From: Prorocentrum cordatum
Lineage: Eukaryota
NCBI GenBank assembly: GCA_963575745.1
Contig: CAUYUJ010000282.1
Location: 62,001-115,929, forward strand
DNA length: 53,929 bases
Direction of reading: 5' to 3'
Shown in pieces: positions 1 through 53,929 of the stretch. The position numbers and the translations under genes were made by a program. The notes beneath the pieces are model-generated. The model had not been told where the DNA came from and did not search any database. It worked only from the letters and a program-made list of their open reading frames with translations. Every line of letters starts with the position of its first letter. Positions within the stretch are counted from its first letter, which is position 1.

Positions 1-577
1 GGTTTGACGATCCGCGGGAAGCGGTCGAGTTTCGCTGTGCTGAGCGCGAACGCGAAGCCAGACTCGAGAGGAGTGCTGGCTCAGACGTGCTTAATTTATT
101 ATTAAATTTCGCTGTGAGCCCCCTAGTGTCCTACGGTCCTCCTGCTCCTCTTCCCTCCCATTCGATCCTCCTACAGCTTTTCAATATGACTACTATTCTC
201 CTCTCCCCTGAATACGGCTGGGGAGAGGCCCGCCCCCTGCGTTCAAAGCGGCGCTGCCGCTCCAGCGAAGGCCTCATTTTAGCATCGGCGCTTTGCTCCC
301 ATCGTTCAGGCTGGCGCTCTCGCCCCAGCGCGGGCCGCTCATGTGGATCAGAGTGTTCGTCGTTGTCGCCCCGCTCCTTTCTCTTTCCCGCCTTCCCTTG
401 GTCATCTTGCTCCTCCCGCTTCTCCATACTCCAGCTCCTGCTGCTGATGTTCCTCCTCGTCGCCTTCCGTCCTCATCCTCCTCCCCCTCCTCCTGCTATA
501 TCCTGCTCAGCCTCCTGCTCATCCGTCACCTCCTTTTCTTGTTTTTTGTCTCGATGGGTTTCTTTTTGGACTTCGAG

Positions 578-814
578 GTCCGCAACGACAGGCGTCGGCG
601 GATGGTGGGAGAGGTCTGATGTCAGATATGGCGGGAGCTCACCTAGCTTCTCCCCCTCTCTCCTGACCAGGCGTGCCGAGACCAGGCGAGCCACATCCTC
701 GACCTGAAGCAGGTCGCGAGCTCCGTGTACTGGCCCGTCGCCTTCGTCGTCGGCGCCTCGTTCGGCGATGCCGTGGCGGAGAATTGGACGAGTGCCGGCG
801 GCCAGGGCCTCCAG
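578..814 (+). CDS. Two internal exons (578-613, 671-814) of a spliced gene of unknown function
   Basis: Both are bounded by AG|G acceptors and AG|GT donors, both are phase 0 (36 and 144 nt) and join to VRNDRRRRMVGE-ACRDQASHILDLKQVASSVYWPVAFVVGASFGDAVAENWTSAGGQGLQ; flanked by CCT microsatellite. No recognisable domain. Confidence 0.35.
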
Positions 815-1058
815 GTTCCCTCTCTTCCTCCTTCTCCTCCTATTCCTCCTCCTCCTCCTCCTCCTCCTCCTCCTCTTCTTCATCCTCCTCCTCCTCCTCT
901 TCCTCCTCCTCCTCCTCCTCCTCCTCCTGTGTCTCCTCCACATCTTCCGTATAAGCAACTCCTCTCCGTCGCACCATCAGTAGGGCGGGTCAGGCTTTTC
1001 GCCGAATTAAAAGCTCCACACCATTGGTGGTCTTGAAGTTTGAAATCTGCAGCGGTTT

Positions 1059-1232
1059 TCAAGGATGGAGGGCGTGCTATTTTACAAACTGTGGCTCTCG
1101 CTTTTGCGCCGCGCGCCTTCGTCTTCAAAACTCAACATCAGCTTCAAGGATGGAAGGCGGATGGTTTGCAAACTGTGGATGTTGCTCTTGCGACGCGCGC
1201 ATTCGTTTTGAAGTTTTGCGGCAGCCTCAAGG
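1059..1232. repeat. Two diverged copies of an ~86-bp tandem unit
   Basis: TCAAGGATGGA...AAACTGTGG...TTGCG.CGCGCGC.TTCGT.TT occurs at ~1059 and ~1145. Confidence 0.6.
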
Positions 1233-1360
1233 TGTCCTCTAAGAGCTACCCCGGCTCACCCGCCGCGCGCAGCCGCGCCTCACCCAGTCCCGCTCAGACT
1301 CCCCTCGCTGCTTGCGATGACTAGACGCTGCACCCTTGTGTCTCGTGGGAGGCGGCGTGG

Positions 1361-2110
1361 ATGCCCCGGCGCTTTCGGGAGGCGCCCTGTGCGCCGCGCG
1401 TGCTGCTGCCGCTACCGGCGCGGGCGCGGCAGCCCCGGCCGCCGCCGATGTCATGGACGAGGCTTCGGAGGAGCAAGTCACGTGGACTGACGCAGGCCGC
1501 TGCCAGGCTGGCGGTGTTCGATCCGCTGGCCGCGCCGCCTGGCGCCGGCACCGCGGCTGCCGGAGACTCTAATGCCGACCCCCTCCGCGACACGCTCTTC
1601 CAGGAATGGGCGCACCAGGAGATCCTCGTGCACTTCGAGCTGATCCACGCGATGGTTACCAGCAGTATTACGATCAACGACCTCCCGATCGCCCTTCCCA
1701 CAAACCTCGACGCCCTGAAGGTGATCTATAAGAAGTTGGCCTACGTGGTCGGCGCCGCGGACCCGTGGTTGTACCTTGGCCTCGCCCGCTTCGAGGGTCT
1801 CACCCCGTCGGAGCAACTGATTGCTGCGCGCTTGCGCACGGCCCTTGGGCGGATTGGATCCGTGGGCGGAAGAAGTTGAAGAACCATGGGCGGATTGGAT
1901 CCGGCGATCCACGCGTGCCGCGGAGGAGTGTCTGAAACGGCTCAATATCGATGACTGGAGACACCTGGCAACAACGGAGGCCGCCGAATGGGCGACACTT
2001 GCTTTAAAGTGGACGCCGGAACTAGACCTCCGATACAACGCTACCCGCAGAACAGGGCGGCCCAAATTTAGATGGATTCACGACTTGCGACAGTATTTGT
2101 GTGCAGCGTG
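1361..2110 (+). pseudogene. Non-LTR retrotransposon remnant: 3' end of an RTE-like ORF, preceded by a protein-like fragment
   Basis: 1860-2110 reads EPWADWIRRSTRAAEECLKRLNIDDW...LKWTPE...RRTGRPKFRWIHDL, matching the W-x-P...R-xx-GRP-xx-RW-x-D C-terminus typical of RTE-like LINE ORFs; frameshifted relative to the upstream 1361-1879 ORF. Confidence 0.6.
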
Positions 2111-2524
2111 CGACGACGCAACACTCACTCACTCACTCATGCCATACGCCGGAGCGCGTGGGCGAAAGAAGACAAGACAAGGCCAGCCGATTCTCACCGC
2201 TTTGCGGGAGCGGCGGCACTACGGCGGTCGCATAAAACACAACGTGCGCGGCAGCAGGAGGAGGAGGAGGAGGAGCAGGAGGAAAGAGGGAAGACAAACG
2301 GCCGGCGTAGCAGGAGGAGCACGACGCAACGACGACGACAATCTTAATTACCAGATTTCATGACGTCACCGTCCTCTCCATCATCCATCACACCAGCGCA
2401 ATTATTTTCCATTGCTTCCACGACGGTGTGGGAAACTCTCGAGGAAGGGTTTGTGCGCAGACCTTAACCATATGTGGTGCCCAGACTTGTCTTACCACCT
2501 CACCACCTCACCACCTCCAACTCG

Positions 2525-3345
2525 TCTCTTTCCGACTCCGGATCCGATTTACCGGACTCGTCTCTCCGACTCCGGCTCCTGCCTCTCCGACCCCTGCGTT
2601 TCTCTTTCCGACTCCGGCCGTGCCGATTTCCGGTTCCAACCTCACCGACTGCGGCTCCGACGCCTACTCTTATCTCTCCGACTCTGGCTGCCACTCCCCG
2701 ACCCCAGCCTCTCCGACTCCGGCTACCATCGCCGTTCCGAGTCCTGCTCGTCTCTCCAACCCTGGTTCCACCTGTCCGACTCCGGCTCTCGTCTTTCCGA
2801 CTCCGGCTCCCGCCCCTCCGACTGCAGCTCCAACGATCGACCCCGTCTCCCCGACTCTGGCTGCTGCGTCTCCGACTCCTGCACGACTCCCGATCAGCTC
2901 GCTGATACGACTCCCGATTCCCCGAATCTGGCGGCAGTTCTTGGTCTCTCCGACCCCGGCTCCGACTCCGGCTCCCGTCTTCCCGACTCCGGCTCTCCCA
3001 TCACATCCCTCCGACTCCAGCTCCACCTCCAATTCCCACTCCGGCTCTCCCATCACATCCTTCCGACTCTGGCTCCGATTTCGGGTCCCATCTCTCCGAC
3101 TCCGGCTCTCCCATCTCGTCTCTCCGACTCCGGCTCCGACTCCGGGTCCCGACTTTTCAGACTCCAGGTCCTATCCCATCTCTCCGACTCCGGCCCCGAT
3201 TCTTGTCTCCATCTTTCCAACGATGGTCCCGACTCTGGTCAAATGTATCGGGTTGTGGCGGTACGTGTGGTTTTTCTTCTCCGACTGCGGCTCCGGTACC
3301 CACTCCCATCTGTCCGACCCGGCTGCCATTTCCCGACCCCGGCTT
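2525..3345. repeat. Degenerate minisatellite built on (T)CTCCGACTCCGG
   Basis: Dozens of CTCCGACTCCGG variants with variable spacing; produces the spurious SDSG/PTPA ORFs. Confidence 0.85.
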
Positions 3346-3459
3346 CTGAGCGGCCAGCCTATTCTGGCGCCCCGGTGCCCTCCCGCCGCACCCTCGTAGG
3401 TGCCTCGACGCGGGCTCTTGTCTCTTGTCTTGTCTTGTCTTGCGCACGGCCCTTGCCCT

Positions 3460-6106
3460 CTGCGACTTGACGCTCAAGGCGCCCCTGTCCGCCGCCGACC
3501 GCACCAGCATCCACCAGATCGCCGGCGAGGTCCGCGGTGCGGCTTCGACTTGTGGGAAAGAGCTCTTGGGGGTATTGGCAGAGCGGAAGAAGCTCAAGCC
3601 GATCAAGCTCCCACTCTGGAAGGAGCTGGGCGCTGCCGCTCTCTCCCTTCTCCGCGCCTCCGCTCCTCTCGGCCATCAGGAGGTCCTCCTCGCGCAGTGG
3701 TCTTGCATCCTCGACAACGGCAGCAACAACGACAGCGAGGGCGATGTGGCTGTGTCCCGCCGTATCTCCGAGCTCTCGGAGCAGGGTGACGAGATCTCAG
3801 GGCGTGCGGCCTGACAGCTGGACAACATTCGGTGGCTTGCACCCCAAAAGATGCTGGTGCTCGCGCCCGGCTCCTGGCATCGCTCCTGCGGCGAGCGGAC
3901 CCGGCCAGGCGCCCATCCAGTTTGCTGATGGTGGCGCCCCTCCCGCCCTCTCACGGCATGAAGGACGTTGTGGGCGTCACGGACCTGTGGTCGCACCCGT
4001 TCCTCGGAGACAATTGGGCGTCCGTGGTCTGGTCGCAGCGTTTCTGCTCGCAGCCCTTGGAGCTGATACCGCCTGGCCGGAATCAGCCACGGCACGTCCA
4101 GATGGGCCTTGCGCTCTTCGGTATCTCGATGGACATGCCGCGCCAGATGCCGCGCGTGGTCGAGGCCTTGACGCCCTTGTTCATGATCGAATCCTCCATT
4201 ATCGCGACGTTCGATATGCCCTCGGACTACCTCCCGAACCCCCCCCCCCCCGTTAGCGGACCCGCGCTTGGAGATCCTCGCGGTGCGCAAGCCCCGACGC
4301 AGTCCGAGTAGCTCGCAGGGCGCTCCGAGGATTTGCTTGGATTTGGTTTTCCCCGCGCAGTGCGCCGAGCTGGGCGCCATCGCCATCCTGAGCCGCATCC
4401 GCGCTTCGCTTCTGCCGTCAACTGCGCACTTCGCGCTGGGCACAATCTACGACAACAGGGAAGCCATGATCTTAGAGTTCACCCTCCCAGACTGCATCCC
4501 GCGCTTCCGGCCCCTATGCGTGCAGTTGGTATTCCTCTCGCGCACCAAGGCGCTCGTCTTGCCACGCGCTGCTTCGGGCACCTGGGGGAGTGCGATGGAT
4601 CAAGTTTTCAAGCACGACCCCGAGGTCTCCGCCTCCCGTTTTCGCTGCCGTCCGTCGGCCTACGGCGGCCGCCCCGCGGCGCCCCCCTCTGCGACCGCCG
4701 CGGCGCTGGCGGCCACCCGTCGGGCGGCACAGGCAGGAGAAGGCATCGGGGACATGGCGGAGATCGCTATCAAGGGCGAATTGGGCGATTGCGATGCCCA
4801 TGGATCAAGTGACGCCGCAGTTCGGCGCGGTGCTCCAGGAGGCCGTCGAGGCACATGGGCTGCGCCCTGGGCAGTACTTCCCCCTCCAGGCGCGCGACTT
4901 CTACGCCCCGCCTGGACGTGCCCGCGCCCGTCTGCGGGACCGGGAAGAGGTGCGCAAGTTGCGCGCGGGGCTGCACTGGCAGATTATCAGGGTCGGCAGT
5001 GACCAGGCCCAGGTGGAGGTCCTGAGCGACGCGCTCAATGCGGTGCGCGGGACGGGAAACGGGGCAGGGGCGTGGATCTAGTCCAGCCCACCCACGCTCC
5101 GACGATTATGGGGGCATCTCCCAGCTGGAACGCTGGGGCGCAAGTAGATGCATATCCTTGGACGGGGCCCCGCTGGCTCATCGAGGTCGCATTCTCCCTC
5201 CGCGTGGCAGCCGCCGCGCCGAGCGAACGAGGCCCGCCTGATGTGACTTCTCCTGGTCCGCGTGCGTCCACATTGAGTTTCTCGAGGTGTTCGAATTTGT
5301 TGCATGTTATCGACGGGTTTTCTGTTCCTCCTGATCGGCCCCTGCCTCCGCTTCCTTGTCTTCTTCCCTGCTGCGACGCCTGGCAGCGCTATCTGGGCTG
5401 TCCAGGAAACGACGTCCCGCTCGCCATGTATTATTTCCTTCGGGTCCGCCGGGCTCTCGGGGCCTTCGCGATCGCCGCAGCCGGGCCTCTGCTGAAAGCC
5501 ACCCCGCCGGCGCCCGCGGCTAGCTCCACGCGGCGGCTCGGACAGTTCAGGGGGGCCCTTTCGGTGGCCCTGTGGAACGCGAGAGCTTTCTTCGCGGTCG
5601 CGCAGGGCTGGCAGGAGGTCAAGGTTTCGCACGCGGGCTCGCTCCTTAACCGCGCGCAGGTGGTCATGGCCACGGAGGCTCACGGAACAACGGGCGCCCG
5701 CGACATCTGGCGCCCCCCCCCGGCGCCTCGTCGCGGTGGTCGGCGGGCGCTACGACCGCCCGCGCGTGGGTCCGCATCATCGCCCAGGACGCGTTGCCCC
5801 AGGAGTCCGACCCGCGCCCCGCGTGGAAGATTGGCCCTTCCAGGCAGGGCCGCCAAACTGGAGTTGCGCGGCCCGGAGGGGGGCTTGGAATTGATCGTGG
5901 CTTACTTCCCGACTGGCGCGGAGCTCACGGAGCATGATTTCCACGGCTTCTCGGCTGCCGAGATCGAGCGCCCCCCCTCGTTCCACGGCATTTGCGCTCG
6001 TCTTCGCGCGCGGCTCTCAAGGGCACTCGCTCCGCGATTCTCGTCGCTGACGGCTTTAGGCCGCGACTTCAGCTGCGTTGCAGATTCTGTCGATCGCATC
6101 CCCACT
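3460..6106 (+). mobile_element. Degenerate LINE: ORF1 (~3460-5080, stops/frameshifts) and N-terminal AP-endonuclease part of ORF2 (~5426-6106), 3'-truncated
   Basis: ORF2 shows APE motifs in order: ALWNA, MATEAHG (QETH-like), PGRAAKLELRGPEGGLELIVAYFPTG, LGRDFSCV..DR (decayed GGDFN). Upstream frames join into a long globular-looking ORF1. Coding similarity stops at the inverted repeat at 6107. Confidence 0.75.
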
Positions 6107-6281
6107 ACCCTGACATCCTCCATCATGATTTTTTCAATCCGCTCCAGACGGATTGAAAAGAGTAGCACGGATTGAAATCGAATGGATGGATTGATAATTT
6201 TCAAAGCGGATTGATTTTTCTAAAGGTGGATTGATTTTTGGTAGCAGCGGATTGATTTTTGTCCCAACGGATTGATTTTTG
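6107..6281 (+). repeat. Left TIR (6107-6159) and subterminal GGATTGA(TTTTT) array
   Basis: TCAATCC at 6134, then GGATTGA at 6150, 6169, 6188, 6208, 6228, 6249, 6269. Confidence 0.85.
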
Positions 6282-6399
6282 CACATTTTGGCTTCTTAAC
6301 TTATAATTATGTTAGCTTCCTTACAAGTGGTATTGATACCCGAGGCGTTGATATTTTAGCAAGCAGCCATGTAATACAGTGACATCTCTACAACCTTGA

Positions 6400-7985
6400 C
6401 AGGAAACCGACGGATTGCGGGCCGAGTTTTCTATTGTGGACAGTACAGAACTCGCCACGCGCGCGCGCGGACGCGCGCGCGCGGAGATTGTCGACCATCT
6501 ATAGGAGGCCGACATTCGAACCCGCCACGCGCGCGCGCGCGCGGACGCGCGCGCGCGCGCGTGCGGAGTTCTGTATTGGCGACAATAGAAAAGCCAGTAT
6601 GTAATTCCAAAAACTAAATTTGAAATTTCTGGGGCCCTTTAAGGAGGCCGACGGAGTGGCCGACTTCTCTATTGTGAACAATACATTCGAACTCGCCACG
6701 CGCGCGCGCGCGCGGACGCGCGCGCGCGCGCGCGGACGCGCGCGCGCGCGTGCGGAGTTCTGTATTGTCGACACTAGAAAAGCCAGCATGTAATTCAAAA
6801 AACTGAATTTGAATTTTCTGTGGCCCTTTAAGGAGACCGACGGAGTGGCAGACTTTTCTATTGTGAACAATATCATTCGAACTCGCCACGCGCGCGCGCG
6901 CGGACGCGCGGACGCGCGCGCGCGCGCGTGCGGAGTTCTGTATTGTCGACAATAGAAAAGCCAGTATGTAATTCCAAAAACTAAATTTGAAATTTCTGGG
7001 GCCCTTTAAGGAGGCCGACGGAGTGGCCGACTTCTCTATTGTGAACAATACATTCGAACTCGCCACGCGCGCGCGCGCGCGGACGCGCGGCGCGCGCGCG
7101 GAGTTCTGTATTGTCGACACTAGAAAAGCCAGTATGTAATTCCAAAAACTACATTTGAATTTTCTGGGGCCCTCTAAGGAGGCCGACGGAGTGGCCGACT
7201 TCTTTATTGTGAACAATACATTCGAACTCGCCACGCGCGCGCGCGCGCGCGGACGCGCGCGCGCGCGCGGACGCGCGCGCGCGCGGAGTTTGTATTGTCG
7301 ACAATAGAAAAGCCAGTATGTAATTCCAAAAACTAAATTTGAAATTTCTGGGGCCCTTTAAGGAGGCCGACGGAGTGGCCGACTTCTCTATTGTGAACAA
7401 TACATTCGAACCCGCCACGCGCGCGCGCGGACGCGCGCGCGCGCGCGTGCGGGTTCTGTATTGTCGATAATAGAAAAACCAGTATGTAATTCCAAAAACT
7501 AAATTTGAATTTTCTGGGGCCCTTTAAGGAGGCCGACGGAGTGACAGACTTTTCTATTGTGAACAATGCGTTCGAACTCGCCACGCGCGCGCGCGCGGAC
7601 GCGCGCGCGCGCGTGCGGAGTTCTGCATTGTTGACAACACAAACGCTACCGTGCAATTTCAAAAACTGAATTTGAAATTTCTGTGGCCCTTTAAAGAGGC
7701 CGACGTACGCGCGCTGGTGAGACGTGTCACCCGCGCGCGTGCGCGCGCGTGGGGATCGAGTTCTGTCGACACATACTATAAAAAGTTGCCACGCAATTCC
7801 ACAAACTGAAGTCAAACTTTCTGTGCAACCGGATAGAAGACCGACGGAAGCGCGCGGGTGACACGTGTCACCCGCGCGCGCTCGCGCGTGGGGAGCTCTG
7901 TATTGTCCACAATAGAAAAGACGCCGTGCACTTCCAAAAACTGGCTCTGAAATTTCTGTGGGCCTTAAAGGAGACCGACGGACGC
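6400..7985. repeat. Tandem array of ~9 units (mostly 166-189 bp), each containing a long hairpin with a (CG)n core
   Basis: CCGACG anchor at ~6407, 6647, 6836, 7014, 7182, 7366, 7532, 7699, 7841, 7974; arms CTATTGTGAACAATACA..GAACTC..CACGCG / CGCGTG..GAGTTC TGTATTGTCGACAATAG are complementary. Confidence 0.92.
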
Positions 7986-8652
7986 GTGCTGATTTGCATT
8001 GCCGCGCCTTGCTTTACAGACAATGCTGATTCGACGCTGTGCTCTTCACTACACTCTTAATACTTACAGTATGCCAAACACATAAATCTTAAAAAATAAC
8101 TATGACAGCGCACTGCGACACAATGGTATATATGTATATATGTTTGCGTATATATATATATATACATATATATATATTAACTATCGTCCTGGCAAAAGCA
8201 TGTGGTACAACGTCATTCGCATATGCATGAACACAACACTTGCAGCTACAGGGAACGCATGCATGTGTATGTATATATACGTTGCACACACCCGTATGCA
8301 TATGCATATACATATACATATACATACAACACAAACACATCGCGTGGGCACCGCGGTACCTAGAGACCGATTGCCCACCCCATCTTGGCGTTTTTGTTCA
8401 CAGCGCTGGCCGCTGGCCCAGCGCCGCGGGCGCGCGCGCGCGCGCCCCGCACCCCCCCCCCCCTCCTCCGCCACTCCCGCCGCGAGCGCCTGCGGGAACA
8501 GGGGTGGGCGAGAGCGGAACCGCGCGCTGAGCTCAGTCGACGGGGCGCGACGTGGTCGGCCTCGGCGGGCCGACTGGGCATGCGCATGCGATTCCGCTCG
8601 AGCACATCCCTACTCTCGCCCTCTATCCTCCTCCTCCCTCGGGCCGTCGGCG

Positions 8653-9527
8653 ATGGCCCCCCCCAAAGAGAAAGGCGCGAAAGCTTCGAGTGTCGACGAG
8701 GGCATGGCACGGCACATGCCGACTGCAAAAGTGGCGACGTCGATCTTGGCCCAGGCCAGCTGGGGATCGGGTAGAGAGGGGCGACCGTGAGTTATATATT
8801 GGACAAACGTGGGCATAGGAGACGGAGGTACAGAGGGGGAGAAAAAAGGAAGGACATAGGGAGGATGGATAGAACAATTTGGGAAGGAGGAGGGAGGATG
8901 ATGGAGGGGGCGGGGGAGGGGGTGATGGAATGAATAGGGGGCGGTCACGGAGGAATTATGCGCAGGAACGAAGGGGGGGGGGAGGTGGATGTGGAGCGAG
9001 CGAATCACCCCCCCTACCGCAGGCGATGCTGAACACCCCTGAAGAAGGTGATCCATGGCCTATTCTTCTAGGATCGATCGGGGACGGGAGGGAGCGATGA
9101 TGACGAGGGTGGGCATGTAATTGGCACTGCTGGTGAACGCGCTCCCACTCTTCTCAGATGTCAGTGTCCGTTCTGGTCCATGGGGTGCGCTGGCTGCTGC
9201 CTCACTTGAGCCGTTGGGCCGTTAACGTAATTACTCACGCCACCGCCGTCATTATCCTCGCCGTCGTGATCGTCGATCGTCGTCGTCATCGTCACCATCG
9301 TCGTCGGCATCGGCGTTAGCATAACCAGCAGCGTCAACATCCTCATCAGAAGTACCAGCATCTTCGTCATTATCAGCATCATCAGCATCACCGTTCTCAT
9401 ATCGCCAGGAAGGCCATCGTCATCATCACCGCCATCATCTTAGGGAGTGGTTAGGTGGATAATGTGGGAGAGAGGGAGAAAGAGATGAAAGGGGAGAGAG
9501 AGAGAGAAGTAGAGAGAGGGAGCGATA

Positions 9528-9562
<35 letters not shown>

Positions 9563-10651
9563 ATCTATAGTACGTGTACACGCATACCTACATGCCATGA
9601 TGACTTTCCAGTGATCGGGGTTGGTGGGGGATGGTGGTGGGCAGGCGACGTGCCAGATTTCAAGTACAGCGTCTACAAGTTCGAGCACAGAGCGAAGATG
9701 AATGAAGTGCAGGCTTGAGATGGGGCTTGTGATCATGCCACCTTTCTGTTCGAGGGACGTGCGAGGCGATTGCGGTGGATGGCGATAAGTATGATGATGA
9801 AGGAGGGCGAGGATTCACGATGTGGTTCACGTTTCACGATGTCCTCGTCCGCCTCTTCTGCCCTCAACCATCATTATGCTCCCCCCTCTTTCCGACGGGG
9901 AGGTCTTCGGCACGCTCATGAGCGAGATGCAGATGATTGGCAATTCCCATCGCTTCTCGCAGAAGACGGTCATGGAGCGCCATGGGGAAGGGACAGCTCG
10001 ATGTGCTTAGCATGGCAATGGTCACCATCGTCACCACCACCACCGCCAGCACCATCACCAGTATCACCATCGTCGTCGTCGTCAGAATCAGCAGCATCAT
10101 CATCATCACCATGACAGTCACCATCATGGCCATCAACATCCATCAGCAGCATCATCATCATCAGCATCATCAGCATCTAATTAATCACCATCACCGTGGC
10201 CAGCGTCGTCGCCGTCATCATCGTCATCGTCATCATCATCATCAGCATCATCATCGCCATCACGATGCCGATGGGGACCATGATGACAATGGCGACAATC
10301 GCTGTTCTCACGATCATGACGAATACGACGGCGACGATGATGACGATGGCGACGACGATGACGATGACCAGCATCGTCATCATCATCACCACCACGATTA
10401 CGACGTCCAGCTGAGACGGCGGGGAGGCGAAGGATGGCCAGCAAACGCAGCAGTAGGATAAGTCGCATCATGAGCAAGTGGATCGATTGACGGGGAGTGA
10501 GGCGGCTTGGGATTATGCGTACAAGATCAAGTACGTCGAGGCATATCGAAGCGTGCACGGTCGTGCTCCTGTGACGGCGCGTCTGGAGGGCGTCAGGTGC
10601 CACCTTCTATTTTGAGTTGCACCATTCGTGCCAGAGAGGGGGTCGGGGTAA

Positions 10652-10715
<64 letters not shown>

Positions 10716-12898
10716 GAGGTGGGGAAGAAGAGGGGGGGAGGGAGAAGAGGAGGGAGAAGGTAGAGGAGCAGAGAGAAAAGGAGGGAGGAGGGAGAGAAGG
10801 GATGAGGGAGAGGACATAGGATGTTCAGCTCGGAGCGGGAGGGGACCATACAGAAAAGAGACCGTGGGAGACCGATGGATCGAGGTACGTGCAGTGCCGC
10901 TGCATAAGAATGATGCACTCGCACTGGCTTCGCAACGGTGGCACTGATCAGGACCCTGTTGGGGATAGCGAGCGCGCCGTCGAGGGTGGGATCGATGTAT
11001 AGCGGCTTTGCGTGCACTCCTCTGATGTCGCTCACTCCTCCTCTCTTCGGCCTTCTCATCCTCATTCTCCTCCTCCTCATCTCTCCTCCTCTTCCCTTTC
11101 TCCTTATCCCCCTCCCCATCCTCCCCTCCTCGCCCTCATCCTCTTCCTCCTCCGTCTCCTCTTCGCCTCGCCGACAGTCTGCTGCTTGCCCGTGGGAGGG
11201 AGGACTCGGCCGACAGCGACATCGACGACGACGCCTTGCAGAAATTCTTCGAGGCCGTCGAGGCACCCCATGAAGTGCAGAGTGACTCTGAGAACAGCGC
11301 GAAAGGGCCCGCGTCTGGCAGCACGGCGCTAGGGGGGTTGTAGAAGTTGGTGTTTGTGGCTGGTGATGGTGAGGTTGGTGATGCTGTTGTTATTGATGTT
11401 GTTGGTATTGTGTTAGTGGTGTTGTTGGTGCTGGTGGTGGTGTTGGTGTTGCTGGTGGTGTTGATGTTGCTGGTGTTGTTATTGTTGGTGATGGTGCTCG
11501 TGTTTGTGATGGTGTTGGCGTTGGTTTTGATGATGTTGGTACTGTTGGTGTTGGTGTTTGTGTTGGTGTAAGGTCGGTGTTGTGGTTCTTGCTGTTGTTG
11601 CTGTCGGTGATGGCGGTTTCGATGGTGTTGGCGGTGTTGGTGTTAGCGTTGTTGTGGTAGTTGGTGATGGTGTGTGTGTTGATGGTAGTGCTGGTGTTGA
11701 TGCTAGTGTTGCTGTCGGTGTTGGTGTAATGATGTTGTTGGTGTTGTTGGCACGTATGTTGTTGTTGATGTTGTTGGTGTTATGGTGTTGTTTTGTTGGT
11801 GTTTGTGTTGGTGGTGGTGTTGGTGGCGGTGGTGTTGGTTTGGGTGTTGGCGTTGATGTTGATGCTGTTGCTGGTGGTATAGTTGTTCTTGGTGCTGTTG
11901 CTGGCGTTGTTGTTGGTCGTGTTGCTGGCCCAGCCCTCCCGCCCCTTCCGACCCCCATTCCATGGCTCTCTCGCTGCAGCGCCCGCTTCGGAGACGGGAG
12001 GTGCAGATGGCGGGAATCCCGTTCGCGGAGAGCTTACTGAACGTGAAAGAAAAAAAGACAAAGAACAAAGAAAAAGCACGAGAAAGACAAGAAGAAAAAA
12101 CACAAGAAAGACAAGCGAGAAAAGAAGGACAAGGGCTCGGGCACCGCTGCGCCAATCACCATTGCACCACCTGTCGCGCCTGCCCCGACCACGCCGTGGC
12201 TGAGGAACCCTGCAGAAGATGCATCGAAACGCAAGATGAAACGCCCAGCAGCCAGCCCGATGAAACGCCCAGCAGCAGCGGCCAAACCAGCAGCGAAACC
12301 AGCAGCCAAACCAAACGCGGCAAAGAGTGACGAGGTCGAGGTGGATGAGGTCGAGCACTCGGAAGGAGCCGAGGGCGAAGAAGAGGAAGAGGAGAAGGAG
12401 GAGGATGAGATGGAGGAGGAGGAGGAGGATCAGGCCGATGGTGGAGCTGCCGCCGCAGCCGAGCAGAAGGCGCCCGAGGAGGAGGATCAGGAGGAGGAGG
12501 AGGCGGATCCCATGATGCACGGCGCGATGAGCGATGTCGAAGGGTTCTTCGATCCGAAGACGGGCTGGTTCAACTCTGATATCGATGGCACGGTGTACAC
12601 GTACAAAGTTCGGAGGCGTGGCGGCGAGGCGATCTCACGCGTGGACCTTCGCACAAGTGGTGGAAAATTCACGCAGCTGGTCCAAGACATGGACAAGCGC
12701 TGGGATGATGACACACAAAAGGCTCTAGGATACGAGGGTCGCCCAGATAAGCTAGCTATGGACCTCATGAGGTTCACCTGCAGGAAGTGCATCCTCGAGG
12801 GGTGCGTCTCAAAGGCTCGAGCCGTCGAGATTCGCGAGGAGATCCGCACGGAGTGGCTCCAAAAGGCGGCCGAATTGAATTCGGTCGCAGTCGACTGA
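8653..12898 (+). CDS. Cargo gene A: multi-exon protein of unknown function with MKRPAA basic repeats, an acidic tract and a globular C-terminal domain; possibly disabled
   Basis: Phase-compatible exons MAPPKEKG...SILAQ | AMLNTPEEGDPWPILL | GDVPDFKYSVYKFEHRAKMNEVQ | VFGTLMSEMQMIGNSHRFSQKTVME; an exon near 10427-10540 has an in-frame TAG before AAWDYAYKIKYVE; last exon lies in ORF 12236-12898. Middle exons unresolved. Confidence 0.55.
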
Positions 12899-13454
12899 CT
12901 GGTGGGATTGGGCAGCCATTAATGTGCAAGCAAAATGCGGGTTGGGAAAATAATGAGGAGGGGGATGCAATGAGGAGGTGAGAAAACGTGGGGGGTGAGG
13001 GCGAGGAGGGGGAGGAGGAGGGAGATAAAGATGAGGAGGAGGAGGATAAGGAGGAGTAGGATGAGGAGGAGCAGGATGATACAGAGGAGGACAATGAGGA
13101 GGGGGAGGAGAAGGAGGAGGATGAGGACAAAGAGGAGGATCCATGATGCGGGTTGTGGCATTCGGCTCTCTCACTCTCTCACGCTCGCTATTCCTGCGCA
13201 CTTGCTGCAGTGCACGTGTGATCATCTTGAGTTCCAGTCCAGTCGCCATCTCTGCCCCTCGATCCTCAGCCGCCCCAACGGGGAGGTGGCGAAGAGAAGC
13301 GCAAAGAAAGAAAGGAAAGCTCGGGCATCTACGACCGTCGCTGGCGGAGGTTCCCTTGCCGAGGAGGGGGGTGAGGATGGGGGGGATGAGAAGGGGCAGG
13401 AAGAGGATAACGATCGAGGATTACCAGGATTAGAATTATCGCAATTGTGGCATA

Positions 13455-13782
13455 AAAGCGTGAAGCTCAGCAACGATGTCCCGCAGGCCTAATTAGGGGT
13501 GAAGTTTTCGCAAGCGTCAAGCTAAACAGCGTGAAACTCAGCAGCGTGAAATTCAACAGCTTATAGTACCCATCATCATCATCATCAGCAGCAGCATCAT
13601 CATTATCATCATCACCATCATGAAGCTCGGCAGCGTTCAATTGACACATAAAGCTCAACAACTTTTACAAGCCCATTAGTATGAAGCTCATCCGCGTGAA
13701 GTTCACCAACTTCTAGGTCCACGCGCGTTCAAGCGTGAAGCTCAGCAGCGTGAAGTTATCACAGGCGTGAAGCTCAGCACCT
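13455..13782. repeat. Dispersed/tandem ~15-bp GCGTGAAGCTCAGCA repeats
   Basis: About ten variants of GCGTGAA(G/A)(C/T)TCA between cargo genes A and B. Confidence 0.7.
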
Positions 13783-13898
13783 TAGAGCCTCCATCATCAT
13801 CGCGAGTAGCATCAGCGTCATTATCAACATCATCTCCGTCGCTGCCATCCATCACCTGGCATCCGTAGACATTTTGTCTCAGATTTTCGTTGCGAGCC

Positions 13899-14351
13899 AT
13901 GGCCTCGCCCTGGCGTGAGATGTTCTGGATGCGCATAGAAGATGGCGCGGCAGAAAAAAGGAGGAGGCTCGAGGACGCCGCGCACGCGCTCGAGGACGAC
14001 CCGCACGGCGCCCAGGGCAACGGGGACAGTTACGAGCTCATGGGGTGGATGGGCTCGCGCATGCACATATGCGCAGGACCTGAAGTACGGCGTGGATCGA
14101 TGGCGTGGCCGGCGTCGACAGGGTCGAGCACGATCGAGGCCAAGGGCCAGGACGATGCGCCGACGACGCCGACGACGGAGATGATCAAGGCCAAGGGCGT
14201 CGCGACGCCGACGACGCCGACGACGGAGATGATCAAGGCCAAGGTCGCGACGCCGACGACGGCGGGCACCGACTTCAAGGGCGACGTCGCAGCCGATGTC
14301 ATCGAGATCGTGTCGAGCGCAGATGAGATCGAGAGCCCAGACGGTCTTTAG
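13899..14351 (+). CDS. Cargo gene B candidate: ~150-aa ORF with internal PTTPTTEMIKAK repeats
   Basis: ATG at 13899 (MASPWREMFWMRIEDG...), GC-rich third positions, ends VIEIVSSADEIESPDGL*; no known domain. Confidence 0.35.
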   Translation: MASPWREMFWMRIEDGAAEKRRRLEDAAHALEDDPHGAQGNGDSYELMGWMGSRMHICAGPEVRRGSMAWPASTGSSTIEAKGQDDAPTTPTTEMIKAKGVATPTTPTTEMIKAKVATPTTAGTDFKGDVAADVIEIVSSADEIESPDGL

Positions 14352-15010
14352 GGGGGGCGTGGCGCTGACCACGCGCTGTAGCGCAAGGGGAAAACTTCCA
14401 CGATCATCGAGATCATCATCGCCCCCCCTATACTCGAGTTCGGGGGCGCCGACAGATCTCAGAGCAGATCTGGGAGCTTCCGATTGAGTGTGATTCGTCA
14501 GGTTGGGAGGATATAGGAGGAAGAGGAAGATGAGGAGGAGGAAAGGAAGGAGGAGGATAATGGGGAAGGGGAAGGAAGAGGAGGATGAGCAAGTGGGGGA
14601 GTGATCCGCGCCAGGCCGATATGGCAACTACGTCCTGCTCAACACCTTCAGCATACTCCGCGCCTGAGCGCAATGGGACCCGCACTGCAGTTTCTAGGTT
14701 CGCATGCTTGTATGTGCACGCACACATGTTCACACTGTATGTGTATACATGGATGTACGGATTCATACATGAGTGAATGCTCCACGTGCACGGTGCACGT
14801 CAATGCTTGCTTGGAGTGCGGAGTTGGCCAATTGGGCTAGATCTTGATCGCCACTCGCCCGCCTCTTCGAGCCGCACCGCCTCGCAGCTCTGCGCTCCCA
14901 AGTGGTTCTGAGTAAGCCTGTCGACCGCAGTGCGTTCTGACGATCGGCCAGCGCGCACGTCGATTAGAAATGCATTGCCGTGGATTGCTTCCGCAGTCGG
15001 GAGAACGAGA

Positions 15011-15044
<34 letters not shown>

Positions 15045-15108
15045 CACGAACCCAGTAGAGAGATAGAGAGGGGGAAACAGAGAGAGAGACAGGGAGGAGA
15101 GAGATACC

Positions 15109-15139
<31 letters not shown>

Positions 15140-15387
15140 CTACATCCATACGTATAGGCATACCCCATATGACGTGCCTGCGTGCATAAATAGCTCGAGG
15201 GGCGGGTAGAGGTACCAACGCACATATATTATATATACATAGATATACATATATGGGGATCAAGGTAGCAGCGCATGAAGTCGAGATAACATGCTTGTCA
15301 AGAACTTGTTGATGGACTCAGCGAGTTTTCAAGGGTGGCATCTTGTTGGCATGGCCGCGCGGTTTCAGGGGTGGCAGCTTGATGGAC

Positions 15388-15872
15388 TCAGCTCGGTTTC
15401 AGGGGTGGCATCTTGTTGGCATCTTGTTTCTCCCGCTGAGTCTGGACCCTGTGTTCTTGCACTTGTCTGATCACCCACCCGCGCATGAGATCCGAGAAGG
15501 CTTCATAGGAAGCCGTATTCTCTCGAGAGTGTTTTGGGGAAGTCGACTCCCGAAGAAGTGGCAGCAGGCGAATAGGGCGCAACAGCATATAGAACAATAT
15601 CGACGGCTGTGGAGGCATGCGGAGGAATGATGTTGGCCAGCGTACGGGGAAGGGACAATGCTCATCCATGGGAGTCACCTTATATAGAGACCAGGCCTTA
15701 ACCTTACGCCACCTCGCGATGATGTCGCATGCGTGTGCGTGTGTGTGCGCGCGTTTGTGTGGGTGTGTGTCTGTGTGCATGCGTGTGCGTGCGTGTGTAC
15801 ACGTGTGCATGTGCGTCATGTTTACATGCGTGCTTACGCATTCACGCGTACATATACATATGTACATTTATA

Positions 15873-15903
<31 letters not shown>

Positions 15904-16728
15904 GCGCACGTGTGCGCGCATACACGTATATGTGTGTATGTGTTTAAATATAAACGTACAGACCTATATACCTATATGAACATATGTGCGTGTGTGTGCG
16001 TGTTCATATACGTGCTTGCCTCTATGTATACGTGTATATGCATAGACTCACCTCTACAGCCATGTGTGCTTAACAAATGCATGCAATTATATATATATAT
16101 ATATATATGTATGTATACACAAATATGGGTGCACATGTATCTACATATATACATATATATATATATAACAGGTGCGTGCATCTATATACATAGATATGCA
16201 TGCCTATGCGTGTGTACGTATTTCTCTCTGTATAAATATATAGGTGCGTGTTTCTCTATGTATATTTGTAGGAATGCACAACTGTATATGTATATATAAT
16301 AAAAAAAAAGGTGTGTGAATCTATGCGCATTCATACGTGCATGATTGCGTGCGTGTGCAACGATGTGTGTATACATACGTGCACATATATGTACGTGTGC
16401 ATGTGTATGTGTAAAAGATTGCGTGCGTATACGTGTATGTGTGCATACATGCTCGCGTGCGCGTGGGGGGCATCAGAACTTTAAACAATTCCCTACGCCA
16501 TCTTGCAATGCCCCATATAATCAACATAAACACTGGTTTTCTAGTTCTGGGTCGGGGCGTCGCTTTCGTTTTTTGCTTGGGGGGGGGGCAGAGGCGAACC
16601 ATTAATTGCAAAGGGGGCAAGATGGCGTAGGGCATTTTCGGTCTGGTCTCTAATGGCGCGCGCCCGCCCGCGCCGCAGGTGCAAGCGAGCCTCGAGAGCA
16701 TCGGGGCGCCCTCCTGCTGGACCGACAT
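15388..16728 (-). CDS. Cargo gene C candidate: small spliced gene of unknown function
   Basis: Exon 16728-16691 (MSVQQEGAPMLS, AG|GC donor, phase 2) joins exon 15712-15679 (RWRKVKAWSLYK, AG|GT); downstream ENTASYEAFSDLMRGWVIRQVQEHRVQTQREKQ. 3' end uncertain. Confidence 0.35.
16491..16632. mobile_element. 142-bp MITE-like element with perfect 16-bp inverted repeat
   Basis: CCCTACGCCATCTTGC at 16491-16506 and GCAAGATGGCGTAGGG at 16617-16632; no clean target duplication. Confidence 0.55.
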
Positions 16729-17064
16729 GACTTCCGACTTACGTGATTTACATGATGGCGGTGGTCTCTTTTTTGATTTTGCACAATGGCCGATCGAGCG
16801 GGCTTCGGAATCGGGGCACCGCGGGTTCGGGTGGACGTTGGGTCTTGGGTTGGTTCGATGGGCATTCACCTTAAGGGGATCTACCGACCCCTTGAGATGA
16901 AAGCCCGTTGAGCCAACCCAATACACCAACCGCCGCCTGCTCCCGCGCTGCCCCCACTTCCAAACCCTGGTAAACGCACGAAACCGTGCGCTAGCCACGC
17001 GACAGTGCGCCAACTGTCGCGTAGTTAGCGTTCGTTACCGTGCGTTCATCACTCGGCCCATAGC

Positions 17065-17595
17065 GCGTTATCTTGCGTTATATCGTGCGTGTCGTATTTT
17101 CGTGGCTTTATAAGGTAAATTCACCGTGCGTTTATCTTGCGTTTATCGTGCGTTTATCTTGCGTTTATCGTGCGTTTATATTGCGTTTATCGTGCGTTTA
17201 TCTTGCGTTTATCGTGCGTTTGTCTTGCGTTTATCGTGCGTTTATCGTGCGTTTATCTTGCGTTTATCGTGCGTTTATCGTGCGTTTATCGTGCGTTTAT
17301 CGTGCGTTTATCTTGCGTTTATCGTGCGTTTATCGTGCGTTTATCGTGCGTTTATCTTGCGTTTATCGTGCGTCTATCGTGCGTTTATCGTGCGTTTATC
17401 TTGCGTTTATCGTGCGTTTATCTTGCGTTTATCGTGCGTTTATCGTGCGTTTATCGTGCGTTTACCTTGCGTTTATCGTGCGTTTATCGTGCGTTTATCT
17501 TGCGTTTATCGTGCGTTTATCGTGCGTTTCGATTTTCGTGAGTTTATCTTGCGTTTATTGTGCGTTTATCGTGCGTTTATCGTGCGTTTCGTTTT
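17065..17595. repeat. 11-bp minisatellite (TTTATC[G/T]TGCG)n running into the gap
   Basis: More than 40 tandem copies directly visible. Confidence 0.95.
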
Positions 17596-17695
17596 NNNNN
17601 NNNNNNNNNNNNNNNNNNNNNNNNNNNNNNNNNNNNNNNNNNNNNNNNNNNNNNNNNNNNNNNNNNNNNNNNNNNNNNNNNNNNNNNNNNNNNNN
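17596..17695. other. Assembly gap (100 N)
   Basis: Run of exactly 100 N, usually a placeholder for unknown length. Confidence 0.99.
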
Positions 17696-18696
17696 CCCCG
17701 ATCGCGCCGCAGGGATCGAAGTTTGGCATTGATCGATTTTGCATTGCGCCGAATTGGCCTGCTGTTGCCACGCGTTGATCCGCGCGCGGGGTGCGTTGCA
17801 TCGAACGGCTCACCGATCCTGCACGACGTCGTCGTCATAGGTGTCGCTGCGCTTGCGTTTGCTTGGCATTGCATTGCAAGCCGTACCGTGGACGGGGGAC
17901 GACGACAATCGAGAAACTGCCTGGAAAGGAAGTGCGTCTTCCCTCCCTCTCACGTTTGTATGCATGTATAAACGAAGTAATACGAGGAGAACAAAACGCA
18001 AATGCACAGTACTGCTTATTGGGAGTAGCATGTAATGCGTGTGTGCCCACGGCCAGGCATATTTTCGCCCGCAGGCCGACGTTTGCTTTCGATATGGTCT
18101 GTCACCTTAAGTGTATATATATATATATATATGTATACATAGTTGTGTGCATATATTCATATTTATATACACACAGATACGCATATGCCCTTTTTGGGTT
18201 CATTCTCGGGGGTGGCATGGCCTCTCTTGGGCGGGTTCAACTATATATATATACATGCACATATATTCATGCATGTGCAAACACATGAGTAAATGTACAA
18301 CCATTTCCATATGCATACCTGTCTATATGTTGTTACACACGCATGCATAAACTTATCTTCTAAGCATACTTGTATACATATACATACATGAGTACACACA
18401 GATGTTATGTATATATCAATGGAATATACAATGTACATACGTGTATATCTAAGCACTTGTATATATATATATATATGTACACATGTCACCAGTTGACAGG
18501 GTGCTCCGGTTTGGGCCGGATCTCGTCGTTTCTAACGTTCCTTGGCGTATACGCTGCGGCACACCATCGCTTCGAAGTGGCGTGAATTCCGACAGGGCCA
18601 GTTGCAACAGCTATGATTGCTCGTGAGCTTTGGTTGCTTGTTGACACGTTTCCGTCCATGCATTCCTCTGGGTTGAGGGGGGCGATACTGGGACCC

Positions 18697-21600
18697 ATGC
18701 CGCCAAAGGGTACGCGTGGCAAGAAGAACGCAAAGGCGAAGGCGAAGCAAAGACCTCCACGAAACCCAGAGAACCGCGAACACACGAATGAGCTGGCGAG
18801 GATGAGGTACTCAATGGGGGGTGGTTGCACCAGCAATGGGGGGACGAACCCGACCATGATCAAACAGAATCCTCTGGGAGGAATTGTGTCTTCCAGGGGA
18901 AACGATGGGAACTGCGTTTCGCTGCTGTGTGTAAGGATATATCGGTCCGCAAGTGCGATCAATGCGTATGCATGTACATGTCCATGCACGTACACAGTGT
19001 GTTATATACTATATACACATATATGTGCCATTATCCTTGTCTTTGTGTACGATCGGCATGATTCGATGTACACACGAACATCGCAGACGGTTGAGCATGC
19101 ACATACACATTTTCGGGAGGGAGGTACGCTCTCTCAAAGGACCGCAAGCACTGGCTCGAAGCTTTCACGAAAGCTTCAAGGAACGAGAAAAAAAGGTGGA
19201 TGAAAGTCTGGTTCGAGACAGGCAACCACTGGTCATCGTTATCGATTCGTTTGCACTGTATGCCGATCTGGGCTGAGAGTAATATGTGCTCAGGATGAAA
19301 TTGTCAGGCGTGCGTGTCCCATTCAATCCCATCTAAATGGTAGCATTCGATATATCATCCTGCCCCCAGTGCAGCGCTCCCGCTCCGTTGGTTGATGTGC
19401 GTGGCTGTCGCCCCCCGCGAGGCGACTGGGATAAAGTGCAGGCAGTGAAAGAGGAATACGAAGAGAAGAGGGTGGAAAAAAGAAAGCATGGCGAGTGGCA
19501 GTCGGGGGCCATCAAATCCTGCTCGTTTGAGGGAGGACAGGGGGAGGGGAGGAACGGCAGAACAGAACGCAAAAGGAAGGACAAGGGGGGGGCAGGATGG
19601 AGCTCGACACTCAGGGCTGTGGCAAAACAACAAAAAACGCTAGGTGGTGATGCCCAATGCTATCCGAATCGTTCTAACCACCTTTTGGTTGCATACTATG
19701 CGGAACTACCTGATTCCATCGTTTCTTCACGCCCGACATATATATATATATATGTTGTTTGGCACCATGCCCAGGTTGACGTCCCAGGGCATCCTGGTGT
19801 CCCTGGGCTGGCGCCCTGAGATTGCGGAGACGGAGTTCGGCCAGATGCCGCACGCTCAGACTTGCGGATTGACATTGTTACGGGAAGTGGTCAAGTCTAT
19901 ATGCAGCAACTCGCAGTCTCACATCCTAGGTGTATCTTGACTTGTTGAAGCTTACGTCTTGAACGTGCACGTCCTATGTGTATCTTCACTTGTTGAAGCG
20001 TGTGTCTACTTTTTGAGCGTGCGCATCCTATGTGTATGTTGACTTGTAGCAGATTCGGTCACGCAGCCTATGTGTATCTTGACTTGCTGAATCGTACTTC
20101 TTGAGCGTGCATCCCTCGACCATTGAGGCTAAAGGCGCAGCAGGAGAACATCATGGCCTATTGCGAGGCGGTGCCAGATCACACCAAGGCTCGCCCCGCC
20201 GAGAACAGGTTGCCATATCAACGTTGCCATGACAGTCTCCGAGCGGATCGATTTGCCATCGTTGCCATGTATCGTTGTCGTAGCATCGCTGTTGTCATAT
20301 ATCGTCATCGTAACATCGATGTTGCATCGTAGTCTTTGGGCTGGCATTGCCATAGTGCGTCGTTGCAGTGCCGTCGTTTAGCGAGCGTCCGATCACTATC
20401 ATAGCAGTCGGCCCTCGCCATCACCTCTCCACTCACCCCGATTGCGCTGACCGACGACCGCCCCCGCCCCCAGTCTCATCCGCAACATGGTTGCAAGCTG
20501 TACCGCAAGATCGACCTGACGGACGACGAGATCGACGCGCGCCAGCCTGCTCTTTCTTGTTTGAGCCGCGGGAGGGGGAATCAGGCGCAACATTGCTCGA
20601 TTGAGGTTGTCGATTGTGCATGCTTCATATATTATACGTGTACACACACAGATACATGCGTTCATAGCACGCGTACATGCGCGTATATACGTGCACACAC
20701 ATATACACACCTACAGACGTATACACACATCAGTAGTCACCCACGTAAGCACATACATACACTCGCATATACCAACACATCCACATATATGCATATACAT
20801 ACATACTTGCATACATGCATACATGCGCATACACACAATACGCATACCTATATACATACGCATGTATTATATGCATACGTACATACCTGCACACATACGC
20901 ACATCTGCATACATACGCATATACATGCATACGCATACATACATACATACATACATACATACATACATACGTATACGCAGGCATGCATAGATACGCATGC
21001 ATATAATACATGCATACGCATACATACATTGACACACGCATACATACATACATGCATTTGTATACATGCGTCCATGCATACACACATGCATCCATACGCC
21101 CGTCGTCTGGCTGTCATACATACATGCATACAAACATACATACATATGCATACACATACGTACATACATGCATGCATATATGCATATGCATACATACATA
21201 CGCGTACATACATGCAATCCAGCCTTAACGCTGACATACCTACGCAGGTGCATACAACCACATACATACATGTATATATATACATATATCAATATACCTG
21301 TCCACGCATAGTTACCCACATACATATATGTACTAATACACGCAGATGCACACGTATTCACACATGCATACATACTTGCATACATGCACGTATGCACATC
21401 CATACACACGTATATGCATTCGCATTCAGCCGCGATCGGACCGCAGAGGCATGAACTCGTCGCAAATAACATACCTATAAGTATATCTAGCTTGCCTGGC
21501 GCCAGGCGCACACCAAGAAGATCGGCAGCCGCATGACAGGCAAAGACGTGGACGTGAACAACTACCCGTCGACGCAGAAGAGGGCCAAGGCACGGCAGGG

Positions 21601-23626
21601 GCTTCGGGTCAACTGGTGCAACTCGCGCTCAGTCTCTGTCTCTCGCTCTCTCTCCCCCTCTCTCTTGCTACGGTGAGAGGCACATTGTATATACATGTTG
21701 ATGCGCATGCGTATCATATATACATACATGCACATGCACATGTGCATGACATGTACGCGTATACAACGCACGCGTGCACTTGCACGAAGAGGCGGCATCC
21801 ACGTCATATATGCATGCACGTGCACGCGCACGTATCGATATACACGTAGACGCATATACACATTTAGTAAACGTACAAAGGGATACGTATACATGCCAAT
21901 GCCCGTTGTATGCGCGCATACGTGATTGTACTTCGGTCCGTGCGGGGTCGGTGTCCATGGCCCCAAAGATCGGATAGGGGCGGATAGGTCGAGCCCGCGT
22001 CGGACAAGGAGAGCGAGAGCGAGTATTCCAGCTCGTACGCCAGCTACTCGGATTCTGAGGAGGAGCACTCACTTGCATGTATGCGCTCCCACCGCCCCTT
22101 CAATCAATATCCAACCCTCCTTGATCCTCCTATCCTGTCCTGCCTCGCCCACCCCAGCCAGACTACAGGGCGCTCGCATCCGTCCAATTGGTATCTCCAG
22201 GAGGCCGATCCTGGCGCAGCTTCGTCAAGCAGCAAGTGCAAGTGGGCAGTGGAGTTGGCCGAGCTTCTGGGGGAGTGCACGAAAATGACGGGGGTCATCA
22301 ATTCTTACCAGGTGTGCGGGGGGGCATCAGGATACGGTTGCAACTTACAGCGAGCCACAATGACATCCGAATTCGAGCGAGTTGCGATGGTGAGCGTGTC
22401 TGCCCAGCACGGGGAATGGCATCTTAACACCTCCTCCTCCTCATCCTCCTCCTCCGGATCCGTTTGGTACGTCTTTCCCTCGGTGATGTCTCATGCATGT
22501 TCTAACATGGTTTAGAACATGTGTGGCGTCGGCGACATAGCTCCTCCTCCTCCTCCTCCTCATCCTCCTCCTCCTCCTCCCCCTTGGCCTCATCAATGTC
22601 ATCCAGCATCGTGTTTGTGGTGTTTGACCCCCCCCGTCATTCATCATCGAAGCATTTGGGGTCCAACATCCGAGGTCATCATCCTTCACCCGTGCTGTGA
22701 GCGTCCGCATGTGTATGGTGCGCGCTGCTTTTCACGTCATTTTTGGTGGGAATTGAAGGGGAGGTGAAGGCAAAAGACACGGGCTGCTTGGCCGCCTTCG
22801 AACCCCAGATGAAGGAAAATATCAACACGCTGGCAGAAGCCCAGAAAGGCTTGACGTGCATGATCCAAGGGAAGTCCTTACCTTAGAATCGCCACCATAT
22901 ACATATGTATATATATATGTATATATATATATATGTATATATATGTATACGTATATATATATATACATGTATATGTATATACACACGCATGTGATTGGCA
23001 TCGTTAGTGGGACTGTTCCCTTGCATTGTTGGTGCGAGTTCGTGTGCATGCCCACTCCTCGCGCCAAGGTCGGACCCCGACGCATCAGATGCGAAGGAAG
23101 CCATCGCGGAGGCGTTAGCGGCGCCCTTTTGTTGCTGCCTCTGATTCCCCTCGTTATCGATATCCCCAAAGAACACATATCAGAAGCACATATGGTTTCT
23201 CACGGTATGTTTCCTTGAGGGCCTTTTTTTCGCTGTCCTCAGGCCCCTGGGGGGCACGAAAGATCTTGGCTGGGTCTACCACTCTTGTGATTGCGGTAAT
23301 CGTGGTGTAATCCTCTTCCTCCTCCTCCTCCTCCTCCATCGTCGTCGTTGTCCTCCTCCTCCTCCTCCTCCTCCTCCTCCTCCTCCTCCCCTGGAGCTCC
23401 TCCTCCTCCTCTGCTCCTCCCCTGGAGCTCCTCGTGTTCCTCTTCATCCTCCTTCTCCTCCTCCTCCTCCTCCTCCTCCTCCTCCCCCCACGCGTGGCGC
23501 AGGCCGACGCGCTCGTGTCCATGCTGGGGCTTGTGGTCGAGTCGCTCGAGAAGGCAAATGCTGGGGCTTGTGGTCGAGTCGCTCGAGAAGGCAAAGTCGG
23601 CGATGACGCCGAAAAAGGGCAAGTGA
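18697..23626 (+). pseudogene. Cargo gene D: ~10-exon gene of unknown function, apparently disrupted in its 3' half
   Basis: First five exons splice in phase via GA/GC donors: MPPKGTRGKKNAKAKAK...NELAR | YALSKDRKHWLEAFTKASRNEKKRWMKVWFETG | DWDKVQAVKEEYEEKRVEKRKHGEW | LTSQGILVSLGWRPEIAETEFGQM | LKAQQENIMAYCEAVPDHTK. Exon at ~21450-21600 has a frameshift plus TAG; last exon has a 37-bp tandem duplication (23521/23558). Confidence 0.65.
19915..20112. repeat. Short intronic tandem repeat (~45 bp; CCTATGTGTATCTTGACTTG core)
   Basis: Four variants of CCTA(T/G)GTGTAT(C/G)TT(G/C)ACTTG. Confidence 0.7.
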
Positions 23627-24625
23627 ACGAGGGGGCGCAGCGTGCACGCACGGACGTCCCAGACATCCCACGATAAGTTTATTTTGTTTCAATGCGTTGG
23701 ATCCCGACGTTGTTATCGAATGCCCTGGGGCCCGAGCGGCCTATCGAGGAAACGTCGCCACGGTTGAACATCACATCGTCGGATGTCTGGGGGGTGCTCT
23801 GGGAAGGGCGTTGGAGATCGTGGCATGCGAGGTGCTCTGGCATGTTCTGCGATGGAGATCGCTGGCAGGAGACAGCCTTGAGGGGGACGAAGGCGGGGCA
23901 GCACAATGCATCAGTTTGGGCCGCACTCACGTGCGGTGGACGGCGGCTCGTCGGTACCGACGCTCGAGCCGCGCGCGCAGACGAAAGAGACGCGCGTGGG
24001 CACACTCACGGCATGATCATGCGTCGCTGTTTCCAGGAATCAGCCCACGTTATCAGAGAGATCCTGGTCGTGTCCCTCCCTCCTTCCATCCTTCCCCTAC
24101 CACCTGTCGGAGTTTGCATGTTGCATGCAGGGGTCCCGTACGTTGATTTCTTCCTTCGATTCCCTCTGCCCCCGACTGCCTCTACAAGGGGCCTGGTTGT
24201 TCTGGACGTGCTTGTGCATGGTGGTTTTGTCTGTATGTATGTTCTTCGGCGAACGTTTGCGATGAGGAGGGTCAGGCTCTCACAGGCAGGCCAAGTTACC
24301 CTGGAGAAGCATGCGAGTTATCACCAGGCATTGCAGCTTGGACCAGGTTGGATGATGATGAGGAGGATCAGGATGAGGACGAGGGGAGGAGGAGGAGGAG
24401 GGGGCAGGATCTTACCTCGCAGGCAAACCCCAATTCCCCTGGAGATGCGTGCGGTCACTAGGCTTGGCATTGAAGCTTGAGCCAAGCTGGAGGAGGATCA
24501 GGAGGGGGAGGGGGAGGAGGGGCCAGGATCAGGTCAGGGGATCCCCGCACATGCATGTCGTCTGCCCTTTTCTGGCCCAGGATCCAAGGGTCACGTGTCC
24601 TTTCGCGCCTCGAGCTCCGCGCCGA

Positions 24626-26732
24626 ATGGCGGCTCGTGCGTCTGCGGAGGAGCTGGCTGTTTTGGATGACCCCACCCCCGAACGGTTTCAAGATAACGGT
24701 GAAGGGCTGCGGGCTTACTTGATGTCGCAATACAAACAGGGCCTGATGAGCGCAACAGTGGTCAACAGTATAGCTTTCTACGCTGAGCAAGGAGGGTGCC
24801 GAGGCATGGGTGATATCTCGCACCCCCCATCGAGCACACATCATGCGGAACACTTGCGCCGAGCTGTGAATGCAAGAGCAAAGTCATCGTTCTACCTCCC
24901 TCGGATCCCTGTCTGGTGCAAGGCAACGGAGACAAGAACATTCATAGAATTCCAGATGAATTTACCTTCGGAGCAGTTTGCCGCGGCGTGGCAGTCGAAC
25001 CCGTCGGAGTTCGACCCGAGTTTGTTTCCAGAGGAAAGCTTGCCACCCACCTTCAAGACCAACGAAGTGTACCTACAGAATCCAGGAAAAACGGTTCCCT
25101 TTGGCTTCTTCTCGGATGCATTCCCGATTACTAAAACAGACGGCTGTTTTGCAATGTACGTTTCCAACTGCCTGACTGGTACCAGGTATGTAGCATGTGT
25201 TCTGCGCAAGTCAGACATGTGCAAGTGCGGTTGCCGCGGCAACTGCACCATGGGATCTATTTTACGAGTTCTGGCATGGGATTTTAATACACTTGCATCA
25301 GGAGTATTGCCTGCCTTCGACCACGAAGGCATGCCTTTCAGTGACGAGACAAGGGCAAACAGGCGCCATTTCCCGATTGCGTCAGGCTGGTGCTGTGCTT
25401 TAACGGAGATGCGAGCAGACTTACTCGAGATCATCGAGAGGCTTGGCGTGAAATCGCATTCCAACATCATCAACCCGTGCTTCCTTTGCGGGTGCCACAG
25501 GAGCGCCCTGCATCACTACCCTGCAACCATCGAGACCATGAATTGGATCCCCCGAGATGCTAGTGTTTACGAGATAATGAAGACCAGGTCGTTAGTTACG
25601 CGGACTGTAATGGACAGCGGGCAGCTGCGCCGATTGCTTCGGCGCATGCACTTCCACGACGAGCTTGGAGGGCACGGGCTACACAAGGACTTCCCTGAGC
25701 TGAATCTTCATAAAGGTTGCAGGATAATAGAGCACGGCCCAGTTGTTGATATCCATGCCCTTCGGCAAATCTCGTCGCCTGCAGATTTTACCTTTTTCGA
25801 CACGAATATTAATATGGGATTAAATCTCATATGTCCCTTGCTATTAGTCAAAGGGTTTACGCTTGAATCGATTCACTTAGACGCCATGCACATACTCGAC
25901 CTGGGAATTACCCAACACCTGCTAGGACGGATTCTATTGAGGATGGTGCAATTGAACTTCGCGAGGTCACGGGCTTTCCGTGCAGAGGGCAGGCGCAGGG
26001 ACAATCTCGCACATCTGCGGAGGCATCGGGGTGACCAATGCGGGGACACGTGCTCGAAGGGAGTGGCGTCTCGAGGGTTATATTAATTTAATAAGTTAGT
26101 TAACGTGTATTAACTTAAGCTTCGGCACCCGACCCCCCTCGAGGCGCATTCTTTTTTAGCATTAAACATGTGGTTCCCGCTGCCCCCATCCCCCATTAAG
26201 GCGGTTGAAGACGTACTACACGACGAACCGCGTGATATTCGGAGGACGCCGCGGTCGACTGAGCCGCATTGGAAAGATCTCCCTGTCCCATTTCAAGAAA
26301 GGGCGCCTTAAAGCAAAGGCAGCCGAGTCCAGGCATCTCCTCCCCCTCGGCAAGCTGCTCCTGAGCGAGAATGCACACCTCCTCCGTGGGGCGGACCAGT
26401 ACCTCGTGCAAGCCTGTGATGCATTGAACAAGGAGCACGATGTGATGAACGAGGAGCCCAGAATTATGTCGCCACTGGGCATCCAACGCCTCCAGAGGGC
26501 CATGCTGAGGTTCCTCTCGTATTGGCAGGCCTATGGCGGCCACGTGGTGTTCAAACACCACGCGGCCGTTCATCTTGTGCAGAACGTCGGCAAGCACGGA
26601 AACCCAAGGTGGTATTGGTGCTATGCCGACGAACAAGAAAATAGGTTAATGGCCAGGATCGCCCAGAGCGTCCATGGCGGCGCCACTTTCTACGAGACGT
26701 TTCTAAGGAAAGTTCTCCCCGAGAGGTGTTGA
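24626..26732 (+). CDS. CACTA/EnSpm (CMC superfamily)-like DDE transposase, 642 aa, join(24626..26022,26201..26732)
   Basis: Ordered motifs PFGFFSDA (D1), CKCGCRGNC, EMRAD (D2), PCFLC, LDAMHILDLG, KAKAAESRH, FKHHAAVH, GNPRWYWCYADE (E). One 178-bp GC-AG intron with AG|G at both ends joins ORFs 24449-26086 and 26205-26732 in frame without stops. Confidence 0.82.
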
Positions 26733-26738
26733 CCGCTG

Positions 26739-26825
26739 GTTTCACTATAGTTTCACAATAGTTTCACATTGTTTCACATTCGTGGTTTCACACTGTTTCA
26801 CACGTACCATGTTTCACATTTCACC
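26739..26825. repeat. GTTTCAC repeat cluster immediately 3' of the transposase stop
   Basis: About eight (G)TTTCAC copies, mostly at ~10-bp spacing. Confidence 0.75.
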
Positions 26826-27149
26826 GTTATACGTATCACGTTCCCTCCCTCTCTCTCCTTCTCCCTTCCTATATATATCCTTCCCTCCTTCCTCCCTCCT
26901 TCCTGCATGATCCCTCCCTTTTTATTCTCCCATCCTTCACACCCCCTCCCTCCCCCCTCATGATGCATCCGCTTTGCTCCGCGCCACCATATGGAAGGGG
27001 GGGCGCATCAAATGGGAAGGGGAGGCGGGAAGCACGGATCATCAGCTGCGCAGGGGCGGTGGACCCACCAGCGACGTTCGGTGGAGAGTGGCGCCGTCGG
27101 CGCGGCGAAACCAGCCCCCGCGCGGCTGCGCCGCCCTCCTTCCTCCCCT

Positions 27150-27317
27150 TCGCCGTCGTCGTCGTCGTCGTCGTCGTCGGTCGCCGTCGCCGCCGCCGCC
27201 GCCGCCGCAGCCGACGTCGTCGTCGTCGTCGTCGGTCCTCCTCCTCCTCCTCCTCCTCCTCTTCCTCCTCCTCCTACTACTACTATTAACTATTACTACT
27301 ACTGCGACTACGACTAT

Positions 27318-27364
<47 letters not shown>

Positions 27365-27580
27365 ATACTAATACTACTACTATACTACTACTACTACTAC
27401 TACTTCTACTACTACTACTACTACTATTACTACTACTACTACTACCACTACTACCACCAGTACCACTACCATTACCACTACCACTATAGTACTACTACTA
27501 CTACTACTGCTACTACTACTACTACTACTACTTCTACTACTACTACTACTACTACTACTACCTACTACTACTACTACTAC

Positions 27581-27626
<46 letters not shown>

Positions 27627-27646
27627 CACTATACTACTACTACTAT

Positions 27647-27687
<41 letters not shown>

Positions 27688-27757
27688 ACTACTACTACTA
27701 CTTCTACTACTACTACTACTAATACTACTAATAATTACTAATACGACTACTACGACT

Positions 27758-27795
<38 letters not shown>

Positions 27796-27858
27796 TACTA
27801 CTACTACTACTACTACTATACTACTACTATTACGACTAGTACTACTACTACTACAACA

Positions 27859-27892
<34 letters not shown>
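27150..27892. repeat. Compound microsatellite (GTC/CCT/CTA/GAC)n
   Basis: Directly visible trinucleotide runs. Confidence 0.95.
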
Positions 27893-28104
27893 GTTAGTTG
27901 GTAGCGGCGCTGATTTTGACTGCCCAAGTGTGGCCAACATGTCCATTACTGCGGTTGCGGCGCTCCGTAAGTAGAGCCACACATATATCGAGGTCGCATG
28001 AAGTTAACCTGCGCGTGCATCTAGTTATGGTTGCGGAATTCCGCGTGTTATGACACATGTAGGCGTGTCCCTGAACGCGCACTGGTTTCGGCGATTTTGC
28101 TTGA

Positions 28105-28230
28105 ACGCGGATTGGTTTCACTAACCAAGGATTGATTTTGAGTGAATGGATTGATTTTTTTCAAGCGCTTGATTTATTTTCAATCCGTTCAAAAGCGGAT
28201 TGAAAAAATCATGACCTAGGATGTCGGGGT
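28105..28230 (-). repeat. Right subterminal GGATTGA array and right TIR (28177-28230)
   Basis: GGATTG at 28109, 28129, 28148, 28197 and TCAATCC at 28180; reverse complement matches 6107-6159. Confidence 0.85.
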
Positions 28231-28548
28231 CTCGGTGGATGACCTCCGGAGGCTGCCCTTCCCCGCCGCCAGCGACCAGCGCATGATCTGGAGGGCCCTG
28301 GAGCAGGCGGAGGAAGTGGAGCGAGTCCGGGCGCGTGCCCAGCCGGAGCCCCCGCCGGAGGGGGCGGCGGGCGCCGCGCCCGCATCCGGGACGGCGGGGG
28401 GAGCGGCAGGCGCCGACCCATTCGCCGCCCGGCCCAGCCTCCGGATCACGCTCCAGGAGATAGCGGACCCCCAGCACGTCGAGGAGCGTCACCGTCTCCC
28501 CTGGCCCTCCAACCTTCCATACCTTCCAGGAGGCGCGCGCAGTTGCAA

Positions 28549-28650
28549 ATGTGTCTCTTTTGTCTCTTTTTGTCCCTTTTTGTTTCTTTTTGTCTCTTTT
28601 CATGTCGCAATGTCTCTTTTTGTCTCTTTTTGTCTTTTTTTGTTTTGTGA
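28549..28650. repeat. 10-bp TGTCTCTTTT tandem repeats, possibly the subterminal region of another element
   Basis: Two blocks of TGTCTCTTTT variants, each preceded by T(T/C)GCAA; no partner end found. Confidence 0.6.
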
Positions 28651-30259
28651 TGGCTGTTGATGGTTGTTAATGGTAGTTGGTGATGGTTGTTGGTGATGAC
28701 TATTGATGGTTGGTGATCGTTACGGATGCTGGCGGCACAACGATTGGGTCCTCAAGCGCCGCGCACCGCTGCGACTCCCTCCTCCAGCACCTGGGGTGCA
28801 ACGCTTTTGGTGGCCTAGCTTTGGGGCGCGAAACGTGTGAGGTATGAGCGGTGTTGGGTTTTGTTTACGGGCGCGGTACGTTGTGCCCGTCGGGGTCGCG
28901 CCAGACCGTCGCGATGACGGCTGGGCCCACCTCCTCCCGCATCGCTGCGCAGCGGGACCCACCACGTGGCAGGCGCCAGGTGGTCCTGCCACGCAACGAA
29001 ATACCACGAATCCAGCGGCTGTATGTCGGGCAGCGGCAGTTCGACCAACATGGGCGCCCACCAAGCCCGCGGCCACACCGTGGTCCCAGAGACCACGCAA
29101 GGGGCCGCGGGTTGGCGCCGCAGGCCTGCCCCAGCCAAGCCCACTCCCAAAGCTCGCGCCGCGGCGCCTGCAGGCCACGCCGCTTCCAGTCCCGATTGCC
29201 AGGGCAATCGGGGAGCGACAATCTCGCCGCGGCGCCTGCAGGCCACGCCCCTGGCCGACTCCAAGGGACGGCCGCCTGGCCGCGCGCGGCCTTTGTGGGG
29301 CGCACCACATGGAGCGCGGGCGAATCGATCATGGCCGCCATGGCGGCCGCGGGAGGAGCCCAGGCTGCTCGAGCGCCATGCGGAGGGTGAATGATGGTGG
29401 TGGTGGTGGTGGTGGTGGTGGTGGTGATGGTGGTGGTGATGTGGTGGCGTCGTGGTGGTGGTGGTGGTGGTGATGATGATGATGATGCTGATGATGATGA
29501 TGATGATGGTGTTGATGAGGGTGGTGAGATGATGATGATGATGATGCAGATTATCATGCTGGTAGTGATGATGAAGATGCTGATGATGCTGTTGATGATG
29601 ATGCTGATGTTGTTGGTGATGCGGATGCTGATGTTGGTGATGATGGTGATGGTGGTGATGATCATGATGGCGATGATGATGTTAATAATGATGATGATGC
29701 TGATGATGATGATGATGCTCCCAGGGTGAGGGAGAGGGAGGAGAAGGAGGAGAGGGATATGGATCCGCTACGACAGGAGGGCGAGGGACGGGAGGGGGCC
29801 AGTGGGCAGGAAGAATTGGAGGTCGAGGGAGGGAGGGGGGGTCGAGAAGATGCCCGCCAAGCGAAACCTCGGCCGACCCACCCAAATCCTTAGAGCAGCA
29901 GGCACGAGCCATGAATTAGTGCAAGCAGTGTTTGGGGATAGTGATGGAGGGAAGCCGCAGGGAGAAGAGAGGGGGGGAGAAGGAGGATGGAGGAGGGATC
30001 GAGGAGGGAGGCGGGGGGGAGGAAGGACAGGGAAGAGCCAGGAGGTGTGAAGAGTCGACTCCGCTGGGGTGAGGCGGGGCGCCACTCTCCGGGGGGGCCT
30101 CCTCCTCCTCCTTCTCGTCCCCCTCCGCCTCCTCGAGCTTCAATTCTCCCTGAACGGGTCCGCCGAGATATCGCCTGCGGGCGCCGCCATGGCGCAACCT
30201 ATGGCTATAATGGCGCAACCTGTGGCGCAACAATTTGCTCGGTTCGGTTGAGGCTTCAT

Positions 30260-30910
30260 CTGTCTCGCGGCATCTCGCTTTCGTGGTTTCTCGTGGTGCT
30301 CGCGGTGTCTTGCGGTGCCTCGTGGTGTCTCGTGGTGGTGTCTCATAGTGGTGTCTCGTGGTGGTGTCGCGGGATGGTGTCTCGTGATGAAGTCTCGTGG
30401 TGGTGTCTCGTGGTGCTGTCTCGTGATCGTGGCTCGTGACGGTGCCCCGTGATGTTTCGCGAGATCGATAATGGGATCGATAGTGAGATCGATCGTGAGA
30501 CCGATGAAAAGATCGATAGAGAGATCGATTGTACATTCTAACGTGGTATATATATATAGTGAGATCGATAGTGAGATCAATGGTGACATCGGTTGTGAGA
30601 GGGATAGGAGCAACGATTGCAATATCGATAGTGGTATTGTGTGTGGGATCGATATTAAGAGAAACAGCGAAATCGATGGTGAGGTCCATTGAGTGAAATC
30701 GAGTGTGACAATTGTGAGATACATCGTGAGATCACTAGTGGTGTCGCTTGTAAGAGCAATGGTGAGATCGATAGCGGGATTGATCGAGTAAGATCGGTCG
30801 AGTGAGACGATCCTATGAAACCGATCGAGTGTGATCGATGATGAAATCGATAGTGAGATCGATAGGGATATTGATAGTAAAACCGATCGGGCGATATCGA
30901 TAGCGAGTGA
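30260..30910. repeat. Adjacent degenerate minisatellites (GTGGTGTCTC; GAGATCGATAGT)
   Basis: GTCTCGTGGTG repeats at 30260-30460 then GAGATCGAT repeats at 30460-30910. Confidence 0.8.
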
Positions 30911-30969
30911 GAAGTCGGTTGCTCCCCCCAGAACCTCCTTATCACCCGAAGGGTGGTCGTGTAGGTAAA

Positions 30970-32832
30970 ATGGCGAAACCTGTGGAGCTACTCCTCGTCT
31001 CCAGACAGCCGTTTGGGCTCAGAAGTATATTGAGGAGAGCGCCTGCGAGCCGTCTCCAGAGCTGCCGATGTTATCCGAGCATATTGCGTCGGCGCTGCGG
31101 CTGCTTCCGCTGCCGTCGGACCATCCTCCTTCTCTTCTCGCTCATCTTCCCCATCGCCCTCCTCGCTCCCTTCCCGCTCCACCTTCGAAGCCTCCCCCTC
31201 ATTCCTCGAGGACCGCCGGAAGAATACTTTCGCGCTGTGCAAGTGGGACGCGCACGGCTCGAAGCGCGCGCGTGGCCTGGGTGAGTTCATCATGAGGAGC
31301 CAGACTCGAAGTATGAATGTGAGGATGAAGGAAAGAAGGAGGATGATGAGGCCTAAAGGGAGGGAAGGGGGAGAATGAAGAGGATGCGGGAGGATGCGTG
31401 ATGCATTAAAAGCAGTCGGAGGATGACCAGGAGAAAAAACAGGAGCAGCAGGAGGACGACGACGACGGGGGGAGGGGAGGAGGCTGAGCAAGATGGCGAG
31501 GAGCAGGATGGCCGATCACCAATGAAAACGGAGGGGGGGTGAGAGTCGAGAGGGTGGCCCCGCTCCCGTAGGAGCGGCTGGCATCGGCCCCTGCGCAAGC
31601 TGGCGACCCTCAAGGAGGACTTGATCTTCGAGGTTCCGGAGGTTGAACGGGCTGTGTTCAAGGTGCTACTTATCTGTTTCCTCCTCCGCATCCTCCCCTC
31701 TTCCCCCTCCTGCTCCTCCTCCTGCCCCTCCTCCTCCTCTTCCTCCTCCTGCTGGTCCTCCTCCTCCTCCTCCGCCCCCTCCTCCTCTCCTCCTGCTCCT
31801 CCTCCTCCTGGACCTCCTCTTCCTCGCCCATCCTCCCTTCTCCCTCCTTCTTTTTACTGCCCGCATCCTCCCCCATGTTCCTCCCCCATCCCCCTCCTGC
31901 CTTTCCCCATCGGTGCTGGACTGCGACGCGCGGCGCGCGTGCAGGGAGGCCAAAAAGATCATCGACCTGCTGGCCGGATGGCGCCGCGTCGTGCGGACCC
32001 TGGGGAACAAACGCCCACTTGGGACGAGGAGAGGGATGGCCCTCCCCCTCAACGAAGAGGGGGGGAAGGGTGAGTGTTCATGATGGGAATGGAGGGGTAT
32101 TTCTCGGATAATGATCGGGGGGGGGCAGAGGGGTAGATGAGAAAAAAGGGGGACGATCAATGGAAGGACGAGGAGAAGGAGAAGGAGAAGGAGGAGGGGG
32201 ATAGGAGGAGGGGGATAATGAGGAGGAGGATAGGAGGAGGAGGACGACGACGACGAGGAGCAAAATGAGGAGGGGGGGGAGGTGCAGGAGGAGGAGGAGG
32301 ACGACAACAATGACGACTAGGGGGAGGAGGATGAGGATGCAGAGGAGCAGAAGGACGAGGAAGAGGCAGAGGATGCAGAGAAGGAAGAGGAAGAGGAGGA
32401 GGAGGAGGAGTATCCAGGAGAAGGAGAAGTAGGAGGAGAAGAAGGAGAAGGTGATGGAGGAGGAGGAGGAGGAGGAGAAGGAGGAGGAGGAGGAGGTGAA
32501 GAAGGATGAGGATGATGATGATGATGATGATGAAGAAGATTATGATGATGATGATGATGATGATGAGGAGGAGGAGGAGGAGGAGAAGAAGGAGGAGGAG
32601 GAGGAGGAGTATGGAGGAGGGAGCCCCGCCAGGAACAATTACGCCATCCCCGACGACCTCCGGCGCGAGATGATGCCTGGCCCACGGTTGCTCGCCCGCG
32701 ACTTCTTCAGGGACTCTTCGAGCAGCGACGAGTCCCTGGAGTCGCTCACCGACCCCGACGCAGGTGACGACGACGAGAGGAGGGGGAGGAGGAGGAGGAA
32801 GAGGAGGAGGAGGAGGAGGAGGAGGAGGAGGA

Positions 32833-32870
<38 letters not shown>

Positions 32871-35065
32871 CGAGGAAAAGGAGGAGGAGGAAGGAGGGGA
32901 AGGAGGAGGAGAAGGAGGAGGAGAAGGAGGAGCAGGGGGGGCGATTTTTCGATCGAGGTTCGAACTTCGAGGTTCGAGAAGCTTCTGGACTTTTTTCGCC
33001 CTTTTCGGGTTCTCCAGGAAGCACCTTGTGGCCGCGGCTGGGACCGCCTCGAAAATCTGGCCCAAAGGCACCCCCGGCGGGGCCGAGGGAGATGAGGGGA
33101 AAGGAGGAAGAGGACACTGAGAAGAGCGAGGGGAGGGAAGAGGAGGAAAGCGGAAATGGGGAGGTGGAGATGAGGGAGAGGGCCATAGGGTGGGCAGCTC
33201 CGAGGAGGAGGAGGAGGAGGAAGAGGAGGCTGGCTGGAGGAAAACGGCGAGGGGGAACGACGACGACGACGAAGCAGGCGAGCACGAGCCCCTGGAGGAC
33301 GAGTCAGACGAGTCCGAGTGGGACGTGGCCGAGGAGCCCCGCCAGGATGGCGGCGAGGGCTCGAGCTGGTCGAAGATCGAGGAGGCGCACTGGACCGAAG
33401 ATATGACGGACGTGGACTTCAAGATGGTGGACGGGTGGGCAAAGCGGACATGCGATGACAACTGGGCGGACGAGGTCGTCTCGTCAACAGCTGGGGTCGC
33501 AGTTTTCGTCTGGTCTGACGGGGACAGGTGGCTCGCCGAGGGGGTCTCGTACGACGAGGTGAAGAACCCAGCCGGTGCGGCTGATGCGGCTGCCGTCCAG
33601 CACGTAGCGACTCCGGCGAGGGCGGGGAAGGGCAACGGCAAGGGCAAGGGCAAGGGCAGGGGCAAGTCTGGCAAGGGCAAGTCCAGCAGGGGCTCCAAGG
33701 GCAAGGCCGACAACGGCAAGTGCTCCCCGAGCGCGGACCAGCTGAAGGGCACGGCCAAGTCCAACAAGGGCCCCCCGAGCGCTGGCAAGGCAGACAACGG
33801 CAAGGGCGAGGACAAGTCCGACAAGGGCAAGGGCAAGGCCGACAAAGGCAAGGGCAAGAAGAACGCTGCCGACGACTGTGGCGAGACGGCGTCCGAGAGC
33901 GTGGACCTGACTGCGGGCGTGGGCAAGTCCGACTACGTGTCTGAGGCCCGCTGGTGCAGACTGAGCGGCAAGAGGGCGTCTGCTGGTTCGAGCATGGACC
34001 ACCTGCAGGTCGCAGGCAAGAAGCTCAAGGTGTTCGACGATGGCGACAAGGATGCGGGCGTCGCCGTGGAGGACGAGAACAGCATCGAGACGTGCAGGCA
34101 GGTCTGTGAGAGGAGCGGCTCGTGGAAGGTCCAACGGCGCGTGCAAGCGCTCGCCTGCCTCCACCCTCGTTCTCGTATTCAGGGCTGGACCTAAACGTTG
34201 TGTTCGTGTTGTTGTCGTTTTGTTGTTCGCTTTGTCCTACCTGTTGCCCTGCGCCCCCCTGCCAAAACGAGAAACAAAACGCAGCCGAAATGCAGCAAAA
34301 CAGCTTTTAGGCCCAGCACTGCTCGCACTCGCACTCGTGCGCCGACGTGGACATAGGAAAGGAGGATCTCTAGGGCACCCCCCTGCTCCTCATCTTTGAC
34401 CGCGTCGTCGACTTAGTCGCCCCCCTCAAGTCCCGTCGATTTGGCAGCCGCAGGTGCTGATCAGCCCTAGGCCGAAGATCGACGGGTGGGAGTGCGCAAT
34501 CCGCCACGGCACGAGGCAAGTGTGGACGAAATTCTCAAACGCCAGAGCCCCCGTCTCAGACACCCTGATCGGGACGGCGCAGCACGCCAACAAGCTCATG
34601 CAGAAGATGATCAAAGCTCATGATGTGCCCAAAGATGCAGATGAGGGCGCCAGTTCGGACGATCCTCCCGAGGGGAAGGACAAGAAGTCCAAGGGCGGCA
34701 AATCTGGCGGCAAGGGGAAAAATAAGTCCAAGGGCGGCAAGTCTGGCGGCGAGGGCAAGAAGGCAAAAGGTGGCAAGGCCGAGGGCGAGAAGGAGAACAA
34801 GAAGGAGAGCGATGACGACGATGCCCCCGGGAACGACAAGGAAATTGAGAAGGACGAGGGCCCAGAGAGCGTCAATGAGAATGATAAGAAGGACGAGCTC
34901 TCAGCCGAGGATCCCGAGATCCCAGGCTTTCGACCAGGCTTCGACGACACGCAGCTTCAGACCTTGGAGGACTTCGACGACACCGCCGCCGACGACAAGG
35001 CTGTGGAGGCGGCTGCGGCGCCGGACGAGCCTGCGGCGCCTGTGGCTGCGGCAGCGGACGAGTGA
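30970..35065 (+). CDS. Multi-exon gene E: protein of unknown function with acidic and Gly/Lys-rich tracts
   Basis: Exons GPPEEYFRAVQVGRARLEARAW | SGWHRPLRKLATLKEDLIFEVPEVERAVFK | VLDCDARRACREAKKIIDLLAGWRRVVRTL | NNYAIPDDLRREMM...DPDA | large exon in ORF 33190-34194 (AVFVWSDGDRWLAEG, GKGKG repeats) | terminal exon 34454-35065; high GC3; start exon tentative. Confidence 0.6.
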
Positions 35066-35319
35066 GCGCACGGCAGCTCAGTTTTAAATTCTCGACGCTT
35101 CGCGTGTCCCCACCAGCCCATCCCGAAACAGCTACTTTTACTGAGCCCTACCGAATGTCGTGGCTTTCGCGCTTACCTCCTCATGCCCTCGCCTATCTCC
35201 TCTCGTTGCTCTTAATTCCTACTTGCTTCCTTTTACTTCTTCCTTGTGGGAGGAGTGGGAGGAGGATGGGGCGGAGGAGGAGAAAGAGAAGGCGGTGGGG
35301 CGAGAGAGGAAGAAAGCGA

Positions 35320-35355
<36 letters not shown>

Positions 35356-35678
35356 CGATGACCACGACAATGACGACGCACCCGACGACGACGAAGACGA
35401 CGACCACGAAGACGACGCCGATGACGACGACGAAGGAGGAGGAGGAAGAAAGAGGGCGAACAGAATAGCCATAAGCCTTTTGAGTGACTCTCGGAGTCTC
35501 CTCTGGTTCCTTGGAAGTGCAAGGGGGGATGATGATGATGATGACGATGATGATGATGATGATGATGATGATGAGGAGGAGGAGGAGGAGGAGGAGGGGG
35601 GGGAGGAGGAGGCGGGGGAGAGTAAAGAGAGAGGAGGAGGAGGAGGAGGAGGAGGAGGAGGAAATTATCCAAGTGCGA

Positions 35679-36301
35679 CCCTACCTAGGAGTTGGAACCC
35701 CTAGGAAAGCAGCATTTGTAGTAACAGTAACGCTAAGCTAACGCTAAGCTACTGCTAAGCTAAAGCTAAGCTAAAGCTAAGCTAAAGCTAAGCTAAAGCT
35801 AAGCCACAGCTAAGCTAAAGCTAAGCTAAAGCTAAACTAAAGCTAAGCTCAAGCTAATCCACAGCTAAGCTAAAGCTAAGCTGAAGCTAAGCTAAAGCTA
35901 AACTAAAGCTAAAGTGGAGCAACAGCTAAGCTACAGCTAAGCTAAAGCTAAGCTAAAACTAAGCTGAAGCTAAGCTACAGCTAAGCTACAGCTAAGCTAA
36001 CGCTAAGCTAAAGCTAAGCTAAAGCTAAGCTGCAGCTAAGCTCAAGCTAAGCTCAAGCTGAGCTAAAGCTAAGCTAAATCTAAGCTAAGCTCTAAACGAA
36101 AAGCTAAGCGAAACGCTAAGCGAAACGCTAAAGCTAAGCTACAGCTAAGCTAAAGCTAAAGCTAAAGCTAAAGCTAAAGCTCCCAGGGGACTGGGGGGAA
36201 CCGCTCCCAGGGGACTGGGGGAACCGCCCGGGGCGCTTTCCACTGCCCGGCCCCTTTAAGCTAAGAGAGTAAGAACCCTTCTAGGCAGAGCCTAGGTAGG
36301 G
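35679..36301. mobile_element. 623-bp MITE-like element with 11-bp TIRs enclosing a (GCTAAAGCTAA)n array
   Basis: CCCTACCTAGG at 35679 and CCTAGGTAGGG ending 36301; internal 11-bp repeat at ~35732-36180 and a duplicated CTCCCAGGGGACTGGGGG(G)AACCG. Confidence 0.65.
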
Positions 36302-36469
36302 AAAAAACATTACGATCAGAAGAGCCTCCTCGGATGTCTCTTGTTCCCAACCATTCTGTGGTGTTGGGCCCTCGTTTTGAACGGACGGCCCCCGCGTCTC
36401 TTCCTTCCTTCATCCCCCCCCTCCCCCCTCAATCACCATCATTAGCAACATCACCCGTTCAGCACGCCC

Positions 36470-38092
36470 TTCATATGTTTCGGGGCCCCATAGGGAGCTC
36501 CTCCGATGGTCCCAGTGAGACCGCCCGCATGCGTCACGCACCACCCAGTACAGCGCTTCGCGGCCCCACAGGGAGATCAACCGACGGCCCCAGTGGGACC
36601 GTCCGCATGCGTCGCGCACCACCCAGCACAGCGTTTCGTGGCCCCATAAGGAGATCCACCGAAGGTCCCAGCAGCACCGCCTGCATGCGTCACGCACCAC
36701 CCCGTAAAGCGTTTCGTGGCCCCATAGGGAGTTCCACCGAAGGTCCCAATGAGACCGCCCGCATGCGCCACGCACGCCCAATACAGCCATTCGTAGCTCC
36801 ATAGGGAGCTCGACCGAAAGCCCCAGTGGCACCGCCCGCATGCGTCACGCACCACCCAGTACAGCGTTTCGTGGCTCTATATAGAGAGCTACACCGAAGG
36901 CCCCAATGGGACCGCCCGCATGCGTAACGGACCACACAGTACAGCGCTTCGTGGCCTCATGCGGAGCTCCACCGACGGCCCCAGTGGGAGCGCCCGCATG
37001 CGCTACGCACCACCCAGTACAACGCTTCGTGGCCCCATGCGGAGATCCACCGACGGCGCCAGCGCCACCGCCCGCATGCGTCACGCACCAACCAGCGCAA
37101 CGATTCGTGACCCTATAGAGAGCCCCACCGAAGGTCCCAATGTGACCACCCGCATGCGCCACGCACCACCCAGTACAAGGTCTCGTGGCCCATGGGGAGC
37201 TCTACAGACGGCCTTCGGGGCACCGCCCGCACGCGCCAAGCGCCACCCAGCACAGCGTTCCGTGTCCCCAAATAGGGGAACCCACCGACGGACCCAGTGG
37301 GGCCGCCCGCATGCGCCACGCATCACCCATTACAACGCTTCGTGGCACCACAGGGAGATCAACCGACGGCCCCAGTGGGACCGCCCGCATGCGCCCCGCA
37401 CGCCCAGCACAGCGTTTCGTGGCCCCACAAGGGGATCAACCGAAGGTCCAACTATCACCGCCCGCTTGCGTTCGCACACCCAGTGCAACGCTTCGTGGCC
37501 CACAGGGAGCCCCACCGAAGGTCCCAGTAGCACGGCCTGCGTGCGTCGCCCCCTCCCAGTACAGCGTTTCGTGGCCCCACAGGGAGCCCCACCGAAAGTC
37601 CCAATGGGACCGCCCTCAGGCGTCCCGCACACCAAGTACAGCGCGTCGAACGTGGCCCCACAGGGAGCCCCACCGAAGGTCCCAGTGGGACCGCCCGCAC
37701 GCGTCACACACCACCCAGTACAGCGTTTCGCGGCTCCATAGGGAGCTCCACCGATTCGTGGCCCCATGAGAGCCCCATCGAATGCCCCAGTGGTAAAGTA
37801 CACATGCGTTCCCCGCACACAGCACAACGTTTCGTGGCCCCATAGAGGGCTCCGCCGAAGGCCCCAGCGGCAAAGTCCGCATGCGCCCCCCCCCCCACCC
37901 AATACAACGTCTCGTGGCACATAAGGAGCTCCAACGAATGTCCCACGGGCAAAGTCCGCATGCGTCCCCCCCACCCACCACAACGTTTCGTGGCCCACGG
38001 GGGGCTCAACCGAATGCCCCAATGGCAAACTTCGCATGCGTCTCCCCCGCCCAGTGCAATGCTTCGTGGCCCCATAGGGAGCCCCACCGAAT
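36470..38092. repeat. ~78-bp satellite, about 20 diverged copies
   Basis: Unit TTCGTGGCCCCATAGGGAGCTCCACCGAAGGTCCCAGTGGGACCGCCCGCATGCGTCACGCACCACCCAGTACAGCG; the 26-aa periodicity in overlapping ORFs reflects it. Confidence 0.92.
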
Positions 38093-38144
38093 ACGATATC
38101 TGTGGTTATGTCCTTCGCCAGGCTTTTTTTTAGCCCTCTTGGAA

Positions 38145-38725
38145 CGTCTAGGTGCATCTTGGGCACCTCGGAAATCCTCGTGAAGCCTCTCGGGTGCCTC
38201 TAGGGAGCTGTTTCGGGTGCCTCTTGGGCGCCTCTTGGGGCCGTCTGGGCGCCTCTTGGGGCGCTCTTGGGAGCCTTGGGGACGCTGTTCGAGGACACCG
38301 ATACAACAAGATGGGTTCGCAAATTAGGGCTGCCCCTCGGGAGCCCCGCACATTTGGGGCGCTCCTGGGGCGTTCTTGGAGCGCGCCTGGTCGCTCTTGG
38401 GGCAGCCTTGGGGCTCTCCTGGGCCTCTCTTGGGGCCTTCATGGGCCATCTTGGAGCCAGCTTGAGGCCTCGGAAAGCTATCGAGACCGAACGGGCGACG
38501 ATGCAAACATCATTCATGTTCCTCAGGTGTTTGAAGGATTTGGGCTTCTTGGAAGCGTCCTTGACGGTCTCGGAAGCCTCTTGGAGCTGTCTTTGAGCGG
38601 GTTGAGGACCTCTTGGAGCGTCTTGGGAGCCATCTTGAGGCTTTTTAAGCTATCTTGAGCCATCTTGGAACTCATCTTGGGCCCTTCCGAGGCGCTCTTG
38701 GGCCAGTCTTGGGCCATCTTGAACG
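38145..38725. repeat. Degenerate (GC)CTCTTGGG repeat region
   Basis: Many CTCTTGG/ATCTTGG variants at ~11-bp spacing. Confidence 0.7.
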
Positions 38726-38760
38726 CTCCAAGTGCCAGCGAAATCCCCTGTCCAGGTCCA

Positions 38761-39168
38761 GGATACAGACCCTGTTCCGACCGGGCCCGGTTCCGACCCG
38801 CCCGGTTCCGACCCGGCCCGGTTCCGATCCGCCCGGTTCCGACCAGGCCCGGTTCCGACCAGGCCCGGTTCCGACCTGGCCCGGTTCCGATCCGCCCGGT
38901 TCCGATCCGCCCGGTTCTGACCCGGCCCGGTTCCGCCGCCCGAGGGGGCGCGCAGTCCCGGCGCGTGAGGCTTTCGCGCGGCGGCAGAGGGCCGGCCGGA
39001 ACAGGGCCGGCGGAACAGGGCCTGGTCGGAACAGGGCCTGGTCGGAACAGGGCTGGCAGCAACAGGGCTGGGTCGGAACAGGGCCGGCCGGAACAGGGCC
39101 GGTCGGAACAGCGAGGGGCCGGAACAGGGCCGGTCGGAACAGGGCCGTCGGAAGAGGGCTTGTCGGAT
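38761..39168. repeat. Left foldback end: ~15-bp GGTTCCGACC array, spacer, inverted GGTCGGAACAGGG array
   Basis: Forward units 38770-38936, inverted units 38988-39168. Confidence 0.9.
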
Positions 39169-39170
39169 TG

Positions 39171-39220
<50 letters not shown>

Positions 39221-39223
39221 CGT

Positions 39224-39279
<56 letters not shown>

Positions 39280-39280
39280 C

Positions 39281-39312
<32 letters not shown>

Positions 39313-39748
39313 CAGCAGCAGGAGGAGGAGGAAAGGGACTGGAGAGCCCGAGTTTTCCTTTCGGTCGGCACCGACGCGGTGACCCGCAGGGAAGAGAGCG
39401 ATGGTGTACAAGCAGAGGCGCGGACACGAGTGGAAGAGCATCGCCAGGGCCGTGAACGACCACGCACGTCTGCGAGCGCCGCCTAGAGAGCGCGTCGGCA
39501 TGCAAGTAGGAGAAGAGTAGGCTCGACAGCGCCATTGCCCCGTGCTCCTCGTCCTCCTCCTCCTTCTCCCCCCCCTTACTCCTTCTCCTCCCCCTCCTCG
39601 TCCTCGTGCCCGTCCTCCTCCTCCTCCTCCTCCTCGTCGTCCTCCTCGTCCTCTTCCTCCTCCTCCTCCTCCTCCTCCTCCTTGTCCTCCAAAGCGAAAG
39701 CGGCGAGGACGCCTGCCTGGAGCGCGGGCGCGGGGCGGCGGTCGGCCA

Positions 39749-41880
39749 TCAGTCGGCGAGGTACGCGATGGCCTTGAGGAGCTTGAGCCCCTCCTTGTCC
39801 TCGTCGAAGTCCTCGAGCAGGGTCATGATGCGCTCCCGCTTGGCCTTCATGTTCTGCGTCTCGCGCTGCTGGCTGCCCACGGCAATCTTGGCGAGGTCCA
39901 AGTCAGTGAGGCGCTGGGCCGCGTGGAGCCCGCCCAGGAAAGCCTCCATGGAAGGGTGCGCAGAGCCATGCGGCAAGCACTTGTTGTACTTCGAGTGCCA
40001 GCGCTCGGCGGCGTTGCTGGTGGTATGGCGGGGCCCCCAGACGCGGTCGTTGACGTTCCACAAGTCGCGCGCGAAGAGAGGCCTCTTGCGGAGATCGCGG
40101 GCGCCCTTGTCGGTGATGCGAAGCTTGATGGGCTCGCCAATCCTGTATAAGATGGCAGAGGAGGAGGAGGACGACGACGACAAGGGGGACAACGACGACG
40201 AGGACGACGAGGACGACGACGACGACGACGACAAGACGACGAGGACGACGAGGACGACGAGGACAAAGACGACGAGGACGAGGACGAGGACGGGGACGAG
40301 GACGACGACGACGACGACGAGGACGACGACGACGACGAGGACGACGAGGACGACAAAGACGACAAGGACGAGGAGAAAGACGACGACGACGACGACGAGG
40401 ACGACGAGGACGACGACGACGACGACGACGAGGACGACGAGGACGACGAGAAAGACGACGACCGCGACCACGACGACGACCGCGACGATGACGACGAGGA
40501 CGACGAGGGCGACGAGGGCGAGGACGAGGACGAGGACGACGACGGAGAGGGCGACGGACGACGAGGAGGAGGACGACGAGGACGAGGACGACGACGACGA
40601 CGAGGACGACGAGGACGACAAGGACGACGAGGACGAGGAGAAAGACGACGACGAGGACGACGACGACGACGACGAGGACGACGAGGACGACGAGGACGAC
40701 GAGAAAGACGACGACCACGACCACGACGACGACCACGACGATGACGACGAGGACGACGAGGACGACGAGGGCGAGGACGAGGACGAGGACGACGACGAAG
40801 AGGACGACGACGAGGAGGAGGACGACGAGGACGAGCACGACGACGACGACGGGGACGACGAGGACGACGACGACGACGACCACGACGACGACGACGACGG
40901 CGAGGACGACGACGACGACGACGACCACGACGACGACGACAACGACGACGATGACGACAAGGAATGCTTGCGGGACGAAGATGAGAGGTAGGATGTCCAA
41001 GTGTGGACGTAGTACTTCATGAGCTTCTCCTCGTCGGGCTGGAAGAGCAGGAACAGCTCCTCGAACACGGGCGCGACGGATGCCACGGGCACGTGCGGCA
41101 TCGCGCAGAGGCACTTGACGCGCACGCGGAAAGAGGCGTCCGTGGCGTACCGCGGCGAGAAGCCGAGGTCGTGAACTTTGCGGTGGATGCACTGGCAATA
41201 GTGGAACAAGCGTCCGCCGAGGTTGTGGTCTCCGAAGTGCTCTCCTAGAGCGGAGACGGAGCCGTGCTCGAAATCCAGTAGGACCGTTGGCGCGTCCTCC
41301 TCGGAGGCCCCGGAGATGCGGCCCAGAGGGGCGTGGGCGCGCAGGGGCACCCCAGAAGGCCGGCAGAAGAGCCCTGGAGAGGGCGGGTGCGGCATGGGGC
41401 CCCTGCGAACCAGATCCGCGGGGACCGCATCTCGGAGGCCCCGGCGCCTTGGCGTGGATGTCCGTGATGCCGGCGACGGCGCGCCAGAGTCGCTGGTAGG
41501 TTTGCTTGCGCTTGTCCGGCAGGAGCGCAAAGAGAAGCGGCAGGGCGAAGCCTTTCTTGTAGGCCAAGATGGTGTAAAGCTGCGTGAACAACCTGGGGCT
41601 CTGCTTAAATGTCCCGTCGCACACCCGCGCAGAAGCAGCCTTGAGCTCCTCGACGTTCTTCGCCGTCCCGAAGATCATGAACCTCTCGCCCCCGTCAGCC
41701 GAGCCGGAATCGTGCACCAGGAAATTGTCATCCCCGCAGAGGAGGAACGCCGGGTCGATGACCATAGAGCCGAGGGTCTTGTAGCAGGCGACGTCCAGAG
41801 CACCTGGGGGGGCGGAACACTCCGGTCGTCCCCTCGCCGTCGTCCTCGTCGTCGTCGTCGTCGTCGTCGCCCTCGTCGTC

Positions 41881-41921
<41 letters not shown>

Positions 41922-42148
41922 GGTCGTCGTCGTCGTCGTCGTCGTTCTCGTCGTCGTCGTCGTCCTCGTCGTCCTCGTCGTCGTCGTCGTCGTCGTCGTC
42001 TTTCTCGTCGTCGTCGTCATCGTCGTCCTCGTCGTCGTCGTCGTCGTCGTTCCAGTGGGCCGTCGTCGTCGTCGTCGTCGTCGTCGCCCGTCGTCGTCGC
42101 GCGGCGTCGTCGTCGTCGTCGTCGTCGCCGCCGGCGCCGCCGGCGCCG

Positions 42149-42179
<31 letters not shown>

Positions 42180-42972
42180 GTTCGCAGAAGGTTGGCCGTT
42201 TGAGGGCGCCGGGGAACCGGCTGTCTTCCGCCTAGAGTTCTTGACATCAGTCCGGCGGGCGAGCCAACCGACCTTCTTGAGGCAGTGCTGGTCCGGAGAG
42301 ATGGGGTAGTCGTCCTTCGGGATGGCCTCGAGGCTTTCGGAGACGACGCGCACGAGCGCAGCGGCGGGCTGGCTTTTCGCCTGCTCGCGGACCCGGCTGC
42401 GGATCTGCTCGCGGAGGGCCCTCTCAGGCTCGGCCAGGTGGCCTTCATGCTCCTTCTTCATCGTGAAAGCCGTAATCGTGTCGCCCACCATCGTGGCCTC
42501 CGCCCTGGCCTTGCACCCAGCGGCGCCCTGTGGCGGCGCGCCGTGAGGGGCGGGGGGAGGGGGGGGGGGAGCTGCTTAGAAGGGGGGGTGCTTCTAAGGA
42601 GCCCTTCGCGCGGCAGAAGCTGAAAAGCCGTCAGCGCGGCGAGGTGAAGCCACCGGAGGGATTCGAAAAAGCACCCTCCCTTGCAAGAGGCCTTCCCCCC
42701 TCCCCGTGCCCCCGTCGGCGCGCCGCCGACTCCTCCCGGTCGCACCTGAAGACTGCCGCGCCGTCCTTGTGGTAGCGGGCGAGACGGTAGGAATACCCCT
42801 CGCAGAGGGCCTTGACGCCTCCACGCTTGGAGCGGAACACCTCGACGCCAGGCGCCGGCTGGGGCGGCGGTGCAACGCCCGCCGCCGGGGCGCCCGCAGC
42901 CGGAGGGGCCTCGGCGGCCATCGCCGGGGGGAGCGGTGGAGCGGGCTGATGAGCAGGGGCTGCCCCGGCCAT
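39749..42972 (-). CDS. FLYWCH zinc-finger + MULE DDE transposase, ~540 aa, 5 exons: 42972-42733, 42527-42197, 41803-41448, 41299-40998, 40142-39749
   Basis: FLYWCH: SKRGG..EGYSY..FRCDREGAAGCKARA..HEGH. MULE: CDGTFKQSPRLFTQLYTI..PLLFALLPDK..TYQRL, LLDFE, GRLFHYCQCIHRK, YYVHTWIG, PLF..LWN, TTSNAAERWH. Introns with GA, GC, GC, GA donors keep the frame without stops. Start could instead be 43017 or 42921. Confidence 0.88.
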
Positions 42973-43102
42973 CGTGGGGACGAGAACGAAAAAAGAGAGC
43001 AGCTTTGCGACTGACATCCTTGAGAACCGAGCAGCCTGCAGACGAGAGCATGGATGAGGTGAAAGTGATCGTCCTCCTCCTCCTCCTCCTCCTCCTCCTC
43101 CT

Positions 43103-43512
43103 CCCTAACCCTAAACCCTAAACCCTAACCCGAAGCCTCACCCTGACCCTAAACCCTAACCCTAACCCTAGACCTAAGCCCTAAACCCTAACCCTAACCC
43201 TAACCCGAATACCTAAACCCTAACCCTAACCCTAAACCCTAAACCTTAACCTAAACCATAACCCTAGCCCTAAACCCTAAACCCTAACCCTAACCCTAAA
43301 CCTAACCCTAAACCCTAAACCCTAACCCTAACCCTGACCCTAACCTAACCCTAAACCCTAAACCCTGACCCTAACCTAACCCAAAACCCCGAACCCGAAA
43401 CCGTGAACCCTGAACCCTGAACCCTGAACCCTGAACCCTAACCCCAACCCTAACCCGAAACCGTAACCCTAACCCGAACCCTAACCCTAATCCTAAACCC
43501 TAACCCTAACCG

Positions 43513-43546
<34 letters not shown>

Positions 43547-43914
43547 ACCTAAACCCTTAACCCTAACCCCAACCCGAAACCCTAAACCCTAAACCCAACC
43601 CCTAACCCGAACCCTAAACCCTAACCCTAACCCTAACCTAACCCTAACCCTAACCCTTCCCCTGAACCCTAAACCCTTACCCGAACCCTAACCCTGACCC
43701 TAAACCCTAACCCTAACCCTATGCCCTATGCCCTAAACCCTAACCCTAACCCGAAACCCTAAACCCTAAACCCTGAACCCTAACCCTAAACCCTAAACCC
43801 TAAGCTAAACCATAACCCCAGACCTAAACCCTAAACCCTAACCCGAACCCTAAACCTAACCCTAAACCTGAACCCAAACCCGAACCCTAACCCTGAACCC
43901 TAAACCGTAACCCA

Positions 43915-43953
<39 letters not shown>

Positions 43954-44035
43954 CCCTAAACCTAAACCCTAAACCCGAACCCTTACCCTAAACCCTAAAC
44001 CCTATCCCTAACCCTAACCCGAACCCTTAACCCTA

Positions 44036-44068
<33 letters not shown>

Positions 44069-45367
44069 TAAACCTAACCCGAAACCCTCAACCCTAACCC
44101 CAACCCTAAACCCTAAAGCCTAAACCCTACCCCTAATCCTAACCCTAAACCCTAACCCTAACCCGAACCCTAACCGTAAACCCTAAACCCGAACCCGAAC
44201 CCTGACCCTGACCCTGAACCCTAACCCTAACCCTAACCCTAACCCTAACCCTAAACCCTAAACCCTAACCCTAACCCCAACCCTAACCCTAAACCCTAAA
44301 CCCTAACCCTACCCCTAACCGTAAACCCTAAACCCTAACCTAAACCTTAACCCTAACCCTAAACCCTAAACCCTAACCCTAAACCTAAACCTAACCCTAA
44401 CCCTAAACCCGAACCCTAACCCTAAACCCGAAACCCGAAACCCGAACCCAAATCCAAACCCTAAACCCTAACCCTAACCCTAACCCTAACCCTAACCCTA
44501 ACCCTAACCCTAAACCCTAAACCCAAACCCTGACCCTAACCGTAACCCTAACCCTAAACCCTAAACCCTGACCCTAACCTAACCCAAAACCCCAAACCCT
44601 AACCCGAAACCCTGAACCCTGAACCCTGAACCCTAAACCTAACCCTAACCCTAAACCGTAACCCTAACCCGAACCCTAACCCTAAACCCGAAACCCTAAC
44701 CCTAATCCTAACCCGAACCCGTAAACCCTAACCCTAATAAACCTAGCCCGAAGCCCTCAACCCCAACCCTAAACCCTAAACCCTAAAGCCTAAACCCTAC
44801 CCCTAATCCTAACCCTAAACCCGAACCCTCAGCCGAACCCTAACCCGAACCCTAACCGTAAACCCTAAACCCTAACCCGAACCCTGACCCTGGACCCTAA
44901 CCCTAACCCTAACCCTAACCCTAACCCTAAACCCTAAACCCTAAACCCTAACCCTAACCCTAACCCTTAACCCTAAACCCGACCCCTAACCCTAAACCCT
45001 AAACCCTAACCTAAACCTTAACCCTAACCCTAAACCCGAAACCCCAACCCTAACCCTAAACCCAACCCTAAACCTGAACCCAAACCCGAACCCTAACCCT
45101 AAACCCTAAACCCTAAACCCTAAAACAGACCCTAACCCTTAAACCCTAACCCTAACCCTAACCCTAAACCCTAAACCCTAAACCCTAAACCCTAACCCTA
45201 ACCCTGACCCTAACCTAACCCTAAACCCTAAACCCTGACCCTAACCTAACCCAAAACCCCAAACCCTAACCCTAACCCGAAACCGTGAACCCTGAACCCA
45301 AACCCTAACCCTAACCCGAAACCATAACCCTAATCCGAACCCTAACCCTAAACCCTAACCCAAACCG

Positions 45368-45401
<34 letters not shown>

Positions 45402-45450
45402 CCCTAAACCCTTAACCCTAACCCCAAACCTAAACCCTAAACCCTAAACC

Positions 45451-45482
<32 letters not shown>

Positions 45483-45793
45483 GAACCCTAACCCTAACCC
45501 TAACCCTAAACCCTAAACCCTAACCCGAAGCCTAACCCTGACCCTAAACCCTAACCCTAACCCGAACCCTAAGCCCTAAACCCTAACCCTAACCCGAAAC
45601 CCTAAACCCTAAACCCGAACCCTAAACCCTAAAACCTACCCCTAAACCCTAAACCCTACACCCTACACCCTAACCCTAAACCTAACCCTAAACCTGAACC
45701 CTAACCCTTAAACCCCAAACCCTAACCCTAAACCTAACCCTAAACCTGAACCCAAACCCGAACCCTAACCCTAAACCCTAAACCCTAAACCCA

Positions 45794-45832
<39 letters not shown>

Positions 45833-45875
45833 CCCTAAACCTAAACCCTAAACCCTAACCCTAACCCTGACCCTC

Positions 45876-45907
<32 letters not shown>

Positions 45908-46117
45908 CCCAACCCAAATACCCAAACCCTAACCCTAACCCTAACCCGAAACCGTGAACCCTGAACCCTAACCCTAACCCGAAACCGTAACCCTAACCCG
46001 AACCCTAACCCTAAACCGTAACCCTAACCCTAACCCTAACCCTACACCCTAACCCTAACCCTAACCCTAAAACCTTAACCCTAACCCCAACCCTAAACCC
46101 TAAACCCTAAAACCTAC

Positions 46118-46154
<37 letters not shown>

Positions 46155-46665
46155 CCCTAACCCTAAACCCTAAACCCTAAACCCTAAACCCTAACCCGGA
46201 GCCTAACCCTGACCCTAAACCCTGACCCCAACCCTAACCCTAAGCCTAAGCCTAAGCCCTAAACCCTAACCCTAACCCGAAACCCGAAACCCGAAACCCT
46301 AAACCCTAAACCCTTACCTAAACCATAACCCTAGCCCTAAACCCTAAACCCTAACCCTATACCTAAACCTAACCCTAAACCCTAAACCCTAACCCTAACC
46401 CTGACCCTAACCTAACCCTAAACCCTAAACCCTGACCCTAACCTAACCCAAAAACCCCAAACCCTAACCCTAACCCGAAACCGTGAACCCTGAACCCTAA
46501 CCCTAACCCTAGTCCTAACCCGAAACCCGAAACCGTAACCCTAACCCGAACCCTAACCCTAAACCCTAACCCTAACCGTAACCCTAACCCTAAACCCTAA
46601 CCCGAACCCTAACCCTAAACCCTTAACCCTAACCCCAACCCGAAACCCTAAACCCTAAACCCTAC

Positions 46666-46702
<37 letters not shown>

Positions 46703-47242
46703 CCCTAACCCTAACCCTAAACCCTAAACCCTAACCCGAAGCCTGACCCTGACCCTAAACCCTAACCCTAATCCTAACCCTAACCCTAACCCTAAGCCCC
46801 AAACCCTAACCCTAACCCTAAACCGTAACCCAAACCCTAACCCTAACCCTAAACCCTAAACCCTAACCTAAACCATAACCCCAGCCCTAAACCCTAAACC
46901 CTAACCCTAAACCTAACCCTAAACCTGAAACCCAAACCCGAACCCTAACCCTAAACCTTAAACCGTAACCCAAACCCTAACCCTAACCCTAAACCCTAAC
47001 CCCAACCCTAACCCTAACCCTAACCCTAAACCCTAAACCCTGACCCTAACCCGAACCCTAAACCCTAAACCCTAACCCAAACCCCAACTCTAATCCTAAA
47101 CCCTCACCCTGACCCTAACCCGAAACCCTGAACCCTAAACCGTAACCCTAACTTTAACCCTAACCCTAAACCCCAACCCTACCCCTAACCCCAAACCCTA
47201 AGCCTTAACCCTAACCCGAACCCTAAACCCTAACCCTAACCC
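43103..47242. repeat. ~4.1-kb interstitial telomere-like array of mixed CCCTAA/CCCTAAA with variants
   Basis: Directly visible; variants CCCGAA, CCCTGA, CCGTAA, CCTAA; non-telomeric sequence on both sides. Confidence 0.97.
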
Positions 47243-47259
47243 CCCGCCGCCGGGTTTCG

Positions 47260-47637
47260 CCCCGCCCGGTTCCGACCCGCCCGGTTCCGACCAAGCCCGG
47301 TTCCGACCAGGCCCGGTTCCGCCCAGGCCCGTTTCCGACCAGGCCCGGTTCCGACCAGGCCCGGTTCCGACCCGCCCGGTTCCGACCAGGCCCTGTTCCG
47401 CCGGCCCTGTTCCGACCCGCCAAGAGAGCGTTCTCGCATGGGACATCGCGACGGCGGAACAGGGCCGGCCGGAACAGGGCCGGCGGAACAGGGCCGGCGG
47501 AACAGGGCCGGTCGGAACAGGGCCGGTCGGAACAGGGCCGGTCGGAACAGGGCCGGCGGGAACAGGGCCTGGTCGGAACAGGGCCGGCCGGAACAGGGCC
47601 GGCGGAACAGGGCCTGGTCGGAACAGGGCCTGTTCCC
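47260..47637. repeat. Right foldback end: GGTTCCGACC array, short spacer, inverted CGGAACAGGG array
   Basis: Forward units 47262-47420, inverted units 47454-47628. Confidence 0.9.
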
Positions 47638-48579
47638 AGGGGGGAGGGTGGGGGAGGGGCAAGCCCCTCCCCGAAGGAGAAGGAGGGGGTTGGAAGAGGA
47701 GGCTCCCTAGACCACCTACGCCCAACGGGCTGGTGGGATTCTGGGGCGCTGCTCGCGCGCAGCGCTGGGGCCAGCGCAGCGAGAGCCCACGTGTGGCCGT
47801 GCTGCGGCAAGCAGCTTGACACAAGATGATGGGGTCATCACATATCCACCTCCCCGAGGAGGAGAACGCAGAGAAAGAGGATGAGAAAGAGGAGGAGGGG
47901 GAGGATGCGAAGGTGGGGGAGGGATGCAGCGGGGGGCCCAGGAGAGAGGAGCGAGGAGGGTGATGGAGGCGGAAGGGCCCCAGGGAGAAAGTGGGGGGAC
48001 AACATCACAAGGGTAGGGCGAAGGGGGAGAGAGGGGAGAACAAGCTGGAGGAACTTATACTCGGAAAGATGAGGCAGACGAGGGGGAGAAGGCTGGTCAG
48101 ACGGAGGAAAGCGACCCGCGAGCAGACGAGAGCTTTTCACGATGACCCGATGGGCCCACTTTAGCATTTGAGCCTTCAATAGTTGCCTCGACCGACACCT
48201 CAGTTATTCGTCCGAGCTCTTTCGCGGCCGCGCAGCTGTCCCGACTTTCTCCCCCCTCCTCCCTCCTCCCGCCCGTGCTTCTGCCCTCCGCGCGTTCCGC
48301 CGCGAGCGCCTGTGGGAACGCCCTCGCGCCCCCCAGCCCCGCCACTGCAACGCGCCTTTCGCGCGCTTCGTGGCCCCGAACACTTGGCGCGCCCCGCGAC
48401 CCGCTTCGTGGCCCTACAGAAGGAACGCCCCAATCCCGCCAAGCACGCCCCTCGCGCGCATCGTGGCCCAATCAAGGGTCGCACCAAAGGTTCATGACCC
48501 CCATGCCCCCGCCCCGCAATTTAGCTTCGCGTGGGTACTGGGCGTGCCCTTCAATATCACATACACGGCTCTGAATTGC

Positions 48580-48885
48580 TAGGGTTGTTCGAAAATCCAA
48601 CCAGTTTCGCCGAATTCCGCGTAGTTTCACAGGGTTTCCTCAGGTTCTTCTTTGTTATTTTAAATTTCGTGTGATTTGTTCCTATTAATATTGATTTCAA
48701 TGGTTTCCCAAAGTTCTTCTTAATTCAACTAGGATTTCTCAAGTTATTCCTAATTTCGCTGGGTTTCCTCAAGTTATTCATAGTTTCGCCCGTTTTTCTT
48801 AAGTTACTCATTGTTTCAATGGGTTTCGCCAAATTCTTCTTCGTTTCGCTGGGTTCCCTCCAGTTGTTCATGGTTTCGCGATGTG
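48580..48885. repeat. AT-rich block with ~30-bp degenerate repeats, possible transposon end starting TAGGGTTG
   Basis: Units like TAGTTTCGCTGGGTTTCCTCAAGTTATTCA at ~30-bp period; partner end not in window. Confidence 0.5.
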
Positions 48886-49109
48886 TCCGTCGGATTTGCG
48901 AATTCCATGAGGTTTGAAGAGATTTCGGGCGCGCGCCTAGGCCCCGCGCTGCCTTGCTGCATCCTGCGCGAGCCAGGCTATCAGCAGGCGTGCTATTTCG
49001 GCGGCGTGACCTCCAGCGATGAACAGGCTTGGAGGTCAATGCGAAAGCCGTCGCGCGGCCAACGCCTGGGGGCGTCGCGGGCGACACCGGCCACCGCGTC
49101 GAAGACCAC

Positions 49110-49990
49110 GACGTCGAGGGTGGCGCATTTGAGGGGGCTCTGCGAGGAGCGAGGCTTTCCGAGCTCAGGTCCCAAAGGCGAGCTTTCAGGCTGAAGGCGC
49201 AGGAAGACCCGCCGAGGCGCGCGGCCCGCGTAATTCAAGCCGGGCAGCGGCGGCGCGCGGGGGCCCATGGAACGCCCGACGAACGCGTTCTTACTAGCGG
49301 AGGGGAAAGAGCGCAAGATAGTCGAGTGGGGACTTCAAGATACCGCGGACGAACTTCAAGCAAAACCGCGGCAGGCCTCCGCCAGAGAAAACCGCGCCGT
49401 CTTTCTGACGCGCGGCGGCCCTGCATTGGACCCGCGACACTCTGGTGGCGGTCGCAGGCGGATGTTCCACGCAAAGCGCGCGCCCCCCTGCTTCCACGCC
49501 GTCGCGCGATCCCGTTTGGACTGCGGGCCGCACTTCGCGCGCGGCGCCCGCGGTCGCACGCGCCGCGCAGCGCGTCGCGGCTATTTGTCGTCGCTGTCAT
49601 TCTGCGAAGGTCGCGGGCGCCTTGGGCGCGCCGAGCCACTCCGACATTTGCGCCGGAGGCGGTCGCGCGGCGGCCGAAGGTCGCCATGACGCTGTCGAAA
49701 AAGGGAAGCTGTCGGAGCTCCGCTGGGACTTCTTGCGTTCGCGCCAGGCCTGCGTGCGGACCTGGCAACGCGGGGCCGCGGCGGTATTCGGTTCGGCGCA
49801 TTCACAACCCCGCAATCCCGCGCGCGGTGCGCGACGTGGACACGCGCGCGGCGCTGCATTCCGCGCAGATTCTCGGAGCGCCGCATGGGCCCGCCCCGCG
49901 CGCCCCGCGCGCGGGCCGCGCGCGTCGGGCTGCCGATTCGAAGACTGGCCAGGCCCCCCGCTCTTCCGCTCTTCCAGCGATCAAGCGCCC
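49110..49990 (+). pseudogene. Decayed coding sequence containing a SAP DNA-binding motif
   Basis: RVAHLRGLCEERGFPSSGPKGEL(frameshift)RLKAQED fits the SAP consensus (LKVAELKE.L..RGL..SG.KAELI.RL); followed by frameshifted protein-like fragments. Confidence 0.5.
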
Positions 49991-51949
49991 CCCCCCCCCC
50001 TTCCTCGCCCCGCCACCCCCCTCGAGCCACCGCCGCAAATAAGAGGAGGAGGAGGAGGAGGATGAGTAGGGGGAGGAGGAAGGAAGGAGGAGGAGGAGGT
50101 AGGAGGATCGATGAAGGAGGAAGATGAGGAGGAGAAGAGGAGGAGGAGTAGGAGGGAGGAGAGAGAGGAAAGGCAAGAGGAGAGGAGGAAGGAAAAGGAG
50201 GAGGAAGGAAGAGGAAGAGGGGAGCAAAGGGAAGAGGAGGTGGGGAGGGAGTAGAGGAAGGAGGGGAGGGGGAGGAAGAAGTGGAAAGAGAGGAGGATAT
50301 CAATATCATCCTTTGCCTCCTCCCCCTCCCCCCCTCCTCCTCCTCCTCCTCTTCCTACTCCTCCTCCCTCCTCTCGTCCCCTCCCCCTCCCACCTCCTCC
50401 TCCTCGATCCTCATCCGTCCCCTCGGCGTCCTCCTCTTTCTCCCTGTCTCCTCCTCCTCCTCCTTCTCACCTCCTCCTCGCCCCTCCCCCTCACCCTAAC
50501 CTCGATCCTCCCTCCACCTCCTCCTTCTTCCTCCTCCTCCTCCTTTTCCTTCTCCTCCTCCTCTTCCTTCTCCTCCTCCTCCTCCTTCTCTCCTCTTCTC
50601 CTCCTCTTCCTCCTCCTCCTATTCCTATCTCCTCCTTCTTCTCCTCATCCTCCTCCTCCTCTTCTCCCTCGTCCTCGTCCTCGTCCTCCTCCTCCTCGAT
50701 CCTTTTCCTCCTCCTTGTCTTCCTTTTCGTTATCGCCCTCCTCCTCCTCGCGTTCCCCCCCCTGCTCCTCCTCCTCCTCCCCCTCCGATCCTCCTCCTCC
50801 TCCACCTCCCCCCCCCCCTCCTCTCCTCCTCCTCGTCTTCCTTCCCCTCGTCCTCTTCCTCCCCCTCCTCTTCTTCCTCCTCCTCATATTCCTCCTCCTC
50901 CTCCTCCTCCTCCTCCTCCTCCTCCTCCTCCTCCTCATCATCATCATACCCCCGCTGGAAGATTCGCAGATCGGCGAAAACGCCCGCGGCTTGCGCGGCG
51001 TCGCGGGAACGCGCGGGCCACGCAGGCGCAGTTGCGAAAAGCGCTGGCCGCCGAGCGCCGGCGCCCATCCCGCGGGCCAGTTCTCGCGGGGGGATGGCTC
51101 CGCGCGCGCCCGCCGTCGCCGAACCGACGGCGGCGGGCCGCGCTGGCGCGGCGGCCGCAGCGACCGCGGCCGCGGCGGCCGCAACCGCAGCGACCGCGGC
51201 GGCCGCAACCGCAGCGACCGTGGCACCCGCAACGTCGTTGGCGGCCGTTCGTCTCGGCGACGGCGCGCGCGACGCCCCGGGCGAGGCACGCGCCCCATCG
51301 TCGAGCGGATAAGGCGCGCGCTCAAGAGCCGCGCGCCCGACCCGGAAGGGGGCGCCGCCCAACAGGGCCCGCTGTTTCTGCCGCCGCGCGCCGCCGCCAG
51401 CTCTCCCCGCCCGCCGCGGCAAGCGCTCGCGCGCCGCCCCAGATCGAGACCGCGCCGTTAACGCGCGCGCGGGCGTTCCAACCCCCGCCCCGCTGGTTCG
51501 CGGGGGCGGTGGCGGACCCTGGTCGATCGGCGGATCCCGCATAATTGATCCATGCTTTCAATTGACTGAATGCTAGGTGTTCTTGTCGTTGTCATCGTAG
51601 GCATTGTCATTGTTGAGCAAGTCGCACCGCCGTGCGCTCCAATAGTATTCCCATACTTCTACTCCCCCATCCACCGCCCTCGAGGCGCCTATACTCCGTT
51701 TCCCCCCCCCCCCCCTGCCCCCCCCCCCGAGCCCCCCCCTCCCCCCCCCCACCCCCCCCCCCCCCCTCCGCCGATTTACGCGCGACCTTGCGCGCGAGGA
51801 TTTACGAAGTGCCCCGTTGAATAACGCATCGAAGTTAATTCGAATTCCATCTGTATAGCGAAGTCGCAAGCGTTTCCTCATGTCCCACGCGCTGCATGCC
51901 AGTCTCGCGGGTTCTCCCAGGTTTCCGACAAACGCAATGAGTTCGCTTG

Positions 51950-52612
51950 GGCTTTCAACGGTTTCCACTTGTTCCCAAGGTCCCCCAACATGGTTTCCAA
52001 GCATCCCCAAGGGCCCCCGTGGGTTTCCAATGGTTTCCAAAGGCTTCCATTGGTTCCCATTGGTTTTCCATTGTGTCCACTAGTTCTCAGAAAGGTTTCC
52101 AATGGTTTCCTATCGTTCCCAAGGGTTCCCCACATGTTTTCCCATGTTTCTGAGGGTTCCCAAGGGTTCTCCAAGGTTTCCAAAAGTTCACACAAGTTCC
52201 CAACGGCTTCCAACGGTTTCCAATTGTTTCCTACAGGTTCCGTGAGTTCCAAATGGTTTCCATTGGTTCCCAATGGTTTCCCATGTTTCCCAATGGTTTC
52301 CTATAGTTTCCGTAGGTTTCAAATGGTTTCCATCGGTCCCCAATGGTTTCCTACAGTTTCCGTATGTTTCAAAGGGTTTCCATTGGTTCCCAATGGTTTT
52401 CAACGTTTCCCAATGGTTTCCTATAGTTTCCGTAGGTTTCAAAGGGTTTCCATGGGTTCCCAAAGATTTCCATTGGTTCCCACAGGTTTTCTAGAGTTTC
52501 CAATGGTTCCCAAAGGTTTTCCCAGGTTTCCATAAGTTTCCCCAGGTTTCCAAAGGTTTTCTGTAATTTCCATAAGTTTGTTAGAAATACTTGCGTGCCC
52601 CATGGTTCCCAC
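51950..52612. repeat. 10-bp-based minisatellite (GGTTTCCAAT/GGTTCCCAAT)
   Basis: Tandem GTTTCC/GTTCCC units with higher-order duplication (52251-52330 vs 52371-52450). Confidence 0.9.
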
Positions 52613-53553
52613 AAGTAACGGCGAGTTCTGTCGCGTTCCAGGTTCTCGCAAGCAGCAGCGCGCCACGAGCGGCCCCACCTGCGGTCGCGCATAGTCGCGC
52701 GGGGCGACCGACCCGCTCGCGACCCGCGCGCGCGTCGAGACGAGCAAGGGCCGCGCGCGCCCCTGCGCCATCTTCGCATCGACGGCGCCGAGGCGCGCCC
52801 GCCGTCGCGCGGCGGCTGCGGCGTCGCCAGGGGCGGGTCTCGCAGCGCCGCCGCGCGCCCCTGCCCGCGGGGCGATGGCGCCGCGGAGCAGCGACCGCGA
52901 CGCGACGCCCCCGACCACGCGGGCCGCGCGCATCGCGCGCGCGCGCCCCCCTGGCGCCCGCGCCTCGCTCGCCCGCCCGAGGCGGGCGAAGCGCAGCACT
53001 CGGACATGCCCGCTGGCAGGCGGAGCGAGGGGCCAGCGGCGCCTCAGCGCGGCGCGACTGGGCGCGCGTCGCCATAGCGGCGGGGCGTCGCGCGTCGCCA
53101 AGCGCGAGAAATGGCGGTCGCTGGCGCGACGCGGCCGCGCGGCCCAATCGAGGCAACGCGACGCAATCACGCGCCGACGCCACCGGCCCCCCCCCCGCGC
53201 CCAGCCCGGCGCGACCCCCGCGCACTCGCGACGCAACGCGCGCATCTCGGCGCATCCCCCTCGCGCCCCCCTTCCCCGTGCCCCGCGCGGCTGGAACCTC
53301 GGGCCAGTCGCGTTGTTTCTCTTGCCGCGTGACGGCATGCGACAACCAACTTTCCTGTTTCTGCGGGGCGTCGGCTGGTCCCCGATCGCCCGCGCCGCTG
53401 CCCCAGCGGGCAATTTCTTATCAAAAACGGTGGGCGCGCGCGAAAATAGTTGTCAGGTTTTGCAGGATTCTGCTGCAGCTGACGCTGCAAATTTGCTATA
53501 ATTGTTTGAAGCTGCGCATCTTTGTCGCGTAATTGCTGGCAATTACCTAGCAT

Positions 53554-53706
53554 AGTAGTAGTAGTAGTAGTAGCAGTAGTAGTAGTAGTAGTAGTAGTAG
53601 CAATAGTCGTAGCAGTAGTAGTAGCAGCAGCAGCCGTAGCAGTAGCAGCAGTAGTCGTAGCCGTAGTAGAAAAAAAGTGGTGGTAGTAGTCCTCGGTAGC
53701 GGTAGC

Positions 53707-53755
<49 letters not shown>

Positions 53756-53813
53756 ATAGTAGTAGTAGTAGTCGTCGTCGTCGTCGTAGTAGTAGTAGTA
53801 GTAGTAGTAGTAG
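53554..53813. repeat. (TAG/CAG/TCG)n microsatellite
   Basis: Directly visible. Confidence 0.95.
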
Positions 53814-53929
53814 CCTGAGGTGCTCAGGGACTAGTTTTTTAGTCCCACGCCACGTATTAAAAATAGTCCCAGTCCAAAAAATAGTCACATGTGTGCGATG
53901 TTAATATTTCATCGTTGTAGTTCTAAATT

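Follow-up and report, generated by a model that had tools for sequence, protein, structure and literature searches.

A probable CMC-type DNA transposon encoding an intact DDE transposase and bearing ACCC...GGGT termini in Prorocentrum cordatum

Introduction

EnSpm/CACTA, Mirage and Chapaev (CMC) elements carry short inverted repeats and subterminal repeat arrays, with target-site duplications of 2–4 bp (2–5 bp for CMC/CMCT as a whole). EnSpm/CACTA elements encode a second, TnpA-like DNA-binding protein besides the transposase, Mirage elements duplicate 2 bp of their target, and Transib elements duplicate 5 bp and have heptamer-like CACAGTG ends. Giant transposons that carry cargo are also known, for example the fungal Starships and Teratorn. 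The termini of the CMC/CMCT group are 5'-CA...TG-3' (CACTA-like) “in most cases” (PMC12730594). Plavaka elements, fungal members of the CMCT clade, end in TGT..ACA or CATCA..TGATG, and PlavakaA generates 2-bp target duplications (PMC12730594). A putative autonomous CACTA element of 20.5 kb is reported from soybean (PMC2613891), and Pack-CACTA elements that carry gene fragments are also reported (PMC6379663).

We have analysed a stretch of 53,929 nucleotides from Prorocentrum cordatum (the window), in which positions 6107–28230 probably represent one structurally complete, autonomous-type class II (cut-and-paste) transposon of an uncatalogued CACTA/Mirage/Chapaev-Transib (“CMCT”) lineage. In common with the CMC group, the element has short inverted repeats and subterminal repeat arrays; the CT at its flanks, seen at one insertion, may be a short duplication of the kind found in the group. 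It differs from EnSpm/CACTA and the other CMC elements in its ends, which are ACCC...GGGT rather than CACTA or CA...TG, and in its host, a protist rather than a plant or animal; Plavaka, with its own distinct termini, is fungal. Compared with Transib, the putative duplication is 2 bp instead of 5 bp, and ACCCTGA ends take the place of a heptamer-like CACAGTG end. Starships and Teratorn resemble the element in size class only (tens of kilobases); its enzyme is a CMC-type DDE transposase, not a tyrosine recombinase or a piggyBac–herpesvirus fusion, and it has no demonstrated cargo genes. Its large size is shared with EnSpm/CACTA (the 20.5-kb autonomous copy of PMC2613891), and its putative duplication would be of the same length, 2 bp, as that of PlavakaA (PMC12730594).

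Results

Terminal and subterminal repeats

The features of the two ends are as follows.

6107..6143, + strand: left terminal inverted repeat, beginning 5'-ACCCTGACATCC, 33/37 against the reverse complement of 28194–28230
28194..28230, - strand: right terminal inverted repeat, terminating ...GGATGTCGGGGT-3'
6105..6106, no strand: putative 2-bp target-site duplication CT, left copy, identical to 28231–28232
28231..28232, no strand: putative 2-bp target-site duplication CT, right copy
6131..6159, + strand: left terminal hairpin, TTTTCAATCCG, 7-nt loop, CGGATTGAAAA, mirrored on the right at 28178–28206
6150..6280, + strand: left subterminal repeats, seven direct GGATTGA(T/A)TTTT copies with a period of 19–21 bp
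28129..28203, no strand: right subterminal GGATTGA, four copies at 28129(+), 28148(+), 28180(-) and 28197(+)

The inverted repeat, the shared subterminal motif and the flanking CT, all reported in the initial annotation, were each confirmed. Beyond the 37-nt repeat, a 1-nt offset is followed by a second matching block, ACGGATTGAAAA (12/12), and complementarity on the flanking side ends precisely at ACCC/GGGT. With up to three mismatches allowed, the 19-mer core TCATGATTTTTTCAATCCG occurs at just two sites in 53.9 kb, both of them element ends, and none of 100 shuffles contained any match. At the same threshold the element contains no further copy of its terminal repeat, which precludes either half from being a compact, complete element by itself. 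A CACTA string is present at 6103–6107, with no mirrored counterpart at the right end; the termini are atypical relative to CA...TG, as had been noted from the start.

GGATTGA is concentrated near the ends, 12 of the 15 sites in the window lying within ∼170 bp of them (eight in 6134–6275 and four in 28129–28203), an arrangement of subterminal arrays also found in EnSpm/CACTA proper. The left copies are putative binding sites of the transposase or of an accessory protein. The predicted DNA fold of 6107–6200, which includes the left hairpin, has z = -3.06 and was equalled by 1 of 200 shuffles. As CT/CT is read from one insertion only, a 2-bp match has a 1/16 probability of being coincidental.

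The transposase gene

An intact DDE transposase had been proposed, and a two-exon gene of 642 codons bears this out.

24626..26022, + strand: transposase exon 1, from the ATG, with D164, a CxCGCxxxC cluster, D265, C285xxC288 and D419xxH422
26023..26200, + strand: intron of 178 nt with GC...AG ends, deduced from the change of frame and colinearity with uninterrupted homologues
26201..26732, + strand: transposase exon 2, with H586xxxH590, the predicted catalytic E610 (DEQEN) and the stop codon

Exon 1 is 43% identical to the homologue P0001 over 448 aligned residues, and exon 2 is 49% identical to P0001 residues 462–635 over 178 aligned residues, the two being colinear. In L001 and L008 the homologous ORF runs through 681 codons without interruption; the window frame is open except for the GC..AG intron. 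In one contig of run X1 an additional A after position 25086, within an A5 run, would break the frame there, a sequencing error being an equally possible cause.

Conserved residues and family assignment

The transposase has at least 2226 environmental relatives (representatives at 50% clustering, E ≤ 1e-3). Conservation was counted in an alignment of 69 sequences in P0001 numbering, many rows of which are shortened at the C-terminus, and catalytic roles were assigned from conservation and position in the predicted secondary structure, not from coordinates. D157 (68/68), D258 (68/68) and E605 (28/32) correspond to D164, D265 and E610 of the window protein. In the P0001 model, D157 lies on strand 149–160, D258 just past strand 249–257 and E605 on helix 602–617. 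C278 and C281 are each conserved in 68/68 sequences (PCFLC in the window), and H581 (34/42) and H585 (31/41) among the rows covering those columns (KHHAAVH in the window); the histidine pair sits 24 residues ahead of the glutamate. The window protein has each of these residues, and with them the D-D-E triad and the C(2)C and H(3)H zinc motifs of the CMC/CMCT group. The same motif set characterizes Plavaka, and the order C(2)C ... H(3-4)H ... E, with the H pair ∼24 residues before E, is shared with Transib and RAG1.

At E ≤ 10 the window ORFs matched nothing in Pfam, and at E ≤ 0.01 no model, Transposase_21, Plavaka and the KDZ families included, matched the transposase or any of 32 homologues. 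At E ≤ 10 the family yielded a weak DUF4218 match in 1 of 69 members (E = 0.022). The sequence models for CMC membership, Transposase_21 (PF02992) and Plavaka (PF18759), were thus without a match, the former at any threshold tried, which separates the protein from EnSpm/CACTA and Plavaka at this level. A sequence search against solved chains also returned no match, in contrast to the structural likeness to Transib and RAG1.

Predicted fold

The fold was compared using a model of P0001 (pLDDT 94; 43–49% identical to the window protein) in place of the window protein itself. RAG1 was the top match among solved structures (Z 14.6, 454 aligned residues, rmsd 6.0), followed by BbRAGL (Z 13.8), the P element transposase (Z 10.8), ISCth4 (Z 8.6) and HzTransib (Z 8.4), and each of the best 40 Foldseek rows was a RAG1 or RAG-like chain. 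The modelled likeness to Transib and the RAG1/RAG-like proteins extends over almost the whole protein, suggesting that the catalytic core and insertion domain share a fold with Transib/RAG1, a likeness of fold only. Features that set the protein apart from these are the extra CxCGCxxxC cluster after strand 3 and a PDZ-like beta module at residues 314–396 of the P0001 model (Z 5.3–6.3).

The nearest named predicted models are the Atlas clusters of Plavaka (PF18759) and Transposase_21 (PF02992), with TM 0.65–0.66 over ∼480 residues. Of the named clusters, Plavaka lies closest in protein-language features (0.91, with 153 features in common) and in structure (TM 0.65), and the EnSpm/CACTA link is to Transposase_21 (TM 0.66). 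The D, D, C(2)C, H(3)H, E set and the fold (RAG1, Transib and P element; Plavaka and Transposase_21 clusters) both back the earlier assignment to the CMC type. Given these motifs, the RAG1-like fold and the lack of a Pfam match, a CMC-type transposon is supported at the level of motif and fold, in the form of a new lineage with atypical ends.

Discussion

A probable transposon of an uncatalogued lineage

The results support a DNA transposon bounded by terminal inverted repeats and encoding an intact DDE transposase. Its working parts would be the 37-nt repeats, the terminal palindrome hairpins, the GGATTGA arrays and the single 642-codon, two-exon transposase gene, with D164, D265 and E610 forming the predicted RNase H-like core of the enzyme. 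The transposase, possibly with an accessory protein, may bind the subterminal repeats and pair the two ends. By analogy with RAG1, Transib and hAT enzymes, excision could proceed via a hairpin intermediate, and reinsertion with a 2-bp stagger would then generate the CT duplication.

More tentatively, this may be the first copy to have its ends defined in genomic DNA for a CMC/Transib/RAG1-like lineage that has neither a name nor a Pfam model and is widespread in marine microbial eukaryotes. The lineage might then be recognized by ACCC...GGGT termini with a hairpin, target duplications of 2 bp, GGATTGA phased at ∼20 bp, the extra CxCGCxxxC and an insertion domain that includes a PDZ-like module, and it might use a second protein of its own, encoded by the ORF at 12047–12898. 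If so, a deep protist branch would be added to the group that gave rise to RAG1. Environmental data contain many members of this transposase family, which Pfam does not detect; the element may help to establish where protist lineages belong in the evolution of CMC, Transib and RAG1, and models of its repeats and transposase could be used to annotate poorly understood protist genomes. The two ends, the putative binding-site arrays and the intact gene together provide a substrate-and-enzyme pair for biochemical tests.

An immobile relic?

Alternatively, though in our view this is unlikely, the element no longer moves: it would be a relic, or its transposase would be domesticated, and the ORF would be intact either because it serves the host or because decay has not yet set in. 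Among the contigs at ≥90% likeness, a second, nearly identical copy could not be seen (depth not being a copy number), the interior is swollen by repeats, and the six coding differences listed between the window and X1, three synonymous and three non-synonymous, are too few to show constraint. The two inverted repeats also differ at 4/37 positions; however, active elements often have differing left and right ends. Moreover, the element has kept all its predicted catalytic and zinc-motif residues, both ends, its subterminal arrays and perhaps a target duplication, whereas domesticated transposases usually lose their repeats.

One unit or two

The transposon reading also depends on the two ends belonging together, and between them lies the following feature.

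17596..17695, no strand: scaffold gap of 100 N inside the element, separating the two ends

Because of this gap, both the size of the element, 22,124 bp, and its contiguity are as given by the assembly. It is improbable, in our view, that scaffolding has joined the ends of two different elements or fragments, the gap hiding inner ends or unrelated DNA. The gap directly follows an 11-bp tandem repeat, a typical place for a contig to break, none of the contigs listed bridges it, and the CT/CT match may be chance (1/16). The position of the left end is supported by its flank, which is homologous to an unrelated unnamed protein, P0165 (53% identity), up to 6100, 6 bp before the repeat. This homology was not found to continue into the right flank, and neither an empty site nor a second copy was seen, points that weigh against the transposon reading. 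Against an artefact, the two ends are correctly inverted relative to each other, there is no other copy of an end in the 54-kb window, and a low-GC, ATAC-rich texture is common to both sides of the gap and stops at the two repeats. Between the terminal repeats, which span 41% of the window, lie 225 of its 230 ATAC-type hexamers, on both sides of the gap, and the GC content in 2-kb bins is 0.48–0.56 inside as against 0.56–0.67 in the GC-rich surroundings (one outside satellite bin, 0.50). In independent samples, run X1 has contigs over each of the 30 bins of 8700–28699, every piece differing at a few positions, and a metagenome run, X2, contains parts of either half of the element. The case for the 22 kb being one unit is made by the inverted repeats, the single putative 2-bp duplication and the shared composition; even if the halves were separate, the part bearing the transposase would still be at least 10.5 kb (17696–28230), without a left end.

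Interior of the element

Apart from the transposase gene, the interior contains the following.

6528..7705, no strand: tandem array of ∼6 copies of 166–184 bp units, each with (CG)n-rich palindromes
12047..12898, + strand: candidate second gene, 283 codons from stop to stop, the sole other coding-like ORF
17125..17589, no strand: 11-bp tandem repeat, ∼42 copies, running into the scaffold gap
27274..27892, no strand: (CTA)n microsatellite, ∼206 copies, lying between the end of exon 2 and the right terminal repeat

Interior ORFs of at least 80 aa numbered 152, of which 111 passed a low-complexity filter and 10 had already been scanned. Pfam gave no credible family for the remaining 101, the two low-complexity matches being under their cut-offs, and no passenger gene unrelated to transposition was identified among them. 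A search for a spliced-leader motif, bearing on the dinoflagellate host proposed in the initial annotation, found none. The ORF at 12047–12898 is the only candidate for a second, TnpA-like protein such as EnSpm/CACTA elements encode. Its N-terminal part is basic and acidic low-complexity sequence and its C-terminal part comprises 134 aa; its GC at codon positions 1/2/3 (0.60/0.42/0.72) is transposase-like. A single-sequence AlphaFold2 model has pLDDT 63.9, with 71–87 in the helical C-terminal part. It matched no Pfam family, no homologue in a word-indexed search and no fold, its Atlas score of 0.82 being at chance level.

It is very unlikely that the element is a giant multi-gene transposon which carries cargo beside its transposase and for which a new “giant transposon” family should be set up: the inverted repeats do lie 22.1 kb apart, and the 12047–12898 ORF is on the transposase strand with coding-like codon-position GC and a partly confident model, but 0/101 interior ORFs have a credible family, this best ORF lacks relatives, the remaining long frames are translated micro- and minisatellites, a single accessory gene would be nothing unusual in an EnSpm-type element and would not count as cargo, and both a 20.5-kb autonomous CACTA and gene-fragment-carrying Pack-CACTA elements are already described (PMC2613891 and PMC6379663). 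Thus, while the ends, CT, transposase, hairpin array and CMC type of the initial annotation stood, its “up to four unknown genes” shrank to one coding-like ORF without relatives, its “multi-gene” and “cargo-carrying” labels found no interior ORF with a family or relative besides the transposase, and “giant” was no novelty beside the soybean element, the 22 kb moreover spanning an unbridged N gap. A giant cargo carrier, the claim that would have been striking, was not borne out.

Most of the element is non-coding, consisting of the tandem array, minisatellites, microsatellites and ATAC-type low-complexity DNA, and its size thus reflects repeat-rich filler rather than cargo genes. The hairpin-forming array at 6528–7705 has degenerate copies extending to ∼7990, and folding of 6400–6610 gave z = -7.9.

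Structure of the element and its transposase gene

A genuine transposon lies here, most likely spanning the whole interval 6107–28230; its transposase is intact and belongs to an uncatalogued lineage (no Pfam family) of a known group. The features needed to follow its organisation are:

6107–6143: inverted repeat, left copy
6134–6275: left cluster of GGATTGA sites
6528–7705: tandem array
12047–12898, same strand as the transposase: open reading frame
17596–17695: run of 100 N
24377–26086 and 26166–26732: transposase frames
28129–28203: right cluster of GGATTGA sites
28194–28230: inverted repeat, right copy (compared as its reverse complement)

The two transposase frames are colinear with one 638-aa homologue, P0001, with 43% identity over 448 aligned residues for the first frame and 49% over 178 for the second, which reaches residue 635 of 638. 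A predicted intron at 26023–26200 (178 nt, GC...AG ends) fits the join between them and would restore the sequence ...HLRRRLKTYY.... From the ATG at 24626, the gene comprises 642 codons and is otherwise uninterrupted, bearing out the intact DDE transposase proposed in the initial annotation. In two metagenome contigs the homologous ORF runs without a break for 681 codons. Eight differences are listed between the window and contigs of X1, a sequencing run that covers much of the element (three synonymous and as many non-synonymous, plus two in the intron), and one contig has an extra A within an A5 run of the gene. None of the runs listed as containing the gene sequence was of RNA.

Conserved residues and predicted fold

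The window protein carries every residue of the group motif set, namely D164, D265, C285/C288, H586/H590 and E610. Conservation of these and neighbouring positions among relatives was counted in P0001 numbering.

Conservation of motif residues in the 69-row alignment (P0001 numbering). Denominators for H581, H585 and E605 are smaller because many rows are truncated at the C terminus.
D157: 68/68
C192, C196: 68/68, 68/69
C194: 69/69
C200: 64/68
D258: 68/68
C278, C281: 68/68 each
D415: 68/68
H418: 67/68
H581: 34/42
H585: 31/41
E605: 28/32

An AlphaFold2 model of P0001 built on this alignment (pLDDT 94, pTM 0.92) places D157 on the first long strand, D258 directly past the fourth strand and E605 on a late helix. 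The modelled residue order is what a DDE core of the RNase H-like type should show when a large insertion domain interrupts it. Compared with 48,161 solved chains, the model matched RAG1 best (Z 14.6, 454 aligned residues, rmsd 6.0), followed by the amphioxus RAG-like transposase (Z 13.8) and the P element transposase (Z 10.8), then ISCth4 (Z 8.6) and Transib (Z 8.4), with Hermes lower (Z 5.6). In parallel, the best 40 Foldseek rows were all RAG1 or RAG-like, and the nearest named clusters of predicted structures were Plavaka (TM 0.65) and Transposase_21 (TM 0.66).

As the window protein holds all the group motif residues and the fold agrees, the CMC-type assignment made initially is accepted at the level of motifs and fold, while at the sequence level membership in a catalogued family did not emerge. 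For the window frames Pfam returned no match with the threshold relaxed to E ≤ 10, and for 32 homologues it returned none at E ≤ 0.01; on the 69 aligned members, searched at E ≤ 10, the one match was weak (DUF4218, E = 0.022). The family profile, compared by sequence with solved chains, returned a noise match alone (E = 0.88). In an exhaustive HMMER search the number of cluster representatives was 2226 for E ≤ 1e-3, falling to 1114 for 1e-10 and to 86 for 1e-30, and none of ten family members looked up bears a functional name. A word-indexed search found a single protein of 56% identity, which comes from a collection of protist transcriptomes, and viral contigs yielded no relative. Literature searches on CACTA/EnSpm elements and transposases of dinoflagellates or Symbiodinium, and on DNA transposons with terminal inverted repeats in Symbiodiniaceae, turned up no description of the family.

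Within the insertion domain, residues 314–396 of P0001 (about 321–403 of the window protein) form a beta module in the model that matches many PDZ domains (Z 5.3–6.3, about 64–83 aligned residues, rmsd about 2.6–5.7), middling Z values that can reflect a common arrangement.

Ends of the element

The two copies of the inverted repeat are identical at 33 of 37 positions. Four bases that do not match and an offset of 1 nt separate them from the block ACGGATTGAAAA, which matches at 12/12. Pairing of the ends breaks off exactly at ACCC/GGGT. The 19-nt core TCATGATTTTTTCAATCCG has two sites only in 53,929 bp, the two ends themselves (≤3 mismatches, both strands), and 100 dinucleotide-preserving shuffles gave 0 matches. 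A short palindrome (TTTTCAATCCG, 7 nt, CGGATTGAAAA) is present in both ends, and the left 94 nt, folded as DNA, give z = -3.06. There are 15 GGATTGA sites in the window against 6.9 expected, eight of them in the left cluster and four in the right, and seven direct copies at the left end are spaced 19–21 bp apart. CT lies outside each end (6105–6106 and 28231–28232), a match that would be accidental with a chance of 1/16 for one site. The inverted ends, shared subterminal motif and CT on both sides described in the initial annotation were all recovered. The string CACTA at 6103–6107 was rejected as a terminus, being no part of the inverted repeat and having no mirror at the right end.

According to PMC12730594, EnSpm/CACTA, Mirage, Chapaev, Transib, Plavaka, ESTA, Lanisha and RAG1 have in common the motif set given above, ends that are mostly CA...TG, and duplications of 2–5 bp. 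The ACCC...GGGT ends are atypical in this respect, and the putative duplication of 2 bp was seen at a single insertion. Fourteen metagenome loci with context (contigs of 1.4–6.3 kb, found with a 10-row alignment) contain transposase relatives; the GGATTGA-type motif was present in 0/14, and a check of five of them (L001, L002, L004, L008 and L011) for inverted repeats gave no convincing case.

One element or two

It is likely that 6107–28230 is one element. The N run, immediately after an 11-bp tandem repeat, lies inside it, so that both the 22,124-bp length and the joining of the halves are statements of the scaffold. The alternative, two partial elements joined by scaffolding, appears improbable. 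No listed contig crosses the N run, and the putative target duplication is a single 2-bp match, both in keeping with a join; against it, the ends are in the correct inverted orientation and the window has no third copy. Moreover, the sequence enclosed by the repeats stands apart in composition. With 41% of the window length, it holds 225 of the window's 230 ATAC-type hexamers, on both sides of the gap, and its GC is 0.48–0.56 compared with 0.56–0.67 outside (2-kb bins), except for one bin in a telomere-like array at 0.50.

The flanks bear on the question in both directions. Frame 5174–6100 (+) shares 53% identity, across 310 aligned residues, with P0165, an unrelated, unnamed environmental protein of 378 aa and the only left-flank homologue; the frame has no Pfam family. 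The tail of P0165 has no match in the right flank and no single open frame spans the CT-deleted junction of the flanks, two results that give no support for continuity of the flanks. In favour of one element, the similarity to P0165 runs to 6100, six bases short of the repeat. Sequencing runs also favour one element: X1, with 83% of the sampled words of the gene, has contigs over all 30 bins of 8700–28699, and the metagenome run X2 has near-identical pieces of both halves. No listed joint leaves out a sizeable stretch of the element, and all of them lie within microsatellites. Two further runs (X9 and X10) match the element only at microsatellites, so an orthologous empty site was not found. 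Were there two elements, the transposase-bearing part is still at least 10.5 kb, without the left end.

Contig depth, which as reported is not copy number, is about 7–13 for interior pieces and about 30 (about 3x) at the right junction and flank (28043–28699), where the flank or the terminal region may be present in additional copies. The X1 contigs at this junction comprise several overlapping variants, one with small indels at 28187–28191 inside the right end.

Interior of the element

The structured hairpin array noted initially corresponds to the tandem array near the left end, with units of 166–184 bp that contain (CG)n-rich palindromes and degenerate copies to about 7990; 6400–6610 folds at z = -7.9.

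Stop-to-stop frames of at least 80 aa overlapping the element numbered 152, and 111 passed a low-complexity filter. Pfam on these (101 plus ten scanned earlier) gave two low-complexity matches only, both sub-cut-off, and most long interior frames are translations of micro- or minisatellites. ORF 12047–12898 is the sole exception. Its 134-aa C-terminal part has a transposase-like codon-position GC (0.60/0.42/0.72), and the single-sequence model of the ORF reaches partial confidence (pLDDT 63.9). A word-indexed search found no homologues, the best Atlas lead (0.82) was not above chance, and the model had no Foldseek match at E ≤ 0.001. By analogy with EnSpm elements, the ORF may be an accessory gene; since such a gene is a normal EnSpm feature, it would not count as cargo. 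Up to four further genes had been proposed, and these are the one part of the initial sequence observations that was not confirmed: the interior offers no credible Pfam family and one coding-like ORF without relatives, so a multi-gene cargo carrier is not supported.

Soybean has a published CACTA element of 20.5 kb that is putatively autonomous (PMC2613891), which places 22 kb within the known size range of the superfamily, and CACTA elements with captured gene fragments are also in print (PMC6379663). With a comparable size published and no cargo found, the evidence does not support the initial reading as a new system, a giant element with cargo.

Proposed mechanism

The analysis shows the ends, the repeat arrays, the intact gene, the conserved catalytic and zinc-motif residues and the RAG1/Transib-like fold of the homologue; the mechanism proposed here goes beyond these. 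The transposase or an accessory protein would bind the phased GGATTGA repeats. Excision would be by cut-and-paste, passing through a hairpin intermediate of the kind that RAG1, Transib and hAT enzymes form, and integration would take place with a 2-bp stagger.

Remainder of the window

Pfam on 185 window ORFs besides the transposase (101 inside and 84 outside the element) gave no credible family. Among the 84 flank ORFs there was no reverse transcriptase and no endonuclease, leaving a supposed likeness of the left flank to a LINE endonuclease unsupported; the four flank matches at E ≤ 0.001 were low-complexity stretches, below or barely at cut-offs. No Rfam families were found in the window, and a spliced-leader relic, sought by its motif, was absent.

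Simple and tandem repeats dominate the window. In an array of a 78-bp unit at 36477–38092, Tandem Repeats Finder counts about 16 copies as far as 37754, and self-matches continue to about 38092; the copies are 72–77% alike, and periods of 313 and 391 bp appear at a higher order. Mid-window, 43103–47242 is a 4.1-kb interstitial array of telomere-like CCCTAA/CCCTAAA repeats that comprises about 650 hexamer units (consensus CCCTAACCCTAACCCTAAA) and has an extreme strand skew. It may represent a chromosome end that was fused or wrongly scaffolded, or else a genuine telomeric block in an interstitial position. Segments 38770–39167 and 47249–47635, of about 380 bp and up to 84% identity, are each palindromic internally, and the second directly adjoins the end of the telomere-like array.

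What the first reader, a model, noticed from the sequence alone, without database searches (positions are those of the whole stretch)
6400..7985. Array of ~100-120-nt hairpins tipped with variable (CG)n tracts
Seen: in each unit CTTCTCTATTGTGAACAATACA-TTC-GAACTC-GC-CACGCG... pairs with ...CGCGTG-CG-GAGTTC-TGTATTGTCGACAATAGAAAAG. Each arm holds its own palindrome (TATTGT-NN-ACAATA). Length variation falls mostly in the CG tract, which is interrupted by GGA, and units are linked by A/T-tract DNA. Known: (CG)n forms Z-DNA, and palindromes nested in direct repeats act as origins/enhancers in baculovirus hr regions. Inference: a cruciform/Z-DNA, protein-binding or hairpin-RNA module just inside the left end of the giant element.
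Basis: partly seen in the sequence, partly recalled or inferred. Interest (0 to 1): 0.72.

Follow-up and report, generated by a model that had tools for sequence, protein, structure and literature searches.

The report
Transposon-borne palindromic CG-tract satellite
This is a real array of mirror-symmetric ~175-base repeats with CG runs, part of a repeat family found at many places in this dinoflagellate genome and carried inside several unrelated jumping elements; its hairpin shape shows no sign of being maintained, so it is likely passive cargo of a known kind.

Summary
6400-7985 is a tandem array with a 166-189 bp period. Six complete arm-(CG)n-arm units fold far better than shuffles (z -5.0 to -8.0), and length varies mainly in the CG tract. 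The array lies 290 bp inside the left terminal repeat of a 22-kb CMCT-type (CACTA/Plavaka-like) DNA transposon; 14 of 19 family end pairs show a 2-bp duplication. The genome is a dinoflagellate (DVNP genes).

The functional reading is weak. Across 135 hairpins there are 12 compensatory changes against 12.7 expected, and 544 pair-breaking ones. Arms diverge as fast as the linker. The family is genome-wide: 392 exact linker hits, two 25-unit arrays in an unrelated 19.8-kb element, and arrays in long inverted-repeat elements. Among sister transposons, 11 of 15 lack the unit, and others carry it with the left arm replaced. Only the window's own variant is confined to this subfamily.

Best reading: a modular satellite hitchhiking on mobile elements, with inherited symmetry. 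A Z-DNA or protein-binding role is untested. The scan has reported similar, not sequence-matched, arrays elsewhere in this genome.

The parts
6108..6160 (+). Left terminal inverted repeat of the host transposon (starts CCCTGACATCC)
   Evidence: Inverted match to 28177-28229; flanks diverge here among copies
6143..6290 (+). Subterminal ~20-bp repeats (CGGATTGATTTTT), CACTA-like
   Evidence: Family D9; TRF period 20
6400..6600 (.). Composite, truncated first unit(s): left arm, CG tract, deletion, CG tract, right arm
   Evidence: Sequence; module map
6664..6781 (.). Hairpin unit 1, CG tract 52 bp
6853..6959 (.). Hairpin unit 2, CG tract 40 bp
7031..7127 (.). Hairpin unit 3, CG tract 34 bp
7199..7311 (.). 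Hairpin unit 4, CG tract 52 bp
7383..7477 (.). Hairpin unit 5, CG tract 30 bp; one paired change (GAACCC/GGGTTC)
7549..7643 (.). Hairpin unit 6, CG tract 30 bp; one paired change; decayed outer arm
6603..6655 (+). A/T-tract linker (one of nine), the module shared with genome-wide arrays
   Evidence: 392 exact genome hits of a 29-nt linker pattern, control 0
7655..7985 (.). Two units of the other type: linker, GGTGACACGTGTCACC palindrome, CG tract, right arm; no long hairpin
   Evidence: same type fills the slot in sister subfamilies
8653..8757 (+). Likely first exon of the element's first gene (MARH..TAK motif also in sister elements); inferred
   Evidence: Sequence
24377..26086 (+). Transposase-like ORF, main exon (D, D, CxxC)
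26166..26732 (+). Transposase-like second exon (H-x3/4-H and final E); exon join inferred
28177..28229 (-). Right terminal inverted repeat (ends GATGTCGGGG)

Best explanation
The array is a local, homogenised variant of a genome-wide modular satellite, carried just inside the left end of a 22-kb CMCT-type DNA transposon, and it is likely passive cargo whose hairpin shape is inherited rather than selected. Shown: the family occurs in several unrelated mobile hosts; its modules (CG tract plus arm, A/T linker, GTGAC palindromes) appear in different combinations; arms mutate independently; many sister transposons lack it. Inferred mechanism: a 'CG tract + arm' module was once copied in inverted orientation across the self-complementary CG run (fold-back or template switch), which created the long palindrome. 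Slippage in the CG run changes unit length. Unequal exchange multiplies and homogenises units within each host. Ectopic exchange, sometimes at CG runs, moves arrays between hosts, and transposition disperses them.
For: No covariation: 12 double changes against 12.7 by permutation (p 0.65), 544 pair-breaking cells, and same-hairpin arm identity 0.792 against 0.794 permuted, in 135 hairpins from 11 arrays. Divergence from each array's consensus: left arm 7.8%, right arm 7.5%, linker 7.4%. Array consensuses carry 1-8 fixed arm mismatches, 5 in the window plus a 3-nt bulge. Genome-wide: 392 exact linker hits and 704 exact arm hits, controls 0. Summed contig depth in run X1 is 8.7 on the TIR and up to about 5500 on unit bins. 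Second host: a 19.8-kb element with different ends and a 5-bp duplication in 3 of 3 copies, holding two ~25-unit arrays. Third setting: arrays inside multi-kb inverted repeats at C4445, C15037, C16860. Dispensable: of 15 sister elements with a located left TIR, 11 had no unit hit and 4 had mostly the type without a left arm; states are scattered on the transposase tree. Units are more alike within arrays than between hosts (0.92 within the window, 0.77-0.85 to other hosts). Precedent: a 171-bp satellite inside CACTA elements (PMC8978399, section 10 read); the same array type across different elements and palindromes in monomers (PMC12628747, passages).
Against: The slot between the left subterminal repeats and the first gene holds a unit of this family in subfamilies whose transposases are only 48-59% identical, and two others hold a different palindrome/CG satellite there; this could reflect a use. 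1085 of 1106 arm-like sites keep a CG run on the inner side (background 23%). One array family (C536, L062, L097) has the same two changes in both arms, and two window units show a paired change, so some arm-to-arm copying occurs (the alignment missed one of the window pairs, so the count is 12 or 13). CpG sites are not hypermutated (2.65% against 4.04%). Z-DNA has been immunolocalised in dinoflagellate chromosomes (PMC2116181, abstract). The fold-back origin is inferred and has no direct test here.
Confidence: 0.68

Rival explanations
1. The array is a facultative cis-acting module (promoter or enhancer, chromatin anchor, or supercoil sink). CG tracts would flip to Z-DNA or the palindromic arm core would bind a host or element protein, and unrelated transposons would keep it because it helps their expression.
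For: Position about 670 bp upstream of the likely first gene, in a slot reused across subfamilies. Tight arm-CG coupling. 96 of 135 tracts have a pure alternating run of 12 bp or more; window runs are 14-18 bp. Z-DNA is seen in dinoflagellate chromosomes (PMC2116181, abstract).
Against: 11 of 15 sister elements lack it, including copies with intact duplications and open transposase frames. Arms diverge at the same overall rate as the linker, with no invariant core. Unit number and tract length vary freely among close copies.
Confidence: 0.17
2. The true unit is in the other register: a ~140-bp MITE-like element (arm-linker-arm, arms as terminal repeats) that inserts into CG runs and piles up head to tail. 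The 'hairpin' would then be only the junction of two neighbours.
For: Several arrays begin with CG plus right arm and end with left arm plus CG; a few arrays hold flipped linkers (L082, L083, L086).
Against: Only about 5 of the 16 array ends printed stop in the CG tract. No clean solo copy was found. No covariation in that register either (11 against 9.0, p 0.26). Many units have one arm only, with other palindromes or linkers. No autonomous partner with these ends was seen.
Confidence: 0.1
3. The units encode hairpin RNAs (small-RNA precursors) that regulate the element or the host.
For: Stable 100-120-nt stems.
Against: No covariation and no stem-specific constraint; no Rfam match at gathering score, best 41 bits against 75; the left arm is absent in orthologous slots.
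Confidence: 0.05

Closest known systems
CACTA-like element Jozin of Chenopodium with a captured 171-bp satellite array (PMC8978399, section 10 and passages read)
   Same: Large CACTA-type element holding a tandem array of ~170-bp monomers near one end; the related satellite also occurs apart from the element.
   Different: Here the monomer is palindromic with a (CG)n centre, sits inside the left end, is shared with unrelated hosts, and the host is a dinoflagellate.
Transposon-dispersed satellite arrays of bivalves (pearl/DTC84 MITEs, Helentrons; PMC5139131 and PMC12628747, passages read)
   Same: Short arrays inside mobile elements, the same array type in different elements, palindromes or microsatellite-like segments at some junctions.
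   Different: The hosts here are 15-22-kb elements, and modules are exchanged between related satellites at CG tracts.
CMCT clade of DDE transposons (EnSpm/CACTA, Mirage, Chapaev, Transib, Plavaka, ESTA, Lanisha; PMC12730594, passages read), for the host element
   Same: TIRs, subterminal repeats, 2-bp duplication, D-D-E with C(2)C and H(3-4)H motifs.
   Different: Ends are CCC..GGG, not CA..TG, TGT..ACA or CATCA..TGATG; no Pfam match; a PDZ-like insertion is predicted.
Baculovirus homologous regions (hr), recalled, no call
   Same: Imperfect palindromes embedded in direct repeats.
   Different: No viral context; eukaryotic transposon cargo; no evidence of origin or enhancer activity; hrs are not centred on (CG)n tracts (recalled).

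Membership tests
Transposon-carried satellite-like array | Head-to-tail monomers of about 100-200 bp with homogenisation within arrays | tested here: met
Transposon-carried satellite-like array | Lies inside a mobile element and moves with it | tested here: met
   12 of 12 close copies carry it inside the TIR at different insertion sites
Transposon-carried satellite-like array | Same repeat family present outside this host | tested here: met
Conserved structured RNA or selected hairpin | Compensatory changes above chance | tested here: not met
   12 against 12.7 expected
Conserved structured RNA or selected hairpin | Stem more conserved than flanks | tested here: not met
   7.8 and 7.5% against 7.4%
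Conserved structured RNA or selected hairpin | Discrete transcripts | not testable with these tools
   no RNA holder listed
MITE | Solo copies with terminal repeats and a target duplication | tested here: inconclusive
   none seen among the fetched loci; no genome-wide scan was possible
Z-DNA or cruciform element | Alternating CG run long enough to flip | tested here: met
   pure runs of 14-18 bp in the window; the length threshold is recalled
Z-DNA or cruciform element | Non-B structure in vivo with an effect | not testable with these tools
   needs probing
CMCT clade (host) | TIRs and 2-5 bp duplication | tested here: met
   2-bp duplication in 14 of 19 end pairs; the window's own pair (TA/TC) is among the 5 misses; no pair was found for 7 further loci
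CMCT clade (host) | DDE with C(2)C and H(3-4)H between the second D and E | tested here: met
   Both D invariant and CxxC nearly so in 16 sequences; H-motif and E in 12 of 13 loci; residue roles assigned by motif only
CMCT clade (host) | 5'-CA..TG-3' ends (most members) | tested here: not met
   CCC..GGG
CMCT clade (host) | RAG1/Transib-like fold | tested here: inconclusive
   Model pLDDT 64.5; RAG1 Z 4.8, rmsd 5.3, 191 aligned; Foldseek none at E<=0.001
Plavaka | PF18759 match and PlavakaA/B ends | tested here: not met
   No Pfam hit; ends differ; only an Atlas lead at 0.92, family on 65% of that cluster; one search was uninformative
Baculovirus hr | Viral origin or enhancer function | not testable with these tools
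   the context is a eukaryotic transposon

The most novel reading that the evidence does not exclude
The 'CG tract + palindromic arm' module is a sequence source of the Z-DNA seen in dinoflagellate chromosomes. It works as a supercoil-sensitive switch or protein dock that unrelated giant transposons repeatedly recruit to the slot upstream of their first gene in nucleosome-poor chromatin.
Probability: 0.1. Interest if true: 0.65.

Novelty: new member of a known kind. Interest (0 to 1): 0.25.

Why it matters
As read here, it is one more case of satellites spreading inside transposons, in a lineage whose repeats are poorly described. It also shows a mix-and-match module set shared by several hosts. 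Its practical value is a defined, clonable candidate for the Z-DNA reported in dinoflagellate chromosomes. Sister transposons with the hairpin type, the armless type and no array provide natural controls.

Tried and rejected
A hAT-like transposase ORF near the C21915 arrays (Atlas score 0.87, a lead only) first looked like a second host. It lies outside the shared 19.8-kb element and in only one of the compared loci, so it was rejected as host.

Covariation was tested in three registers, none above chance. Rfam gave nothing at gathering score. Pfam gave nothing for the transposase or the array's open frame. The Plavaka family search rang nowhere, controls included. No PDB sequence match; Foldseek none at E<=0.001.

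No RNA holder was listed, which is no evidence either way. Runs X3 and X4 had small shares and are mostly CG-run matches, so they were not used. The fuzzy-regex module map missed hits and was replaced.

The earlier-findings sequence look-up found no look-alike. The paper search for EnSpm + 2-bp TSD + CCC returned 0. Searches listed no paper describing this repeat in the titles and abstract starts seen; this is not proof that none exists. The Plavaka ends figure in the supplement of PMC12730594 was not read.

Full report
OBSERVATION. The stretch 6400-7985 is a tandem array. Nine A/T-tract linkers give periods of 189, 178, 168, 184, 166, 167, 140 and 135 bp. Six units are complete arm-(CG)n-arm palindromes that fold with z from -4.96 to -8.02 against dinucleotide shuffles. 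Their CG tracts are 30-52 bp, interrupted by GGAC, and account for the length differences. The first stretch is a truncated composite. The last two units lack the left arm and carry GGTGACACGTGTCACC instead.

HOST GENOME AND ELEMENT. The genome (G000, 4.1 Gb) has 29 DVNP matches over the Pfam cut-off, and the 14 control genomes have none, so it is a dinoflagellate. A self-comparison finds an inverted pair at 6108 and 28177-28229. Flanks of other copies diverge exactly at CCC..GGG. Of 19 end pairs examined, 14 show a 2-bp duplication. The window is one of the five misses, but C371 shares its left flank and has a matching TA on the right, so the window may join two copies across its N gap (inference). 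The ORF at 24377-26086 and a second exon at 26166-26732 carry D, D, CxxC, H-x3/4-H and E, conserved across relatives. This is the signature that Kojima 2025 gives for the CMCT clade (PMC12730594, passages). Pfam is silent, the Atlas gives a Plavaka lead, and the fold search gives only a weak RAG1 match (Z 4.8, rmsd 5.3, 191 aligned). The host works like a CACTA/CMCT element but is not filed as Plavaka. The transposase search returned 117 matches, a lower bound.

LINKAGE. All 12 close copies of the left end carry the array directly inside the subterminal repeats, with 3 to about 10 units. The window's left-arm variant has 10 exact hits on 6 contigs, all within those copies. The wider family is not confined. 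A 29-nt linker pattern has 392 exact hits and a 28-nt arm pattern 704, controls 0. In DNA run X1 the summed contig depth is 8.7 on the TIR and up to about 5500 on unit bins; this is not a copy number, but it points the same way. Run X2, under another organism label, also holds units. A 19.8-kb element with different, imperfectly inverted ends and 5-bp duplications in 3 of 3 copies carries two ~25-unit arrays. Six of the 21 contigs inspected from the first 100 listed hits (20, plus C181) show its upstream sequence; part of that output was cut. Other arrays lie in multi-kb inverted repeats or in contexts I did not classify.

SISTER ELEMENTS. I fetched the expected left-end region for 20 further transposase loci and re-used 2 earlier ones. 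Four of 22 had unit hits. Among the 15 where the left TIR was located, 11 lack the unit. Two of these hold a different palindrome/CG satellite in the same slot. The four positives carry mostly linker, GTGAC palindromes, CG tract and right arm, without the long hairpin. Hairpin-type arrays occur in subfamilies with 55-56% transposase identity (C14553, C1592). On the transposase tree the states are scattered: the armless-type pair is sister to a pair without array, and a hairpin carrier is sister to carriers of nothing or of another satellite (the window's own branch is long and unplaced). The array is therefore dispensable and exchangeable.

IS THE HAIRPIN MAINTAINED? I used 135 hairpins from 11 arrays (two hosts contribute two arrays each; near-identical copies were left out). 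Both arms changed to the same new pair 12 times against 12.7 in permutations, 544 cells broke a pair, and arms of one hairpin were no more alike than arms of different ones. The across-linker register gave 11 against 9.0 (p 0.26). Arms and linker diverge equally (7.8, 7.5, 7.4%). The window family has fixed five mismatches and a bulge. Against this, one array family has two changes shared by both arms, and two window units show a paired change. Occasional arm-to-arm copying is likely and needs no selection (template-switch correction of imperfect palindromes; recalled). CpG sites are not hypermutable (2.65% against 4.04%).

MODULES. Of 1106 distinct arm-like sites in the fetched loci, 1085 have a CG run on the inner side (background 23%). 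713 have a partner arm nearby, 106 a GTGAC palindrome, and 287 something else. Related satellites join the same CG-plus-arm to other linkers. The invariant piece is CG plus one arm; the long hairpin is one arrangement among several.

MECHANISM. The most likely history (inferred) is an inverted copy of the arm across the self-complementary CG run, then slippage in the run, unequal exchange within hosts (identity 0.92 within the window array, 0.77-0.85 to other hosts), exchange between hosts, and dispersal by transposition. The rivals are a facultative cis element (0.17), a CG-targeting MITE read in the other register (0.10), and hairpin RNA (0.05).

KNOWN KINDS. Satellites inside CACTA elements (PMC8978399, section 10 and passages), arrays shared among elements, and palindromes in monomers (PMC12628747 and PMC5139131, passages) are described. 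Z-DNA was immunolocalised in dinoflagellate chromosomes (PMC2116181, abstract only), which keeps the Z-DNA idea testable but does not show it for this repeat. Earlier AI notes on this genome describe similar palindromic satellites and CMCT-type elements. The sequence look-up did not match them to this unit, and they are not counted as support.

VERDICT. Real, well bounded, a new member of a known kind; interest 0.25.

Noticed in passing
window 17596-17695: A 100-N gap inside the element. The window's ends give no duplication (TA/TC), while C371 with the same left flank does (TA/TA). The two halves may come from different copies. C19860 and C669 likewise share a left flank but not a right one.
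   Followed up: partly
window 24710-26023 (model residues 283-372): The predicted transposase model has a PDZ-like insertion (best Z 6.2, rmsd 3.7, 76 aligned), a middling match.
   Followed up: no
G000:C181, C2303, C21915 (L051-L060, L100-L108): A 19.8-kb, multi-copy element with imperfect inverted ends and 5-bp duplications, built largely of several satellites; no match to either transposase query.
   Followed up: partly
L051:4456-6309 (-): hAT-like transposase ORF beside that element in C21915; the 32-kb region is bracketed by a 7.1-kb, 99.8% inverted repeat.
   Followed up: partly
window 36477-38092: A 78-bp satellite related (65-85%) to repeats inside the 19.8-kb element: a second shared satellite.
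   Followed up: partly
window 43103-47242: A 4.1-kb interstitial telomere-like array mixing CCCTAA and CCCTAAA; a 15/16-bp inverted-repeat module lies beside it (47264-47630) and recurs at 38770-39167.
   Followed up: no
L044:850-2300, L045:880-2300: Sister transposons hold a different palindrome/CG satellite (GGGTGACCCA..TGGGTCACCC) in the same slot.
   Followed up: partly
window 5003-6107: The left flank looks like a decayed LINE endonuclease region (motifs recalled; no Pfam hit) into which the element inserted.
   Followed up: no
L081 and L084, just beyond the arrays: Short stretches resembling the dinoflagellate spliced leader (motif recalled) next to array ends.
   Followed up: no
window 17125-17589 and 35728-36181: Two different 11-bp minisatellites (CGTGCGTTTAT; TAAAGCTAAGC), about 42 copies each.
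   Followed up: no

Follow-up and report, generated by a model that had tools for sequence, protein, structure and literature searches.

A FLYWCH-MULE transposase homologue between two foldbacks, with an adjoining decayed telomere-like array, in Prorocentrum cordatum

A stretch of 53,929 nucleotides of Prorocentrum cordatum DNA (contig CAUYUJ010000282.1, positions 62,001 to 115,929; hereafter the window) contains a locus in which a foldback, a probable FLYWCH-MULE transposase gene (minus strand, in five pieces), a 4.1-kb telomere-like array and a second foldback follow one another. The locus is tentatively read, with a probability of about 0.4, as a Phantom/Foldback-type Mutator locus whose array is an old, decayed interstitial telomere-like tract at the right foldback's outer terminus, and thus a local scar. 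A scar is more likely than a cargo, since nothing shows the array travelling with the transposon. Every element listed in an earlier sequence-only reading is found where that reading placed it, and its label of Mutator element is reasonable, because a FLYWCH-MULE gene together with foldback ends built of short subrepeats is of the Phantom/Foldback/Tm1 kind (as described in the available part of PMC3169594). At present the locus documents, for a host that is not an animal, a Mutator element of the Phantom/Foldback type and, at this one site, an unusual neighbour in the form of the array.

The transposase gene

The N-terminus of the predicted protein and the first half of its FLYWCH finger are encoded by E1 (42634..42972, minus strand), which was placed by a Pfam half-domain and by alignment with homologues; it starts at the ATG at 42972, and a further in-frame ATG lies upstream at 43017. 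The remaining four pieces are on the same strand. Alignment with homologues places both E2 (42183..42563), which holds the second half of the finger (C...H..H) and a linker, and E4 (40985..41302), which holds the rear half of the MULE domain, DFE motif included. The front half of that domain and its DGTF motif are found in E3 (41424..41843), again from a Pfam half-domain and homologue alignment. E5 (39752..40156) encodes the C-terminus, catalytic NxxE motif included, and supplies the stop codon; it was located by these features and by tblastn to homologue P0001, with 49.6% identity to residues 397-507 at 40090-39758. Two microsatellites, neither assigned to a strand, lie between the pieces, namely an in-frame (TCG)n tract of ~350 nt between E2 and E3 (41834..42179) and a (GACGAC/GAGGACGAC)n tract of ~800 nt between E4 and E5 (40164..40963), which is also in frame, has no stop and may represent an intron or an expansion of the coding sequence.

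Pfam matches to the gene cover positions 3-36 of 62 for FLYWCH (E 0.23) and 3-53 of 99 for MULE (E 0.0063), both under the gathering score. The FLYWCH match is limited to the first half because E1 and E2 each encode only part of the finger; aligned with Pfam-passing homologues, the two pieces jointly span the finger and keep its C, C, H and H. E3 has 3094 homologues at E <= 1e-3 in phmmer, the best with 44% identity, and both FLYWCH and MULE are present by Pfam in seven of its nine full-length top matches. The five pieces tile residues 65-507 of P0001 and residues 22-58 of a second homologue, P0023, the homologues being 510 aa in length. Of 41 invariant columns 37 are kept, as are the D, D and E of the DGTF, DFE and NxxE motifs, and the four changed residues are all in E4. 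Homology thus supports the assignment of the gene as a FLYWCH-MULE transposase homologue. The gene pieces, 1863 nt in all, are free of internal stops. The gene is possibly still intact despite its four interruptions, against which stand the four changed residues in E4 and the requirement that the two frame changes be introns. In the ESM Atlas the clusters closest to E5 are unnamed eukaryotic proteins; among named clusters a MULE one comes closest (0.88), which is taken as a lead only.

The foldbacks

The two foldbacks, neither of which is assigned to a strand, were delimited by tandem repeats, subrepeat matches and folding; both are ~400 bp long and are made of 15-16-bp subrepeats. In the left foldback (38766..39171), arm 1 (38770-38942) consists of ~10 units of CCCGGTTCCGAC plus 3-4 nt and is separated by a loop of ~45 nt from arm 2 (38988-39167), in which the units are reverse-complemented and an A replaces the C of a perfect complement. 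A (GTA)47 microsatellite (39171..39312, no strand) directly adjoins its inner terminus. The right foldback (47247..47632) consists of arm 1 (47264-47417), a loop of ~37 nt and arm 2 (47455-47630), and the outer terminus of its arm 1 meets the array without a spacer. A 12-nt subrepeat, allowing at most one mismatch, has 30 matches against a chance expectation of 0.54, and 29 of them fall into the clusters 38770-39144 and 47265-47628. Folded as single-stranded DNA, the left foldback reaches -173.6 kcal/mol (z = -11.7) and the right -193.8 kcal/mol (z = -15.1).

The foldbacks have the same polarity. Compared in the same orientation they match at 337 of 406 positions, against 309 of 406 when one is reverse-complemented, and the position that distinguishes the arms is G in 9/10 and 8/10 of the arm-1 units and A in 8/8 and 11/11 of the arm-2 units; the loops are uninformative on orientation (30/55 either way). 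Each foldback is therefore a complete, MITE-like hairpin, and the pair is in direct orientation. The "foldback ends" of the sequence-only reading are present, but comparison on both strands corrects their description to two complete two-armed hairpins that are direct copies of one another and not mirror images. The flanks beyond the foldbacks have only microsatellite matches in common, so that there is no sign of the block interrupting a single satellite.

The telomere-like array

The array occupies 43103..47242, with the G-rich strand on the minus strand, and was defined by Tandem Repeats Finder (period 6, 652.5 copies, 81% matches) and by parsing into units. The 660 parsed units comprise 214 CCCTAA, 147 CCCTAAA and 299 point variants, so that 361 (55%) are canonical, and its decay amounts to 386 edits in 4140 nt, or 9.3% per base. 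Runs of at least two canonical units are confined to the array, with none elsewhere in the window and none on the opposite strand. The canonical fraction varies between 0.35 and 0.68 in bins of 300 nt with no trend, the longest pure run is 11 units, and the array has neither a purity gradient nor a higher-order repeat. The term telomeric refers to likeness to the TTAGGG and TTTAGGG types and not to the organism's own telomere unit; dinoflagellates are reported to use TTTAGGG (PMC11453091). A true terminal telomere would be homogeneous, purest distally and located at the end of the sequence, and was rejected as a description of the array on the basis of its 55% canonical units, absent gradient and longest pure run of 11. 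An apparent internal duplication of 43103-44190 in 46168-47242 (88% over 1106 nt) was likewise rejected, since control offsets reach similar values: over eleven offsets the gapped identity is 73-90%, reaching 0.90 at offset 1860. No block stands out in this self-comparison, and there is therefore no sign of recent growth via block duplication.

If the assembly is correct the array is internal, with unique DNA on both flanks and gap-free sequence for 25 kb to its left and 6.7 kb to its right. The 53 other long ORFs of the window gave only two weak, sub-threshold matches in Pfam, and scans of the window with Rfam and for tRNAs found nothing.

The junction between gene and array

The array is linked to the 5' region of the gene by a (TCC)11 repeat (43072..43104, no strand assigned), which is (AGG)11 on the gene strand, and the sense strand of the gene is also the one on which the array is G-rich. 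A CTGCAG motif (43036..43041, minus strand) with an acceptor-like AG follows a pyrimidine-rich stretch; an exon would begin with the G at 43035, so that CTGCAG|G precedes the ATG at 43017 by 18 nt and the one at 42972 by 63 nt. Identified as a motif only, it is too short to beat chance. The proposed placement of the array within a 5' intron, or ahead of a trans-splice site, is unsupported: three RNA runs gave no transcript contigs against 42180-43102 (nothing in X15 and X16, and two 31-nt pieces in a G/C run in X19), and an approximate spliced-leader word had no matches at up to three mismatches. The DNA run X1 yielded contigs of 247 and 411 nt over 42322-42959 of the same region; identity is ~96%, and a loose end occurs at 42959. 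Word sharing with sequencing runs is 0.32 for the best run and 0.07-0.12 for the RNA runs, and 13 runs from four organisms share exactly 0.21 of the words, which are probably microsatellite words.

Origin of the array

Telomere-type repeats are found on one terminus of the right foldback alone, with none at 38700-38765, from 39172 onward or from 47633 onward. On the plus strand the C-rich repeat is followed by the right foldback, which is the polarity expected if DNA that begins at 47243 were extended at its 3' end, whereas addition on the gene side would have given the opposite polarity. The junction on the extended strand is a G run, which is a good telomerase primer. Following the discussion of Tel-1 in the available part of PMC13085455, the polarity fits addition onto the right foldback side. 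We infer from this a series of steps in which a DNA end would have formed at the right foldback's outer terminus, through a transposase cut or breakage of the hairpin, and telomerase would have extended the G-rich 3' end at that terminus. The capped end would later have fused with the DNA in which the gene is now found, after which the tract would have decayed. Like interstitial telomeric sequences that arise from break repair or rearrangement, the array is internal, decayed and polarised toward one flank (PMC8537989, PMC6410037, in their available parts). According to the same sources, inserts of the repair type typically measure tens to hundreds of base pairs, unlike the present tract of 4.1 kb, and those at repaired breaks in vertebrates are short (PMC8537989, available part), so that a 4-kb tract would have to stem from a genuine former chromosome end or have expanded later, which speaks against a scar. 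No purity gradient survives to mark such a former end, which also speaks against it.

Expansion in place, in which a short telomere-like seed grew and the position beside the gene and the foldback is due to chance, is somewhat unlikely. Tandem repeats of period <=20 make up 17% of the window, where other short-period arrays of 0.2-0.8 kb include (CTA)206, (CCT)203, (AGG)152, an 11-mer and a 10-mer, and microsatellites also break up the gene and adjoin the left foldback; in such a setting no special origin has to be invoked for a large array of simple repeats. Against this, the array is ~5x longer than any other short-period array of the window and the only one of telomeric type, it stops exactly at the foldback terminus, and its self-comparison, at 83-90% gapped identity for any offset, reveals no internal duplication that stands out.

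The sequence-only reading had the array carried by a mobile unit: foldback, transposase gene, array and second foldback would form one composite, inside which the array is inherited and whose movement would spread interstitial telomeric sequence. In Drosophila, foldback pairs are able to move large segments that lie between them, and the present pair could in principle move everything between as a composite. The array lies wholly inside the outermost arms, with no spacer to the right foldback and 55-100 nt to the start codon, and the outer arm 1 (from 38770) and the outer arm 2 (to 47630) are a correctly oriented pair, available because each foldback supplies both kinds of terminus; the transposase gene has also kept its catalytic residues. 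Carriage is nevertheless not borne out, and is unlikely. There is no common word of at least 6 nt within 20-25 nt on either side of the boundaries, for the outer pair or for either foldback alone, whereas Tm1-type elements have 8-10-bp target-site duplications in 45 of 53 cases (PMC3169594, available part), a mark of Phantom/Foldback (Tm1-like) elements that was not found here. A second copy was not found in protein, metagenome or viral-contig searches: word-index protein searches with E3 (region 245-384 of ORF 39903-42575) and E5 (longer proteins) gave no matches, a viral-contig scan with the homologue alignment gave 122 pattern matches of which none was confirmed, and a metagenome scan for two adjacent foldback units gave nine loci, all of them unrelated GC-rich sequences, none with closely placed units on both strands and none with telomere-type runs. 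The array is ~9% decayed, yet the gene pieces are stop-free, so that either the array predates the gene copy or selection acts on the gene alone, and the array polarity suits addition on the foldback side. At a single locus, a scar and a cargo predict the same picture. It is decidedly unlikely that a Phantom/Foldback composite of a marine protist seeds interstitial tracts across the genome, with the array as its heritable part or through telomerase acting on excised foldback ends in the manner of Tel-1, and has the G-rich strand in the transposase pre-mRNA.

An assembly misjoin, by which a contig starting in a chromosome-end telomere (the array, the foldback and the DNA from 47633 onward) was wrongly attached to the gene contig, is very unlikely. 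In its favour, the array is oriented as a left-end telomere of the DNA rightward of it would be, the assembly is scaffolded (100 N at 17596-17695, the only gap in the window), the left array junction falls in a microsatellite and the best DNA run gives diverged short contigs alone, which provide no contiguity check. Against it, neither junction has N, the even degeneracy with no pure distal part is unlike a telomerase-maintained end, and clean alignments over 100-140 residues are obtained for the coding pieces nearby, so that raw-read noise does not account for the array variants.

Relation to known elements

The array had been described as not recognised from described MULEs, which stands for an array on the kilobase scale; transposons with telomeric repeats are already in print, namely TBE1, Tel-1 and the Paramecium Helitrons (PMC13085455, on which the following comparison rests as far as its available part extends). 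TBE1 of Oxytricha and Tel-1 of Tetrahymena are DNA transposon-like and have telomeric repeats at their termini, and for Tel-1 telomerase addition to a linear intermediate has been proposed, a model that predicts the polarity observed at the present right foldback (PMC13085455). In TBE1 and Tel-1 the repeats are short and at both element ends, whereas here a decayed tract of 4.1 kb is located at one terminus of one foldback and the outer ends of the block have no repeats (PMC13085455). The telomere-inserting Helitrons of Paramecium, which belong to another superfamily, insert into an array and so leave repeats on both sides of the element, unlike the present locus with repeats on one side only (PMC13085455). 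Had the element taken the array along when it moved, or were telomerase to act regularly on foldback ends, a tangible source of interstitial telomeric DNA would be at hand for a protist lineage with very long telomeres, with ties to the older observations on Tel-1 and TBE in ciliates.

In Drosophila, FB-NOF and the FB-flanked composite "transposing elements" combine internally repetitive hairpin arms with an associated coding segment; the genus is not known to have telomerase-type repeats. The present locus resembles Drosophila Foldback in its repetitive-arm hairpins and coding segment, with mobility of the block as a candidate property.

The closest likeness in gene and arms is to Tm1/Phantom of root-knot nematodes, as described in the available part of PMC3169594. 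Tm1 combines a FLYWCH-MULE transposase of 496 aa with foldback-like inverted repeats whose tandem units measure 13-15 bp, and MITE-like derivatives of it exist (PMC3169594). The shared features are an N-terminal FLYWCH followed by MULE with D, D and E in a protein of ~500 aa, and inverted arms of 13-16-bp tandem subrepeats that vary in number and also occur as short, arms-only MITE-like derivatives (PMC3169594). Apart from the lack of a target-site duplication, the present locus differs from Tm1, with its one arm per side, in that the gene lies between two complete hairpins in direct orientation, and in having a kilobase-scale telomere-like array, of which the available Tm1 descriptions contain none (PMC3169594). 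The host of Tm1 is an animal (PMC3169594) and the present one a GC-rich protist; the sole named protist among the homologues that were looked up is a dinoflagellate.

The telomere-like array

The arrangement first described from the bare sequence, in which a left foldback (38766-39171), a minus-strand FLYWCH-MULE gene, a telomere-like array (43103-47242) and a right foldback (47247-47632) follow one another, was confirmed. Tandem Repeats Finder reports a single array of period 6 with 652.5 copies, 81% matches and 8% indels, for which a 19-nt period (6+6+7) is an alternative description. Parsed into units it comprises 214 CCCTAA, 147 CCCTAAA and 299 variants (n = 660), the variants being mostly one change away (e.g. 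CCCGAA, CCCTGA, CCGTAA). Its distance to the nearest canonical unit is 386 edits over 4140 nt, or 9.3% per base, and the longest pure run has 11 units. Runs of at least two canonical units are confined to the array, with none elsewhere in the window and none in the opposite orientation anywhere in it. The canonical fraction lies between 0.35 and 0.68 per 300-nt bin and shows a trend from neither end. The array has no higher-order repeat, since an apparent internal duplication of ~1.1 kb (88% identity) was rejected when control offsets scored alike; gapped self-identity is 73-90% over eleven offsets and reaches 0.90 at an arbitrary one.

The transposase gene and its 5' region

The gene consists of five open pieces on the minus strand, from the N- to the C-terminus E1 (42634-42972), E2 (42183-42563), E3 (41424-41843), E4 (40985-41302) and E5 (39752-40156). 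These coding pieces total 1863 nt without a stop, which, set against the ~9% decay of the array, implies that the array is older than the gene copy or that selection has acted on the gene only. Pfam scores are sub-threshold and cover half-domains, for both FLYWCH (3-36 of 62, E 0.23) and MULE (3-53 of 99, E 0.0063), as is expected of a split gene. Against 1.84 billion representative proteins E3 alone matches 3094 at E <= 1e-3 and 276 at E <= 1e-10 (best identity 44%), and of nine full-length top matches seven carry both FLYWCH and MULE in Pfam, one MULE only and one FLYWCH only. Together E1-E5 tile homologues of ~500 aa end to end; in tblastn, residues 65-168, 167-271, 278-382 and 397-507 of the homologous protein P0001 map in order to one locus only in the window, where residues 22-58 of a second homologue, P0023, also map in order. 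The gene keeps 37 of 41 invariant columns defined from eight homologues, including the DGTF, DFE and NxxE motifs, and the four changed residues (A294S, C310R, A348P, F349H) all lie within E4. Relative to the homologues there are four interruptions. Two, at ~42733-42518 and ~41475-41302, shift the frame, and by eye their boundaries may be GC...AG; the other two are in-frame microsatellites of ~350 and ~800 nt, which may represent introns or else low-complexity expansions within the coding sequence. The reading frames 39749-41674 and 39903-42575 remain open across the ~800-nt and the ~350-nt microsatellite, respectively. The organisms named among 18 homologues looked up are Prorocentrum cordatum (a dinoflagellate, partial protein) and a spider; one homologue is a transcript belonging to a collection of eukaryotes and the remainder lie on 1-3-kb contigs. 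A plausible host is thus a marine protist, perhaps a dinoflagellate.

On the strand of the gene the G-rich array is followed by (AGG)11, a pyrimidine-rich stretch, the motif CTGCAG|G and the ATGs, and inspection thus bears out the layout given in the sequence-only reading. An exon starting at the motif would begin at 43035, with in-frame ATGs at 43017 and 42972. It is on this motif that the further proposal is based, that the array may lie in a 5' intron or before a trans-splice site. Three RNA runs gave no transcript contigs over 42180-43102, a result that speaks neither for nor against splicing, and a spliced-leader word had no match in the window.

Foldbacks and membership in Mutator

A 12-nt foldback subrepeat has 30 matches in the window at up to one mismatch (0.54 expected), of which 29 sit in two clusters. 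Each cluster is a whole hairpin of ~10 units, a 37-45-nt loop and ~8-11 reverse-complement units; the two have single-stranded folding energies of -173.6 and -193.8 kcal/mol (z = -11.7 and -15.1). The two halves of each hairpin, arm 1 and arm 2, are imperfectly complementary: arm-1 units carry G in 9/10 and 8/10 cases, and arm-2 units A in 8/8 and 11/11, at the position where C would pair. Both foldbacks share this polarity and match each other at 337/406 positions when aligned in parallel, as against 309/406 when one of them is reverse-complemented. The 'ends' are therefore one MITE-like unit with two arms that is present twice in direct orientation, and not mirror-image termini. No further hairpin of this kind was found in the window. 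A simple-repeat array directly adjoins each foldback at one of its termini: (GTA)47 (39171-39312) touches the left foldback at its inner end, and the telomere-like array touches the right foldback on its arm-1 side.

The combination of FLYWCH and MULE is described as defining the Phantom subclass of Mutator, of which Tm1 of root-knot nematodes encodes a 496-aa FLYWCH-MULE protein, has Foldback-like inverted repeats of 13-15-bp tandem units and MITE-like derivatives, and makes target-site duplications mostly of 8-10 bp (45/53) (PMC3169594). Of the four features that could be tested, the gene and foldbacks share three with this Phantom/Foldback kind and lack one, the target-site duplication. The element belongs to an already known kind, and the link of the array to it is a single-locus association. 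Of the original claim of a Mutator element carrying an array, the Mutator/Foldback element stands, while the array is at most a candidate cargo.

Origin of the array

On the plus strand the C-rich repeat leads directly into the right foldback with no spacer; on the minus strand a G run closes the foldback side and passes without a break into the G-rich repeat. Telomerase acting on the 3' end of a DNA that starts at 47243 would produce this polarity, and extension from the gene side would yield the reverse. Read as a telomere, the array therefore goes with the right foldback and the DNA flanking it and not with the gene. The same logic has been applied to Tel-1, a Tetrahymena element with telomeric repeats, and to Paramecium Helitrons (PMC13085455). 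In dinoflagellates the telomeres are reported to be very long and of the TTTAGGG type (PMC11453091), and in Karenia interstitial telomeric signals are reported to be rare (PMC6395649).

The best reading, with a probability of roughly 40%, is that the right foldback was broken, or cut by the transposase, at its terminus, and that this end was healed and later rejoined: telomere-type repeats would have been added to the open end, which would then have been joined to other DNA. The polarity fits a former chromosome end as well. A simple repeat that grew in place, in a genome where such repeats expand everywhere, is a less likely source.

Somewhat less likely still is that the array is true cargo of a mobile element. 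As every foldback has both kinds of terminus, the outermost arms of the block, arm 1 of the left foldback and arm 2 of the right one, are paired in the correct orientation. The composite could therefore in principle move as a whole, and the direct orientation of the foldbacks is compatible with such movement. Against this, no word of at least 6 nt was found to recur at the two outer edges of the block or of either foldback taken singly, the flanks share nothing but microsatellites, and no second copy was found in word-index protein searches, a metagenome DNA scan (nine loci, no foldbacks) or a viral scan (none confirmed). At 42322-42959 the window is matched at ~96% identity by short contigs from the DNA sequencing run X1, which shows that a related copy does exist; these contigs have a loose end at 42959, before the array side. 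The copy differs from the window at 17 bases, every one a transition (three A>G, five C>T, four G>A and five T>C), and by an insertion of 1 nt; at 42959 a further difference of ~45 nt begins. That the array is the end of a misjoined contig, which its polarity would also fit, is improbable given its even decay along the length and junctions free of N gaps.

The surrounding sequence

Outside the block the window is repeat-rich and gene-poor: tandem repeats of period up to 20 make up 17% of it, 53 other long ORFs have no Pfam family above threshold, and tRNA and Rfam matches are absent. Its only N gap (17596-17695, 100 N), which indicates a scaffolded assembly, directly follows an 11-nt tandem array (17125-17589). 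A satellite a short way to the left of the block (36477-38092; ~20 copies of 76-78 nt, 76-77% matches) is followed by a decayed 10-11-nt repeat (38185-38722), and a second satellite (6528-7705; ~6 copies of ~166-184 nt, 84-87% matches) has units beginning with long alternating CG runs. Long trinucleotide arrays at 31679-32620, 50041-50936 and 39545-40963 lie side by side in pairs whose members have opposite strand sense, e.g. (TCC)n then (AGG)n or (GAG)n then (CCT)n, and score as 70-90-nt inverted repeats. Other long short-period arrays are (CTA)206 (27274-27892), (GTTGGT)94 (11346-11917) and a 10-nt GGTTTCCAAT-type array (52022-52579) with higher periods of 70 and 120 nt.
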